Positions 1-32,000 of a stretch of DNA of 32,000 nucleotides are shown here, one piece after another. This stretch comes from an uncultured Alphaproteobacteria bacterium. GTDB lineage: Bacteria; Pseudomonadota; Alphaproteobacteria; Rs-D84; CACZYB01. Location: positions 120,001-152,000 of the forward strand of contig CAKQHZ010000002.1 in the NCBI GenBank assembly GCA_934246625.1, in the 5' to 3' direction. The number at the start of each line of letters is the position of its first letter. Positions within the stretch are counted from its first letter, which is position 1. A program made the translations under genes and the position numbers. The notes under the pieces were generated by a model that saw only the letters and a list, made by a program, of their open reading frames with translations, made no database searches and was not told the DNA's origin.

Positions 1-1
1 T

Positions 2-1585
2 TTTTATATTTCAGGTTCTTTGACTGATGATATAGATAAATACACTGAAAATTCAACTTTTTCACAAGCAGTAGGAAGCAATTTAACTGCTGAAAACATA
101 TCTTTAAAATCTGGTAATAATATGACACATATAGGTTCAAATATCGTTGCAAATGATACAATTTCCTATGATATAACAAATAAATTAAAGGTGTTTGCAG
201 GAGAAAATACTTACCGTTCTGAATCCTATAATGAACATATTACAGCAGGAGCATCATACGGAAATAATGCTGTTCAAGGTAATGTTGGATATGATAAATC
301 AAGAAATGTTTCCAGTGGAACAAGTTTTACAAATTCCAATATAATTGCAGAAAATATTCAAATAAAGACTGGTAGTGATGCTAAATTTGATGGTGCAAAT
401 GTCAGTGCAAACGAAAACCTTGTCGCCTCTGTTGGTGGCGATTTAATCATTGAATCAAAACAGGATTCTGATTATGCGAAGGGAAAAAGTTTCGGAATGA
501 GTTTATCCGGTGGTGCGGGTGTTAGAAAAGAAGCTGTTGGTAAAGGTTCTGTTGGTATCGGGTTTAACACAGGAAAATCAAATCATGACAGTAGTTGGGT
601 TAATGATATGACCGAGCTGACAGCGAAAAATGTTGATATAAATGTAGCAGGAAAAACTTCACTTACTGGTGCAATGATTGATGGAAGTGAAAGCCTCCAC
701 CTTGCAACAAATGAACTTGAATTTAAAGATTTGCACGATTTTGAACGCTCAACTGAAACAGGATATGGTGTAAATACAGGTGTTGGTATCTCAACGAATA
801 AAGAAAAAACAAACCTTCATCCAAACGGTGAAACTTCCCTTACTTTAAATGATAAAGGATATAATAAAGAGCAAATTACCCGTGCGACAATTGGCAAAGG
901 TGTAATTGAGGTTGTCCAAGGTTCTGATTTGACAGGTCTTAACCGTGACACCTCAAAAGTCCAAGAAATTACAAAGGATATGACAACCGGCACCCTTAAT
1001 ACTACCGCAAATATAGATAACCGAGTATTTACAAGTGAAGGTAGAAATAGTATAGTAAATGAGCATAAAGACTTAAAAGAAAATACTATTATGACATTAA
1101 AAGATATGTCTGTTGCAGCGATTACAACTATAGGATTGTTATGGGGAGGTATAGAATATGCATATTCTTATATTTTAAATGAAGAAAAACCAAATATTAT
1201 TATTGATAATGAAAAAAATAAAATTATGTTTACAAAAAATATTTTTGCTTCAAATATCTTGGGAGTAGATGGAGCTATTACTTTAGGAAATATACAATTA
1301 TATTACAATAAAAATAATCCATATAAAATTGTAGCACCGTATAGTACTACAGATTATGGTTTTATGCCATTAGAATATCATGAGGATGCTCATATAAATC
1401 AATGGCATAGGGATGGTGCTCTAAAATTTATATGGAATTGGTTACAAAATGGAGGGGCAAGTATGCATAATAGTTATGAACGAGAAGCTAGTTTAGAAGG
1501 TATGAATAGATTAAAAGATGAAGGTGTTTATCATATTATTCAAAATAATAAATATAAATATTACAAAAATGGAGAAATAGAATGA
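2..1585 (+). CDS. Two-partner-secretion exoprotein (TpsA / filamentous-haemagglutinin family), 3' part only, ending in a polymorphic-toxin C-terminal domain with an HExxH motif
   Basis: The frame is open to the left window edge. It has Asn/Gly/Ser-rich shaft-type sequence (ANVSANENLVASVGGDLIIESKQDSDYAKGKSFG; GLNRDTSKVQEITKD) typical of TpsA/CdiA-like proteins, and a TpsB gene lies 1.3 kb downstream. In the last ~180 aa the G+C drops sharply, and GAITLGNIQLY...YHEDAHINQW (HEDAH at nt 1379-1393) resembles DUF4157-type Zn-peptidase toxin domains. Confidence 0.7.
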   Translation, partial: FYISGSLTDDIDKYTENSTFSQAVGSNLTAENISLKSGNNMTHIGSNIVANDTISYDITNKLKVFAGENTYRSESYNEHITAGASYGNNAVQGNVGYDKSRNVSSGTSFTNSNIIAENIQIKTGSDAKFDGANVSANENLVASVGGDLIIESKQDSDYAKGKSFGMSLSGGAGVRKEAVGKGSVGIGFNTGKSNHDSSWVNDMTELTAKNVDINVAGKTSLTGAMIDGSESLHLATNELEFKDLHDFERSTETGYGVNTGVGISTNKEKTNLHPNGETSLTLNDKGYNKEQITRATIGKGVIEVVQGSDLTGLNRDTSKVQEITKDMTTGTLNTTANIDNRVFTSEGRNSIVNEHKDLKENTIMTLKDMSVAAITTIGLLWGGIEYAYSYILNEEKPNIIIDNEKNKIMFTKNIFASNILGVDGAITLGNIQLYYNKNNPYKIVAPYSTTDYGFMPLEYHEDAHINQWHRDGALKFIWNWLQNGGASMHNSYEREASLEGMNRLKDEGVYHIIQNNKYKYYKNGEIE

Positions 1586-1935
1586 AGTATAAATATATTT
1601 TCTTATTTATTTTATTATCATGTGATATAACAAAATTAAATTATCCACTTGATATAGAAAATAAATTTCCTAATGAAATTTTTGTTGAGGCCTGCGATTA
1701 TTCAAACAAATGTTCTTTTGTTCATAATTATAAATTTGATTTATATAAAAATGCAAAATATGGAATAGTTTATTCCCCAGTAAAAATATTAAATTTTTAT
1801 GATAATAAACATAATTTATTATATTCATATACAAATGAAGAATTAAAAAATATAAAAATAAGTGCAGGTTATTCTTTAAGTAGTAAAAATATTTGTGCTA
1901 CTGTTACAAAAAATGGTCTAATGATAAATGACTAA
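1582..1935 (+). CDS. Putative immunity lipoprotein for the upstream toxin domain
   Basis: It overlaps the toxin ORF stop by 4 nt (ATGA). It has a lipoprotein-type signal, MKYKYIFLFILLSC (lipobox LLSC). It sits in the canonical immunity position directly after a polymorphic-toxin C-terminus. No family was recognised. Confidence 0.4.
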   Translation: MKYKYIFLFILLSCDITKLNYPLDIENKFPNEIFVEACDYSNKCSFVHNYKFDLYKNAKYGIVYSPVKILNFYDNKHNLLYSYTNEELKNIKISAGYSLSSKNICATVTKNGLMIND

Positions 1936-1989
1936 ACTACTAACTTACATATTTCTTTTCTTATTTTCATTTACCTCATCAGTAAATGC
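1924..1989 (+). repeat. 66-bp copy of the immunity-stop / tpsB-start junction and signal-peptide coding region (partner at 2875-2940)
   Basis: A hand alignment of 1924-1989 against 2875-2940 gives 56 of 66 identical positions with no indels. Both copies begin ATAAATGACTAAACTACTAAC and end AGTAAATGC. Confidence 0.85.
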
Positions 1990-2557
1990 CTGCTATTTTG
2001 TTAAATCAGAAGACGGTTTAGTAGTTGCAGGAAGTTTATATTCTATTCAAGATAGTGCAAGAAAAATTTACGCTTGGGTTGATGGAGAAGGATATAAGGG
2101 TAATAGAACTTATATTGACCCGATAAACGGGGAAGTTTATACAGCAGAAGGCAATATAAAAGAAGGAGCCTTAGAGTTAGGAGTAGCAGCAACTATTGGT
2201 ATTGCAGTAAAAGGTGTTGGAAAAATAAAAAATGGACTTAACTATAAAACATTGTATAGAGCAGTTGAACCAGAAGAATATTTAGATATTTATAAGAATG
2301 GAAAATTTTTACCATCTCCATATGGTTCAGAAGGTAAGTATTTTGCAGTAACGAAAAAAGGAGCTTTATTAGAAGGGAATAATTATTTACCAAAAGTTTC
2401 AAATATTAAATCAAGTGAATATAAATATGTTAAAGCATCTTATCCAAAAGAAGAATTAAAAAATGTGCAAAAGATTATTGTTGATCAAAATGTTCCTTCT
2501 TATGTAATACCTAATGAAAAATTAAATTTATTTAAAAATATAAAGGAGTTTAAATGA
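1928..2557 (+). CDS. Secreted orphan toxin-like protein carrying a copy of the TpsB signal peptide
   Basis: The signal peptide MTKLLTYIFLFLFSFTSSVNA closely matches the TpsB one (MTKLLTYIFILFFAFTSLVNA). The body has a Gly-rich hydrophobic segment (LELGVAATIGIAVKGVG) and a C-terminal domain (YRAVEPEEYLDIYKNGKFLPSPYGSEGKYFA). An overlapping small ORF follows. Function was not recognised. Confidence 0.4.
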   Translation: MTKLLTYIFLFLFSFTSSVNACYFVKSEDGLVVAGSLYSIQDSARKIYAWVDGEGYKGNRTYIDPINGEVYTAEGNIKEGALELGVAATIGIAVKGVGKIKNGLNYKTLYRAVEPEEYLDIYKNGKFLPSPYGSEGKYFAVTKKGALLEGNNYLPKVSNIKSSEYKYVKASYPKEELKNVQKIIVDQNVPSYVIPNEKLNLFKNIKEFK

Positions 2558-2886
2558 AATTTTTTGAATTAAAATTGATGGTTATAATGTATTCTAAAAA
2601 ACAAGGCTTTCATATCCAACATCTTGATAATTATGAGAGAAGAGACGCTCGTATTGGAATTTTAGTATATACACAAGATAAGGAATTATTAAGTGGTTCG
2701 GCATTTTTATTAATAAATAAAAAATATAGTTTAAAACCATCAGAGTTATATTATATGACTATAAGATTGGCTGTATGTGAAGAAAAAGTTTCATATATAA
2801 AATTGCAAAATAAAATTTTAGTACAAATAGGAATAAATAATTTTGCAGATGCTGTAATCTTGGATATAAAAGACATAAATGACTAA
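2554..2886 (+). CDS. Small cytoplasmic protein in immunity position (candidate immunity for ORF 1928-2557)
   Basis: It overlaps the upstream ORF by 4 nt. It ends with the same ...IND-stop/ATG junction as ORF 1582-1935. It has no signal peptide and no recognisable family. Confidence 0.3.
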   Translation: MKFFELKLMVIMYSKKQGFHIQHLDNYERRDARIGILVYTQDKELLSGSAFLLINKKYSLKPSELYYMTIRLAVCEEKVSYIKLQNKILVQIGINNFADAVILDIKDIND

Positions 2887-2940
2887 ACTACTAACATACA
2901 TATTTATCTTATTCTTTGCCTTTACTTCCTTAGTAAATGC
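2875..2940 (+). repeat. Partner copy of the 66-bp junction / signal-peptide repeat (see 1924-1989)
   Basis: Same hand alignment as for 1924-1989. This copy is the authentic 5' end of tpsB. Confidence 0.85.
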
Positions 2941-4564
2941 ACAGGCTCCTTCAGATATTCAACGTCATCAGCAAAATTTGATTGATGCAGGATTTCAAAG
3001 GCAAGAACTTGATCGTGCAATTAATCAAACTCCAGTTTCTGCACTTAAATTTACTCAAACTAAACCTCAATCAACAAAATCTTCAAAATGTGTTGATATA
3101 AAAACCGTAGAATTTAATGGCAACACAAAAATTTCTACTACTCGCATTAAAAAAATTACTCAACCGTATCTTAATAAATGTTTGACTGTTGATGATATTA
3201 ATAAAATCCTTAATGCAATTACAAACGCTTATATTGATGCTGGGTATATCACAAGTGGTGCATATTTGATTACCCCTCAAACAAAACTTAATGACAGTAT
3301 TTTACAGATAAAAATTGTTGAGGGAACTATTACAAAATTTAGTGGAATAACAGAGACGGAACGTAAAACGGCTTTTCCGTGGGTGCTTGGTTCTGTTTTA
3401 AATCTTCGTGATATAGAGCAAGGTTTGGACCAAATGAACAGACTTTCTTCCAATCATACAAAAATGGAAATAAAGGCAAATGAGAATGCAAATGGAACAA
3501 GTAAGGTTGTAATAACGAATGAAAAGAAAAATCCAACAAGCTATTCTGTATATACTGATAATCTTGGCTCAAAACCTACTGGTGAATATAGGCTTGGTTT
3601 CGGTATTGTTGAGGATAATTTGTTTGGAATTAACGACCAAATAAACCTTAGTTATACGAACAGTGTAAGTGGCAATTCCGATAAATATTCACGTGCTTTG
3701 ATGCTTGGTTTTTCAGTTCCTTTGGGTTATTGGACCTTTACAAATAATGCATCATTTTCAGAATATCAAACCTATATGAAATTACCTGTAAGTAATGAAA
3801 AACTTTATTCCTATGGCGATAATTTTAGTGAAAGTTTTATTATTGATAGAGTTATTTCACGTGGACAGAGATACAAACTTTCTGCATCATTAAGTATCAA
3901 TTATAAAAAGCCAAATAACTATACGAAAGTGCTTGATATAAAAGCAAAGAATGACTCATCAAGCAGAGGTATTTCTTTTCTTGAATATGCTTTACCAACA
4001 ACTTTTTATTTTGATAGAGGTATAATTTTTGTAAAACCATCTTTTGTTGATGGAGCAAATTTTTGGGGTATAGAGAAAGATGATGGGACTTATCCCCAAA
4101 AGGCTCAGTTTGATGCCTATAAATTATACTTGTATTCAAGTTGGAACATTGGATTTGTGAACTTTACCACAACGATTGATGGACAATATACAGAAGATGA
4201 AGTTCTTTCTTCGGAAACAGTTTATATAGGAGGAGAAACTTCTGTTCGTGGATTTAAAGATGGTGTAAGTGGGGATAGTGGTTTTTATATAAGAAATGAT
4301 TTCAACTTCAATCTTACACAAATGTTTAAAACAGAAAATATTTGGGCAAAGTCAATAACTCCAAGTTTATTTTTTGATTATGGTTTAGTAAAATCAAATG
4401 CAGATGATAGTAGAACAATACTTTCGGGAAGTGGTGCGAAAGTTGCAGTAAATTATGATATGTTAGAAACTTCTATTTCTTATGCTATCCCAATAAAAAA
4501 AGAAGATACTATGACATCAAAGGAAGATATTTCTATATATTTAGGCATTAAGGGAAGAATATAG
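2879..4564 (+). CDS. TpsB outer-membrane transporter (ShlB/FhaC/HecB family haemolysin activation/secretion protein)
   Basis: The 561-aa product has a signal peptide and a POTRA-like region (IKTVEFNGNTKISTTRIKKITQPYLNKCLTVDDINKILNAITNAYIDAGYITSGAYL...LQIKIVEG). Its C-terminal part is aromatic-rich and beta-barrel-like. It lies next to the TpsA gene. Confidence 0.85.
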   Translation: MTKLLTYIFILFFAFTSLVNAQAPSDIQRHQQNLIDAGFQRQELDRAINQTPVSALKFTQTKPQSTKSSKCVDIKTVEFNGNTKISTTRIKKITQPYLNKCLTVDDINKILNAITNAYIDAGYITSGAYLITPQTKLNDSILQIKIVEGTITKFSGITETERKTAFPWVLGSVLNLRDIEQGLDQMNRLSSNHTKMEIKANENANGTSKVVITNEKKNPTSYSVYTDNLGSKPTGEYRLGFGIVEDNLFGINDQINLSYTNSVSGNSDKYSRALMLGFSVPLGYWTFTNNASFSEYQTYMKLPVSNEKLYSYGDNFSESFIIDRVISRGQRYKLSASLSINYKKPNNYTKVLDIKAKNDSSSRGISFLEYALPTTFYFDRGIIFVKPSFVDGANFWGIEKDDGTYPQKAQFDAYKLYLYSSWNIGFVNFTTTIDGQYTEDEVLSSETVYIGGETSVRGFKDGVSGDSGFYIRNDFNFNLTQMFKTENIWAKSITPSLFFDYGLVKSNADDSRTILSGSGAKVAVNYDMLETSISYAIPIKKEDTMTSKEDISIYLGIKGRI

Positions 4565-4585
4565 AATGTTGATTAAAATAAAAAA

Positions 4586-4614
4586 AACACCCACAAAATT
4601 TATTTGCAGGTGTT
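4586..4614. terminator. Possible bidirectional terminator between convergent genes
   Basis: A 6-bp stem (AACACC 4586-4591 / GGTGTT 4609-4614) is preceded by an A-run and followed by a T-rich stretch. The 17-nt loop makes it weak. Confidence 0.3.
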
Positions 4615-4641
4615 ATTTCAAAATTTTCAATTTTAGATTTT

Positions 4642-4908
4642 TTATTTTACAAGTTGATAAACTTTCTTCATAAACTTATCAAAATCTTCTAATGTCTTGA
4701 AAAATTTTCTTGAAGACTTATCTTTTACCTTCATTGTTGAATGATATAACTTTTCTGTATAACTATCATGCAATAAAAGATATGATAAAAAAGTCTTTTG
4801 TAAAACTTTTTCTTTTCTTCCAATAAGTCCAGATGTTCCACAAGCAACAATTCTATCAATAGCTCTTTTTTCTTTTAATAAATTATTTGAAATATATTTA
4901 TTTTTCAT
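4642..4908 (-). CDS. Hypothetical protein (88 aa)
   Basis: This ORF lies just downstream of the NUDIX gene on the same strand. No motif was recognised. Confidence 0.35.
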   Translation of the reverse strand: MKNKYISNNLLKEKRAIDRIVACGTSGLIGRKEKVLQKTFLSYLLLHDSYTEKLYHSTMKVKDKSSRKFFKTLEDFDKFMKKVYQLVK

Positions 4909-4933
4909 ATCAAAGTCCTTTCTTTATAAAAAT

Positions 4934-5407
4934 TTACCTTGTTTTATTTAATTCTTCTAAAGACAAATCAACCATACTTACAACTTTACCATTTTCATCA
5001 TAAACATATCTTTTATTAACATACTTACCAGACATTATTTGAGGCACATAATCCTTATCTGCATCTCGCATTTTATCAAGAGGTATAGAATCTATATCTT
5101 GCCAAAAAACCTCTACTTCACCATCACGAGCTTTTACATCGCCATAAAATTTAGTGCTTTTAAAAATAGACACATAATATTCCATTGATGGAAATTCAAT
5201 ATACCCAACTTGTTTAGGATTTTCAATCACAAGACCTGTTTCTTCAAGAGTTTCACGACGAACACATTCTTCCATAGTTTCGCCCTCTTCTTTTTTACCA
5301 CCACAAAAATTATAAAATCCCTTATTAACTCCACGCAAATGCTTTATCATCAAAACTTTACGATTTTTTATATCTTCTATAATAGATAAAGAGGCTTCTT
5401 TTTTCAT
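4934..5407 (-). CDS. NUDIX (MutT-like) hydrolase
   Basis: A complete Nudix box, GX5EX7REUXEEXGU, is read as GKKEEGETMEECVRRETLEETGL. Confidence 0.85.
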   Translation of the reverse strand: MKKEASLSIIEDIKNRKVLMIKHLRGVNKGFYNFCGGKKEEGETMEECVRRETLEETGLVIENPKQVGYIEFPSMEYYVSIFKSTKFYGDVKARDGEVEVFWQDIDSIPLDKMRDADKDYVPQIMSGKYVNKRYVYDENGKVVSMVDLSLEELNKTR

Positions 5408-5453
5408 AACACATCTCCTATAATTAAATTAGCCATACAATTACTATACAAAA

Positions 5454-5816
5454 CTACCTTGATTTTTCAAGCTCAACTTGCTTTACAACTTCAGAAGAAT
5501 TAAAAAAACTATTCAAAGCAAGTTGTAATGCTTCTTTATAAGGAGCATATTCCTTATTTGCAATCAACGCCTTAAGAATTTTTATCAATGCCTTTTCACG
5601 CAAATTGTAAACAATTTTTCCAGTCGAAGCATCAAAAACCTCACCTGTATACGGATTCAATTTATTTCTTCCACTATGTCCATGTGGAGTTGATGGATTT
5701 GGGTCAGCATCATTTTTATGAAAGTTCCAATTATCACCATTACTTTTTACCACAAACGAAATCATCTGATGCTCTGGACTTCGACTAATTACTTTTCTTT
5801 TCATATCATTTGCCAT
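5454..5816 (-). CDS. Hypothetical protein (120 aa) heading the minus-strand three-gene block
   Basis: The ORF has a conserved-looking core (NFHKNDADPNPSTPHGHSGRNKLNPYTGEVFD). I could not assign a family. Confidence 0.4.
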   Translation of the reverse strand: MANDMKRKVISRSPEHQMISFVVKSNGDNWNFHKNDADPNPSTPHGHSGRNKLNPYTGEVFDASTGKIVYNLREKALIKILKALIANKEYAPYKEALQLALNSFFNSSEVVKQVELEKSR

Positions 5817-6037
5817 TTTACATCCTTACTTGTTTTATTATATTTGATACAATATTTTATATTTTGTCAACAAAATATTACAGTTATTTTAACAAAACTT
5901 TAACCAAACTGAATAGGAATTTCTTGCTTTTTACCCGATTTTCAGTAATATTTTTTATATAACAAAAACAATGGAAATAAGAAAATTTATAAACTTCAAC
6001 ATATAAAAATCAATTAAATTTACAAAGGGAATATACT

Positions 6038-6568
6038 ATGGAAAACAAAATAAAGCATGGTAAAGATTTTATATTAGGCAAATCAGCCGTAATCAAAAGA
6101 CCTGAACTTATCGAAGTCGGCGACAATGTCCGCATATCTGAATTTTGCTATATCTCAAGCAAATGCAAAATCGAATCAAATTGTGAAATTGCAGTTGGTG
6201 TATCCATTGCAGGAGGCGGTGGAAAACATACATTTTCTATGGGGAAATATTCTTCTCTTGCCGCAGGTGTAAAAGTATGGCTTGCAAGCAATGATTATGT
6301 GAACGACCTTGTCGCACACAATGTTCCATTTGTCAGTGAAATAGAAGGCGATGTAAAACTTGGCAACTATACTGGTATAGGCTCAAATTCTGTGATAATG
6401 CCAAATAATGATATTCCAGAAGGTGTTACTATAGGAGCCCTAAGTTTCGTTCCATCAAACTTTAAATTCAAACCATGGACTGTATACGCAGGAGCCCCAA
6501 TCAAAGAAGTAAAACCAAGGAACAAAGAAAACATCTTAAAAATACTTAAACAACTAGGAGATAAATAA
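6038..6568 (+). CDS. Hexapeptide-repeat (left-handed beta-helix) acyl/acetyltransferase
   Basis: It shows imperfect hexapeptide periodicity (IEVGDNVRISEFCYISSKCKIESNCEIAVGVSIAGG; KLGNYTGIGSNSVIMPNNDIPEGVTIGALSFV). Its stop codon directly abuts the glmS ATG. Confidence 0.65.
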   Translation: MENKIKHGKDFILGKSAVIKRPELIEVGDNVRISEFCYISSKCKIESNCEIAVGVSIAGGGGKHTFSMGKYSSLAAGVKVWLASNDYVNDLVAHNVPFVSEIEGDVKLGNYTGIGSNSVIMPNNDIPEGVTIGALSFVPSNFKFKPWTVYAGAPIKEVKPRNKENILKILKQLGDK

Positions 6569-8413
6569 ATGTGTGGAATAATTGGTTATATTGGTAAAAA
6601 AAATTGCACAAATATCCTTCTTAATGGTTTAAAAAAACTTGAATACCGCGGATACGATTCTGCTGGCATAGCAATAATTGATGAAAATAAAACTAAAATT
6701 TTCAAAAGTGTTGGAAAAATCCAAAACCTTATCAACAAAATCAATACTGAAAAAGATAATATTAAAAATCCTCTTGTTGGTATAGGTCATATCAGATGGG
6801 CAACACACGGAAAACCAACTGAAATAAATGCACACCCTCATACTTGCAACTGCGGTAAAATTGCCGTAGTCCATAATGGCATTATTGAAAATTATAAGGA
6901 ATTAAGAGAGGAATTAAAAGCAAACGGAGCAATATTTAAAACCGAAACCGACACTGAAACAATCCCACACCTTATTGCATACGAATATACAAAAACAAAG
7001 GATTTACTTACTGCGGTCCAAAACGCCACAAAGAAATTAAAGGGAGCTTATGCTCTTTGTGTAATTGACCAAGACGAACCTAACAAAATCATTGCAACAA
7101 AACGATTTGCACCACTTATTATTGGTATAGGGAACGATGAAAATATTGTCGGGAGTGATATTCCTGCAATCATTGAAATAACAAACAAAATTATCTATAT
7201 TGACGATAATGATATAGCCATCATTACAAATAATAATGTTGAAATAAGAAACAAAGACAATGAAATAATAACAAAGCCAATCGTCGAATTATCCATCAAA
7301 GAAGATTGTCTTGATAAAATGGGATACAAACATTTTATGATAAAGGAAATTCACGAACAATCTGATATTATAAGAAATGCCCTTAATGGAAGAATCAAAG
7401 ATATAAACTCAAATATCAATTTTCCTGAACTTGATAACATAAAACAAAACCTTTCAAAAATTGATAATATAAAAATTATTGCCTGTGGAACATCTTTGCA
7501 TGCTGGAATTATCGCAAAATATATTATCGAAGATTTGACAGGCATCACCGTTGAAACCGAAAGTGCAAGCGAATATATCTATCGCAACAACACAACAAAT
7601 GCTTCATCTTTGGTAATAGGCATATCACAATCTGGTGAAACAGCGGACACCATCACCGCCATGAGACTTGCCAAAGAAAAAAATGCAAAAATACTTATTA
7701 TCACAAATCGTCCAGACAGCTCAATTTGCAAACTTGCCGATAGTGTAATTCCAGTAAATGCAGGCATAGAAGTAAGTGTTGCTGCAACAAAATCATACAC
7801 AGCACAACTTATTGCCTTATACATTTTTGCACTTTACCTTTGCGAAATACAAAACAAAAATAAGGACACATTGGCAAATATAAAACAAGAATTACTAACT
7901 GTGCCATCAAAAATCGAACAAATATTAAATAATACAAAGGATATAGAAGACATTGCAAAATCACTAAGCAAGTTCAAAGACTTTATCTATATTGCCCGTG
8001 GAACAAACCTTGCCACTGCTCAAGAAGGTGCACTAAAGCTAAAGGAAATAAGTTATATAAATGCAAACGCATATCCTGCTGGCGAACTTAAACATGGACC
8101 AATAGCAATGCTTGATGAAAATATGCCAGTCCTCGCAATACTTATTCCAAATCATATAACCTATGATAAAATGATTTCTAATTGTGAAGAAGCAAAGGCA
8201 AGAAACGCTTACCTTATCGCCCTAACCTCATCAAAAGATGAAAATTTAAAAAAGATTTTCAATAATGTGATTACAATCCCTGAAATAAGTGAATTTTTAT
8301 CACCACTTATTACCTGTATTCCATTACAACTTTTGGCTTACTACATTGCAAACTATCTTGGCAAAGATGTTGACCAACCAAGAAACCTTGCAAAATCCGT
8401 AACAGTCGAATAA
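6569..8413 (+). CDS. glmS: Glutamine--fructose-6-phosphate aminotransferase
   Basis: The 614-aa product has the N-terminal catalytic MCGIIGYIG. It has two SIS-domain regions (GISQSGETADT) and the characteristic C-terminus NLAKSVTVE. Confidence 0.97.
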   Translation: MCGIIGYIGKKNCTNILLNGLKKLEYRGYDSAGIAIIDENKTKIFKSVGKIQNLINKINTEKDNIKNPLVGIGHIRWATHGKPTEINAHPHTCNCGKIAVVHNGIIENYKELREELKANGAIFKTETDTETIPHLIAYEYTKTKDLLTAVQNATKKLKGAYALCVIDQDEPNKIIATKRFAPLIIGIGNDENIVGSDIPAIIEITNKIIYIDDNDIAIITNNNVEIRNKDNEIITKPIVELSIKEDCLDKMGYKHFMIKEIHEQSDIIRNALNGRIKDINSNINFPELDNIKQNLSKIDNIKIIACGTSLHAGIIAKYIIEDLTGITVETESASEYIYRNNTTNASSLVIGISQSGETADTITAMRLAKEKNAKILIITNRPDSSICKLADSVIPVNAGIEVSVAATKSYTAQLIALYIFALYLCEIQNKNKDTLANIKQELLTVPSKIEQILNNTKDIEDIAKSLSKFKDFIYIARGTNLATAQEGALKLKEISYINANAYPAGELKHGPIAMLDENMPVLAILIPNHITYDKMISNCEEAKARNAYLIALTSSKDENLKKIFNNVITIPEISEFLSPLITCIPLQLLAYYIANYLGKDVDQPRNLAKSVTVE

Positions 8414-8438
8414 AAAAAAGCCTCACTAGAGGCTTTTT
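8412..8438. terminator. Bidirectional intrinsic terminator after glmS
   Basis: The stem AGCCTC / GAGGCT has a 4-nt loop. It is flanked by an A-run on the 5' side and a T-run on the 3' side. Confidence 0.7.
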
Positions 8439-8929
8439 ACTTTATCATTTTCAAGCAACATTTTAAAGTATGTTAAGTTCTTTTCATTTACCAACATATT
8501 ATGTGTTTTTTCACCATTGATTGCCTTAATACTATTTTTATTCAAAACATTTTTATCAAGATTTCTTTCAATAATAACCTTATCACCCTTTTTCAAATTG
8601 GCATAAAGTGGATTTACTTCACAATTTGAAACCAACATAACATCACTTTCAGGTTCATAAGTCATATTGTTATTTACATCAATAAACACCTTAATATTAT
8701 CATAAGAAGAAGGCTTATTTGAAAAAAAGCCAACCTTTTCATTATGATGTTCAACTTCAGTTTCAATCACATTACCAGTATGAATTTGCAAAGCTGAATT
8801 TTGCTTATCCACCATTTTCAAAGTAATGGACACAGGTCCAGAAAGAAACACTAATAAAAAAGCACCAAAAATAAGTTCTTCATACTTATCTTTCGCCAAC
8901 TCGTTTTTAATTTTTTTGATTTTATTCAT
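8426..8929 (-). CDS. Membrane-anchored hypothetical protein
   Basis: It has one N-terminal hydrophobic helix (LIFGAFLLVFLSGPVSI). It lies downstream of mltA on the same strand. No family was recognised. Confidence 0.45.
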   Translation of the reverse strand: MNKIKKIKNELAKDKYEELIFGAFLLVFLSGPVSITLKMVDKQNSALQIHTGNVIETEVEHHNEKVGFFSNKPSSYDNIKVFIDVNNNMTYEPESDVMLVSNCEVNPLYANLKKGDKVIIERNLDKNVLNKNSIKAINGEKTHNMLVNEKNLTYFKMLLENDKVKSL

Positions 8930-8990
8930 TTTACGTCCTATATATTATAGGAATAAAATCTACAGATATTTTTTATTTTGTCAAGGTTAT

Positions 8991-10124
8991 TTACTTTTTC
9001 ACAGCAAAATTTTTACCATCTTTTGGAAGAAGTATATAGTAAGAACCACTTGACTTCATACGACCAGCCTTAAACAAAGCCTCTTCACCACTACCCCAGA
9101 AATAATCTGCACGAATAGCCCCCTTAATCGCCGCACCAATATCCTGTGCAACAACAAGTTTTTCTATTGGTTCACCATCAGGGTCAACAGTATCCAAAAA
9201 CAAAGGAAGTCCCAAAGGAATATATTCTGTATCCACCGCAACACTTCGTCCCGCAGTCAATGGAATCCCCATTGCGCCAATAGGACCTTCACCAACTATA
9301 TCACGAAAGAAAATATAACGTGGGTTTTGGTTAATATACTTTTTTGCTCTTTCTGGATTTTCATCAAGCCATTTTTTAATAGCACCCATTGAAAGTCCAT
9401 CTTTCGGTCTTATATTATTTTTTTGAAGTATAGAACCGATTCCAACAAATGAATGTCCGTTGTTTCCAGCATAGCCGATACGATAACGTTTTCCATCAGG
9501 TGTTCTAACTATGCCAGACCCTTGTATGTGGAGAAGGAGAACATCGGAAGCATTTTTTGCCCAAAACAAAACAGGAGCTTTATCCCTTACTGCACCATTA
9601 TCAATTTCTGTTCTGGAATGATACTTTGCACCATTACCTGGAAGGTCATAAGGTTTTCCATAAATAGGAGTCAAATGATTACAAGTTGGATTAAGAGAAC
9701 CTTCAAGCTCTGTTTCATAATAACTTGTAAAAGTTCCTGTTTTTGAACCATCAAGATTTTGAATCATATATGGGTCAAACCAATATTCAAAATATGTTTT
9801 TGCAACACTTGGAGTCACACTATCTTGAGGAATTGCATCACAAGCAGACTTCATAAAATCAGCAGAAATCACAATTTGTGAACTTGCAACGAAATCACCC
9901 TCACTCATAATTTTCATACAAGATTTTTTAAATGCCTCCAATGCTTCAACTTGATTATCCTTTGTCCAATTAGGAAGAGAATTAAAATCCATTTTTTGGA
10001 GTAGCATTTTTTTCTCAGATTTTTTGAAAGAAATTCTTTGGTCTATTTTTGAAGAACGGCAGGAAGTTAATCCAAGACATACTGTAAATAAAATCTTAAA
10101 AAGTTTTAATTGATTTCCTGCCAT
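8991..10124 (-). CDS. mltA: Membrane-bound lytic murein transglycosylase A (lipoprotein)
   Basis: It has a lipoprotein signal (LGLTSC). MltA-type motifs are present (GYAGNNGHSFVGIGSIL; VAVDTEYIPLG; AQDIGAAIKGAIRADYFWGSGEEA). Confidence 0.85.
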   Translation of the reverse strand: MAGNQLKLFKILFTVCLGLTSCRSSKIDQRISFKKSEKKMLLQKMDFNSLPNWTKDNQVEALEAFKKSCMKIMSEGDFVASSQIVISADFMKSACDAIPQDSVTPSVAKTYFEYWFDPYMIQNLDGSKTGTFTSYYETELEGSLNPTCNHLTPIYGKPYDLPGNGAKYHSRTEIDNGAVRDKAPVLFWAKNASDVLLLHIQGSGIVRTPDGKRYRIGYAGNNGHSFVGIGSILQKNNIRPKDGLSMGAIKKWLDENPERAKKYINQNPRYIFFRDIVGEGPIGAMGIPLTAGRSVAVDTEYIPLGLPLFLDTVDPDGEPIEKLVVAQDIGAAIKGAIRADYFWGSGEEALFKAGRMKSSGSYYILLPKDGKNFAVKK

Positions 10125-10328
10125 TTTTCCCTCATTTCGACTTTTTCATAATATCATAATTTTTTAAATGTGTAAAGGAGTTAATTTTATTTTTAAAAAT
10201 TATTTTACTTTTAATAAAACTATGTTATATTTGTTCACAGATACAGAAAATATCTGTATTTAGTATCAGGATATAGAGATACGGAGCTTTGAAAGGCTTT
10301 TATTAGACAAGGGTATAAAATAACCATC

Positions 10329-10353
10329 AGATACTCGTGGAGTATCTTTTTTT
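10329..10353 (+). terminator. Intrinsic terminator in the mltA / Cys-rich gene intergenic region (3' end of a candidate sRNA)
   Basis: An 8-bp stem (AGATACTC gtg GAGTATCT) is followed by a T7 run on the plus strand. No protein gene lies upstream on that strand. Confidence 0.6.
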
Positions 10354-10523
10354 ATACCTAAAGCCCCAACCTTTGTGGTTGGGGAGCTGTAGCCATACAA
10401 CAGGAATATTATCCTTATATAATATTCTGAAAACTACAGAATCATAGTCTAATGTGATCTTTCAACTTACCCGACCACTTATCTTTGATACGTGGGATTA
10501 TTTTTATAAAGGGGAAGAAAACC

Positions 10524-10961
10524 ATGAAAAACTTATCTAAAGTACTTTGTATTTGTGCGGGGGCTATCTCGGCAAATCCTATTAACCTTCAGGCTAAAAC
10601 TTTGCTTGAAACCTTGACTCAATACTGTGTTCCGACGGTTGGCAACTGCGACAAAAAGGCTACCTACAAAGAAAATATAATAGCACCTGGCGTTAAAAAA
10701 ACTTGGTGCGATTGTGCCAACATCAACAAATTCTATAACTCTTCGAATCGTTCTTGCGAGAACTGTATCCTCGGCTCTTTCGCAACCTCAGACTATAAAA
10801 CTTGTGAGCCTATTCATTGCCCTGACGGCTATGTTGCGACTTTGATTTCCAAAGGGGCGTGTCCAGATGGCTATACTTTGCAACAAATCAATGTGGCTTC
10901 GGGTTGTGGCGAGGGTTATGCGTTGAAGAAGTATAATCCGGCGACGAAGAGTTTTAATTAA
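10524..10961 (+). CDS. Secreted cysteine-rich protein (paralogue 1)
   Basis: I place the start at ATG 10524, after the GGGGAAG ribosome-binding site, rather than at the track start 10485. It has a signal peptide (MKNLSKVLCICAGAISANPINLQA). Spaced Cys patterns are present (CENCILGSFATSDYKTCEPIHCPDGY...CPDGY). Confidence 0.7.
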   Translation: MKNLSKVLCICAGAISANPINLQAKTLLETLTQYCVPTVGNCDKKATYKENIIAPGVKKTWCDCANINKFYNSSNRSCENCILGSFATSDYKTCEPIHCPDGYVATLISKGACPDGYTLQQINVASGCGEGYALKKYNPATKSFN

Positions 10962-11068
10962 AGATATGGGCGGGAGTTTTTTATCATAGTCTTGCTTCCG
11001 CCCTCCCAGATTGGCACTTTTGAAGAGGGGGAGGTGTCAAGGAAGAAACACCCTCGAAGGAGAAAAAA

Positions 11069-11788
11069 ATGAAAACCATGAAGAAAAAGAAATTAGCGGT
11101 GATAGGGATAGCGGGAATGCTCTCTGCAACACCTGCCTCCGCTCAAACATTTTATCAATGTATGCCTGTAAAGTGTAAAGCAGGAGAGTATGTAAGTGGC
11201 GGAAAGTGTTTACAATGTCCTGAAAATTATTACTGTAAAGATAGTATAAAAATACGTTGTTCATATAATACATATTCAAATGCTGGTGCGACAAGTTGTC
11301 AGGTATGTCCTGCTGGTAGTTATTGTGATTCAAATGGTATTCACCAGTGTGCTTATGGAACTTATTCTTTGGCGGGAAATTTACAGTGTGTAGAGTGTGC
11401 AAAGAAAGTTTATTATAAAGGACCAGGAGGCTGTAATAGCAGAGACGATTTGTGGACTAGAATGGAACTTTCTGTAGGTGGTGGTGGCTGTTCTTGCAGT
11501 GAGAATGGAAGTTTGACAACTTCCTCAGGTGTTTGTGGAGAAAAAGTTGTTAAAGGTAATGATGGATATGGAGTTTCACCATATTATCAATCTGTGATAC
11601 TTTTAAGTTGTGATAGAACAACTGGTCAAACTTATTTCTTTAAAGCTCAAGGAAAGGATGGAAAAGATGGTTTTAAATATTATGATGCAAAAGTTGGTGG
11701 TTGCCATATAGAACCTTGTCAAAATGATCCAATACATTGTGCTTATAAGCTGAACGATGATGGTTCTATAATGATAATAAGACAATAA
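11069..11788 (+). CDS. Secreted cysteine-rich repeat protein (paralogue 2), furin-like / ephrin-receptor-like CxxC...GxY repeats
   Basis: It has a signal peptide ending in ASAQ. Repeats such as CLQCPENYYC, CQVCPAGSYCDSNGIHQCAYGTYSLAGNLQCVEC follow. Confidence 0.7.
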   Translation: MKTMKKKKLAVIGIAGMLSATPASAQTFYQCMPVKCKAGEYVSGGKCLQCPENYYCKDSIKIRCSYNTYSNAGATSCQVCPAGSYCDSNGIHQCAYGTYSLAGNLQCVECAKKVYYKGPGGCNSRDDLWTRMELSVGGGGCSCSENGSLTTSSGVCGEKVVKGNDGYGVSPYYQSVILLSCDRTTGQTYFFKAQGKDGKDGFKYYDAKVGGCHIEPCQNDPIHCAYKLNDDGSIMIIRQ

Positions 11789-11791
11789 TGT

Positions 11792-11822
11792 AAAAGGGGA
11801 TATTATTTTATCCCCTTATTTA
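11792..11822. terminator. Bidirectional terminator between convergent genes
   Basis: A 9-bp stem (AAGGGGATA 11794-11802 / TATCCCCTT 11809-11817) is flanked by A/T runs. Confidence 0.6.
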
Positions 11823-12312
11823 ATTTATATTTATCGTTTTCGAATATTATGATGTTATCTTTTTGACTTAAAGTATATAATTTTTTTCGTAAATTATATA
11901 TGTGTGTGGCATAGGTTTTTGATTGTGATATTGATGAATATCCTAAAGTCTTTAGTATATCGGTAAGTGAAAGTCCATCAGTTGTATTATATAATATTTC
12001 AAGGAGTGTTAATTCTATTGCAGTTAAGGTTGCAGAGTTCTCCATAAAGGAAATTTTTCGATTTTCCTTGTTCACCAAAAAATTACAAAATGAAAATGTG
12101 TTTTGAAAGATGTTCTTTTTTAAAAGGTCCTTTATGTATAATGGCTTTTTAAAAACTATATCATTGATGATGAATGTATCGTTATTTTCCACTATAATAT
12201 TTGTTGTGTCATTTTGTGTGTCGGTAATTTCATATAAACCTATATCCATAAATATAGATTTGATTGCATTAAAAAGTAATTTATTTTCTGTTTTAAAAAA
12301 TATTTTTTCCAT
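11803..12312 (-). CDS. Orphan OmpR/PhoB-type winged-helix DNA-binding protein with a degenerate receiver-like N-terminus
   Basis: The C-terminal region (LTAIELTLLEILYNTTDGLSLTDILKTLGY...THIYNLRKKLYTL...IIIFENDKYKL) fits the trans_reg_C pattern. The N-terminal ~90 aa lacks a clear acidic phospho-acceptor pocket. No kinase gene is adjacent. Confidence 0.6.
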   Translation of the reverse strand: MEKIFFKTENKLLFNAIKSIFMDIGLYEITDTQNDTTNIIVENNDTFIINDIVFKKPLYIKDLLKKNIFQNTFSFCNFLVNKENRKISFMENSATLTAIELTLLEILYNTTDGLSLTDILKTLGYSSISQSKTYATHIYNLRKKLYTLSQKDNIIIFENDKYKLNKGIK

Positions 12313-12394
12313 AATGTTTGTATTATGACATAATTGCTTGTAAAGTAAAACTAAAAAATGTATATTTATAAATATGTAATCAAAGGAGGTTTTT

Positions 12395-13036
12395 ATGAAT
12401 AAGTTTATAAAAGTTTTATGTATGGTTGGGTTTTTGGCTGGTTGTAATGCAGTTTATACTGGAATGTCAAAAAGTGATTTGGCAATACAAACAAAGATGA
12501 GTTCTACTATTTGGCTTAATCCTACGGTTCCAGAAAATACCTATATTTATGTGCAATCAAGAAATACATCTGATAATTTTGCATTTAATGATTTGGGTAA
12601 TGATATTAAAAAGTCTTTGATGCTTAAAGGTTATTTGATTACCAATGACCCAAGTGAAGCAAACTTTGTTTTGCAAACCAATGTGTTAAAGGCTGTGATG
12701 GTATCGGATATTGCAAATGCGGATCAAGCATCATCTTCTGCTATGTTGACAGGAGCAGGTGTTGGCTTTGCCGTTGGAACAAAAAATAATAATACAACTG
12801 CGATAGGGGCTGGACTTCTTGCTGGGCTTGCTTCTATGTATATTGATGCGAATACTCGTGATAATTATTATGCTGTGCAAACAGATATTAGAATTACAGA
12901 AAAGTCAAAGGGTGTAAATCCAAAATATTATACAACTGTTTTGACAGTTATGGCAAATCAAGTTAATTTGACCCCACAAAGTGCAAGTGCTCCTATTAAA
13001 GAAGCGATTGCAAATTCTTTGGCTGGATTATTTTAA
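12395..13036 (+). CDS. traT: TraT-like outer-membrane lipoprotein (surface exclusion / complement resistance family)
   Basis: It has the lipobox LAGC. It matches remembered plasmid TraT along its length (QTKMSSTIWLNP vs KTQMSETIWLEP; NVLKA; Gly/Ala-rich central segment; C-terminal NQVNL...AIANSL). Confidence 0.75.
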   Translation: MNKFIKVLCMVGFLAGCNAVYTGMSKSDLAIQTKMSSTIWLNPTVPENTYIYVQSRNTSDNFAFNDLGNDIKKSLMLKGYLITNDPSEANFVLQTNVLKAVMVSDIANADQASSSAMLTGAGVGFAVGTKNNNTTAIGAGLLAGLASMYIDANTRDNYYAVQTDIRITEKSKGVNPKYYTTVLTVMANQVNLTPQSASAPIKEAIANSLAGLF

Positions 13037-13054
13037 ATAAAAATATTGTTTTAG

Positions 13055-13082
13055 TCCCCTTTTTGATAAGGGGATTTTTTTT
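13055..13082 (+). terminator. Intrinsic terminator after traT
   Basis: The stem TCCCCT / AGGGGA is followed by a T8 run. Confidence 0.65.
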
Positions 13083-13154
13083 ATATAAAATTATTGACAA
13101 AATAAATAAATTAGTATAAATTAAAGTCGATTATGTAATAAAAAGGACTTTAAA

Positions 13155-14381
13155 ATGGCTATAAACAAAGAAAAATCAATCAATTATGTTTTAAGTGGTG
13201 TTGTATTTATAATTGCGGTTGTGATTGTAAGCAAGTTGGCTTTGAACCTATGGCAATTTGATATTTTTAATTTAAAACATTATAAGGCCTTTGGTAGATT
13301 TATTGCAAATGGAAGGTTTTTTAAATCTCCTAAATATATTTCTTTTGTTATGGTTATGATTGGTTCTTGTTTAATTACTTATTTTTCAGTGTTGCAAAGT
13401 TTGGATTTTGATTTAAGCAAGTTTGTAAAGACTCCTGAACCAAAAAATGAAGATGCGGAAGTTGTTCCTGCAAATGTTGAGGAAAAAGAAGTGGCTCCTG
13501 TTGCACAACAAAAAGCAATGGAAGATGAAAAGAATTCACAATATGCAATGTATAATACTCCTTCTGAAGTAAAAGAAGTTGAAGTTGTAAATGAAAAGCA
13601 AGTTGTTCAAAATGCTCCTGTGAAAGAAGAGGTTGTTCCAGTAAAAGAAAATGTTGATGAGGAAAAGGAACGTGAAAGACTTCAATCAAAAATCAGAGAA
13701 GTGATGGAACGACTTAAAAACAAATCATTGAATCAAGATGAAAATGAAGATGAAGTCAAAGAAGAGGTTTCATCAGTTGTTCCAGAAGAACAAAAAATTT
13801 TGACACCTATGCAATTTGATGAATTAAAGAAAAGTAGTGAAATGAATTTCAAAAATATTTCACAAGAACAAAATACAAATATAGAGGAAACTTTTATTTC
13901 CGCTGGGTTTAAATTGCTAAGTGAAATAAGAATTGGTAAAACAGGTATTGATTATTTGGCGGTTTCAAAATCTGAAATTGCGATATTACAACTTGATACA
14001 AAAGATGGTAATTGGATGGCATCAGAAGACAAAATTGGTGATGAACTTCCTGTATGGTTTTCAGAGGAGGAAAGAAAGTATTCTCCTGTGGCAAGGGCTG
14101 TTGAAGCAAAGAACGCCATTGCGGAACTTATAAATGGAAAAGTTGATTTGCCAATAAAGGCTTATGCTTGTCTTGCAAACAGTGGTGTTATGAATTATTT
14201 CGATATAGAAAATAGTTGGAAAAATCTTGGTGTCGATGTGATACGTCTTTCTTCTAATAAAACAATAGATGATATTGATACTTTGGAAGAAACTTTCCCA
14301 ATTTCAAGTCAGGAAGAAGTTGATGAGGAAACTATGAATACTTTGATTGGAATTTTGGAAAAGGCTGAACTTCCTGAATAA
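13155..14381 (+). CDS. Membrane-anchored protein with acidic linker and C-terminal NERD-like (nuclease-related) domain
   Basis: It has two N-terminal hydrophobic helices and a Glu/Val/Lys-rich low-complexity linker. The C-terminus (GIDYLAVSKSEIAILQLDTKDGNW...VWF...YSPVARAVEAKNAIAELI) fits the NERD pattern. Confidence 0.5.
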   Translation: MAINKEKSINYVLSGVVFIIAVVIVSKLALNLWQFDIFNLKHYKAFGRFIANGRFFKSPKYISFVMVMIGSCLITYFSVLQSLDFDLSKFVKTPEPKNEDAEVVPANVEEKEVAPVAQQKAMEDEKNSQYAMYNTPSEVKEVEVVNEKQVVQNAPVKEEVVPVKENVDEEKERERLQSKIREVMERLKNKSLNQDENEDEVKEEVSSVVPEEQKILTPMQFDELKKSSEMNFKNISQEQNTNIEETFISAGFKLLSEIRIGKTGIDYLAVSKSEIAILQLDTKDGNWMASEDKIGDELPVWFSEEERKYSPVARAVEAKNAIAELINGKVDLPIKAYACLANSGVMNYFDIENSWKNLGVDVIRLSSNKTIDDIDTLEETFPISSQEEVDEETMNTLIGILEKAELPE

Positions 14382-14531
14382 TCTTTGGCAATACAACTAA
14401 AATCCTATTTTTATACAAAATATAGGGTTATAAATAATCTTGCTTTACTTTTTGTAAAATATTTTATATATTGTTATGCACGTATTTAAATTTGATACAA
14501 AAAATTATTTAACAAACAAAAGGAAACATAA

Positions 14532-14984
14532 ATGTTTAAAAAAAGAAAAGATATAAATGAATTGGTAACTGAATTAGTTGGACTTTTAAATCAACATAAC
14601 CTTTCTGAAATTGAATATGAAAGAAATGGTTCAAGAATTAAAATTTCAAATTCAAAAGGTGGTGCAATTATCGCTGGTGGTGTAATGCCTTCTGCAAGTG
14701 CTCCTGTTGCATCTGCTTCAAATACAAGTGTTTCTGTAAAAGAAGATTATTCAAATGCTCTTAAATCACCTATGGTTGGTGTTGTTTATATGAGCCCAGA
14801 ACCAAATGCAAAAAGTTTTGTTGTTGAAGGTCAATCAGTTAAAAAAGGTGATACTCTTTGTTTAATTGAAGCAATGAAAACTTTCAATCCTGTTAAATCA
14901 CCTGTTGATGGTGTTGTTAAAAAAATCCTTGTTAAAAATTCTGAAACAGTTGAATATGAACAACCTTTATTCGTTATAGAATAA
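14532..14984 (+). CDS. accB: Biotin carboxyl carrier protein of acetyl-CoA carboxylase
   Basis: It has the biotinylation motif EAMKTFN and an Ala/Pro/Ser linker. It lies directly upstream of accC. Confidence 0.93.
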   Translation: MFKKRKDINELVTELVGLLNQHNLSEIEYERNGSRIKISNSKGGAIIAGGVMPSASAPVASASNTSVSVKEDYSNALKSPMVGVVYMSPEPNAKSFVVEGQSVKKGDTLCLIEAMKTFNPVKSPVDGVVKKILVKNSETVEYEQPLFVIE

Positions 14985-14997
14985 GAAAGGCAATGAT

Positions 14998-16419
14998 ATG
15001 TTTAAAAAAATATTGATTGCGAATCGTGGTGAAATTGCACTTCGTATAATTCGTGCTTGTCGCGAAATGGGTATTAAAACTGTAGCTGTGCATTCTACTG
15101 TAGATAGTGATGCTATGTATGTTAAAATGGCAGATGAATCTGTTTGTATTGGACCTGCATCTTCTGCGGAATCTTATTTGAATAAGTCTGCAATTATTTC
15201 TGCTGCGGTGGTTACAAATGCAGATGCTGTGCACCCTGGATATGGTTTCTTGTCTGAAAATGCTGAATTTGCAGATATGTTAGAAGCTCATGGTATTGAA
15301 TTTATTGGACCTACACCTGAACATATACGAAAAATGGGTGATAAGGTTGAAGCAAAAAGAACTGCTATTGAATATGGTATTCCAGTTGTTCCAGGTAGTG
15401 ATGGCGCTTTGGATAATGTAAACGATGCAATTAAAACTGCAGAAAAAATTGGTTATCCTGTTATTATTAAGGCTGCTAGTGGTGGTGGCGGTAGAGGTAT
15501 GAAAATTGCTTTTAATGAAGAAGAGTTAAAGGCGCAATATCCTATTGCTAAATCTGAAGCAAAGTCTGCTTTTGGTGATGAACGTGTTTATATGGAAAAA
15601 TATCTTGTGAACCCAAAGCATATTGAAGTTCAAGTCCTTGGCGATAAATATGGTAATGTTGTAACTCTTGGTGAACGTGATTGTTCTTGCCAAAGAAAAA
15701 ACCAAAAACTTATTGAAGAGGCTCCTGCTTCTATTTTGACTAAAAAAGAAAGCACTGATATACAAGCTATTGTAAGAAATGCAATGCAAAAAATGGGTTA
15801 TCGTGGTGTTGGAACTATTGAATTTTTGTTTGAAAATGGAAAATTCTATTTCATGGAAATGAATACAAGACTTCAAGTTGAACATCCTGTAACTGAACAA
15901 GTTTTCGGTGTTGATTTGGTTCGTGAACAAATTCGTGTTGCTCAAGGTGAAAAACTTGGTTATAAACAAGAAGATATTAAACCAAATGGTCATGCTATTG
16001 AATGTCGTATCAATGCAGAAGACCCAGAAACATTTATTCCTTTCCCTGGAACAGTAAAATATTATCATGCTCCTGGTGGTTTAGGTGTTCGTGTTGATAG
16101 TGGTCTTTACAGTGGTTATAAAATTCCATCTTGTTATGATAGTATGATTGCGAAAATTATTGTTTTTGCACCAACAAGAAAAGATGCAATTATCAGAATG
16201 CATCATTCTTTGAACGAATTTGTTATTGATGGTATTAAAACTTCTATTCCTTTGGATCAAAAAATTCTTGCACAAGAAGAATTTAAAAAGGGAACTTATC
16301 CAATTCATTGGTTAGAGGATTTTATTAAATCTGAACGAGCAGAAAAGGAAGAAGCTCTTAAACAAGAAGAGGAAAAAGAAGTTAAAAAACATAAAAAAAC
16401 TTCAAAATCAAAAAAGTAA
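14998..16419 (+). CDS. accC: Biotin carboxylase with a short Lys/Glu-rich C-terminal extension
   Basis: It begins MFKKILIANRGEIALRIIRA and has the ATP-grasp motifs (GGGGRGM; EMNTRLQVEHPVTE). About 25 extra residues at the end are KEEALKQEEEKEVKKHKKTSKSKK. Confidence 0.96.
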   Translation: MFKKILIANRGEIALRIIRACREMGIKTVAVHSTVDSDAMYVKMADESVCIGPASSAESYLNKSAIISAAVVTNADAVHPGYGFLSENAEFADMLEAHGIEFIGPTPEHIRKMGDKVEAKRTAIEYGIPVVPGSDGALDNVNDAIKTAEKIGYPVIIKAASGGGGRGMKIAFNEEELKAQYPIAKSEAKSAFGDERVYMEKYLVNPKHIEVQVLGDKYGNVVTLGERDCSCQRKNQKLIEEAPASILTKKESTDIQAIVRNAMQKMGYRGVGTIEFLFENGKFYFMEMNTRLQVEHPVTEQVFGVDLVREQIRVAQGEKLGYKQEDIKPNGHAIECRINAEDPETFIPFPGTVKYYHAPGGLGVRVDSGLYSGYKIPSCYDSMIAKIIVFAPTRKDAIIRMHHSLNEFVIDGIKTSIPLDQKILAQEEFKKGTYPIHWLEDFIKSERAEKEEALKQEEEKEVKKHKKTSKSKK

Positions 16420-16425
16420 AAATGA

Positions 16426-16450
16426 AATCCCCCAATAAGGGGGATTTTTT
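16426..16450. terminator. Intrinsic terminator after accC, possibly shared with the convergent gene
   Basis: The stem AATCCCCC / GGGGGATT has a 5-nt loop and is followed by a T-run. Confidence 0.65.
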
Positions 16451-16466
16451 AATTGTATAAATTATT

Positions 16467-16931
16467 TTATTGGTGAACACCTCCACCAGTATTTTGGCCA
16501 CGTTCGTTTGCAGATATTTTATATGATGATTTTTCTGTGCAATATCCAAATGAATTTACGACATAACCATTTTTGCAAGTTGTTGACCAGCCAGTTTTGT
16601 TATCACAAGTTTCCATATAAGGATCTCTTTGAGAACAAGACTTGCATGCAGTTTGTCCATAACTTGGATTGTATGTTTTAGCTGGGCATGTGTCACAATA
16701 ATTTTTAGGGTAACGGTTAAATATAATAGGACGTCTATCAGAGTAAGGGCTAAATATAATAGGACGTCTATCAGAGTAAGGGCTAAATATAATAGGACGG
16801 CTATATTTAGAAATTGTTCCTGGTGGGCATGCTTTACAGCTGTAAGTTTTTTGAGTGTTTGCATAGGTTTGTTGTATAGGTATGCTTAATATTCCTATTA
16901 TCACAAATAGGGAAAAGTGTAATTTCGTCAT
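16467..16931 (-). CDS. Secreted cysteine-rich protein (paralogue 3) with an internal 11-aa tandem repeat
   Basis: I place the start at ATG 16931 (MTKLHFSLFVIIGILSIPIQQTYA, after AAAGGAAG) rather than 16967. It has the motifs CKACPPGT and CDTCPAKTYNPSYGQTACKSC. The peptide RPIIFSPYSDR is repeated. Confidence 0.7.
   Translation of the reverse strand: MTKLHFSLFVIIGILSIPIQQTYANTQKTYSCKACPPGTISKYSRPIIFSPYSDRRPIIFSPYSDRRPIIFNRYPKNYCDTCPAKTYNPSYGQTACKSCSQRDPYMETCDNKTGWSTTCKNGYVVNSFGYCTEKSSYKISANERGQNTGGGVHQ
16718..16800. repeat. 33-bp in-frame tandem repeat (2.5 copies) inside the Cys-rich gene
   Basis: TAAATATAATAGGACGTCTATCAGAGTAAGGGC occurs at 16718-16750 and again identically at 16751-16783. 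A partial third copy runs to about 16800. Confidence 0.9.
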
Positions 16932-17267
16932 TGGTCTTCCTTTCTTTTTTACATAAAAAAGCCACACTTGTCCTTGTGTGGTCGGGTAGTTAGTCGAATC
17001 TTACAATAAAATTCCTATGGCTTTTGGAAAAAAAATTTCCCTGTTCTATAACCATAGCTACCCGACTTTTTAAAGTCAGGTAGTTTGGTGGTGATTACAC
17101 CTTTTTATTGTAATGGGCGACTAAACCCTAAATATAGAGACTAATCTATATTTGTTGATAGTATATATGATAAGTTTTTATGGCGCAAGTTGAAATTTTT
17201 TGTGTGAATTTTTCGTAGGGTTTTAAGATTTGTAATTGGCAAAAAATAAAGTGTTCTAAAATTGTTC

Positions 17268-17296
17268 TTGACTTTTTATCAAAAATAGTGTATAGT
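17268..17296 (+). promoter_or_regulatory. Sigma70-type promoter at the left edge of the phage-like cluster
   Basis: TTGACT (17268-17273), a 17-nt spacer, then TATAGT (17291-17296). Confidence 0.55.
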
Positions 17297-17344
17297 AAAT
17301 TTCAACTAATGGGATAAGTGTGCCCATTTTTATATTTAATTTAG

Positions 17345-17378
17345 CCTTCATATTTTCTTATGAAGGTTTTTCTTTTTT
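17345..17378 (+). terminator. Terminator-like hairpin in the leader, abutting the ribosome-binding site of the first phage-like gene
   Basis: An 8-bp stem (CCTTCATA / TATGAAGG) with a 6-nt loop is followed by TTTTTCTTTTTT. The AGGAG site and ATG 17391 come directly after. Confidence 0.55.
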
Positions 17379-17390
17379 AGGAGTTATGTT

Positions 17391-17678
17391 ATGAACGGAG
17401 GAATTGATTTATCCTGGTGGATAAGTGTTGTTGAAATACCCGTGTTCTTAGGTTTGTTTTGGATTATCCGAAATAATATGAGTTATTTGGAAAATTCGTT
17501 GAAACAACAAGAAGAAAAATCAAAACGAGAAATTGTTTCAATGATTGAAAATATTGCGTCTTTTCGTGTTGATGTGGCAATGAACTATGCCTCTATGTCT
17601 TATTTAAAAGACGTGGAAAATCGATTGACGGCTCATCTTCTTCGTATTGAAGAAAAAATTTCATCAGGAGGGTTTTGA
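17391..17678 (+). CDS. Small phage-type membrane protein (holin-like candidate)
   Basis: The 95-aa product has one N-terminal TM helix (WWISVVEIPVFLGLFWII) and then a coiled-coil-like tail. Its stop overlaps the start of the hydrolase gene (ATGA). Confidence 0.4.
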   Translation: MNGGIDLSWWISVVEIPVFLGLFWIIRNNMSYLENSLKQQEEKSKREIVSMIENIASFRVDVAMNYASMSYLKDVENRLTAHLLRIEEKISSGGF

Positions 17679-18124
17679 TGGCTTTTATAGAAAACAGAAA
17701 TAATCAAATTCGCAAAATGAAACTTGATAATAATTTTAATAAATTAGTTTTTGCAAAAACAATTTTTAAAGTTGTTGGCGAAAATCAAAATATTGAATTG
17801 TTAAAAGCTGTTGCAAATGTTGTGATGAACAGATTTTTATATGAATATGAAATTGATGATGAAATGACTTTTGTAAAATGTATTACAAATGTAGATTTGT
17901 TTCCATGTTGGAAAAATCTTAAATCAATGGATGAAATTGATTTGCAAAATTGCTTTTTTAAAAAATGTTTTTCTTTGGCTTTAAAAATGTTGAATGGAAA
18001 AGTGGAAGATAATACTTTGTCTTCTATTAAATTTAAAAAAGTTTCTGAGTGTCCTGTATGGGCTGTGGGTTTAAAATATGTTAAGGCGATAGATGATTAT
18101 CTTTTTTACAATAATTGTGATTAA
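17675..18124 (+). CDS. SleB-like cell-wall hydrolase (candidate endolysin)
   Basis: The pattern FAKTIFKVVGENQNIELLKAVANVVMNRF resembles the Hydrolase_2/SleB N-terminal motif (LA..iygEa....g..aVa.VvlNR). Its position is coupled to the holin-like ORF. Confidence 0.45.
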   Translation: MMAFIENRNNQIRKMKLDNNFNKLVFAKTIFKVVGENQNIELLKAVANVVMNRFLYEYEIDDEMTFVKCITNVDLFPCWKNLKSMDEIDLQNCFFKKCFSLALKMLNGKVEDNTLSSIKFKKVSECPVWAVGLKYVKAIDDYLFYNNCD

Positions 18125-18145
18125 CAATAAGCAAAGGAGTTTATT

Positions 18146-18880
18146 ATGACAGAGTTAAAAAATGATGAATTAAAAAAATCTGTGGAAAAAAAGGAAGAAA
18201 AAATTTCAAAATTAAAACCTGAAAATGTTCCTGTGAAATTTTGGAATGATGCAAATGGTGAAATTCGTGTTGATGAACTTTTGAAATCATATTTGGAATT
18301 GGAAAAAAAGTTTAGTGAAGTTTCAAAAAATAAAAATGATAAAAATATTTTGGAACTTGCTCTTGAAACAGATGTGCCTGCTGGTGAATATCAAATTGAA
18401 CTTCATCATAAACTTTTGACGATTGATGATAATGTTAATAAACGTTTGAAAGATGCAGGTTTTACAAATAAGCAAGCTCAACTTGTTTATGATTTGGGTG
18501 CTGAAATTATGATGCCTTTGATTGAGGAAATCAGCGGAGAATTTCGTATGTATCGAGAATTAGAAAAACTTGAAAAATACTTTGGTGGAGAAGAACGTTT
18601 TGATGAAATTTCACGACAAATTTCAAAGTGGGCAGAAAAAAATATTCCATCAGAAATTTATAATTCTCTTAACAAATCTTATTATGGTGTGATTGCTTTG
18701 TTTAATATGATGAATGGTGGTAATGAACCATCAATGATAAATATGGTTGGCGAAAAAGAAAATATTTTAAATGAAAAAAAATTAAAAGATATGATGAACG
18801 ATCCTCGTTATTGGAGAGATGGTGATAAAGATTTTATAAAAAAAGTTGATGATGGATTTAAAAATTTATATGACAGATAA
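18146..18880 (+). CDS. Capsid scaffolding-like protein (T7 gp9 position)
   Basis: The product is acidic and helical. Its N-terminus (PENVPVKFWNDANGEIRVDELLKSYLELEKKF) is typical of podovirus scaffold/assembly proteins. It lies upstream of the capsid gene. Confidence 0.45.
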   Translation: MTELKNDELKKSVEKKEEKISKLKPENVPVKFWNDANGEIRVDELLKSYLELEKKFSEVSKNKNDKNILELALETDVPAGEYQIELHHKLLTIDDNVNKRLKDAGFTNKQAQLVYDLGAEIMMPLIEEISGEFRMYRELEKLEKYFGGEERFDEISRQISKWAEKNIPSEIYNSLNKSYYGVIALFNMMNGGNEPSMINMVGEKENILNEKKLKDMMNDPRYWRDGDKDFIKKVDDGFKNLYDR

Positions 18881-18912
18881 TTACTTTTTTGTATTTTTTT
18901 TGATAATTTTTA

Positions 18913-18941
18913 TTGCAGTGTAATTTTGATTATGTTATACT
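18913..18941 (+). promoter_or_regulatory. Sigma70-type promoter of the Lys-rich / membrane gene cassette
   Basis: TTGCAG (18913-18918), a 17-nt spacer, then TATACT (18936-18941). Confidence 0.45.
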
Positions 18942-18974
18942 AAACTTGTCTTTTGTTAAATAGGAGAGAGAAAT

Positions 18975-19316
18975 ATGTTTAAAAGTATAATTAAAAAAGC
19001 TAAATCTACTGCTAAAAAAGTTGAAACAAAAAAGGCAGAAGTTAAAAAGGCACCTGCAAAAAAAGTTGCAGTAAAAAAAGTAGCTGAAAAGAAAGCTCCA
19101 GCTAAGAAAGTAGTTGCTAAAAAGGCACCTGCAAAAAAAGTTGCAGTAAAAAAAGTGGCTGTGAAAAAAGCTCCTGCTAAAAAAGTAGTTGCTAAAAAAG
19201 CACCTGCAAAAAAAGTAGTTGTAAAAAAAATCGTAGTTAAAAAAGCATCTGTTAAAACTACTTCTGTAAAAAAAACAGTTAAACCAGTTGCAAAAAAAAA
19301 AGTAGCAAAGAAGTAG
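18975..19316 (+). CDS. Lys/Ala/Val-rich histone-H1-like basic protein
   Basis: The 113-aa product is almost entirely KKAPAKKVAVKKVA-type repeats. This composition is typical of H1-like/AlgP-like DNA-binding tails. A GGAGAGAG ribosome-binding site precedes the ATG. Confidence 0.6.
   Translation: MFKSIIKKAKSTAKKVETKKAEVKKAPAKKVAVKKVAEKKAPAKKVVAKKAPAKKVAVKKVAVKKAPAKKVVAKKAPAKKVVVKKIVVKKASVKTTSVKKTVKPVAKKKVAKK
19047..19229 (+). repeat. 75-bp (25-codon) tandem repeat, about 2.4 copies, inside the Lys-rich gene
   Basis: Copy 1 is 19047-19121 and copy 2 is 19122-19196, differing at a few positions. A partial third copy runs from 19197. Confidence 0.85.
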
Positions 19317-19330
19317 TTGTTGATATTTCT

Positions 19331-19891
19331 TTGGTAAAATCAAATCCCAATAAAAAGGGTGATGAGGTAGTTCAAAAGAAAACTTCATTACTTTCTTCTT
19401 TGTTGGGATTTTTTTATACGAAAACAAAAAAAATACTTAGTGTTTATTTGTCTTTGGTTGTAATTTTTTCTTTTGCATTTGCATTTTACAAAGAACTTAA
19501 GGTTTATAGTTTAGTTCGTTTTGCAATGAACCCATTGGAAATTATGTTTATAAGTGTTGTTGGTGCAGTATTCTTGATTATTAAATTATTTATACCTGTT
19601 TTAATTGTTGTGGTTATTGCAAAATTATTTATGTTAAAGTCAAGAAAAATAAAGGTTCAACCAAAATTTAAAAAAAGTTTTAAAAGACAAACTTTGATTG
19701 CATTTGTGGTTTCATTTATTTTTGCAACTTTGTTTTATTATGATGTTGTTTTGGTTGCAAAATTTTCTCCACAACTTGTAAAATCTTCTGTTGAATTATT
19801 TGTGTTATTTTTTATATCTGTTTTATTTACTTTGTCTTCTATGTATGGTGTTATCAAAGGAGTTGCACCAGTTTTGGAAGAAAAAAAATAA
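19331..19891 (+). CDS. Polytopic membrane protein; start uncertain, possibly expressed as a -1 frameshift fusion with the upstream Lys-rich ORF
   Basis: It has four to five hydrophobic helices. The only upstream start is a TTG with no Shine-Dalgarno sequence. The first in-frame ATG would delete two helices. This frame is open back into the A10 tract at 19292-19301. Confidence 0.5.
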   Translation: MVKSNPNKKGDEVVQKKTSLLSSLLGFFYTKTKKILSVYLSLVVIFSFAFAFYKELKVYSLVRFAMNPLEIMFISVVGAVFLIIKLFIPVLIVVVIAKLFMLKSRKIKVQPKFKKSFKRQTLIAFVVSFIFATLFYYDVVLVAKFSPQLVKSSVELFVLFFISVLFTLSSMYGVIKGVAPVLEEKK

Positions 19892-19928
19892 TTCGATATA
19901 CTTTTTAATTATACTTTGTAAAGTTTAA

Positions 19929-19955
19929 AATCCGTCAGTTTTTGGCGGATTTTTA
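19929..19955 (+). terminator. Intrinsic terminator after the membrane-protein gene
   Basis: The stem AATCCGTC / GGCGGATT (8 bp including one G-U pair) has a 7-nt loop and is followed by a T-run. Confidence 0.5.
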
Positions 19956-20011
19956 ATTTTGCAAATAATACTTGCAAAAATTGGGATAACATTTTTTTGC
20001 CCCATTTTACC

Positions 20012-20036
20012 GACCCTTTTATGGGTCTTTTTTTTA
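20012..20036 (+). terminator. Terminator-like hairpin in the capsid-gene leader
   Basis: The stem GACCC / GGGTC has a 6-nt loop and is followed by a T9 run. AAGGAG and ATG 20059 follow. Confidence 0.5.
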
Positions 20037-20058
20037 ACAATAAAAAAGGAGATAAAAT

Positions 20059-20895
20059 ATGTCAATTTCTATTGATCAATCTTTTATAAAACAGTTTGAA
20101 GCAGAAGTTCATCTTGCTTTTCAACAAATGGGAACAAAACTTCGTTCTACTGTAAGAACAAAAAATGATGTAAAGGGAAGTTCAACAACTTTTCAAAAAG
20201 TAGGTAAGGGAACTGCAACTACAAAGGCAAGACACGGACTTGTTCCTGTGATGAATTTGGACCATACTCCTGTTGAATGTGTGCTTTCTGATTTCTATGC
20301 TGGTGATTGGATTGATGAGCTTGATGAAATCAAAACAAATGTTGATGAACGTCGTGTTGTTGCAAGTGCTGGTGCCTATGCTTTGGGTCGCAAAAGTGAT
20401 GAACTTATTATTTCAGAACTTAATCAAGCAAATGTGTCTGTTGCAATGGGTGATACTGGTTTAACAAAGGCAAAAATTCTTTCTGCTTTGGAATTACTTA
20501 ACAATAGCGATGTGCCAGATGATGGTCAAAGATTTGCAGTTGTTGGTGTGCATCAATGGAATGAACTTTTGAATATGAAAGAATTTTCTTCTGCGGAATA
20601 TGTTGGTGATACTTATCCTTTACTTAAGGGAACAGAAACAAGAAAATGGCTTGGCATAAATTGGATTATGCATAATGCTTTGCCATTTGATGAAAAAACA
20701 AAAGCAAGAAATTGCTTTATATATCACAAAAATTCTGTGGGTCATGCATCTGGTTGTGATGTGAAAACTGATATTACATGGCATGGTGAAAGGGCTGCGC
20801 ACTTTATTTCAAATTGTATGAGCCAAGGTGCAAAACTTATTGATAACACAGGTGTTGTGAAAATTATTTGTAAAGATACTTCTGTAATTGCTTAA
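20059..20895 (+). CDS. Major capsid protein (T7 gp10-like pattern)
   Basis: The pattern matches remembered T7 gp10A. The N-terminal FIKQFEAEVHLAFQQ...STTFQKVGKG resembles FLKVFGGEVLTAFAR...SAQFPVLGR. The central AGAYALGRKSDELIISEL and C-terminal YHKNSVGHA resemble MHRSAVGTV. It follows the scaffold-like gene. Confidence 0.75.
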   Translation: MSISIDQSFIKQFEAEVHLAFQQMGTKLRSTVRTKNDVKGSSTTFQKVGKGTATTKARHGLVPVMNLDHTPVECVLSDFYAGDWIDELDEIKTNVDERRVVASAGAYALGRKSDELIISELNQANVSVAMGDTGLTKAKILSALELLNNSDVPDDGQRFAVVGVHQWNELLNMKEFSSAEYVGDTYPLLKGTETRKWLGINWIMHNALPFDEKTKARNCFIYHKNSVGHASGCDVKTDITWHGERAAHFISNCMSQGAKLIDNTGVVKIICKDTSVIA

Positions 20896-20916
20896 CTTTA
20901 ACAAAAGGAAATAAAA

Positions 20917-21165
20917 ATGGCTATTGATTCAAAAAATTTATCTGTACTTGCTTACTCAAATGGATTTACTTTGTGGCATTATAAAACAACCGATACAAAA
21001 ACTGTTGTTGAAACATCAGGTTATTTTGATAAGGTTGCGAATATTTTTAACGAAGGCGATATGATTTTTACATCTGTGCTTGGTGGTGATACAAAGCAAA
21101 CAATTATTTATATTGTAAGTTCTGTTGAAAATGGTGTGGTTAGTGTTTCTAACTTACTTGCTTAA
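20917..21165 (+). CDS. Small protein downstream of the capsid gene (possible head accessory / decoration protein)
   Basis: The 82-aa ORF has a good ribosome-binding site (AAGGAA). The assignment rests on position only. Confidence 0.3.
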   Translation: MAIDSKNLSVLAYSNGFTLWHYKTTDTKTVVETSGYFDKVANIFNEGDMIFTSVLGGDTKQTIIYIVSSVENGVVSVSNLLA

Positions 21166-21177
21166 TTTAGTGTGATA

Positions 21178-21203
21178 AATCCCCAGTTTTGGGGATTTTT
21201 TTT
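21178..21203 (+). terminator. Strong intrinsic terminator after the capsid block (positionally analogous to T7 T-phi)
   Basis: The stem AATCCCC / GGGGATT has a 6-nt loop and is followed by a T8 run. The run ends directly at the AAGGAG of the next gene. Confidence 0.7.
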
Positions 21204-21215
21204 AAGGAGAAATTT

Positions 21216-21773
21216 ATGAATAATTTTACAATGATTGATTTGTGTTCAAAGGCTTTGCATAAAATTGGAGCAAATGAAATTGTTTCGTTTGATGAAAATA
21301 CTCCTGAAGCAGAATTAAGTAAAAGTATTTATCCTGTTTTAAAAAGGAAATTGCTTTCATCTTTTGTATGGAGTTTTGCAACAAAAGTTTTAAAACTTTC
21401 ATTGATAGAAGATGAAAATCAAACAGAGTTTCAATATTGTTTTTTGCTTCCATCTGATTTTATAAGAGCGATTAAAATATCACCAAAAGTTCCATATAAA
21501 ATTATTGAAAATAAATTGGTTGCGAATGTGTCTGATATAGTATTGACGTATGTTTCTGATGTTGATGAGGAAAATTTTTCACCTGCATTTTTAAATGCGT
21601 TTATTTATATTTTGTCCGCAGAATTATCTCTTTCTTTGTTGGACGATGTAGCAAAATTTAATTTGTTTTATCGACTTTATAATTCAGAATTAAGAGAGGC
21701 AAGATTTTTGGATAGTGCACAAGAAACGGCAAAACATTTTGATAATTTTTCTTTAATTGATGTAAGGTATTAG
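21216..21773 (+). CDS. Tail tubular protein A / adaptor (T7 gp11-like)
   Basis: I place the start at ATG 21216 after AAGGAG; the track start 21189 lies inside the terminator. The N-terminus IDLCSKALHKIGANEIVSFDENTPEAELSKSIY...FVWSFA parallels T7 gp11 [31 protein letters not shown]...GWTFN. Its size is also similar to that of gp11. Confidence 0.6.
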   Translation: MNNFTMIDLCSKALHKIGANEIVSFDENTPEAELSKSIYPVLKRKLLSSFVWSFATKVLKLSLIEDENQTEFQYCFLLPSDFIRAIKISPKVPYKIIENKLVANVSDIVLTYVSDVDEENFSPAFLNAFIYILSAELSLSLLDDVAKFNLFYRLYNSELREARFLDSAQETAKHFDNFSLIDVRY

Positions 21774-21781
21774 GTGTTGGT

Positions 21782-23686
21782 ATGTATAAACAAATTATTT
21801 CAAATACAAATTTTGCGTTTGGTGAAATTTCTCCTTATCTTTTTGGAAGGGGAGATATTGAGGCATATAAAAATGGTGCTATGACTATGTCAAATATGAC
21901 AGTTATTCCCACAGGTGGAGTTAAGCGTCGAGCAGGATTAAAGTTTTTGTGTGATTTGCCAAATGCTGGAAAATTGATAAATTTTGATTACTCTTCTTTG
22001 GAAAATTTTTTACTTTATTTCAGTGAAAATATTTTGTGGATTTATAATAGCATTGGTGAAAAGGTTGCAAGTCTTATGACTCCATTTTCCATTGCTCAAT
22101 TATCAAATATACGATGGTCGCAAAAGGGAAATCAATTATATATTGTGCATAAAGATGTTGCACCAAAAGTTTTGAAATATTATCCTCTTGAAGATAATTG
22201 GATTTTGGAAGATTGGCAATATGCGGTAAGTGATAAAAACTTTTCTTGTGAACCATTTGCAAAGTTTGAAGACACAGAAAATATTATGATTACTCCGTCT
22301 GGAAAAACTGGTGAAATTTCATTGGTTTCATCACAAAGTTTGTTTGATAATTCGTTTTTGGGTATTAAACTTCTTATTGATGGAGGTGAAGTTTGTATTA
22401 CTCAAATAATTTCTGGAACAGAGGCAAAGGCTGTTGTAAAAGCAGAATTGAGTGCTTTGGTTGCAACTTCTTCTTGGCAAGAACAGGCATTTTCGCTTAA
22501 GCGTGGTTTCCCAAAAAGTATTGCATTTCATCAAAACAGATTGGTGATTGGTGGGTCAAAAAGTTTGGCGAATAGATTGTGGTTTTCAAAAACAGGAGAA
22601 TATTTTAATTTTGATTTGGGTGAAGGTCTTGATGACGAAGCGATTGAGTTTGATTTATTGTCAGACAGAGTTAATGAAATTTTGTGTGTTTTTTCAGGAA
22701 AGCATTTACAAATTTTTACATCAGATTCTGAATGGATGGTGTCTGGGTATCCATTGACACCAACTTCATTGACGGTAAAGCAACAAACCAAAATTGGTTC
22801 TGTGGCAGATAAATTTATTTCACCAAAACTTGTTGAAGGTTCAACTATATTTGTTGCAAAAAACAACAAAGAAATTCGAGAATTTTTTTATGGAGATATT
22901 TCTGAAAATTATTCGTCCGAAGATTTAATTTTGCTTTCAAATCATTTAATGAATAAACCAAAAGAATTGGATTACGATATTAAAAACCGAATGCTTTATG
23001 TTTTGCAAAGTGATGGGACTATATCAATATTGCTTACAAATAAAACCAATGCTATAAATGCGTGGTTTAAGTATGAAACTCAAGGTGAATTTATTTCGCT
23101 TAATGTGTTTAATAATACTTTATATGTTATTGTTAAACGAGATGATAAGTATTTTTTAGAGTATTTGTCCGATGATGTGATGACAGATTCTTCTTTGACT
23201 TTTTCTTTTGATACAAAGGTTGATAAGATTGTTGGAATTTCACATTTGAACAATAAAATTGTTAGTGTTAATGCGGATAATTATGTTTTTGATGTAAAGG
23301 TTGAAAATAATGAACTTATACTTCCTTTGTCAGCAAAAAATGTTTTTTTGGGATTAAGTTATACACATACTTTGTGTCCGTTGCCAGTGTTAATAAATGG
23401 GGTTGTCCCACCAAAAATTGTGCGACTTTTTGAGTTGACTTTTCGTGTGGTTGATACTCCTTTATTACAAATTGATACTGGTGATGGAATAAGAAATATT
23501 ACTTGTATGGATTTTGATAAGGATAATATCCTTGATAATTCGTTGGTGCCATTTAATGGTGATATTCATATCAAAGCAAAAGGTTTGATTAAAAATTTTG
23601 AAGTCCCATTATGGAAGGTGCAAAGTTCAAAACCTTATAATGTAAAAATTTTAAATATTTCTGCAAAAATTGGTAGTGTAAAATAG
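21782..23686 (+). CDS. Tail tubular protein B / nozzle (T7 gp12-like)
   Basis: The N-terminus FAFGEISPYLFGRGD resembles gp12 LKGGISQQPDILRYPD. FHQNRLVIGGSKSLANRLWFSKTGEYFNFD resembles gp12 FFRNRLGFLSGENIILSRTAKYFNFY. It follows the gp11-like gene. Confidence 0.7.
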   Translation: MYKQIISNTNFAFGEISPYLFGRGDIEAYKNGAMTMSNMTVIPTGGVKRRAGLKFLCDLPNAGKLINFDYSSLENFLLYFSENILWIYNSIGEKVASLMTPFSIAQLSNIRWSQKGNQLYIVHKDVAPKVLKYYPLEDNWILEDWQYAVSDKNFSCEPFAKFEDTENIMITPSGKTGEISLVSSQSLFDNSFLGIKLLIDGGEVCITQIISGTEAKAVVKAELSALVATSSWQEQAFSLKRGFPKSIAFHQNRLVIGGSKSLANRLWFSKTGEYFNFDLGEGLDDEAIEFDLLSDRVNEILCVFSGKHLQIFTSDSEWMVSGYPLTPTSLTVKQQTKIGSVADKFISPKLVEGSTIFVAKNNKEIREFFYGDISENYSSEDLILLSNHLMNKPKELDYDIKNRMLYVLQSDGTISILLTNKTNAINAWFKYETQGEFISLNVFNNTLYVIVKRDDKYFLEYLSDDVMTDSSLTFSFDTKVDKIVGISHLNNKIVSVNADNYVFDVKVENNELILPLSAKNVFLGLSYTHTLCPLPVLINGVVPPKIVRLFELTFRVVDTPLLQIDTGDGIRNITCMDFDKDNILDNSLVPFNGDIHIKAKGLIKNFEVPLWKVQSSKPYNVKILNISAKIGSVK

Positions 23687-23707
23687 GTTAAATGAAAGGA
23701 TAATAAT

Positions 23708-24154
23708 ATGGGAGCAAGTGCTGGTGTTGCCGCAGTTCTTACTGCTGCGGATAGTATTATTGATTATAGAGAAAAAAAGAAGCAACAAAAGGCAAATGAA
23801 AAATTATTAAATCAACAACAGGAAGTCAAGGAAGAAGAAAATGAAATAAAAAAACAAATTTTAAAAGATGAAAAGACAAATTTGCTTAAAACAAAATTGG
23901 CTTCGCAAAAGGCAAAGTTAGGTGCAAGTGGACTTGTGTCAACAACTGGGTCTTCGGCTGCTTATCTTTCAAGTTTGGAAAAGGATACAGATGAGGAAAT
24001 TTTGAAAAAAACTTCGCTTAGTGATTTGAATTTATTAAATGAAACGGCAAATTATGATTACAGAAAAAAGCTAAATTTATTAGATCAAGCAAAGAATGAT
24101 TATGATTTTTCAAAAGGCTTGGTTAATAACATTTTTTCAAAAAAATTATTTTAG
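23708..24154 (+). CDS. Coiled-coil protein with hydrophobic N-terminus (possible small internal virion protein)
   Basis: It lies between the gp12-like and gp17-like genes, where T7 encodes its internal proteins. At 148 aa it is Lys/Glu-rich. No motif was found. Confidence 0.3.
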   Translation: MGASAGVAAVLTAADSIIDYREKKKQQKANEKLLNQQQEVKEEENEIKKQILKDEKTNLLKTKLASQKAKLGASGLVSTTGSSAAYLSSLEKDTDEEILKKTSLSDLNLLNETANYDYRKKLNLLDQAKNDYDFSKGLVNNIFSKKLF

Positions 24155-24166
24155 GAGAGTTATGTT

Positions 24167-24889
24167 ATGGGTAAAAATAGTTTAGTAAAACATATATATA
24201 TTTGTGATGGTGTGCAAAAAAATTTTGACTATCAATTTGAAAGTTTTTCAAAAACAAGTATAAAAGTTTTTATTGATAACTTGATGATAAAATCTGGGTA
24301 TGAGATAGTTCCATTTTCTGACAAGGTTGGTGGAAAAATTATTTTTAATACTCCTCCTTTGAAAGGGAAAGTTTTATCGATTATTCGTGAGTTAGATTTT
24401 TCACGAAGTTGTGATTTTCAAACAGGTGGAATTTTTCGTGCTGAAGATTTGAACTATGAACTTAACTATAATATTGCTTGTCTTAATCAAGTCAATGATG
24501 TTTTAACTTTGGCAGTTAAACTTTCACCACTTGATACAAAAATAAATCCAGTATTGCCAAAGGCAAAAGCAGGCTATGCAATTGTTTGGAATGATACAGA
24601 AGATGGATTTTCAAATTTAGATGTTAATATTACAGAGCAAGTTCGTTATGTTGAAGATTGCACAAATCTTGTTGAAAATCTTTATAATGATTTAAGTGAT
24701 TTATTTGCAAGCAATTCTGATATAGGAGTATTGGGGTTTGTGAATAATTTGCTTACGATTTTAAAAGAACATCATGGTGAAGCGTTTGTTGATTTTCAAA
24801 ATCTTAATTGTGTAGCAAATGATGTTATTGATTTTGGAAATGTGTCTGATGAATCACAAATTAGTGTGAAAGATAATGGAATACTTTGA
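24167..24889 (+). CDS. Tail fibre protein with T7 gp17-type N-terminal tail-attachment domain
   Basis: HIYICDGVQKNFDYQFE...IKVFIDN...IIRELDFSRSCDFQTGGIFRAEDLNYELN parallels gp17 LTYQLDGSNRDFNIPFEY...VVVTLIG...RVTSTTDRLVDFTDGSILRAYDLNVAQ. Confidence 0.7.
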   Translation: MGKNSLVKHIYICDGVQKNFDYQFESFSKTSIKVFIDNLMIKSGYEIVPFSDKVGGKIIFNTPPLKGKVLSIIRELDFSRSCDFQTGGIFRAEDLNYELNYNIACLNQVNDVLTLAVKLSPLDTKINPVLPKAKAGYAIVWNDTEDGFSNLDVNITEQVRYVEDCTNLVENLYNDLSDLFASNSDIGVLGFVNNLLTILKEHHGEAFVDFQNLNCVANDVIDFGNVSDESQISVKDNGIL

Positions 24890-25484
24890 TAAAAAAATCA
24901 GTTTTTTGGATTTTTTGAAAGATTGGTATAAAACTCAGGGACTTTTGTTTCCAGAACATCATAAAAAAATTGCAAAATGGTTGGAGAGTGTTTATTTTTC
25001 TGATAAAAAGCGAGGGCTTTTGCTTGCTTTTCGAAGTAGTGGAAAGTCAACGGTGGTTGGGCTTTTTTGTTCGTGGCTTTTGTATATAAATCCGAATTTA
25101 AGGATTTTGGTTGTTGCAGCAGATACTATGTTGGCAAAAAAGATGGTGCGAAATATCAAATATATTGTTGAACTTCACCCATTATTGGAAAGTATTAGAC
25201 CAAAGAAAAAGCAAGAATGGGCATCTGGAAGTTTTACCGTGGAAAGAAATTTGGTGTTAAGGGACCCATCTGTGATGGCTGTGGGACTTTTATCAAATTC
25301 GACTGGAAGCAGGGCTGATGTTATTATTTGTGATGATGTGGAGGTGCCAAAAAATTGTGATACTTATCAAAAACGGTGTGATTTGAGAGAGAAATTGTTG
25401 GAGTTTAATTTTATTTTGGTGCCTAATGGTATGCAAATTTTTATTGGGACACCGCATACTTTGGATACTATTTATAAAGTTTAG
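24876..25484 (+). CDS. Large terminase, N-terminal ATPase half only
   Basis: It has Walker A (AFRSSGKST), Walker B (ADVIICDDVE) and the coupling motif (FIGTPHT). The ORF stops 8 codons after the GTP motif. It overlaps the fibre gene by 14 nt. Confidence 0.75.
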   Translation: MEYFDKKISFLDFLKDWYKTQGLLFPEHHKKIAKWLESVYFSDKKRGLLLAFRSSGKSTVVGLFCSWLLYINPNLRILVVAADTMLAKKMVRNIKYIVELHPLLESIRPKKKQEWASGSFTVERNLVLRDPSVMAVGLLSNSTGSRADVIICDDVEVPKNCDTYQKRCDLREKLLEFNFILVPNGMQIFIGTPHTLDTIYKV

Positions 25485-25545
25485 TATTGATTTTAGGGGA
25501 ATTTTTTAGTTGTTTTATACAAAAAAATATTTTTTTAAAATTTTA

Positions 25546-25573
25546 TTGACAAATTCGAATTAGTTTGTATAAT
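25546..25573 (+). promoter_or_regulatory. Near-consensus sigma70 promoter of sRNA candidate 1
   Basis: TTGACA (25546-25551), a 16-nt spacer, then TATAAT (25568-25573). Confidence 0.6.
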
Positions 25574-25579
25574 GAGGTT

Positions 25580-25710
25580 GTTTCGTTAATAAGAAAAAAG
25601 AATTTGCCGAGACGACCCCTCATTTCGGCAGATCTGGTGAAAGCCAGTAATAATCCCCTAAGTCATTCCCTCCTTATTTTCTCTCTCCTCGACTTGGGGG
25701 ATATTTTTTT
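25580..25710 (+). ncRNA. sRNA candidate 1: about 130 nt, three hairpins, with a terminator hairpin carrying a 26-nt CU-rich (anti-Shine-Dalgarno-like) loop
   Basis: A consensus promoter lies upstream. Hairpins are GCCGA...TCGGC and CTGG tgaaag CCAG. The third stem is TCCCCTAAGTC (25654-25664) / GACTTGGGGGA (25691-25701) around the loop ATTCCCTCCTTATTTTCTCTCTCCTC, followed by a T-run. Confidence 0.5.
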
Positions 25711-25792
25711 GTCGGGACGCCCGAGTAATCTCACAAAGGCAAACTAGAATTTTCTACTAACCCCGTAGAAAATTAAGTTTTTGTTTGTTCGG

Positions 25793-25825
25793 TTTCTCTC
25801 TCCTCGACTTGGGGGATATTTTTTT
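25793..25825 (+). ncRNA. Second copy of the 33-nt CU-rich / GGGGGA / T-run 3' module (3' end of sRNA candidate 2)
   Basis: TTTCTCTCTCCTCGACTTGGGGGATATTTTTTT is identical at 25678-25710 and 25793-25825. A 10-bp hairpin (AATTTTCTAC / GTAGAAAATT) precedes it. Confidence 0.4.
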
Positions 25826-26220
25826 AGTTCAGAAAAGTTAGGATTTGTGAGCTTTTGTTGTGTTTTTGAGGGAAAATAGTCAAATTTGTAAAAAATGTGT
25901 GAAAAATTAGAATTTTCTGTTGAAATTTTGGTTTTAAATTGCTAAAAAAGAATCAGTTTTTGAAAAGATTCTCGAATCGATAGTAAAATTTAAAAAAAAG
26001 AATCGATTCTTGGTGGTTTTTTAAGGTTTTATTTTATAGACAATTTGAAATTGCAAAAAGAATCTTTTAATTTTTAATATGTTGTTTTTACAGCATTCTT
26101 TTTTGTTTTTTGATGGCTAATAAGTTGCCAAAAAAAGAATCTCTTGACTTTTTTTGTCGATTGCTTTAAGAATCGTTGTATGAGGCGAGTGGAAATTTTC
26201 CATTTTGTTTCAAACATATT

Positions 26221-26280
26221 CCCTGTTGCGTTCCTTTTCTCTCCTTTCCTCCTTCTCTCCTCGCAACGGGGGATTTTTTT
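26221..26280 (+). ncRNA. sRNA candidate 3 terminator module with a 31-nt CU-rich loop
   Basis: The stem CCCTGTTGCG (26221-26230) / CGCAACGGG (26262-26270) has one bulge. It encloses TTCCTTTTCTCTCCTTTCCTCCTTCTCTCCT and is followed by GGA and a T7 run. Confidence 0.45.
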
Positions 26281-26554
26281 ATACTTGAGTTTTTTTCTGA
26301 CTGATTCCCTTCGTTAATGTCTCACTTACGATTTGTTAAGATGCTAGTTTTTTGCAGGGTGGCGTGGCAACAAGCTAAGCAAACCTAAAACTTTTCACTA
26401 ATGCCGTTCAAAGTTTAAGGATAGCTATGCTTGGTGTCTCTTCGCAACGGGGGATTTTTTTTATATAATCTCTTCTCAAGATAGTTAAATTTGCATAAAA
26501 TGAAAAAAATAACTTGCGTTTTGGGAAAATATAGGTTATAAACTTGTTATCTTT

Positions 26555-26630
26555 GGCTAGGTAGCTCAGTCGGTAGAGCAAAGGACTGAAAATCCTTGTG
26601 TCGGCAGTTCGATTCTGCCCCTCGCCACCA
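26555..26630 (+). tRNA. tRNA-Phe (anticodon GAA) with encoded CCA
   Basis: A 76-nt cloverleaf was folded by hand. It has D arm GCTC/GAGC, anticodon stem AAGGA/TCCTT with loop CTGAAAA, a 5-nt variable loop, and T arm GGCAG-TTCGATT-CTGCC. The acceptor stem has 6 of 7 pairs (U4-C69 mismatch) and ends ACCA. Confidence 0.85.
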
Positions 26631-26663
26631 TTATTGGTCCCCCGTTTGGGGGATTTTTTATTT

Positions 26664-26969
26664 GTGTCGGCAGTTCGATTGTCCTCGTGATTGAAAATCA
26701 CTCGTTCGTCCCGTAAGCCTAAAACTTCGCCAAAGGCTCGTGTTTAGGCAACTATCGACTCCTGCCCCTCGCCACCACTATTGGTCCCTCATTTGGGGGA
26801 TTTTTTATTTGTGTCGGCAGTTCGATTGTCCTCGTGATTGAAAATCACTCGTTCGTCCCGTAAGCCTAAAACTTCGCCAAAGGCTCGTGTTTAGGCAACT
26901 ATCGACTCCTGCCCCTCGCCACCATTATTGGTCCCCCGCTTGGGGGATTTTTTATTTGTGTCGGCAGTT
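26664..26969 (+). repeat. 147-bp tandem repeat (2 full copies plus a 12-nt stub) made of the tRNA-Phe 3' part interrupted in the T-loop by an 81-bp insert, plus a terminator hairpin
   Basis: GTGTCGGCAGTTCGATT recurs at 26598 (in the tRNA), 26664, 26811 and 26958. Each full unit is this 17-mer, an 81-nt insert, CTGCCCCTCGCCACCA, and CCCCCgtttGGGGG with a T-run. A degenerate older unit lies at about 26290-26470. Confidence 0.9.
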
Positions 26970-27038
26970 TATTGACTTTTAAACCTTCGTTAAATGAGTT
27001 TGATGTCATATAGTTTCTTTGCAAAGTAAGGCAAAACC

Positions 27039-27047
27039 TGTGGATAA
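27039..27047. promoter_or_regulatory. Perfect DnaA-box 9-mer upstream of ftsZ
   Basis: TGTGGATAA is the reverse complement of the consensus TTATCCACA. It lies 91 nt upstream of the ftsZ ATG. It is a single site, so a chance occurrence cannot be excluded. Confidence 0.35.
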
Positions 27048-27079
27048 AAGTTTTTTTTCTTAATTTTTGTTTTCTTTTC

Positions 27080-27108
27080 TTAACATTTGGCTTTTTTTAT
27101 GCTATAGT
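27080..27108 (+). promoter_or_regulatory. Candidate ftsZ promoter
   Basis: TTAACA (27080-27085), a 17-nt spacer, then TATAGT (27103-27108). Confidence 0.35.
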
Positions 27109-27137
27109 TTATTTGAGAAAAAATTAAGGAGAGAGAT

Positions 27138-28820
27138 ATGATAGGAGAAGGAAACTTCGGCTATAATTCACAAAATGATGATGAAATTCAAAATTTTATT
27201 CCACGAATCACTGTAATGGGTGTTGGTGGTGCTGGTTGTAATGCTGTTGGCAATATGATTTCTCAAGGTATTGATGGTGTGGATTTTGTTGTGGCAAATA
27301 CTGATGCTCAATCTTTGATGTTGTCAAAGGCTCCTCGTAAAATTCAACTTGGAAAACAAACTACTCGTGGATTTGGTGCTGGCTCAAAACCAGAAGTTGG
27401 TAAAACTGCGGCTGAAGAATCTTTGAATGAAATTGCAGATGTCGTTAAAAATGCAAATATTCTTTTCTTGACTGGTGGTATGGGTGGTGGAACTGGAAGT
27501 GGTGCTATACCTGTGATTGCATCTGTGGCAAAGGAAAAGGGAATTTTGACTATTGCAATTATTACAACTCCTTTTGATTTTGAAGGTGAAAAGAAAAAAC
27601 GTATTGCAGAGGAGGCAATAGCTGAATTACTTCCTAATGTGGATTGTGTTATTACTTTGCCAAATCAAAATTTGTTCAAGGTTGCGGATAAACAAATGTC
27701 ATTTATCAATGCCTTTAAACTTTCTGATAATGTCCTTTATGAAGGTGTTAGAAATATTACAGATTTGATTATGAAACCTGGTTTGATTAACCTTGATTTC
27801 GCAGATATAAGAACTGTGATGGAAGGTCAGGGAAAAACCATTATTGGAACAAGTGTTCAAAGTGGTGAAGATAGGGCATTGAAAGCAGTGAAGGGTGCTT
27901 TGCTTAATCCTCTTCTTTCTAATGAAAGTATTAGTGGGGCAAAGGGTATTTTGGTAAATATTACTGGTAATGCTGATAATCTTTCTTTGGAAGAAGTTAA
28001 TGATATTATGAATACAATTCGTGCCGATATAAATTCAAATGATGTTAATTTCGGCTTTGGAACTTGCTTTGACCCATCTATGGGTGATAGCTTGAAAGTT
28101 GCTATTATTGCAACTGGTATTAACGGTGATAATGTTAAAACAGATGTAAATACAACAAAAACAGAAGTTAATAATACTTCTTATAATTCATTTAATAATG
28201 TTGCAACTTCTAAACCTTACTCATTTACAAATATTGAAGAAAAAAAAGAAGAAGTTCGTGTTGAGCCAAAACCAATGGAAAAGCCTATGCCTAGTTTTAT
28301 GGAAGAAACAGTTGTAAGTGATAATAAACTTGATAATTTCTTTAAAACCGGTGATGAAAAGGATATTCAAGCCTTTATTGATGAGGAAGCAGAAAAACTT
28401 AATGTCGCAAGTTCTGTTTCAAATGAACTTTTTTCTGATGAAAAAAATAGTATTTTAGATAGTAATGAAGATACTTCTTCTTTGGATAATGTATCTTTGA
28501 ATGGCAATGGTGATGATGACCATGATCCTGAACCACCAAAGGGAAAAAAGAAAAATCCTTTGTCTTCTTTCTTTGATATGATTGGTGAAAAGGATAGTGA
28601 TGATACTTTTTTTGATGATGTGGAAAAAGATGATAATGGTGATGTAAAATTTGAAAATCAATCTGAAATATCAGATAAAAAAGAAGATGATAATGTCGTT
28701 TTCTTGGCTGGAAATTTGGATACAAAGGACCCAGATGATAAGCAAATTGATTTGATGGAAATGATAAAGAAAATGGAAGAAACTTTGGAAATTCCTGCGA
28801 TATTTAAAAAAGGTTCATAA
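27138..28820 (+). CDS. ftsZ: Cell-division protein FtsZ with a long acidic C-terminal linker
   Basis: It has GVGGAGCNAV and the tubulin signature GGMGGGTGSGA. An Asp/Glu/Asn-rich linker of about 230 aa follows. The conserved C-terminal peptide is LEIPAIFKK. Confidence 0.95.
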   Translation: MIGEGNFGYNSQNDDEIQNFIPRITVMGVGGAGCNAVGNMISQGIDGVDFVVANTDAQSLMLSKAPRKIQLGKQTTRGFGAGSKPEVGKTAAEESLNEIADVVKNANILFLTGGMGGGTGSGAIPVIASVAKEKGILTIAIITTPFDFEGEKKKRIAEEAIAELLPNVDCVITLPNQNLFKVADKQMSFINAFKLSDNVLYEGVRNITDLIMKPGLINLDFADIRTVMEGQGKTIIGTSVQSGEDRALKAVKGALLNPLLSNESISGAKGILVNITGNADNLSLEEVNDIMNTIRADINSNDVNFGFGTCFDPSMGDSLKVAIIATGINGDNVKTDVNTTKTEVNNTSYNSFNNVATSKPYSFTNIEEKKEEVRVEPKPMEKPMPSFMEETVVSDNKLDNFFKTGDEKDIQAFIDEEAEKLNVASSVSNELFSDEKNSILDSNEDTSSLDNVSLNGNGDDDHDPEPPKGKKKNPLSSFFDMIGEKDSDDTFFDDVEKDDNGDVKFENQSEISDKKEDDNVVFLAGNLDTKDPDDKQIDLMEMIKKMEETLEIPAIFKKGS

Positions 28821-28840
28821 AAATAATTTTTTAAACTTTG

Positions 28841-28875
28841 TCCCCCTTTGATTTTTTTCAAAGGGGGATTTTTTT
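28841..28875 (+). terminator. Strong intrinsic terminator after ftsZ, 9 nt before the portal-gene Shine-Dalgarno sequence
   Basis: A perfect 11-bp stem (TCCCCCTTTGA 28841-28851 / TCAAAGGGGGA 28858-28868) has a 6-nt loop and a T7 run. AAGGAG lies at 28885-28890. Confidence 0.8.
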
Positions 28876-28895
28876 AACTTAAATAAGGAGTTAAT

Positions 28896-30392
28896 ATGAT
28901 TGAAAAGGAAATTTTTGATAAAAATTTTGTTGATGATGTCTATAACAGATATTTGAATGCAATAGAGAAAAGGTCAGTGTGGGAAAGTTATTGGGAAGAA
29001 TGTTATGAATATGCTTTGCCACAAAAAAGTGGAACTTTTAATGGTGAAAATTTTTCTAATGTAAAGAAAAATACAAATGTTTTTGATTCCACTGCGGAAT
29101 CTGCAGTTGACAGACTTGCAAGTAGTCTTCTTTCCCAACTTACTCCACCATGGTCAAAATGGTTTGGGTTGGAATTTGGTATTGATATAGCTGATGATGA
29201 TAAAAAGGAAAAGTATCTTCAACTTGAAAATATTGAAAAGATTTTGCAATCTCATTTGGATAGGTCAAATTTTTATGTGGAAGCTCATCAATGCTATTTG
29301 GATTTAATTACGGTTGGAACTGCGGTTATGTTATTTGAAGAAAATGCAGTAGGTGAAAATTCCGCATTTAAGTTTACTTCTGTGCCAATGAATGAAGTTG
29401 CGTTTGAAGAAAATACGAATGGAAAGTTGGATACTGTATTTCGTCGTTCTTATGTCTCACTTGCAAATTTAAAAATAAGGTTTGCCAATGTTATTTTTGA
29501 TGAAAAACAACAGGAAATTATTTCCAAAAACCTTGATAAAAAAGTGTATGTGATAGAGGCTGTGTTGCCACGAATAACTTCTTCTGGACAACAGGGATAT
29601 AATTATATTGCGTTTATTGATGATGTAGAAAATATTTTTAATAGCTCTGTTAAAATAATTCTTAAAACAGGAGTATTTGCAAATTCTCCGTTTATTTGTT
29701 TCAGATGGCAAAAGGTTAGTTCTGAAATTTATGGAAGGTCTCCTGTGATGAAGGCTTTGCCAGATATTAAAACCGCAAATAAAGTTGTGGAACTTATTCT
29801 TAAAAATGCGTCTATTGCAGTAAGTGGTATTTGGCAAGCAGATGATGATGGCGTTTTGAATCCGCAAAATATAACTCTTGCTCCAGGAACAATTATTCCA
29901 AAGGCAGTTGGTTCTAGTGGGCTTACTCCACTTAGAAGTGGTGCCGATTTTGATGTTTCTCAGTTGGTATTGTCTGATTTGCGTGCAAAGATAAATCATT
30001 GTTTACTTGTGGATCAATTAGATGTGTCAAATAATTTTAAAATGACTGCAACAGAAGTGATGGAAAGAATAAATCAAATATCTCGTGTGTTGGGGGCAAC
30101 CTATGGCAGACTTCAATCTGAATTTTTGACACCTGTGGTTATTCGTGCAATTTCTATTTTAAAAAGACGTGGTGAAATTTCAGATATACTTGTTAATGGA
30201 TATGAAGTTGATTTGAAATATCAATCTCCACTTGCTCAAAATCAAATTGTTCGTGATGCAGAAAATATTTTGAATTGGATAAAAACTTTGTCAGAAGTGT
30301 GTGGTGATGCAACAAGTGTTATTGATAAAAAAGCGGTTGCGTTATATTTGGGAAAAGTTTTTGGTATTTCAGAACGATTGATTTGTGCATAG
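28896..30392 (+). CDS. Portal / head-to-tail connector protein (T7 gp8-like)
   Basis: VDDVYNRYLNAIEKRSVWESYWEECYEYALP parallels gp8 AKSVYERLKNDRAPYETRAQNCAQYTIP. YGRSPVMKALPDIKTANKV parallels YGRSYIEEYLGDLRSLENL. MTATEVMERINQISRVLGATYGRLQSEFLTPVV parallels VTAEEIRYVASELEDTLGGVYSILSQELQLPLV. Confidence 0.8.
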   Translation: MIEKEIFDKNFVDDVYNRYLNAIEKRSVWESYWEECYEYALPQKSGTFNGENFSNVKKNTNVFDSTAESAVDRLASSLLSQLTPPWSKWFGLEFGIDIADDDKKEKYLQLENIEKILQSHLDRSNFYVEAHQCYLDLITVGTAVMLFEENAVGENSAFKFTSVPMNEVAFEENTNGKLDTVFRRSYVSLANLKIRFANVIFDEKQQEIISKNLDKKVYVIEAVLPRITSSGQQGYNYIAFIDDVENIFNSSVKIILKTGVFANSPFICFRWQKVSSEIYGRSPVMKALPDIKTANKVVELILKNASIAVSGIWQADDDGVLNPQNITLAPGTIIPKAVGSSGLTPLRSGADFDVSQLVLSDLRAKINHCLLVDQLDVSNNFKMTATEVMERINQISRVLGATYGRLQSEFLTPVVIRAISILKRRGEISDILVNGYEVDLKYQSPLAQNQIVRDAENILNWIKTLSEVCGDATSVIDKKAVALYLGKVFGISERLICA

Positions 30393-30402
30393 TGAGGATA
30401 TT

Positions 30403-31281
30403 ATGGAGGAAGATTTTAGCTTGCCTTTTTTGGCTGGGTTTGATGTCCTTAAAATTCCAGTTATTGAAAATGGGATTCCTGTATGGCCTGAAAAATTCCC
30501 GATTGAAAAAATTGAGGAATTAAAGGTTCGGGTTGGAATGACAAAATTTTCTTCGCAAATGCTACTTAATCCTGTGCAATTAAATAAAGGGCGATTTGAT
30601 ATAAACAAGTTAAAATTTTATAATTCTGATTTGTGTGTAGAGGAACATAATCACCTTTTGACCTTTACAATAAATGGTAAAAAAGTTGTCAGTTGTTCGT
30701 GTTGGTGGGATCCTTCGTATGGTTCAATCGGTGGTGATGGAAGTGTTATATCTGTTGTCTTTATTGATGTGGAAGGGCATTACTATCTTCATGACATAAA
30801 ATATCTTTATCATTCGGATAAGAAAAAGGAAGAAATTCAATCGGCATTGGAACAATGTCAGCAGGTTGGTGAGTTTGTTAAGGCAAACTATATACCTTCG
30901 GTTTATGTTGAAACGAATGGTATTGGTAAATTTTTACCAGAGTTTTTAAGAAATGAGTTTTTGAAAATGGGAATTTCCGCTGGGGTTGTTGAAAAGGTTT
31001 CTAGGGTTTCAAAAAATCTTAGGATTTTAGATGCTTTTGATGTGATTACTTCGGCAGGATATTTATATGTTAATGAAAAGGTGAAAAATACCCCTTGGGT
31101 TGCGGAATTTTGTGATTGGGGTGTTGATTCAAAAGCTCATGATGATGGACTTGATAGTGTGGCTGGTGCAATTTCGTCTGTGCCAGCCAAGTTGCCTATT
31201 TCTGTGTTGGCAAAACAAAGAAAAGTAAGTTTTGCAGGGAAAACGTATAGGGTAAAGACAAATTTTGATATAGACTTTTGA
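30403..31281 (+). CDS. Large terminase, C-terminal half (ATPase lid region plus RNase-H-like nuclease domain)
   Basis: It has its own GAGGA ribosome-binding site and ATG 30403; the track start is GTG 30385. It has WPEKFPIEKIEELKVRVGMTKFSSQMLLNP and nuclease motifs WWDPSYGSIGGDGSVISVVF, VYVETNGIG and AHDDGLDSVAGA. It continues where ORF 24876-25484 stops. Confidence 0.75.
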   Translation: MEEDFSLPFLAGFDVLKIPVIENGIPVWPEKFPIEKIEELKVRVGMTKFSSQMLLNPVQLNKGRFDINKLKFYNSDLCVEEHNHLLTFTINGKKVVSCSCWWDPSYGSIGGDGSVISVVFIDVEGHYYLHDIKYLYHSDKKKEEIQSALEQCQQVGEFVKANYIPSVYVETNGIGKFLPEFLRNEFLKMGISAGVVEKVSRVSKNLRILDAFDVITSAGYLYVNEKVKNTPWVAEFCDWGVDSKAHDDGLDSVAGAISSVPAKLPISVLAKQRKVSFAGKTYRVKTNFDIDF

Positions 31282-31300
31282 TTTTTTAGACAAATTATTA

Positions 31301-31329
31301 TTGACAAATAATGTTTTTAAGTTTATATT
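31301..31329 (+). promoter_or_regulatory. Sigma70-type promoter
   Basis: TTGACA (31301-31306), a 17-nt spacer, then TATATT (31324-31329). Confidence 0.5.
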
Positions 31330-31358
31330 TAAGCTATATTTAATAAAGAGGTCAAAAT

Positions 31359-32000
31359 ATGGATATAAAGAAAAAAAGATATTATATTGTTTTTACTGGA
31401 TTATTTCTTATAATTCTAGGTATGCTTATTTATGCTTTGCGACCTGTGAAAAAAGTTAAAAAAGAATCTAATGTGTTGACAAAAGTGTCGGCAGTAAAGA
31501 CTGTAAAGGTAGTAAAGGCTGAAAAAGCAAAGGGATTGCCTCTTAATTTTGTTTATGATGTGCCAAGTGATTATAAAAGAACTATACCTCATTATGTTGG
31601 TATGAAACGACATATTGAAGATATGGATAATATGCAAATTGTTTGTAATGGTAAAAATTGTAAAAGACAGGTTCTTACAACTTCAAAGGTAAAAGTTTAT
31701 CATACCAAAAAAGCAAAGAAAACTTTGAGTGTTGTAAATGGAAATGTTGTTTTTTCAAAAAATAATTTAAAATATCTTAAAAGTGATGTGAAAATTATTG
31801 GTGATTTGTATATTAAGGATATAAATTTCCTTAAAATTCCTGATAATTTTATTGTGCTTGGTAATATTTACCTTATCAATTCAGAAGGTTTGACTTTTAT
31901 GGGTAAAACATATATTGATGGTCATATTTTTGTTAAGGGTAAAAGTAGTGTTAGGGCTTTGCCTTATAATGTGAAATTAACAGGACAGATTTTTATTTAA
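31359..32000 (+). CDS. Membrane-anchored hypothetical protein
   Basis: It has an N-terminal TM helix (YYIVFTGLFLIILGMLIYAL). The C-terminal region has a repetitive beta-rich look (GDLYIKDINFLKIPDNFIVLGNIYLINSEGLTFMGKTYIDGHIFVKG). The stop codon falls at the window end. No family was recognised. Confidence 0.45.
   Translation: MDIKKKRYYIVFTGLFLIILGMLIYALRPVKKVKKESNVLTKVSAVKTVKVVKAEKAKGLPLNFVYDVPSDYKRTIPHYVGMKRHIEDMDNMQIVCNGKNCKRQVLTTSKVKVYHTKKAKKTLSVVNGNVVFSKNNLKYLKSDVKIIGDLYIKDINFLKIPDNFIVLGNIYLINSEGLTFMGKTYIDGHIFVKGKSSVRALPYNVKLTGQIFI

What the first reader, a model, noticed from the sequence alone, without database searches (positions are those of the whole stretch)
17268..31281. Stripped-down T7-like podovirus head-tail-lysis module embedded in housekeeping DNA: candidate domesticated particle (GTA-like) or unusual defective prophage
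By protein pattern I recognise homologues of T7 gp8 (portal), gp10 (capsid), gp11, gp12, the gp17 N-terminal domain and the large terminase. A scaffold-like gene and a holin-like / SleB-like lysis pair are also present. In this window there is no RNA or DNA polymerase, integrase, repressor or small terminase. The large internal core/ejection proteins (gp14-16 equivalents) are also missing; only a 148-aa ORF sits between the gp12-like and gp17-like genes. Promoters are host sigma70-like. A host-type cassette with its own promoter and terminator, an sRNA/tRNA array and ftsZ all sit inside the cluster. Structural genes retained without replication genes is the hallmark of gene-transfer agents and other domesticated phage particles. 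I am not aware of a genetically characterised one with a T7-type gene set. The alternative is a decaying prophage.
Basis: partly seen in the sequence, partly recalled or inferred. Interest (0 to 1): 0.8.

Follow-up and report, generated by a model that had tools for sequence, protein, structure and literature searches.

The report
Domesticated T7-like phage particle genes
A gut alphaproteobacterium carries, among its housekeeping genes, an intact head, tail, DNA-packaging and lysis gene set from a T7-like phage; hundreds of related bacteria have kept the same set under selection, so it looks like a previously unrecognised type of gene-transfer-agent-like particle.

Summary
Window 17.3-32.0 kb encodes T7-type portal, scaffold, capsid, gp11, gp12, a gp14-like remnant, a fibre N-domain, large terminase and a lysis pair. 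There is no polymerase, integrase, small terminase or gp15/16 in the window or in the 10 kb beyond it.

- The terminase gene is split cleanly into two ORFs 4.9 kb apart.
- This split is conserved across a whole clade, and both halves are under purifying selection.
- The cluster belongs to a large chromosomal family. At least 80 species-level genomes have portals ≥49% identical, and 577 portal relatives were found. They span Magnetospirillum, Azospirillum, Caenispirillum, Terasakiella and gut MAGs.
- Family members sit at fixed chromosomal positions, match host GC (29-74%) and diverge in step with FtsZ.

dN/dS is 0.09-0.17 for capsid, portal and terminase, against 0.21 for ftsZ. The nearest real phages are only 31-35% identical in portal. 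No replication or ejection genes occur in 87 loci.

Best reading: an ancient domesticated podovirus module, GTA-like. Whether it makes particles or transfers DNA is untested. I found no published description; it has only been flagged automatically as an incomplete prophage. A conserved sRNA array, tRNA-Phe and ftsZ lie inside the split terminase.

The parts
17268..17385 (+). Promoter (TTGACT-17-TATAGT) followed by a short leader with two hairpins; the second is an intrinsic-terminator-like hairpin with a U-tract, placed just before the first gene's RBS
   Evidence: The promoter and both hairpins are conserved in L184, with a compensatory change in the terminator stem. Folding z-scores are -2.8 and -3.2.
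17391..17678 (+). 95-aa protein with one N-terminal TM segment and a coiled coil (holin- or spanin-like). It sits next to the hydrolase or TerL in most loci that carry it
   Evidence: phrog_29007, E 2e-20. Homologue in 23 loci in the L091-query search (one search lists the window-query hits), beside SleB/TerL in most.
17675..18124 (+). SleB/CwlJ-type cell-wall hydrolase (endolysin candidate)
   Evidence: PF07486, E 1.2e-4. The L091 relative is listed with an unmarked precomputed PF07486 hit.
18146..18880 (+). T7 gp9-type scaffolding protein
   Evidence: PF05396, E 1.3e-8. Conserved in about 70 loci.
18975..19316 (+). Lys/Ala-rich histone-H1/HC2-like protein, found only in this clade. Repeat number varies between strains (113 aa here, 138 aa in L001)
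   Evidence: PF07382, E 5.6e-10. Gene calls. The RBS AGGAGAGAGAAA is conserved in L013/L184 and L038.
19331..19891 (+). 186-aa multi-pass membrane protein, found only in this clade; possible holin replacement. Two terminator-like hairpins follow it (19927-19953, 20012-20027)
   Evidence: 52% identity in L013, 27% in L038. No family match.
20059..20895 (+). Major capsid protein
   Evidence: PF19821, E 3.2e-77. 88% identical in L013, dN/dS 0.15. About 70% identical to many alphaproteobacterial MAG proteins.
20917..21165 (+). 82-aa conserved head-associated protein (equivalent to MEP301 gp30). A terminator-like hairpin follows at 21177-21198, in the position where T7 has its terminator after the capsid gene
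   Evidence: phrog_18004, E 2.7e-14..
21189..21773 (+). gp11-type tail tubular protein A / adaptor
   Evidence: phrog_394, E 4e-38. 29% identical to MEP301 tubular protein A.
21782..23686 (+). gp12-type nozzle / tail tubular protein B
   Evidence: PF25675, E 1.3e-8. dN/dS 0.27.
23708..24154 (+). 148-aa small internal-virion-protein-like remnant (gp14-like). It is the only trace of the ejection-protein set
   Evidence: phrog_418, E 3.3e-5. No homologues of the MEP301 internal virion proteins in 87 loci.
24167..24889 (+). Short tail fibre: T7 gp17 N-terminal (tail-attachment) domain plus a roughly 125-aa C-terminal part
   Evidence: PF03906, E 2.5e-5. phrog_1640, E 3.8e-11.
24876..25484 (+). Large terminase, N-terminal piece: Walker A (FRSSGKST), Walker B (ICDDVE) and motif III (GTPHT). 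It ends cleanly at ...IYKV
   Evidence: 83% identical in L013, dN/dS 0.09.
25546..25712 (+). Perfect sigma70 promoter (12/12) and a roughly 135-nt sRNA ('sRNA A'). A covarying terminator stem encloses an invariant CU-rich loop, CAUUCCCUCCUUAUUUUCUCUCUCCUC
   Evidence: 9 pairs with compensatory changes; 79-159 bits in 18 clade loci; nothing convincing elsewhere. No Rfam family.
26170..26284 (+). Second CU-rich sRNA-like unit with a terminator ('sRNA B'). L018 has a similar CU-rich unit by eye, but the model gave no hit there
   Evidence: weak model hits of 19-29 bits in the window, L012, L013/L184, L038 and L009/L185.
26555..26969 (+). tRNA-Phe (26555-26630) followed by 2.4 copies of a 147-bp tandem repeat. 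The repeat duplicates the tRNA 3' end, its terminator, and a T-arm fragment carrying an ~80-nt insert
27138..28820 (+). Genuine host ftsZ (GTPase domain, C-domain, long linker, C-terminal LEIPAIFKK peptide). It has its own conserved promoter and a strong terminator at 28840-28869
   Evidence: dN/dS 0.21.
28896..30392 (+). T7 gp8-type portal. It starts 26 nt after the ftsZ terminator
   Evidence: PF12236, E 1.9e-119. 5-12 synonymous and 0 non-synonymous differences in each of five strain comparisons; dN/dS 0.14-0.17 between species.
30403..31281 (+). Large terminase, C-terminal piece: the end of the ATPase domain plus a T7-type RNase-H-like nuclease with acidic residues retained (WWDP, ETNG, HDDGLD)
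   Evidence: dN/dS 0.10-0.19. Nearest phage TerLs are T7-type maturase B at 26-30% identity.
31359..32000 (+). 213-aa membrane-anchored protein, found only in this clade and of unknown function. It follows TerL-C (directly in most clade loci; about 1.6 kb downstream in L015); a Bbp19-like gene and an HTH_3 gene follow it beyond the window
   Evidence: No Pfam match.

Best explanation
The region is the local copy of an ancient, chromosomally fixed, vertically inherited remnant of a podovirus. Its structural module and terminase are T7-type, and its nearest living phage relatives by portal are HTVC010P/MEP301-type phages. The host lineage has kept exactly the genes needed to build a head (portal, scaffold, capsid, 82-aa head protein), a short tail (gp11, gp12, a short fibre), fill the head with DNA (large terminase) and lyse the cell (hydrolase plus membrane proteins). 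It has lost replication and recombination genes, integrase, any recognisable small terminase and the large ejection proteins.

Proposed working (inferred, not shown): in a subpopulation, the same-strand array from 17.3 kb onwards is transcribed through its many internal terminators. Procapsids assemble on the portal and scaffold. The two terminase polypeptides together package DNA with little or no sequence specificity, because no small terminase is present. The cell then lyses and releases podovirus-like particles carrying host DNA. Recipient cells would have to take up that DNA with their own uptake machinery, because no ejectosome is present. In short, it would be a gene-transfer-agent-like viriform of a new ancestry.

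In this clade the terminase gene was split by insertion of an sRNA cassette. Later, tRNA-Phe, ftsZ and the portal gene came to lie between the two halves.
For: Shown:
- Gene identities.
- Housekeeping genes on both sides, and no phage replication, integration or polymerase genes in the window or 10 kb beyond it.
- Same gene order and same chromosomal position (accB-accC upstream, ftsZ inside) in a species with 78% portal identity and dS of about 1.
- Same split-terminase/ftsZ arrangement in loci down to 52-59% portal identity, with GC ranging from 29% to 65%.
- A second clade of 13 species-level genomes holds a compact ~12-kb version (prfB-yhdP on one side, mlaC and usually gltX on the other; both flanks visible in 9 of the 13 loci, one side only in 4). 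The flank proteins have diverged to 45-60% identity.
- At least 80 species genomes have portals ≥49% identical, and 577 portal relatives were found in all. The portal tree groups Azospirillum, Caenispirillum, the Magnetospirillum group and the gut clades separately. Portal GC follows host GC.
- Portal identity tracks FtsZ-core identity, Spearman 0.95, n=9.
- dN/dS: capsid 0.15, portal 0.14-0.17, TerL-N 0.09, TerL-C 0.10-0.19, gp12 0.27, against ftsZ 0.17-0.21. There are no stops. The portal has 0 non-synonymous against 5-12 synonymous differences between strains.
- The two TerL halves abut exactly on intact relatives and keep all catalytic motifs.
- The nearest phages are only 31-35% identical in portal and 26-30% in TerL.
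- Of the nearest phage's proteome, only the structural core has homologues in 87 bacterial loci.
- Relatives carry a PF11351 GTA_holin_3TM protein and a CI-like HTH+S24 repressor next to the cluster.
- Terminator-like hairpins are enriched fourfold, and 20 of 25 are on the coding strand. The leader terminator and the ftsZ-portal terminator are conserved with compensatory changes.
Against: - There is no expression, particle or packaging evidence of any kind.
- The terminase is in two pieces. No precedent known to me shows that such a split, inside the ATPase domain, is functional.
- The window clade lacks the repressor/a109/a146 module and the PF11351 holin within the DNA I could see. It may be a degenerate branch in which single genes are kept for another reason.
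- Capsid and scaffold lengths equal those of the 35-kb phages. Nothing points to the small head typical of known GTAs, so a full-size head could carry the whole cluster.
- Tail and fibre genes evolve faster (dN/dS 0.4-0.5).
- In the AMB-1 subgroup only portal, Bbp19 and scaffold were found in the 21 kb examined, so some lineages may have lost parts.
Confidence: 0.6

Rival explanations
1. The module is domesticated but used for something other than gene transfer. It could make killing particles (a podovirus-type bacteriocin), drive lysis-coupled release of cell contents or DNA for biofilm, or protect against related phages through expression of structural proteins or terminase.
For: The same conservation and selection evidence applies. 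The lysis genes are among the conserved genes. A CI-like S24 repressor in relatives resembles SOS-controlled pyocin regulation. Loss of the ejection proteins would cripple DNA delivery.
Against: The terminase ATPase and nuclease motifs and the portal are among the most strongly constrained genes. That only makes sense if DNA is packaged. No toxin or effector gene is visible in the cluster.
Confidence: 0.17
2. It is a helper-dependent mobile element (a phage satellite or capsid-forming island) that uses a co-resident phage for replication, excision or missing virion parts.
For: It encodes its own capsid, portal and terminase but no replication genes, as capsid-forming islands do. Relatives have a repressor module. 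IMG/VR lists many 17-25 kb 'proviruses' with this portal.
Against: No integrase, att sites or replication initiator were seen. The chromosomal position is fixed across deeply diverged species. Host genes are interspersed in the cluster. GC is fully matched to the host. None of these fits a mobile island.
Confidence: 0.07
3. It is a defective prophage in slow decay, and the split terminase is its first lethal lesion.
For: TerL is interrupted. There is no small terminase, ejection proteins or repressor locally. Host genes lie inside the cluster. Tools such as PHAST call such regions 'incomplete prophage' (PMC7860042).
Against: Every gene is intact in all relatives examined. dN/dS is 0.09-0.27 for core genes, equal to or below ftsZ. 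The split is old (portal divergence down to about 52%), yet both halves keep all motifs.
Confidence: 0.04
4. It is an active small temperate phage whose missing functions are encoded further away than the DNA examined.
For: Relatives carry a CI-like repressor, as in a lysogeny switch. I could only see ±10 kb around each portal.
Against: Both flanks are housekeeping genes in the window, L091 and L184. Position is conserved across species. The nearest phage genomes are no more than 35% identical.
Confidence: 0.03

Closest known systems
RcGTA-type gene transfer agents of Alphaproteobacteria (Rhodobacter capsulatus, Caulobacter, Dinoroseobacter)
   Same: Both are phage-derived head-tail-packaging gene sets fixed in alphaproteobacterial chromosomes. 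Both are vertically inherited, lack replication and integration genes, are under purifying selection, can be dispersed among host genes, and are released by lysis. Relatives of this cluster even carry a PF11351 'GTA_holin_3TM' protein.
   Different: The ancestry is unrelated. RcGTA is siphovirus-like, with an HK97-type capsid, a prohead protease, a tail tube and a P22-like headful terminase (PMC7947584). This cluster is podovirus-like, with a T7-type portal, scaffold, gp11/gp12 nozzle and T7-type terminase, and has no protease or tail tube. Its function is untested.
FpGTA of Faecalibacterium prausnitzii (Borodovich et al. 2026, PMC12946183)
   Same: Both are in gut bacteria and both are podovirus-like domesticated clusters of similar size (10.5 + 5.5 kb) with TerL, portal, scaffold, capsid, a short tail and lysis genes, and no replication genes.
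   Different: FpGTA is in Firmicutes and is experimentally shown to make particles with ~9 kb of random host DNA. It has a TerS candidate. I did not compare the sequences. That paper calls FpGTA the first podovirus-like GTA-like element and the first found in the human gut microbiome.
HTVC010P-type pelagiphages and Methylophilales phage MEP301 (nearest true phages by portal)
   Same: The order of the structural module is the same: (TerL) ... portal, small genes, scaffold, capsid, ~85-aa protein, tubular A, tubular B. Portal is 31-35% identical and capsid and tubular proteins about 29%.
   Different: These phages are 34-35 kb. They carry YqaJ/ERF/SSB/RusA recombination and replication genes, TerS, about 5 kb of internal virion proteins, long fibres and sometimes an integrase. 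None of these is present here. MEP301's TerL is of a different type (no hit).
Coliphage T7 and other Autographiviridae
   Same: Gene families and order gp8-gp9-gp10-gp11-gp12-(gp14)-gp17 ... gp19. There is a terminator after the capsid gene. TerL is of the T7 maturase-B type.
   Different: There is no single-subunit RNA polymerase, DNA polymerase, gp15/gp16 or gp18. The element is chromosomal and immobile.
Late-operon antitermination (lambda PR'-tR'/Q; GafZ in the Caulobacter GTA, PMC11150451)
   Same: A constitutive-looking promoter is followed at once by a terminator in front of lysis and then structural genes, and many terminators lie along a long same-strand array.
   Different: No antiterminator has been identified here. 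This is an analogy of layout only.
DicF sRNA of the E. coli Qin prophage (blocks ftsZ translation)
   Same: An sRNA gene inside a phage-derived region has a loop complementary to the ftsZ ribosome-binding site. ftsZ is the top predicted target in the window at -25.4 kcal/mol, against a mean of -8.1.
   Different: There is no sequence relation. The CU-rich loop pairs with any strong Shine-Dalgarno sequence, and ftsZ is not the top target in all relatives. The interaction is untested.

Membership tests
Gene transfer agent (GTA / viriform, functional definition) | Phage-derived structural, packaging and lysis genes resident in the cellular chromosome and inherited vertically | tested here: met
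   Conserved position and order across species. Portal tree groups by host taxon and GC is matched to the host. Co-divergence with FtsZ.
Gene transfer agent (GTA / viriform, functional definition) | No genes for its own replication, excision or integration | tested here: met
   None in the window or 10 kb beyond it. None of the nearest phage's replication or recombination genes appears in 87 loci. Limited to ±10 kb around each portal.
Gene transfer agent (GTA / viriform, functional definition) | Genes maintained by purifying selection at host level, not decaying | tested here: met
   dN/dS 0.09-0.27 for core genes against 0.17-0.21 for ftsZ, and no stops.
Gene transfer agent (GTA / viriform, functional definition) | Produces particles that package essentially random host DNA, too little to carry the whole encoding locus | not testable with these tools
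   Needs EM and sequencing of DNase-protected DNA. Capsid and scaffold sizes equal those of 35-kb phages, so a small head cannot be assumed.
Gene transfer agent (GTA / viriform, functional definition) | Transfers DNA to recipient cells | not testable with these tools
   Needs a genetic marker-transfer assay.
Gene transfer agent (GTA / viriform, functional definition) | Production controlled by host regulatory circuits | tested here: inconclusive
   A conserved sigma70-type promoter with a leader terminator. A CI-like S24 repressor lies next to the cluster in 65 of the loci, but was not found in this clade. No regulator was identified in the window.
RcGTA-like family (Rhodogtaviriformidae) | Homologues of the RcGTA head-tail cluster (HK97 capsid, prohead protease, tail tube, etc.) | tested here: not met
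   Pfam and PHROG assignments are all T7/podovirus types. Only a PF11351 holin homologue in relatives is shared.
Autographiviridae (T7-like phages) | T7-type structural gene set and order (gp8, 9, 10, 11, 12, 17, 19) | tested here: met
   The order is rearranged in this clade but canonical in relatives.
Autographiviridae (T7-like phages) | Phage-encoded single-subunit RNA polymerase and own DNA replication genes | tested here: not met
   No ORF of suitable size or family in the window or flanks.
Autographiviridae (T7-like phages) | Internal core / ejection proteins gp14-gp15-gp16 | tested here: not met
   Only a 148-aa gp14-like remnant is present. No large internal proteins in 87 loci.
Phage satellites / capsid-forming chromosomal islands | Integrase, att sites, replication initiator, variable insertion sites | tested here: not met
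   None seen. The chromosomal position is fixed.

The most novel reading that the evidence does not exclude
Rhodospirillales-type Alphaproteobacteria and their gut relatives possess a second, independently domesticated gene-transfer-agent lineage of podovirus (T7-structural) ancestry, which is ancient and widespread. In the clade that contains this window it has become entangled with the cell-division machinery. The terminase works as two polypeptides encoded 5 kb apart. ftsZ lies between the halves. A clade-specific sRNA made from within the split terminase gene damps translation of ftsZ and cluster genes. The portal and terminase-C genes are reached only by reading through the ftsZ terminator, so that particle production is coupled to a block of division.
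Probability: 0.25. Interest if true: 0.9.

Novelty: new variant of a known kind. Interest (0 to 1): 0.8.

Why it matters
All genetically characterised alphaproteobacterial GTAs go back to one siphovirus-like domestication, apart from Bartonella's separate agent. The only podovirus-like candidate so far was reported in 2026 in a Firmicute. A second, unrelated particle-gene set, conserved across many genera, would show that domestication of phage particles happened repeatedly in this class. The carriers include cultivable models (Magnetospirillum, Azospirillum, Caenispirillum, Terasakiella) and abundant uncultured gut lineages. This gives a directly testable system for several questions:
- what selective benefit keeps such particles;
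- whether older reports of ~10-kb random-DNA particles in Azospirillum have this origin;
- whether a packaging motor can work when split within its ATPase domain.

It also matters for annotation. Prophage finders and IMG/VR list these loci as (incomplete) proviruses.

Tried and rejected
- The exact-sequence look-up of TerL-C from the GTG start found nothing, because the called gene starts at ATG 30403. The portal look-up worked.
- Rfam gave no family for the sRNA-like units at gathering or relaxed thresholds.
- I tested whether the TerL interruption could be an intron. No intron family was found in L018 or the window, and the insert holds ftsZ and the portal, so I rejected this.
- I compared the downstream 83-aa HTH protein with the family's S24 repressor. 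There was no similarity.
- I tried to locate the AMB-1 capsid through a capsid homologue search. The top 120 hits did not reach Magnetospirillum, so completeness in that subgroup stays open.
- Nei-Gojobori dS is saturated or ill-behaved for pairs with very different GC (L009, L015, L038). Only the pairs with L011-L016 and the within-species pairs were used.
- The sRNA target prediction is suggestive for ftsZ in the window but not consistent across relatives. It is kept as a hypothesis only.
- Boyer et al. 2008 (Azospirillum particles) is not in the library, so I used the secondary account in PMC3899980.
- Six literature searches found no description of a T7-like or podovirus-like domesticated element in Alphaproteobacteria.

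Full report
**1. What is in the window.**
The window has about 30% G+C. Its first 17 kb are ordinary cellular genes:
- a two-partner secretion pair (haemagglutinin repeats, ShlB);
- NUDIX, a hexapeptide transferase, glmS, mltA, TraT;
- accB and accC.

From 17.3 kb to the end of the window every gene is on the + strand.
- a 95-aa membrane/coiled-coil protein (phrog_29007);
- a SleB-type hydrolase (weak here; its relative in L091 has an unmarked precomputed PF07486 hit);
- T7-type scaffold (PF05396, 1.3e-8);
- capsid (PF19821, 3.2e-77);
- an 82-aa head-associated protein (phrog_18004);
- gp11 (phrog_394, 4e-38);
- gp12 nozzle (PF25675, 1.3e-8);
- a 148-aa protein with a weak match to small internal virion proteins (phrog_418);
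- a 240-aa protein with the T7 fibre N-domain;
- portal (PF12236, 1.9e-119);
- terminase pieces.

FtsZ (27138-28820) is a full-length, genuine FtsZ. One tRNA-Phe lies at 26555-26630.

Contigs from gut metagenomes (several from Hadza samples) carry the identical portal. They show that the 10 kb beyond the window hold a Bbp19-like gene, a small HTH gene and then mipZ, truA, fmt, def, rmuC and HU. So no complete phage lies just outside the window.

**2. The terminase is split.**
TerL-N (24876-25484, 202 aa) carries Walker A, Walker B and motif III and stops after ...GTPHTLDTIYKV. TerL-C (30403-31281, 292 aa) begins MEEDFSLPFLAGFDVLKIPV... Aligned with intact 470-530-aa homologues from related genomes, the two pieces abut in a short variable linker. 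Nothing is missing, and the nuclease acidic residues are retained.

Between the halves lie:
- a 1.65-kb non-coding stretch with sRNA-like units;
- tRNA-Phe and a 147-bp tandem repeat;
- ftsZ;
- the portal gene.

**3. The cluster is one member of a large chromosomal family.**
The portal has thousands of homologues. Those above about 50% identity are on bacterial chromosomes, including contigs of up to 5 Mb from Magnetospirillum and Paramagnetospirillum.

The best 80 are all ≥49% identical. They come from uncultured gut, rumen and termite Alphaproteobacteria and from Magnetospirillum, Phaeospirillum, Azospirillum, Caenispirillum, Terasakiella, Thalassospiraceae, Haematospirillum, Telmatospirillum and others.

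Mapping the window's proteins on these loci shows a shared set: portal, Bbp19-like, scaffold, capsid, p82, gp11, gp12, (fibre), TerL, the 95-aa protein and the hydrolase. It appears in three layouts:
- a compact ~12-kb version;
- a version in T7 order, with host genes inserted between blocks;
- the window's layout with split TerL.

The compact version (L091) is: CI-like HTH+S24 repressor, divergent from two conserved unknown genes, then a 104-aa ORF overlapping TerL, TerL, the 95-aa protein, the hydrolase, a PF11351 'GTA_holin_3TM' protein, portal, Bbp19, scaffold, capsid, p86, gp11, gp12 and three small ORFs. Housekeeping genes flank it on both sides.

The repressor and two-gene module lies upstream of the portal in 65-68 of the loci, but not in the window clade within the DNA available.

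**4. Vertical inheritance.**
- In a species whose portal is 78% identical (dS about 1), the cluster lies at the same place (accB-accC upstream) and in the same order, including sRNA, ftsZ, portal and TerL-C.
- In the compact clade, 13 species-level genomes have the cluster at the same place, between prfB-yhdP and mlaC (usually with gltX beyond). Both flanks are visible in 9 of the 13 loci and only one side in the other 4. The flanking proteins have diverged to 45-60% identity.
- A neighbour-joining portal tree groups Azospirillum, Caenispirillum, the Magnetospirillum group and the two gut clades separately. Portal G+C follows locus G+C from 0.29 to 0.74.
- Within the window clade, portal identity tracks identity of the FtsZ core domain (Spearman 0.95, n=9).
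- The split-TerL layout occurs in genomes with G+C from 29% to 65%, so it is old.

**5. Selection.**
| Gene | dN/dS (window vs L011-L013) |
|---|---|
| TerL-N | 0.09 |
| TerL-C | 0.10-0.19 |
| portal | 0.14-0.17 |
| capsid | 0.15 |
| gp12 | 0.27 |
| scaffold | 0.32 |
| gp11, p82, fibre, p148 | 0.42-0.53 |
| ftsZ (host benchmark) | 0.17-0.21 |

No orthologue has an internal stop. Between strains of the window's own species the portal differs by 5-12 synonymous and 0 non-synonymous substitutions in each of five comparisons. This excludes a decaying prophage. It also shows that both terminase halves are still needed.

**6. Ancestry and what was lost.**
- By portal, the nearest phages are Pelagibacter phage EXVC031P and Methylophilales phage MEP301 (35%) and HTVC010P-type pelagiphages (about 31%).
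- MEP301 has the same module order as the compact cluster.
- Searching its whole proteome against 87 bacterial loci gives hits only for portal, scaffold, capsid, gp30 (=p82), tubular proteins A and B, and a fibre N-terminus. There are none for YqaJ/ERF/SSB/RusA, TerS or the ~5 kb of internal virion proteins.
- The TerL is of the T7 maturase-B type, 26-30% identical to Autographiviridae and relatives.

So 'T7-like' is right for the structural and packaging genes. The element is not a member of the T7 family, because polymerases and gp15/16 are absent.

**7. Regulatory anatomy (shown as sequence features; function inferred).**
- A promoter at 17268-17296 is conserved in L184. A leader follows it with two hairpins. 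The second is a terminator with a U-tract ending a few bases before the RBS of the first gene. Its stem shows a compensatory change between species.
- Terminator-like hairpins also follow the clade-specific membrane-protein gene, follow p82 (the place where T7 has its terminator after the capsid gene), and follow ftsZ 26 nt before the portal start codon. The last is conserved with compensatory changes in five loci.
- In all, 25 terminator-like sites occur in 16.9-32.0 kb against 6.1±2.1 expected, and 20 are on the coding strand.
- This layout resembles late operons controlled by processive antitermination (lambda Q; GafZ in the Caulobacter GTA). No antiterminator was identified.

**8. The island inside the terminase.**
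- Directly after TerL-N lies a perfect sigma70 promoter and a ~135-nt RNA. A covarying terminator stem encloses an invariant CU-rich loop.
- A covariance model finds this RNA at 79-159 bits in 18 loci of the split-TerL clade. It finds nothing convincing in about 70 loci of other clades.
- In 7 of 10 metagenome contigs found through the loop motif alone, it lies about 190 nt downstream of a TerL-N gene.
- In L018, the deepest branch of the clade, only about 0.55 kb of sRNA-bearing DNA separates the two TerL halves. Insertion of this cassette is therefore the likely original splitting event. The arrival of tRNA-Phe, ftsZ and the portal between the halves would be later rearrangements (inference).
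- The loop is complementary to strong Shine-Dalgarno regions. In the window the ftsZ start region is the best predicted target (-25.4 kcal/mol; mean -8.1, sd 5.0) and the HC2-like gene is third. In relatives, other cluster genes rank higher. A DicF-like role is a hypothesis only.

**9. Mechanism proposed.**
Shown: the gene set, its integrity, its conservation, its immobility and its selection.

Inferred: the products assemble into podovirus-like particles, and the terminase, acting as two polypeptides in this clade, fills them with DNA. Without a recognisable small terminase, packaging is probably not specific for the element. Release is by the hydrolase and membrane proteins. Without ejection proteins, delivery would depend on recipient uptake functions, as in RcGTA.

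In most relatives a CI-like autocleavable repressor suggests SOS control. In the window clade the control is unknown, and may rest on the promoter-terminator leader.

**10. Rivals.**
- A decaying prophage is contradicted by sections 4-5.
- A satellite or island is contradicted by the fixed position and the lack of an integrase.
- An active phage is contradicted by the flanks and by the distance to any phage.
- A domesticated particle with a non-transfer role (killing, lysis, defence) cannot be excluded. The strong constraint on terminase and portal argues that DNA packaging is part of the function.

**11. Is it known?**
Six full-text searches found no description of a T7-like or podovirus-like domesticated element in Alphaproteobacteria.
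- Borodovich et al. 2026 call FpGTA of Faecalibacterium the first podovirus-like GTA-like element and the first from the human gut microbiome.
- Surveys of alphaproteobacterial GTAs use RcGTA homologues only.
- A genome-streamlining study of M. gryphiswaldense lists PHAST 'incomplete prophages interspersed with important genes' without interpreting them. I did not check whether any of those regions is this cluster.
- IMG/VR lists many 17-25 kb 'proviruses' with this portal.
- Particles with ~10 kb of random host DNA were reported from Azospirillum lipoferum and strain B510 and attributed to RcGTA-like genes. Three other Azospirillum genomes carry the present cluster (L084, L088, L090), so that attribution deserves a second look.

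**12. Limits.**
- I saw only ±10 kb around each portal.
- I could not scan whole genomes.
- dS is near saturation for the between-species pairs.
- The tree is a quick NJ tree without support values.
- There is no expression or particle evidence.

Noticed in passing
window 25546-25712 (also L013 7370-7500, L014 3503-3640, L016 2869-3006, L038 6657-6775, L018 998-1118): An uncatalogued, clade-specific sRNA with a perfect sigma70 promoter. A covarying stem encloses an invariant ~27-nt CU-rich loop. It lies just downstream of the TerL-N gene wherever the context is known. The loop is complementary to the ribosome-binding sites of ftsZ (27127-27138) and the HC2-like gene (18951-18962).
   Followed up: yes
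window 26170-26284 and 25723-25827: Further CU-rich, terminator-ended units (weak paralogues of the sRNA above). A similar unit lies in front of TerL-C in L018 (~1320-1460).
   Followed up: partly
window 26615-26969: A 147-bp tandem repeat (2.4 copies, 96% matches) starts inside the 3' end of tRNA-Phe. Each copy repeats the tRNA 3' end, its terminator, and a T-arm fragment interrupted by about 80 nt. This may be a trace of repeated integration or duplication at the tRNA.
   Followed up: partly
window 25946-26141: Four copies of AAAAGAATC, which contains a GANTC methylation-type site, are spaced 50-77 nt apart in the non-coding stretch upstream of ftsZ. There are 5 matches in the whole window against 1.4 expected.
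   Followed up: partly
window 18975-19316: A histone-H1/HC2-like Lys/Ala-rich gene sits between the scaffold and capsid genes throughout the split-terminase clade. Its repeat number differs between strains (113 aa here, 138 aa in L001). It could be a DNA-condensing protein, but there is no evidence for this.
   Followed up: partly
window 28840-28869: A strong terminator (12-bp stem, z -4.6) lies directly between the ftsZ stop and the portal start. It is conserved with compensatory changes in five relatives. Portal and TerL-C have no promoter of their own in the 26-nt gap between this terminator and the portal start codon.
   Followed up: yes
L018 1-12000: In the deepest branch of the clade the two terminase halves are adjacent, separated only by the sRNA cassette. 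ftsZ-portal-Bbp19 lies 5 kb further on. This looks like an intermediate state of the rearrangement. Its FtsZ core is only 43% identical to the window's.
   Followed up: partly
window 31359-32000: A 213-aa protein with an N-terminal membrane anchor and a repetitive beta-rich C-terminus. It is conserved after TerL-C in this clade only and has no family match.
   Followed up: no
window 10485-11788 and 16467-16967: Three secreted Cys-rich proteins. One carries a tandem RPIIFSPYSD repeat and is inserted between accC and the cluster. In the related species L184 the region upstream of the Trans_reg_C/TraT genes, where two of these genes lie in the window, holds instead a protein with a BPP-1 Mtd N-domain (PF18454).
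   Followed up: no
window 20-4564: A two-partner secretion system (filamentous-haemagglutinin-repeat protein and ShlB/FhaC transporter) with small genes between that look like immunity genes.
   Followed up: no
phage record MT838907.1 (5 kb, human faecal sample) and IMG/VR UViGs L093-L172: Public 'phage' and 'provirus' records carry this family's portal at 48-53% identity. Most from isolate genomes are cut at 10-25 kb (one is 44 kb). They are probably chromosomal clusters of this family mislabelled as viruses.
   Followed up: partly

Follow-up and report, generated by a model that had tools for sequence, protein, structure and literature searches.

The 32,000-nt stretch of DNA analysed here (the window) encodes a T7-type large terminase as two separate genes, TerL-N and TerL-C, which lie 4.9 kb apart. 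Our best reading, which we consider probable, is that they specify a putative non-covalent two-piece terminase that has long been a two-gene system, housed in a GTA-like domesticated element. Conservation and selection are evident for both genes, and the break between them falls in a variable, low-confidence surface loop that follows the motif III strand, inside the ATPase domain. Because both genes are under strong selection across many species, the packaging enzyme is most likely active in its two-piece form.

The window belongs to a bacterial chromosome, that of an uncultured alphaproteobacterium of the gut with a G+C content of ~31%, in which a phage-derived structural cluster of ~12 kb, composed of T7-like head, tail and lysis genes, is set among housekeeping genes. 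The first-pass annotation needs refining in this respect, since the sequence is not a T7-type phage genome and housekeeping genes including ftsZ occur between the terminase halves. All features described here are on the + strand. The cluster begins with a putative lysis module (17391..18124), consisting of a 95-aa protein (17391-17678; phrog_29007) and a SleB-like cell-wall hydrolase of 149 aa (17675-18124; Pfam Hydrolase_2, E=1.2e-4); in relatives this pair is placed after TerL, and the hydrolase adjoins a GTA_holin_3TM protein. The T7-like head and tail genes (18146..24889) are the scaffold (18146-18880; PF05396), p113 (18975-19316), p186 (19331-19891), capsid (20059-20895; Phage_capsid_2, E=3e-77), p82 (20917-21165), tail tubular A (21189-21773), nozzle or tubular B (21782-23686), the internal-virion-like p148 (23708-24154) and a fibre N-terminal domain protein (24167-24889). 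They include matches to Pfam Phage_capsid_2, Phage_nozzle and Phage_T7_tail and to PHROG families of tail and internal virion proteins, and have dN/dS values of 0.07-0.5. After TerL-C, the conserved gene p213 (31359..32000), which has no assigned function, runs past the window end, and the full contigs continue with a Bbp19-like 79-aa protein, an HTH protein and host parA/mipZ-like, truA and fmt genes. No small terminase was identified. The flanking housekeeping genes (accBC, parA-like) are conserved among species whose synonymous sites are saturated. As no integrase or replication genes were seen in seven annotated contexts, the cluster is best read as a stable part of the host chromosome, a domesticated GTA-like element and not a prophage.

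TerL-N (24876-25484; 202 aa, ATG start) contains the ATPase core. The motifs initially reported for this ORF are all present, with Walker A at G56, K57 and S58 (within AFRSSGKST), Walker B at D153, D154 and E156 (within ADVIICDDVE) and motif III at G191, T192 and P193 (within FIGTPHT), and the early stop lies seven residues past FIGTPHT (LDTIYKV*), in a variable loop after TIY. The protein matches NCBIfam NF033889 (termin_lrg_T7) over model positions 1-189 (E=7.8e-74, 249 bits) and the T7-type TerL 8dgc over residues 41-211 (E=1.7e-25). Catalytic residues are invariant across 18 N-half homologues, which stop 2-3 residues past TIY (n=18), or nine residues past it in one case (P0081). The 14-nt overlap with the fibre ORF was also seen as described, but its use as an argument for an old split fails: the coupling is ancestral, since intact relatives have it too, and it therefore says nothing about the split itself.

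TerL-C (30394..31281 including its Shine-Dalgarno sequence; 292 aa) matches NF033889 over model positions 232-500 (E=2.9e-35). It carries every motif listed for it by the first-pass annotation (WPEKFPIEKIEEL, FSSQMLLNP, WWDPSYGSIGGDG, VYVETNGIG and AHDDGLDS), and the lid region had rightly been assigned to this second half. The first ~60 aa form a β-strand and the lid subdomain of the ATPase, and are followed by an RNase H-like nuclease and a disordered C-terminal tail. The nuclease residues D103, E170 and D247/D248/D251 (C-half numbering) are invariant, the acidic residues being unchanged in 50 of the 50 sequences compared. An AlphaFold2 model of TerL-C alone (pLDDT 84.8) retrieved 8dgc_E in Foldseek (1.8e-11), as well as the nuclease domains of RB49 gp17 and Sf6 gp2. 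The mechanical ORF begins upstream at GTG 30385; the gene's own translation signals, a GAGGA at 30394-30398 and an ATG at 30403, were correctly recognized, although the ATG lies 10 nt past the portal stop codon (TAG) and not 11 nt as first stated.

The adjoining portal (head-tail connector) gene (28896-30392; 498 aa) matches Pfam PF12236 over its full length (E=1.9e-119). Intact relatives have the order portal-Bbp19-scaffold, which bears out the earlier claim of a displaced portal: the gene has evidently been moved from its usual site upstream of the scaffold to directly upstream of the nuclease half. In the clade of the window the portal stop lies 2-38 nt upstream of TerL-C in all seven species, whereas in two other lineages (L091 and L092) TerL-C precedes the portal. 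Downstream of the ftsZ stop, a strong intrinsic-terminator-like hairpin with a 12-bp stem and a T run (28840-28869) lies 27 nt ahead of the portal start, and the region showed no clear promoter that could serve portal and TerL-C.

Taken together, the two pieces amount to one normal TerL, as had been proposed: their combined length (202 + 292 = 494 aa) falls within the 470-509 aa of intact relatives, and they are collinear across the junction with single-chain phage TerLs and with 67 intact alphaproteobacterial TerLs, with nothing missing. The intact alphaproteobacterial proteins have a TIY-to-PFL linker of 2 to 22 aa. What needs amending is the simple division into an ATPase half and a nuclease half, because the cut falls within the ATPase domain, just past the strand of motif III, and leaves the second piece to supply a β-strand and the lid as well as the nuclease. 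A model of the fused sequence (pLDDT 87.8) matched 8dgc_E (4.8e-29) and T4 gp17 (1.5e-12) over its full length. It predicts coil at junction residues 196-215, where a 10-residue block has a pLDDT of 66 compared with 89-97 on either side, and the first 60 residues of TerL-C rise from a pLDDT of 65-76 alone to 87-96 with the N-half. Such a single-chain model shows no more than that one fold can accommodate both pieces.

The DNA between the halves contains small-RNA units, tRNA-Phe, host ftsZ and the portal gene; the first three were absent from the earlier description of this locus. Directly past the TerL-N stop is a small-RNA gene (25546..25712), with a perfect TTGACA-N16-TATAAT promoter (25546-25573; 12/12 match) and a predicted transcript of ~134 nt (25579-25712) that folds into three hairpins (MFE z-score -4.5). 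The third hairpin is the terminator, and its invariant 26-nt loop, AUUCCCUCCUUAUUUUCUCUCUCCUC, resembles an anti-Shine-Dalgarno sequence. The RNA, which had no Rfam match, is kept at the same site in nine species, among which hairpins 2 and 3 show compensatory changes. The non-coding stretch 25713..26554 contains more CU-rich units of hairpin and terminator, members of repeat family D2, for example at 25793-25825, 26250-26282 and 26431-26463, and terminator-like sites number 24 in 17000-32000, against 6.1 expected. The host tRNA-Phe (GAA) gene (26555-26630; ARAGORN; Rfam RF00005, 68 bits) is followed by tandem 147-nt repeats (26615..26969; two full copies and one partial copy; repeats D1 and D3, 95-100% identity), each composed of the tRNA-Phe 3′ end, a terminator, a 5′ T-arm and an insert of ~84 nt. 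Among strains the spacer between the halves ranges from 4597 to 4772 nt, a difference of up to 175 nt. The ftsZ gene (27138-28820; 560 aa) matches Pfam Tubulin (E=5e-45) and FtsZ_C and scores 356 bits against the TIGR00065 equivalog (cutoff 295), the profile expected of a genuine host cell-division gene.

All of the sequences compared are metagenome assemblies. An identical layout was found in at least six independent metagenome contigs, 21 contigs having been read, and the split layout recurs in at least 13 species-level genomes. Most relatives, 67 of the 80 best-matching genomes, have an intact TerL. Two further divergent clades are split at the same breakpoint, and in one of these the intervening DNA includes host dnaB. 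A single bipartition unites all split TerLs in 97 of 100 neighbour-joining bootstraps, a grouping that long-branch or compositional effects could inflate. Values of dN/dS were 0.06-0.11 for TerL-N, 0.10-0.16 for TerL-C, 0.06-0.16 for portal, 0.07-0.15 for capsid and 0.08-0.22 for ftsZ, the split halves being compared at dS of ~1 or more; by these estimates, purifying selection on both halves is as strong as on portal, capsid and ftsZ. The shared breakpoint in many assemblies and species, together with this selection, supports the earlier view of an old arrangement over that of a fresh break, and agrees with a functional two-piece terminase, one of the three possibilities raised at the outset.

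We propose that TerL-N and TerL-C would assemble non-covalently by fragment complementation inside the ATPase domain, TerL-N contributing the Walker A, Walker B and motif III core, and TerL-C the next β-strand, the lid subdomain, the RNase H-like nuclease and the C-terminal tail, to give an active DNA-packaging ATPase and nuclease. Translation of TerL-N would be coupled to the fibre gene, and TerL-C, translated from a start so close to the portal stop, would be made together with its docking partner. Historically, the stretch of an intact terL that codes for the loop was probably invaded by a small-RNA gene with a CU-rich loop, and later rearrangements then brought the portal and host genes into the space between the two parts. 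Forms resembling the first step are still extant, with adjacent halves separated by 260-390 nt; in L022, L065 and L101 analogous CU-loop units occupy this gap, and a CU-rich small-RNA gene lies exactly at the break in several split forms.

The most serious competitor, to which we assign a minor but appreciable probability, is that both pieces are functional and no longer form one terminase; TerL-C, for example, could be a portal-associated stand-alone nuclease and TerL-N an incomplete ATPase with another partner or role. The different transcription contexts of the two genes, with terminators and host genes between them, would fit this, as would the linkage of TerL-C to the portal in two orders and the genome L028, which has TerL-N and no TerL-C within 10 kb. 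However, TerL-N lacks the lid and the next strand of its own ATPase domain, the start of TerL-C is confidently folded in the models only with TerL-N, the pieces are retained together in 12 of the 13 species with long enough contigs, their N-half to C-half divergence ratio equals that in intact TerLs, and the catalytic residues of both activities are invariant. A terL inactivated by rearrangement in a decaying prophage, its ORFs being pseudogene fragments, is very unlikely and already largely refuted. Splitting a terminase usually destroys function, and a cluster devoid of replication and integration genes is remnant-like, but both halves have the low dN/dS of ftsZ and portal, no frameshift or premature stop occurs in any of at least 13 species, the motifs do not vary, and C-halves have their own Shine-Dalgarno sequence and ATG in every lineage. 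The entire structural cluster is conserved to the same degree, and the identity range of 42-87% excludes a very recent horizontal spread of one sequence.

It is more improbable still that trans-splicing of an intron, a split intein or a recoding event rejoins the halves, after transcription or translation, into a normal single-chain TerL. Phage terminase genes can indeed be interrupted by inteins and by introns with homing endonucleases (PMC3322345), and split-intein 'fractured genes' are known (cited in PMC6892783), yet alignment to intact TerLs accounts for every residue of both ORFs. As TerL-N ends two residues past TIY and TerL-C begins seven residues before PFL, there is no room for intein halves; a search of the intervening DNA for intron families gave none at E up to 1, and the host genes between the halves are independently expressed and lie on the opposite strand in L091/L092. 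The chance of an assembly artefact, a chimeric contig joining parts of two phage copies, is slighter than any of these: the source is metagenomic and the tandem repeats beside tRNA-Phe could confuse assemblers, but the 21 contigs, including ones of 94 kb and 116 kb, come from different samples and assemblers with the same order and junctions, and the arrangement also occurs in MAGs of many species.

The reading that we favour, a two-piece terminase in a domesticated element, can be set against several known systems. By sequence and predicted fold, the pieces belong to the family of T7-type TerLs (T7 gp19/PhiV-1 TerL, PDB 8dgc and 4bij; NF033889), sharing Walker A, Walker B, motif III, the lid, the acidic triad of an RNase H-like nuclease and a flexible tail at the C terminus, but that enzyme is the product of one gene, and the nearest TerLs of isolated phages have only 25-31% identity. 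Unlike T7, the chromosomal cluster lacks a T7-like RNA polymerase and a DNA replication module. It resembles the RcGTA-type, Caulobacter and Bartonella GTAs in that its head, tail and lysis genes derive from a phage, are fixed in the chromosome among housekeeping genes, are under purifying selection and are divided into several transcription units, and in that neither integrase nor replication genes were seen; the GTA_holin_3TM protein beside the hydrolase in relatives is a further GTA-like trait. RcGTA-type elements, however, are of HK97/siphovirus type, whereas this cluster is of T7/podovirus type (Phage_capsid_2, nozzle, tubular A, T7 scaffold), and any packaging of host DNA by it would be putative. 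No GTA is described as having a split terminase in the literature searched. FpGTA of Faecalibacterium prausnitzii is likewise a GTA-like element of a gut bacterium, probably podovirus-like and encoded at more than one locus. It belongs to a host of a different phylum (Firmicutes) and is called the first podovirus-like GTA-like element (PMC12946183); the alphaproteobacterial T7-like cluster therefore appears to have been undescribed until now.

Foreign DNA interrupts the terL coding sequence here as it does in phage terminase genes that contain inteins or group I introns with homing endonucleases, Campylobacter phage IBB_35 being one example (PMC3322345), and a comparison can also be made with split-intein 'fractured genes'. 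Those systems regain a single protein by splicing, whereas the terL of the window has no intein or intron, each piece starts and stops at signals of its own, and host genes lie between the two. The mechanism proposed here is that of the split ribonucleotide reductase NrdA of phage Aeh1, reportedly described by Friedrich et al. in 2007 as 'genes in pieces', in which insertion of a mobile or foreign gene is said to have cut the enzyme gene into two ORFs, the products of which come together again non-covalently and remain active. The Aeh1 insert is a homing endonuclease gene between adjacent halves, while the proposed insert at the break in the window is a small-RNA gene and the halves are now kilobases apart. 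The dissection of T4 gp17 by Kanamaru et al. in 2004 is reported to show that the ATPase and nuclease modules of TerL are separable; the separately expressed domains, when mixed, reportedly did not restore packaging, so that function cannot be taken for granted when a terminase is split. The experimental cut in gp17 was at the domain linker, whereas the natural cut in the window lies ~60 residues earlier, inside the ATPase domain, where complementation through the strand and the lid would be able to keep the two parts joined.

The first-pass annotation of this region proposed that the ATPase and nuclease motifs of one large terminase lie in two separate ORFs with the portal gene between them, and the window sequence bears this out. 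In TerL-N, the first piece (24876-25484, 202 aa), Walker A reads AFRSSGKST, Walker B ADVIICDDVE and motif III FIGTPHT; the ORF ends seven residues past motif III and, as had been stated, overlaps the preceding fibre-like gene by 14 nt. TerL-C, the second piece (30403-31281, 292 aa), contains the motifs WPEKFP, SQMLLNP, WWDPS, VETNGIG and HDDGLD. It has the GAGGA Shine-Dalgarno sequence and ATG previously ascribed to it, and starts 10 nt past the stop codon of a portal gene (28896-30392) that matches PF12236 over its full length (E=1.9e-119). The halves were also said to add up to one TerL. On NF033889, the NCBIfam model for T7-type large terminases (500 positions), TerL-N matches positions 1-189 (249 bits, E=7.8e-74, above the curated cutoff of 150 bits) and TerL-C positions 232-500 (E=2.9e-35), leaving only a variable linker uncovered. 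TerL-N aligns with residues 41-211 of 8dgc, a solved T7-type terminase (E=1.7e-25). Searching PDB sequences with the single TerL-C sequence gave chance-level matches only, so the identity of this piece came from the family profile and from predicted structure: an AlphaFold model of TerL-C alone (pLDDT 84.8) most resembled 8dgc_E in Foldseek (E=1.8e-11), and also matched the nuclease domains of RB49 gp17 and Sf6 gp2. Judged by sequence and fold, the two ORFs are jointly a T7-type TerL (NF033889 / PF03237 + PF22530), in which TerL-N provides the ASCE ATPase core and TerL-C the C-terminal RNase H-like nuclease with its conserved acidic residues. The departure from the type is that a single polypeptide of ~470-590 aa with both activities is replaced by two ORFs, separated by 4.9 kb and equipped with stop and start signals of their own.

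The description of the pieces as an ATPase half and a nuclease half needs amending: they are two halves of TerL, but the break sits within the ATPase domain rather than at the ATPase/nuclease boundary, so that a strand and the lid belong to TerL-C. This placement follows from three features of the modelling. In a fused model, in which the two window ORFs were joined end to end and predicted with an alignment of intact homologues (pLDDT 87.8), strand 181-191 ends with motif III and is followed by a coil at 196-215, whose block 201-210 (pLDDT 66) is the sole low point of the first 260 residues; next come a confidently predicted strand (216-220) and the helices of the lid (236-255), and the nuclease begins near residue 270. 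The first ~60 residues of TerL-C have a pLDDT of 65-76 when the C-half is modelled alone, compared with 87-96 when TerL-N is present. Lastly, crystal structures of the ATPase domain only (T4 gp17, P74-26) span 250-279 columns of the fused model, compared with the 202 residues of TerL-N. The two products would associate by fragment complementation of the ATPase domain; the main rival to this reading is that TerL-N and TerL-C act separately. In intact relatives, the segment between the conserved TIY and PFL is unconserved and 2 to 22 residues long. TerL-N ends 2-3 residues past TIY in all split forms (nine in the homologue P0081), and TerL-C starts up to ~10 residues ahead of PFL.

The exact TerL-N protein was read on 21 contigs from different samples, and gene order was identical on all of them; the six shown reach 116 kb and include Hadza gut metagenomes. 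Misassembly is essentially excluded by this recurrence. Scanning one genome per species turned up TerL-N relatives in at least 579 species-level genomes, and the window proteins were mapped, with reading frames checked, on the best 80 of these loci. Synteny in relatives had been suggested as a check on the split, and it recovered the same arrangement in other species as well as an intact TerL of 455-504 aa at 67 of the best 80 loci. The window-clade arrangement occurs in seven species (TerL-N 74-87% identical) and at loci L009 and L031 (63-64%), where the portal stop lies 2-161 nt ahead of TerL-C and the halves are 3.3-8.7 kb apart, usually with ftsZ between. At three loci (L022, L065 and L101) the two separate ORFs are adjacent, with a gap of just 260-390 nt. 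In L091 and L092, members of a clade plentiful in gut metagenomes, the order is fibre, TerL-N, three opposite-strand genes including host dnaB, TerL-C, portal, Bbp19; the stretch between the halves (10615-13864 of L091, 10582-13901 of L092) has dnaB, which encodes the replicative helicase, and an HTH gene, both in opposite orientation. At a further locus (L028, 10001-11936, MAG ZodW_Metabat.18) the portal gene follows TerL-N by 22 nt, the other structural genes are scrambled and TerL-C is absent within 10 kb, which could mean that the second half was lost or moved to a distant site. No second, intact TerL locus from the split-gene assemblies was found among the best 80 matches, a negative result weakened by MAG incompleteness. 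An impression that the split form dominates the family (102 of the 120 best TerL-N homologues were of 230 aa or less, and none was full length) was rejected as the product of a biased list, given the 67 of 80 best loci with an intact gene; a search of 50%-identity representatives returned mostly intact proteins of 480-510 aa.

Both halves are, on comparative sequence evidence, selected genes. Nei-Gojobori estimates over ten species or strain pairs (dS ~0.8-1.8 between species) gave dN/dS values of 0.06-0.11 for TerL-N and 0.10-0.16 for TerL-C, alongside 0.06-0.16 for the portal, 0.07-0.15 for the capsid and 0.08-0.22 for ftsZ. GKS (Walker A), DDxE (Walker B) and GTP (motif III) do not vary among 18 N-halves, nor do D103, E170 and D247/D248/D251 of TerL-C among 50 sequences comprising C-halves and intact proteins; each C-half examined has its own Shine-Dalgarno sequence and ATG. 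N-half and C-half divergence stand in the same proportion in split as in intact relatives, and hence relaxed constraint on the second piece is not apparent. Inactivation in relatives, a possible outcome envisaged by the first-pass annotation, was thus seen in neither half (dN/dS 0.06-0.16), and a pseudogene is essentially excluded. Its suggestion of an old, expressed two-piece terminase gains support, as the split is found in many species with both halves under selection.

Interrupted terminase genes are known, and are repaired by intein or intron splicing (PMC3322345). In contrast to those spliced cases, the window terL has no room for an intein and no intron signal, and splicing is essentially excluded. 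A split intein would end the first piece with an N-intein and start the second with a C-intein, but alignment to intact TerLs leaves just 2 and 7 residues unaligned, and hence no space for either. An intron-interrupted gene would need a self-splicing intron joining two exons within a single transcript. Rfam gave no intron match in 25400-27200 with E values up to 1, nor window-wide at gathering score; the opposite-strand genes intervening in L091 and L092 also argue against an intron-interrupted terminase. Rfam returned tRNA-Phe alone, both for the whole window and for the spacer at a permissive threshold, with no family for the small RNA described below, and readings as an intron, tmRNA or known small RNA were dropped for this reason. 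The closest parallel is the ribonucleotide reductase of phage Aeh1, a case of 'genes in pieces' in which a foreign insertion reportedly created two ORFs whose products reassemble.

Comparison of gene orders suggests how the split could have arisen. Intact relatives share one circular order, found as two linear permutations: TerL, p95 (the 95-aa protein at 17391-17678 in the window) and hydrolase, portal and Bbp19, scaffold through nozzle to fibre, and back to TerL. In one intact Thalassospiraceae locus (L007, 6609-9414), CDP-alcohol phosphatidyltransferase and radical SAM genes lie between the fibre-like gene and terL. All split forms have the hydrolase directly ahead of the scaffold, with the portal elsewhere, and the order in L101 is fibre, TerL-N, gap, TerL-C, portal. 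Starting from an L101-like form, insertion of host genes into the gap would yield L091/L092, and insertion of host DNA with exchange of TerL-C and portal would yield the window clade. Neighbour-joining of the concatenated halves placed all split TerLs on one side of a bipartition, and all intact ones on the other, in 97 of 100 bootstraps. This fits a single origin of the split, with long-branch or compositional attraction as a possible contributor; the clean separation came from the concatenated alignment alone and was not seen in a tree of the N-half only.

In L022, L065 and L101, the DNA between the adjacent halves holds a promoter plus one or two hairpins; each hairpin has a CU-rich loop like an anti-Shine-Dalgarno sequence and is followed by a U run. 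In the window clade and L009, a highly conserved gene for a related small RNA lies directly 3' of the TerL-N stop. In the window (25546-25712) it has a perfect sigma-70 promoter (25546-25573) and a predicted transcript of ~134 nt (25579-25712) with three hairpins, of which the terminator hairpin bears an invariant CU-rich 26-nt loop, AUUCCCUCCUUAUUUUCUCUCUCCUC, resembling an anti-Shine-Dalgarno sequence (abbreviated CCCUCCUU...). Two stems show compensatory changes, the fold z-score is -4.5, and further units lie near 25793-25825, 26250-26282 and 26431-26463. The small RNA is reminiscent of the CcsR or 'cuckoo' CCUCCUCCC small RNAs of Alphaproteobacteria. The simplest origin of the split would be insertion of such a small-RNA unit into the loop-coding part of terL. 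Prophage integration at tRNA-Phe, suggested by repeats of the tRNA 3' end, was rejected as the cause, as the same break occurs in relatives without the tRNA (L009, L031 and L091/L092, and the adjacent-split L022, L065 and L101). The repeats themselves are 147-nt tandem units of 95-100% identity that follow the tRNA-Phe gene (26555-26630) within 26555-26969. Each comprises the tRNA 3' end CTGCCCCTCGCCACCA, a terminator, the 5' T-arm half and an ~84-nt insert folding within the T-stem; an att-site scar, a tRNA-like RNA and a mobile mini-element are candidate explanations. Strains differ by up to 175 nt in the length of the spacer that separates the TerL halves.

By its gene content, the window is bacterial chromosome. 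Its first 17 kb encode two-partner secretion, GlmS, MltA, TraT-like, AccB and AccC proteins. A T7-like set follows at 17.4-25.5 kb, consisting of the 95-aa protein, cell-wall hydrolase, scaffold, capsid, tubular protein A, nozzle, internal-virion-like protein, fibre N-terminal domain and TerL-N. After TerL-N come a non-coding stretch of 1.65 kb that contains small-RNA units, the tRNA-Phe gene and its repeats, a genuine ftsZ (TIGR00065, 356 bits), a strong terminator with a 12-bp stem (28840-28869), the portal, TerL-C and a 213-aa gene. Longer contigs of the same sequence continue with Bbp19-like and HTH proteins, then host parA/mipZ-like, truA and fmt genes; no integrase, polymerase, primase or phage RNA polymerase was found in the window or on these contigs. 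Terminator-like sites are frequent at 17-32 kb (24, against 6.1 expected), and include hairpins within the structural cluster just before the capsid gene (19927-20027) and just after the capsid/p82 pair (21177-21198), reminiscent of the T7 T-phi terminator after gene 10. The terminator at 28840-28869 leaves no room for a promoter before the portal start codon, so the portal and TerL-C may be expressed through read-through of the terminator or through anti-termination, a mode of control reported for the Caulobacter GTA cluster (10.1101/2023.11.12.565669).

The cluster shows the hallmarks of a podovirus-type, GTA-like element that has become domesticated. Pfam annotation of the window and of 10-kb flanks across seven contexts detected structural, lysis and housekeeping genes only, and no integrase, replication or lysogeny genes, leaving a chromosomal, phage-derived structural cluster such as characterizes GTAs; some relatives encode a GTA_holin_3TM protein beside the hydrolase. 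Vertical inheritance and purifying selection, also characteristic of GTAs, are seen within the window clade: accBC and parA-like flanks are conserved, the identity ranks of ftsZ and the element genes run in parallel, and dN/dS values are 0.06-0.35 at dS around 1. Membership of the RcGTA-like family would entail an HK97-type capsid, portal and tail genes homologous to RcGTA g2-g15, whereas the window cluster has a PF19821 Phage_capsid_2 capsid, a PF12236 portal and T7 scaffold, nozzle and tubular A proteins. An Autographiviridae-type (T7-like) prophage would in turn carry a phage RNA polymerase and a replication module, but neither is present in the 32-kb window or its flanks. Among TerLs of isolated phages, the closest share 25-31% identity, yet are collinear across the junction. 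Related 'viral' contigs in IMG/VR measure 4-48 kb (mostly 10-25 kb), and the annotated contexts of relatives comprise ~9-12 kb of structural and lysis genes between housekeeping genes, one of them directly adjoining the S10 ribosomal protein operon. All listed relatives (the best 80 of at least 579) are alphaproteobacterial or unclassified MAGs; the cultured ones (Thalassospira, Magnetospirillum, Caenispirillum, Telmatospirillum and Micavibrio) have the intact form. FpGTA of Faecalibacterium was called the first podovirus-like GTA-like element in a 2026 paper (PMC12946183). Our search of the literature on split terminases, T7-like or podovirus-like alphaproteobacterial GTAs and cryptic T7-like prophages did not find the arrangement described. 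We advance tentatively, and with rather less than even confidence, the combined reading that these clusters are an undescribed, vertically inherited T7-like, GTA-like family, a second independent domestication in Alphaproteobacteria, whose motor became two-subunit in one host-associated lineage after small-RNA insertion.

Large terminases are viewed as single-chain motors in which, according to current models, the lid subdomain and interdomain linker take a mechanical part in pushing DNA. A naturally occurring terminase divided between nucleotide-binding core and lid, and selected over long divergence, would mean that the motor can do without this covalent link, and would offer a ready two-piece system for its dissection. 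A naturally split, selected packaging motor is unexpected, and the element that encodes it appears to be an unrecognised family. Many Alphaproteobacteria, some of them belonging to human and animal gut microbiota, have a compact T7-like cluster set amid essential genes (ftsZ, dnaB, ribosomal protein operons), and it looks like an unrecognised element of GTA type. As TerL-C is labelled 'hypothetical protein' in public records, such elements are scored as broken prophages. Essential host genes recur beside or inside the clusters, namely ftsZ, dnaB and, adjoining in L174, the S10 ribosomal operon.

Away from the terminase genes, the two-partner secretion locus (20-4564) comprises a filamentous-haemagglutinin-repeat protein, which the window start truncates, as well as three small ORFs and a transporter of the FhaC/ShlB type. 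Two cysteine-rich proteins (11069-11788 on the forward strand and 16467-16967 on the reverse strand) have weak matches to eukaryote-type Ephrin_rec_like or TNFR-like repeats, which would fit a host-associated lifestyle; the copy at 16467-16967 varies in length by strain, from 127 to 143 aa.

Follow-up and report, generated by a model that had tools for sequence, protein, structure and literature searches.

A small structured module in tandem tRNA-Phe tail copies ahead of ftsZ looks like an undescribed insertion element

The window analyzed here is a 32,000-nucleotide stretch of DNA of approximately 31% GC, whose nearest genomes are those of uncultured gut Alphaproteobacteria. Ahead of ftsZ, it contains a tRNA-Phe gene followed by tandem partial copies of the 3' part of that gene, and the T-loop of these copies is occupied by the same 81-nt insert, hereafter module M (Table 1). 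Matches to T7-like tail, portal, and terminase proteins suggested that the window might derive from a free phage genome. We rejected this origin, as the first 17 kb encode bacterial genes (a two-partner secretion pair, GlmS, MltA, TraT, and AccB/AccC) and the relatives are alphaproteobacterial MAGs. Moreover, a 99%-identical FtsZ, cluster-mates of AccC at 90% identity or above, and the capsid protein of the window are each found on a 714,895-bp contig, apparently the same one. Together, these three observations indicate that the window is chromosomal. The T7-like head and tail gene set itself (17675-32000; cell-wall hydrolase, scaffold, capsid, nozzle, tail-fibre N domain, portal, and terminase) is also present in contigs L016-L021, L023, and L030. 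Its large terminase comes in two pieces, an N part at 24876-25484 (profile positions 1-189 of 500) and a C part at 30385-31281 (profile positions 232-500), and ftsZ and the portal gene lie between them. Relatives whose FtsZ identity falls as low as 51% retain this gene order, with capsid proteins that are 77-86% identical. No polymerase or integrase was seen with the set, which looks like a long-domesticated, phage-derived particle resembling a gene-transfer agent.

Table 1. Features of the tRNA-Phe locus and its tandem array, in window coordinates
Feature	Coordinates	Strand	Basis
Promoter-like site, TTGCGT-17 nt-TATAAA, ending 12 nt 5' of the tRNA	26514-26542	+	sequence reading
tRNA-Phe(GAA) with encoded CCA	26555-26630	+	ARAGORN, Rfam
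Intrinsic-terminator-like hairpin and T-run directly 3' of the tRNA	26636-26661	+	terminator scan
Unit 1, 147 bp	26663-26809	+	sequence reading, TRF, terminator scan
Unit 1: variable loop, T-stem 5' strand, T-loop	26664-26680	+	
Module M copy 1, 81 nt	26681-26761	+	exact duplicate; covariance model
Unit 1: T-stem 3' strand, acceptor 3' strand, ACCA	26762-26777	+	
Unit 1: terminator	26783-26808	+	
Unit 2, 147 bp, built as unit 1	26810-26956	+	TRF
Module M copy 2, identical to copy 1	26828-26908	+	exact duplicate; covariance model
Truncated trailing core GTGTCGGCAGTT, end of the array	26958-26969	+	sequence reading

ARAGORN and Rfam (RF00005, 68 bits) agreed on a single tRNA-Phe gene. The T-arm of this gene, GGCAG-TTCGATT-CTGCC, is the 'empty' form of the site that M occupies downstream. 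The promoter-like site ahead of the gene scored under the threshold of the promoter scan; an equivalent layout, TTGCCT-17-TATAAA, lies upstream of the tRNA in L036, L017, and L018, and from its sequence and position the site in the window is probably the tRNA-Phe promoter. Downstream of the gene, TRF found a 147-bp period with 2.4 copies and 96% matches (26615-26969). Each unit reads TGTGTC GGCAG TTCGATT, the 81-nt insert, CTGCC CCTCGCC ACCA, a trailer, and a terminator, so ordered that M follows T-loop position 60 (TTCGATT) and precedes C61 of the T-stem. The 3' end of the insert is ATCGACTC, and its two copies are exact, with none expected in shuffles. The repeated segment reaches approximately 35 nt beyond the tRNA end, into the tRNA terminator, and the tRNA tail and both unit tails each have a terminator-like hairpin with a T-run (26636-26655, 26783-26802, and 26930-26949). 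Units 1 and 2 differ at four trailer positions.

This anatomy bears out most of an original prediction made from the letters of the window, which had described a tRNA-Phe followed by 147-bp tandem repeats of its 3' part, the same T-loop insert in the repeat units, and a terminator in every unit. The prediction had also placed a 17-mer spanning the variable loop through the T-loop at four sites. This 17-mer is exact at 26598, 26664, and 26811; at 26958, just the 12 nt listed in Table 1 are present and are followed by TATTGAC. In strain L014 the trailing core extends to TTCGATTG. A diverged older unit, which had been proposed at 26290-26470, did not hold up: local alignment to the unit recovered only the terminator tail GGGGGATTTTTT, and the covariance model of the module found no further copy in the window.

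The 147-bp units begin at the variable loop and have no acceptor 5' strand, D arm, or anticodon arm, and hence no complete cloverleaf that could make them functional tRNA genes. Consistent with this, neither ARAGORN nor Rfam called a tRNA in them, and the Rfam search matched the tRNA-Phe and nothing else in the units. No tmRNA, including two-piece permuted forms, was found in the window by either program, and a tmRNA was accordingly ruled out as an identity for the insert. The lengths of the insert (81 nt) and of the unit (147 nt) are both divisible by three, and one reverse-strand frame is open through the entire module. We found no coding signal in the insert or the unit, and the terminators in every unit argue against their translation.

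The spacer between the terminase N part and the tRNA-Phe (25485-26550) is itself packed with small units, each ended by a terminator, ahead of which lies a perfect sigma-70-type promoter (25546-25573). Spacer and array together contain seven terminator-like hairpins on the + strand (13 overlapping scan calls versus 2 expected). Several of the spacer hairpins have large CU-rich loops, such as TTCCTTTTCTCTCCTTTCCTCCTTCTCTCCT at approximately 26229-26260, which are complementary to strong local Shine-Dalgarno sequences (AAGGAGAGAGA before ftsZ). Because of this complementarity, the spacer units with CU-rich loops may be anti-Shine-Dalgarno small RNAs.

We compared the array among near-identical strains, using contigs from independent human-gut assemblies that encode an identical or 99%-identical FtsZ or terminase N part. 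Four strains (L001, L010, L011, and L014) have no unit, their locus consisting of the tRNA with its terminator and the trailing core. One unit is present in eight strains (L002, L003, L009, L012, L015, L043, L044, and L046), and two units are present in the window and in the cut contigs L004 and L005. Across strains, the trailer variants are reshuffled between the tRNA tail and the unit tails. These copy numbers come from short-read assemblies, and since many contigs end inside the array, the exact number in any single contig is uncertain. The same properties of short-read data are what would favor the reading that the tandem copies are a mis-assembly, a concern that the original prediction had raised. 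We give this reading almost no credence: independent assemblies from different studies carry the same unit in zero, one, or two copies, trailer variants distinguish the units from one another, and the same architecture recurs in relatives with 75-78% FtsZ identity. That near-identical strains have zero, one, or two units therefore indicates that the array is real and recombines between its 66-bp repeats, and its copy-number behavior is as expected from unequal homologous recombination between the 66-bp blocks of the tRNA and unit tails. Moreover, because 4 of approximately 13 contiguous strain alleles lack any unit, M is dispensable. The same spacer has a second presence/absence polymorphism, a 115-nt unit ended by a terminator (25711-25825), which is found in the window, L001, and L003 and is missing from L002.

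In related species whose FtsZ is 75-78% identical to that of the window, the tRNA-Phe is kept upstream of ftsZ, and M is found at the same T-loop position. A single unit is present in four of them, with one module in L018 and L036 and two tandem modules in the T-loop in L017 and L016 (type A followed by B in L017, B followed by A in L016). The junction between these tandem modules reads TCGACTC|GTCC. No unit was present in L019 (FtsZ 72%) or in L039 (FtsZ 80%), in which the tRNA is inverted. The unit of a given species has the T-stem and terminator of that species' own tRNA, and both differ between species: the window species has a GGCAG/CTGCC T-stem and a CCCCC..GGGGG terminator, and the other species have GGCGG/CCGCC and ACTCYC..GGGAGT. 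The unit tails and the tRNA tail thus undergo concerted evolution. In L018, the T-loop part of the unit is damaged (TTGATT), showing that the part derived from the tRNA is not conserved as a T-loop in its own right. Throughout this low-GC clade, M always lies on the strand of the tRNA and ftsZ, with a terminator after it. The inverted tRNA-Phe of L039 (107-182) has the acceptor 3' strand CTGAGGC in place of CCTCGCC. The 5' strand is unchanged, so the two pair poorly, and this gene may be a rearranged or damaged copy. The spacer from the terminase N part to ftsZ ranges from 70 nt in L021 (5931-6001, with no tRNA) to 4.3 kb in L017 (1698-6001), and it is a hot spot for the gain of non-coding material.

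M consists, in order, of GTCCTC, hairpin 1, CTCGTTCGTCCCGTAAG, hairpin 2, and CAACTATCGACTC. A covariance model of the module gave 104.6 bits for copy 1, with a match (26669-26766) that includes flanking T-arm bases. The sequence of hairpin 1 is wholly different among variants and is always paired (GTGATT/AATCAC, GCGA/TCGC, or GGGC/GCCC), and the base of hairpin 2 has compensatory substitutions across modules. The structure was taken from single folds and then tested by pair counting. In an alignment of 11 distinct modules, 84.7% of cells pair, versus 70.6% in shuffles; hairpin 1 is 100% paired with two double-change pairs, and P2 is 94.5% paired with three. The covariation score was 0.285, compared with 0.107 in shuffles (0 of 500 reached 0.285) and at most 0.066 when the partners were slid, which we take as support rather than proof given that the 11 modules are a small and related sample. 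RNAalifold on a MAFFT alignment of the modules gave a weak consensus only. In contrast to the variable hairpins, approximately 40 junction positions are the same in modules from genomes of 31% GC and from genomes of 43-49% GC, and the junction blocks TTGTCC, CTCGTTCGTCCCGTAAG, and CAACTATCGACTC are likewise invariant across these dissimilar genomes. In the higher-GC copies, the pairing of hairpin 1 is maintained through G-U wobbles on the + strand. The whole unit folds somewhat better than its shuffles (z = -2.46).

These features bear on a reading that the original prediction had listed as tRNA-derived sRNA genes, according to which the units are genuine sRNA genes and M is a functional three-way-junction RNA closed by the borrowed T-stem. 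The 3' end and terminator would be borrowed from tRNA-Phe as well, the RNA would be a read-through or processing product of the tRNA-Phe transcript, and tandem copies would set its dosage. Such a function would be in keeping with the covarying helices, the unchanged junctions, the wobble-maintained hairpin 1, the energy of the unit fold, and the constant orientation of M ahead of a terminator. The lack of any unit in the four strain alleles and the damaged T-loop part of L018 weigh the other way, as does the region between the tRNA terminator and the unit, where neither sequence reading nor the promoter scan revealed a convincing promoter that would belong to the unit itself. Searches against Rfam 15 likewise returned no family for M, at E values up to 10 for the window and up to 1 for L031, L032, and L034. 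Overall, we regard the sRNA reading as possible and rather doubtful.

Several other identities were considered for the insert and rejected. GUGA-UUGAAAA-UCAC in hairpin 1 resembles the Phe anticodon loop, as an anticodon mimic would, and relatives have GCGA-UAAA-UCGC or GGGC-UUU-GCCC at this place. The motif that suggested a permuted or rearranged tRNA within the insert (CUUCGCCA..GGCUCGUG) lacks conservation in type A modules. For HDV-like and other self-cleaving ribozymes, Rfam gave no match, and no P1 partner for GUCCUCG was apparent by eye. BLAST of a higher-GC module against plasmid and phage records returned no match, and BLAST of the intergenic region against phages returned tRNAs only. 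Searches of IMG/VR with an insert 33-mer, a gapped T-loop pattern, and the terminase N part gave nothing useful, and those with the 17-mer block gave only two chance matches in coding DNA. The conserved blocks of M had no match in a full-text literature search, and nothing useful was found in the literature on the gene cluster or on partial-tRNA repeats.

We scanned 241 million metagenome records for two conserved blocks of M, using a 29-base pattern, and found the module at three distinct human-gut loci of 43-49% GC. The neighbors differ by locus: M lies after nagB of a nagA/nagB pair, after tRNA-Cys and tRNA-Asn genes, or near rmlB. Homology among the three loci is confined to approximately 150 nt, and a protein clustering with one from these loci was assigned no finer than Pseudomonadota. 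At these loci M is not in a tRNA, has no tRNA tail or terminator around it, and fills the loop of a hairpin formed by a different small repeat, GTCA-stem-loop-stem-CTAAAYCAAGCAACAAGAAC. This host repeat reads GTCACCCTG AACTCGCTT CTGGGG CTAAAAC where it is empty (L034, 2545-2588) and GTCACCCTG AACTTGTTT [M] CAGGGT CTAAAAC where it is filled (L032); the filled site is the empty site plus M, with zero bases duplicated or lost. The boundaries of the module, GTCC...CGACTC, are the same in these hairpins as in the tRNA T-loop (TTCGATT|M|CTGCC). M always lies directly after TYGNTT, where the loop meets the 3' stem strand, as seen at TTCGATT|, TTGATT|, AACTCGCTT|, and AACTTGTTT|; the tandem junction TCGACTC| fits less well and does not exactly match the TYGNTT spacing. 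Thus the same module is found in unrelated contexts with empty and filled sites, as for a MITE, whereas two other MITE features, terminal inverted repeats and a target-site duplication, are absent; the ends of M (GTCC... and ...GACTC) are not inverted repeats. In L034, truncated and degenerate copies of M lie beside an intact one. These copies and the settings without a tRNA tail or terminator are further points against the sRNA reading. The host repeat belongs to a second small repeat family, GTCA-hairpin-CTAAAYCAAGCAACAAGAAC, in higher-GC gut bacteria (L034, 2545-2588 and 3343-3386; flanks of L031 and L032), which also have further palindromic repeats of the form GTCAT...ATCCAGG; the repeats make up mosaics in intergenic DNA.

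With three distinct loci in a scan of this size, M looks low-copy, and the covariance model found no further copies in approximately 235 kb of compared sequence. No transposase for M was seen in the window or at the compared loci. Among the open reading frames of the 32-kb window (nearly all of those of at least 80 aa, plus several shorter ones), none matched an integrase, recombinase, or transposase family.

The latter result, together with the site data, bears on another option of the original prediction, stacked att scars. According to this reading, the repeats would be scars of an integrative element that targets the 3' end of tRNA-Phe, and M would be its leftover arm. The direct repetition of the tRNA 3' segment agrees with it, and so does the order of an intact tRNA first and partial copies after, which is the order left when an element with a tRNA-targeting integrase carries a replacement tRNA tail. 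We nevertheless consider att scars very unlikely, as only the 81-nt M and no cargo lies between the repeats, the repeat runs through the trailer and terminator past the tRNA, no integrase accompanies it, identical and precise boundaries of M recur in non-tRNA hairpins, and the neighboring T7-like gene order is kept in a relative that has no tRNA there (L021). The prediction's remaining option, a small mobile insertion that targets the T-loop and was then duplicated, is favored by the shared boundaries in unrelated hairpin loops, the empty site, and the varying unit number. Together, these results suggest that the M family looks like an undescribed small insertion element rather than an integration scar.

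We therefore lean, with somewhat more confidence than doubt, toward M being a small, structured, non-autonomous insertion element that resides in a duplicated tRNA-Phe tail and was amplified by unequal crossing-over. Such an element, without inverted ends, would insert into hairpin loops after TYGNTT, exactly where the loop passes into the 3' stem strand, leaving no target duplication. At this locus it would have landed in the T-loop of a 3' piece of tRNA-Phe, from the variable loop to the terminator, that had presumably been duplicated beforehand. An M in the tail copy would be harmless because the intact tRNA-Phe gene upstream would secure the tRNA supply. The 66-bp blocks that the tails share (T-stem 3' strand, acceptor strand, CCA, terminator, and core) would then serve as substrates for unequal homologous recombination, which would grow and shrink the array to zero, one, two, or more units and homogenize the unit tails with the tRNA tail of each species. 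Transcription of the units would probably depend entirely on read-through from the promoter of tRNA-Phe, stopping at each copied terminator. By analogy with mini-elements derived from IS200/IS605, M may move as a single strand with the help of an HUH-like transposase. The insertion-element and sRNA readings are not mutually exclusive, since a structured repeat can be transcribed and co-opted.

Several findings run against an insertion element. The junctions of M are invariant at approximately 40 nt across genomes of very different GC while its helices covary, which points to selection acting on either a folded RNA or a recognition structure, because a dead, vertically inherited insertion should have decayed. 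M looks low-copy, no transposase partner for it was found, and its tandem junction departs from the TYGNTT spacing. In addition, from variant to variant hairpin 1 has an entirely different sequence, unusual for an end recognized by a transposase. An improbable but more radical alternative is that M represents a novel class of structured element, of RNA or DNA, with an active core made of its invariant junction bases, and that it finds the hairpin loop to be entered by base pairing. In that class, GUUC and GAC-AAGC of the higher-GC modules would pair with GAAC and GCUU, formed by the target loop plus the first bases of M, and in the tRNA copies the 3' AUCGA would pair with UCGAU of the T-loop. 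M would then be either a nucleic-acid-guided mobile module specific for hairpin loops or a functional RNA that uses the T-arm as a scaffold.

If M is an insertion element, it would represent an undescribed family of very small elements that enter the hairpin loops of structured-RNA genes, including the T-loop of a tRNA, with single-base precision. The locus would be a clear natural example of how a duplicated tRNA tail can turn into a landing pad and later into a recombining array immediately before ftsZ. The covariance model of M would provide a search tool for the family in uncultured gut Alphaproteobacteria, the array a marker locus with strain-level copy-number variation, and the locus as a whole a test case for separating selfish structured repeats from true small RNAs. 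The finding bears on no long-standing open question.

The array and its module resemble several known systems in part. The partial tRNA 3' copies at the attL and attR sites of islands and prophages are likewise direct repeats beside an intact tRNA; unlike these, the array has no integrase and no cargo, its repeat extends into the terminator, and its 147-bp period is tandem. Intervening sequences of 23S rRNA share with M an extra structured sequence that replaces or lengthens a conserved RNA hairpin loop, and a sporadic distribution among relatives. They lie within a functional rRNA and are excised by RNase III, whereas the host of M is a tRNA fragment and there is no long duplex. Stable RNAs cotranscribed with tRNAs, such as the sRNAs of 3' external transcribed spacers and the species 1 and 2 RNAs of phage T4, are non-tRNA RNAs from a tRNA transcription unit. 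The M units could similarly give rise to such an RNA, ending in a tRNA-like CCA tail; they differ in having no acceptor 5' strand, and M also occurs without a tRNA context.

Mini-elements derived from IS200/IS605 (palindrome-associated transposable elements) are moved as single strands by a Y1 HUH transposase. M appears to resemble them in its precise insertion just 3' of a short motif, the lack of target duplication and of inverted ends, a hairpin close to either end, and one specified strand. M differs from them in that no transposase was seen, hairpin 1 is wholly variable, and the guide/target pairing rules of that family could not be demonstrated; the described mini-elements are also longer than M. 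Rickettsia palindromic elements (RPEs), which have been found fused into tmRNA and RNase P RNA genes (Ogata et al. 2002, reviewed in PMC2229807), offer a further parallel. As that review describes them, they are small (approximately 100 bp), hairpin-forming, non-coding alphaproteobacterial repeats that are nested in structural RNA genes and leave the surrounding helices intact, as M does. Compared with that description, M is an 81-nt, apparently low-copy module with no terminal inverted repeats, resides in a partial tRNA copy rather than in a working gene, and is conserved across genomes of very different GC.

Follow-up and report, generated by a model that had tools for sequence, protein, structure and literature searches.

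Within a 32,000-nucleotide stretch of DNA from an uncultured alphaproteobacterium (hereafter the window), we found an ftsZ gene enclosed by a domesticated cluster of T7-like phage structural genes. The ftsZ is probably the genuine gene of this lineage, and the portal gene and the nuclease half of the large terminase (TerL) that follow it are probably transcribed by read-through of its terminator (Table 1). The order, consisting of lysis and head/tail genes with the TerL ATPase half (TerL_N), a variable gap, ftsZ, terminator, portal and the TerL nuclease half (TerL_C), recurs in 12 loci of gut Alphaproteobacteria. Eight are species-level loci from MAGs (L007–L012, L014 and L021) and four come from metagenomes (L022–L025); FtsZ core identity among them goes down to 65%, and in 19 contigs carrying the identical protein the gene order was unchanged. 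In the proposed mechanism, ftsZ would form a transcription unit of its own, bounded by an extended −10 promoter and an intrinsic terminator that are both conserved. Rearrangements would have brought portal and ftsZ inside the gene for the large terminase, and the terminase would now consist of two polypeptides, the ATPase and nuclease halves, both under purifying selection.

Table 1. Features of the cluster and of the embedded ftsZ unit, in window coordinates
Feature	Position	Strand	Evidence and remarks
Part-A promoter	17268–17296	+	TTGACT-17-TATAGT; 9.6 kb upstream
Leader terminator-like hairpin and T-run	17343–17376	+	Between part-A promoter and first gene
orf95	17391–17678	+	One hydrophobic segment and coiled coil; phrog_29007 2e-20
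SleB-type cell-wall hydrolase, putative endolysin	17675–18124	+	PF07486 weak; L096 homologue 1e-14
T7-type scaffold protein	18146–18880	+	PF05396 on identical L001 gene; conserved in relatives
orf186	19331–19891	+	Multi-pass membrane protein, conserved; cargo or of unknown function; no family match
Major capsid protein	20059–20895	+	phrog_3437 1e-76; dN/dS 0.15–0.19
Tail tubular protein A	21189–21773	+	phrog_394 4e-38
Tail tubular protein B (nozzle)	21782–23686	+	PF25675; phrog_376 2.5e-112
Internal virion protein-like gene	23708–24154	+	phrog_418
Tail fibre, T7 N-terminal domain only	24167–24889	+	PF03906, phrog_1640
TerL ATPase half (TerL_N)	24876–25484	+	Walker A, Walker B, GTPH motif; ends 'TIYKV*'
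sRNA-like unit	25546–25710	+	Perfect-consensus promoter 25546–25573, terminator 25682–25710
tRNA-Phe (GAA)	26555–26630	+	ARAGORN/Rfam
Tandem repeat	26615–26969	+	~2.4 copies of 147-nt unit
DnaA-box consensus 9-mer TGTGGATAA	27039–27047	-	Chance-level, not conserved
ftsZ promoter	27080–27108	+	TTAACA-17-TG-n-TATAGT, extended −10, sigma70-like; best in scan
ftsZ	27138–28820	+	560-aa product
ftsZ intrinsic terminator	28840–28875	+	12 pairs (6 G-C), 6-nt loop, T7
Portal (head-tail connector)	28896–30392	+	PF12236 2e-119; dN/dS 0.03–0.21
TerL nuclease half (TerL_C)	30403–31281	+	Includes ATPase-domain end; alternative GTG start 30385
orf213 promoter	31301–31329	+	Independent; marks end of promoterless portal–TerL_C unit

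A preliminary description of the window had reported a perfect 11-bp-stem terminator 9 nt before the portal Shine–Dalgarno sequence. This was borne out, and our scan added a closing G–T pair to the 11 Watson–Crick pairs of the stem (28840–28869), which is followed by a T-run to 28875. The terminator begins 20 nt past the ftsZ stop and ends 9 nt ahead of the portal ribosome-binding site AAGGAG (28885–28890), the portal ATG being at 28896. A hairpin with a T-run separates ftsZ from portal in 12/12 related loci, with at least seven different stem sequences; the stems are 9–14 bp long, the runs T6–T8, and the hairpins stand 20–60 nt before the portal ATG. The ftsZ–portal spacer stays within 65–94 nt in all loci, and the gap between TerL_N and ftsZ measures between 69 bp and 4.3 kb. 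The hairpins were folded one sequence at a time; MAFFT left the divergent ones out of register, and formal pair-counting on the aligned terminators was abandoned for that reason. Across 24.5–31.5 kb, terminator-like sites were enriched, with 15 found against 3.5 expected.

Downstream of ftsZ, a scan for the sigma70 consensus gave no promoter-like site on the plus strand in 28650–28896, and the earlier statement that the terminator leaves no room for a portal promoter is true of all 12 related loci. Since the pair has no promoter and starts 20–60 nt past the ftsZ terminator, portal and TerL_C would need read-through, and the comparison of relatives supports well the prediction that they are transcribed only by RNA polymerases passing this terminator. 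At the far end of the pair, the strong orf213 promoter is conserved, its counterpart in L010 (14076–14103) matching the consensus at 12/12 positions. Alternatively, the pair could have a promoter of its own that the sigma70 scan does not see, read by an alternative sigma factor or overlapping the hairpin, and the ftsZ terminator would then only insulate two independent units from each other. Weak promoters can be hidden in AT-rich genomes and the scan covered the sigma70 consensus only; L012 and L025 have 43–60 nt between hairpin and portal ATG, and L012 has a TTGACG-16-TACAAT site immediately ahead of TerL_C. In L010, however, the T-run directly abuts the portal ribosome-binding site, with 20 nt from stem to ATG, and a −35 element would have to sit in hairpin arms whose sequence is not conserved. 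The ribosome-binding site is the only motif conserved past the T-run among the relatives, and we consider a separate promoter unlikely.

If read-through supplies the pair, the polymerases could come from two sources. Constitutive leakage at a low level from the strong ftsZ promoter may be enough for the low-copy portal and TerL_C products, although hairpins with stems and T-runs of this size look strong, which argues against a designed leak. Terminator-resistant polymerases might instead arrive from the late-type promoter at 17.27 kb, as in the PR'-tR' system of lambda or in the Caulobacter gene transfer agent (GTA), CcGTA. The lambda late operon has the order PR'-tR'-S-R-... and is controlled by Q antitermination. 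Part A of the cluster is alike in having a promoter, a terminator within ~50–100 nt, holin-like and endolysin genes, virion genes and more terminators, some of which flank the capsid gene; it is unlike lambda in that its structural genes are T7-type, and neither a Q-like protein nor a Q-binding element was identified. With a promoter-proximal terminator before the late genes and further terminators within, this layout suggests antitermination. CcGTA requires GafZ anti-termination to get past the terminators inside its cluster (PMC11150451).

The window shares its conserved part-A promoter and leader terminator with L010 and L012. Promoter counterparts were found at 647–675 in L010 and at ~1925–1953 in L012; the leader hairpin of L010 (726–750) carries compensatory CAT/ATG -> CGT/ACG changes and that of L012 reads GGCCTCCGC..GGGGGC, followed by T6. 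The first gene product, orf95, would be holin-like, and is homologous to an ORF that in L096 separates the intact TerL from the hydrolase. No candidate for an antiterminator gene was recognised among orf186, orf95 and the small ORFs of intact clusters; such a gene may lie outside the locus. As a multi-pass membrane protein, whose alignment shows four hydrophobic segments, orf186 was rejected as a regulator. Also dismissed, as a shared regulator, were the two small ORFs located ahead of portal in intact clusters, which have no homologues in the loci of the window clade.

The nesting of ftsZ between two terminase halves, claimed earlier, was confirmed by mapping both halves to one terminase profile. 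They cover contiguous stretches of phrog_38 (270–458 for TerL_N and 458–715 for TerL_C) and positions 1–189 and 232–500 of NF033889, on which TerL_N scores 249 bits, above the cut-off of 150, and TerL_C alone 122 bits, below it. TerL_N aligns to residues 41–211 of the T7-type TerL 8dgc_E, and a PDB sequence search with TerL_C gave no match. The split point lies after ATPase motif III, and in alignments to intact TerLs every catalytic motif survives the split, with CWWDPSY, ETNGIG and DDGLDSVAG conserved in TerL_C. Nearly all TerL_N homologues detected in a search of 1.8 billion representative proteins are 450–570 aa long and thus intact. TerL_C starts 10 nt beyond the portal stop, most likely at the ATG at 30403 with the ribosome-binding site GAGGA (30394–98) rather than at the upstream GTG. 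Programmed excision rejoining terL was rejected, as no direct repeats occur at the two junctions and both halves carry a separate start, stop and ribosome-binding site.

Purifying selection acts on this arrangement, which is of ancient origin, and the cluster is therefore best read as a GTA-like podovirus cluster that has been domesticated and passed on vertically, not a fresh prophage. Its flanks are conserved in relatives, with accC upstream and mipZ, truA, fmt and def downstream, and its GC and GC3 match those of host genes. All 13 cluster genes are intact as far as the deepest split, and the capsid protein is 77–90% identical among relatives. Over five genome pairs, dN/dS (NG86) of the cluster genes was 0.03–0.6, with values of 0.03–0.21 for portal, 0.10–0.13 for TerL_N, 0.10–0.27 for TerL_C and 0.15–0.19 for capsid, all at most 0.27, and 0.05–0.29 for ftsZ. 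Neither the window nor the 10 kb on either side in relatives contains a replication, integration or lysogeny module, a small HTH_3 protein being all that was seen; a single-subunit phage RNA polymerase was likewise absent from the window and the flanks of relatives. Having a PF12236 portal, tail tubular proteins A and B, a T7 fibre N-domain and a T7-type TerL, the cluster represents only the structural part of a T7-like phage and not a whole one. Its sequence has features of a GTA, with vertically inherited head, tail and packaging genes, conserved flanks and purifying selection. On the other hand, no gene for the small terminase was identified and the tail fibre gene is short and missing from L011, so a DNA-transferring particle cannot be taken as given.

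These data also bear on the idea that the cluster is a decaying prophage, kept since its deletion would lose the essential ftsZ, with portal and TerL_C as silent relics. The split TerL, the scrambled gene order, the strong terminators ahead of portal and the failure to find an integrase, replication genes or a small terminase would all fit a dead remnant. Hitch-hiking, however, cannot preserve ORFs such as the 13 intact ones, nor does decay agree with dN/dS values that for portal, TerL and capsid are at or below those of ftsZ, or with catalytic motifs kept in both TerL halves, and we regard it as very unlikely.

The ftsZ had been described as authentic, and the sequence tests agreed. The protein scores 355.7 bits against the NCBIfam equivalog TIGR00065 (cut-off 295.2), matches the Pfam domains Tubulin (PF00091, 5e-45) and FtsZ_C (PF12327, 3e-23), and gives 285–302 bits against solved FtsZ structures in the PDB. 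Its translation contains the GGGTGSG signature at residue 116, the T7-loop motif NxDFAD as LINLDFADIR, a linker of 215 aa with 26% D+E, and the C-terminus MEETLEIPAIFKKGS; the C-terminal peptide LEIPAIFKK is kept across the clade, as LEIPKIFQK in L023 and LELPAIFKR in L012. The GTPase core, long linker and C-terminal peptide are shared with the FtsZ of the canonical dcw cluster (murB-ddl-ftsQ-ftsA-ftsZ-lpxC), but the window ftsZ is not adjacent to ftsQ or ftsA and, in line with the preliminary description, the 32-kb window contains no ftsQ, ftsA or mur genes at all. The canonical ftsQ-ftsA-ftsZ arrangement is seen in L182 and L184. Neither L012 nor the closest Ddl relatives have ftsQ-ftsA-ftsZ behind ddl, which indicates a fragmented dcw cluster in this lineage; the Ddl neighbours, tried as a route to a dcw-linked ftsZ, revealed only this fragmentation and are silent on a second ftsZ. 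A scan of the genome collection gave one ftsZ locus per MAG, using search patterns derived from the window FtsZ itself.

Alternatively, this ftsZ could be a paralogue that the phage-derived element captured and retained for a use of its own, for example in a cytoskeletal or division-blocking role while particles are produced, with the housekeeping ftsZ elsewhere. Two dcw-linked alphaproteobacterial FtsZs share 79% identity with each other but only ~53% with the clade FtsZ core, whereas the drop for Ddl is much smaller, from 65% to 52%. Moreover, the PDB bit scores are ~12–15% below those of canonical alphaproteobacterial FtsZ, the C-terminal peptide is not (D/E)IPAFLRRQ, and the gene has been within the cluster since the origin of the clade. 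Against this, the equivalog cut-off is passed and the signature, NLDFAD, long linker and C-terminal peptide are all kept, whereas known accessory paralogues such as rhizobial FtsZ2 and FtsZm are without the long linker and C-terminal peptide. The conserved promoter is of housekeeping type, terminators insulate ftsZ from the cluster and dN/dS goes down to 0.05; the dcw cluster is broken up anyway, and the single locus per MAG points the same way within the reach of its search patterns. An accessory FtsZ is thus a real but minor possibility, and we retain the reading of a genuine ftsZ.

The sigma70-like promoter noted upstream of ftsZ was recovered. Its −35 TTAAC and TGnTATAAT-like −10 are kept in aligned relatives; in L012, the −10 TGgTATAAT is retained and TTAAC is absent. 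The perfect DnaA-box 9-mer upstream of ftsZ exists as described, but the regulatory meaning given to it is not supported: one match compares with 0.64 expected, at least one match occurred in 48 of 100 shuffles, and the box is absent upstream of ftsZ in 9/9 relatives. Both the box and a TTAA-N7-TTAA motif at ~26979 lie within a strain-specific segment and are missing in all nine relatives, and neither GANTC nor TTAA-N7-TTAA is conserved upstream of ftsZ, the −35 TTAAC alone being so. Any regulator acting on the ftsZ promoter would also determine how much read-through occurs, and the window strain has both motifs; with a box at chance level and motifs not conserved, the suggestion that DnaA, CtrA and CcrM tie the particle genes to the cell cycle through this promoter finds no support and is the least probable of the explanations considered.

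Relatives at 45–55% portal identity have the order portal-scaffold-MCP-tubeA-nozzle-...-intact TerL, without ftsZ. Rearrangement from the intact order requires at least three breakpoints; a one-step event, either a tandem duplication with deletions or one block swap, does not yield the observed order. Among these relatives are homologous clusters of Rhodospirillales (for example in Magnetospirillum gryphiswaldense CP027527.1 and Paramagnetospirillum magneticum), with 55–69% capsid identity among the loci compared. They resemble the window cluster in being ~10–13 kb long, structural-only and located among housekeeping genes, and in having host or cargo genes inserted between modules. They differ in their canonical portal-Bbp19-scaffold-...-TerL-orf95-hydrolase order, and in an adjoining CI/LexA-type repressor. 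Our literature searches found no papers describing these clusters, the intact family or the split-terL/ftsZ arrangement. A scan of IMG/VR with the single portal protein returned no close relatives; an alignment-based scan was needed.

On this basis, we tentatively suggest that the locus may be a rearranged member of an undescribed, vertically inherited T7-like GTA family of Rhodospirillales-like Alphaproteobacteria, with intact members in Magnetospirillum and many marine and soil genomes. In such a member, the terminase would be in two pieces, portal and TerL_C would be coupled to the transcription unit of the essential ftsZ, and the host might gate or feed assembly via read-through. Like RcGTA and CcGTA, the window cluster is a chromosomal, vertically inherited set of phage structural and packaging genes under purifying selection, with lysis genes attached and no replication or integration genes nearby, and it shares with CcGTA the intrinsic terminators within a one-directional cluster. 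RcGTA and CcGTA, in contrast, have HK97-type siphovirus ancestry, whereas the window cluster is that of a T7-like podovirus (PF12236, tubular A/B, NF033889), has a two-gene terminase, and includes host ftsZ, tRNA-Phe and sRNA-like units; its DNA packaging and particle production, and any GafYZ-like regulator, are hypothetical. FpGTA of Faecalibacterium prausnitzii is a Firmicute element shown to package host DNA (PMC12946183). It resembles the window element in being GTA-like, in belonging to a human-gut bacterium, in its inferred podovirus-like morphology and in having its genes in more than one operon (PMC12946183); the window element differs in being alphaproteobacterial and T7-related, with a split TerL and an embedded ftsZ, and in being known only from sequence.

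If the cluster makes particles, it would represent a second alphaproteobacterial lineage of domesticated particles, of T7/podovirus ancestry and unrelated to RcGTA. It is found in human and animal gut bacteria and has relatives in the cultivable, genetically tractable Magnetospirillum. The natural split of the terminase offers a ready test of whether a packaging motor assembles from two chains, and a promoterless portal and terminase behind the terminator of an essential gene would be a testable case of host wiring of a domesticated virus by read-through or antitermination. The arrangement would also entrench the cluster, which is not deletable without loss of ftsZ, and show how gene order gets fixed.

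The gap between TerL_N and ftsZ contains further RNA features. The tRNA-Phe also occupies this gap in four relatives, L008, L009, L010 and, in minus-strand orientation, L011. Each 147-nt repeat unit consists of the tRNA-Phe 3' end, a terminator, the 5' part of the tRNA T-arm and an 81-nt insert. The repeats were considered as a two-piece tmRNA or other known RNA, but ARAGORN and Rfam give tRNA-Phe only, and the fold z-score of these tRNA-like repeats is only −2.1. The sRNA-like unit has no Rfam match, and it recurs in L010 with the same promoter (9005–9032) and a terminator at 9138–9152.

A scan for FtsZ in the genome collection returned eight related gut alphaproteobacterial MAG loci, and a portal scan of metagenomes added four more. 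All 12 share one order, with capsid, nozzle and TerL_N (ATPase half of a T7-type large terminase, TerL) followed by a gap and then by ftsZ, portal, TerL_C (nuclease half) and orf213. Identity to the window runs from 91% down to 65% in the FtsZ core, 77–90% in the capsid protein and 59–84% in portal, and the nearer relatives keep the flanks, with accC upstream and mipZ, truA, fmt, def and rmuC downstream. The cluster ORFs are all intact, base composition is wholly host-like and dN/dS is 0.03–0.21 for portal, 0.10–0.13 for TerL_N, 0.10–0.27 for TerL_C and 0.15–0.19 for the capsid protein, values equally low as or lower than those of ftsZ (0.05–0.29). Shared order, conserved flanks, intact ORFs, low dN/dS and host-like composition together mark a domesticated element passed on vertically, and not a recent prophage or an assembly artefact. 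We class the locus as a domesticated phage cluster resembling a gene transfer agent (GTA), for which particle production and DNA transfer would be hypothetical. No small terminase was found, the tail fibre is short, and the fibre gene is absent in the MAG locus L011. There (5530–6571), the internal virion protein gene runs straight into TerL_N.

The cluster spans 17.27–31.28 kb, with all genes T7-like and on the + strand (Table). As orf213, next after TerL_C, carries its own strong promoter, portal and TerL_C are predicted to be a promoterless two-gene unit.

Table. Features of the window, in order of position
Feature	Position	Strand	Remark
Two-partner secretion locus	20–4564		Haemagglutinin-repeat protein fragment, three small ORFs, FhaC/ShlB transporter
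TraT-like lipoprotein gene	12395–13036		
Cys-rich small secreted protein gene	16467–16967	-	Directly upstream of cluster promoter
Three tandem ~33-nt units	16700–16810		AATATAATAGGACG(T/G)CTAT...; inside Cys-rich ORF
Part-A promoter	17268–96	+	Opens cluster
Leader hairpin and T-run	17343–76	+	After part-A promoter
orf95	after leader hairpin	+	phrog_29007; one hydrophobic segment
SleB-type hydrolase	after orf95	+	
Scaffold, membrane protein, major capsid protein, tail tubular proteins A, B	next, in this order	+	
Internal virion protein, short fibre, TerL_N	next, in this order	+	TerL_N at 24876–25484
Gap of independent small units	between TerL_N and ftsZ		1.65 kb
sRNA-like unit	25546–25825		Promoter right after TerL_N stop; range includes second copy of 33-nt terminator block (25793–25825)
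AAAAAGAATC boxes	25936–26152		Five or six, each with GANTC site; between sRNA-like units
147-nt tRNA-derived units	26615–26969		~2.4 tandem copies after tRNA-Phe
ftsZ	27138–28820	+	560 aa; GGGTGSG at residue 116; T7-loop NLDFAD; followed by portal, TerL_C
ftsZ terminator (predicted)	28840–28869	+	12 pairs; T-run to 28875
Portal	RBS 28885–90, ATG 28896	+	Directly after ftsZ terminator
TerL_C	ATG 30403 (most probable start)	+	RBS GAGGA; 10 nt past portal stop

The placement of ftsZ between two terminase halves, proposed in the preliminary description, is borne out by the profiles, on which the halves are contiguous parts of one protein (phrog_38 270–458 and 458–715; NF033889 1–189 and 232–500). 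An alignment with intact TerLs places the break between '...GTPHxxxxIY' and 'ADEPR..EE..FL', with TIYKV-stop closing the N-half and MEEDFSLPFL opening the C-half. No loss is seen of Walker A, Walker B or motif III, nor of the nuclease motifs CWWDPSY, ETNGIG and DDGLDSVAG. TerL_N aligns to residues 41–211 of a T7-type terminase structure; by analogy with T4 gp17, the cut would lie inside the ATPase domain rather than at the domain linker. Among 1.8 billion representative proteins, TerL_N homologues were almost all full length.

Many homologues with portal identity of 45–55% occur on large chromosomal contigs and in 12–18 kb IMG/VR records, Magnetospirillum and Paramagnetospirillum genomes among them. 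Their order is (CI/LexA-like repressor), two small ORFs, portal, Bbp19, scaffold, major capsid protein, tubeA, nozzle, internal virion protein, fibre, intact TerL, orf95 homologue and hydrolase, set among housekeeping genes with no ftsZ nearby. The nearest cultured phages are Pelagibacter podophages, with portal identity of only ~35%. At least three breakpoints separate the present order from the intact form, and no single-step rearrangement path could be reconstructed; programmed excision was rejected, the junctions having no repeats to suggest it. Compact (~10–13 kb) T7-like structural-only clusters with intact TerL form a family seen in M. gryphiswaldense (CP027527.1, locus 2968435–2989943, cluster at ~2.976–2.981 Mb), at L096, L030, L105 and at ~150 other loci, the hosts being Rhodospirillales and other environmental bacteria. 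They often adjoin a CI/LexA-type S24 repressor, and host or cargo genes frequently separate scaffold from capsid; the MSR-1 cluster stops after scaffold. Our literature search found no description of this intact Rhodospirillales family, of a split T7-type terminase or of ftsZ within a phage-derived cluster.

The hairpin terminator claimed earlier between ftsZ and portal was recovered, with the portal RBS directly after its T-run. A hairpin and T-run occupy this position in 12/12 loci, in at least seven different stem sequences (9–14 pairs, dG -11.5 to -20.7 kcal/mol), with the portal ATG 20–60 nt past the stem. In the MAG locus L010 the T-run abuts the portal RBS, which on geometry alone rules out a promoter past the hairpin in that locus. 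A portal promoter overlapping the hairpin is disfavoured, as its -35 would fall in arms of nonconserved sequence. Insertions pile up between TerL_N and ftsZ, where the gap ranges from 69 bp to 4.3 kb and holds lineage-specific cargo, and never between ftsZ and portal. Because of the 12 hairpins, the L010 geometry and this insertion pattern, the proposal that portal and TerL_C depend on polymerases passing the ftsZ terminator is supported at the sequence level. The ftsZ promoter is conserved in the clade (-35 TTAAC, 17 nt, TGnTATAAT-like extended -10); in L012 the spacer from TerL_N to ftsZ is just 69 bp long and holds a small hairpin and T6 and then the TGgTATAAT -10, without the TTAAC -35.

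Such polymerases could have two sources. Under antitermination, those from the cluster's own promoter would run past the terminators. The window, L010 (where compensatory changes occur) and L012 share a conserved part-A promoter with a leader terminator after it; lysis-type genes follow, and the capsid gene has additional terminators on either side. The lambda late operon has the same promoter–terminator–lysis gene layout, and the arrangement also recalls the terminators within the Caulobacter GTA cluster, which GafZ lets RNA polymerase bypass (PMC11150451). No antiterminator was found at the locus. Alternatively, a leak of a few per cent from the ftsZ promoter could supply the low-copy proteins, a particle having 12 portal subunits and ~5 TerL; a leak agrees with the strict ftsZ–portal linkage but not with hairpins that look this strong.

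The gene itself had been described as an authentic ftsZ without dcw neighbours, and both points stand. Besides GGGTGSG, the product has a 215-aa linker with 26% acidic residues and the C-terminus MEETLEIPAIFKKGS, matches both Pfam domains (Tubulin and FtsZ_C), scores 355.7 bits against the NCBIfam ftsZ equivalog cut-off of 295.2 and matches solved FtsZ structures at 285–302 bits; no dcw genes lie within the 32,000-nt window. The clade's FtsZ core (27138–28130) is only ~53% identical to the dcw-linked FtsZs of two Alphaproteobacteria (L182 9422–11137, L184 11122–12789), themselves 79% identical to each other, and the divergence is disproportionate, as Ddl drops only from 65% to 52%. Either FtsZ evolved unusually fast on the clade branch, or the window ftsZ would be a paralogue. 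In favour of a housekeeping role are the equivalog score and complete FtsZ architecture, the conserved housekeeping-type promoter, the low dN/dS and the fragmented dcw cluster of the lineage, and we consider a paralogue unlikely. The gene after ddl is recF in L012, and the closest Ddl relatives have unrelated genes at that place; the order in ordinary Alphaproteobacteria is murB-ddl-ftsQ-ftsA-ftsZ-lpxC. Core differences between the clade and the dcw-linked proteins include GAGCNAV vs GAGGNAV and TTPFDFEGEKK vs TKPFHFEGHHR.

Cell-cycle control of ftsZ through DnaA, CtrA and CcrM, also suggested earlier, is not supported. The single DnaA box in the window compares with 0.64 expected (at least one in 48/100 shuffles) and, like the adjoining TTAA-N7-TTAA motif, is strain-specific; across nine relatives no DnaA box, TTAA-N7-TTAA or GANTC is conserved upstream of ftsZ.

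The gap before ftsZ contains a ~130-nt sRNA-like unit with a 12/12 consensus sigma70 promoter and a CU-rich terminator, further terminators, tRNA-Phe and the 147-nt repeat. The sRNA-like unit, whose promoter and terminator are kept in L010 (9005–9152), matched no Rfam family and may be an abundant unknown sRNA. The AAAAAGAATC boxes, accompanied by GAATC/GATTC palindromes within ~220 nt, may represent arrayed sites for protein binding or methylation. Each 147-nt unit joins the last 16 nt of the tRNA (CTGCCCCTCGCCACCA), a terminator, the 5' part of the tRNA variable loop/T-arm and a structured 81-nt insert at the T-loop closing position. Similar units occur in L007 (206–330), L008 (9771–9880) and L009 (4053–4160). 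They match no Rfam family and no tmRNA, and may represent scars of integration or genes for small RNAs derived from the tRNA. The L011 gap encodes two large secreted coiled-coil proteins and has tRNA-Phe on the opposite strand.

The window is low-GC (31.5%) bacterial chromosome, and among its genes are glmS, mltA, accB/accC and those of a two-partner secretion pair; its source is human-gut metagenomes, and the identical FtsZ is encoded on 19 contigs, Hadza samples among them. The two-partner secretion locus and the TraT-like lipoprotein gene are possible host-interaction genes of a gut bacterium. MipZ is the alphaproteobacterial FtsZ-positioning ATPase, and mipZ lies just past the window's right end (15522–16337, - strand, of L001, a contig encoding the identical FtsZ), ~3.8 kb downstream from ftsZ and in the opposite orientation. 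Its identity is 88–92% across the clade (L001, L007–L011, L014), far above ftsZ conservation; in M. gryphiswaldense, a ParA/MipZ-like gene is likewise the neighbour of scaffold in the intact cluster.
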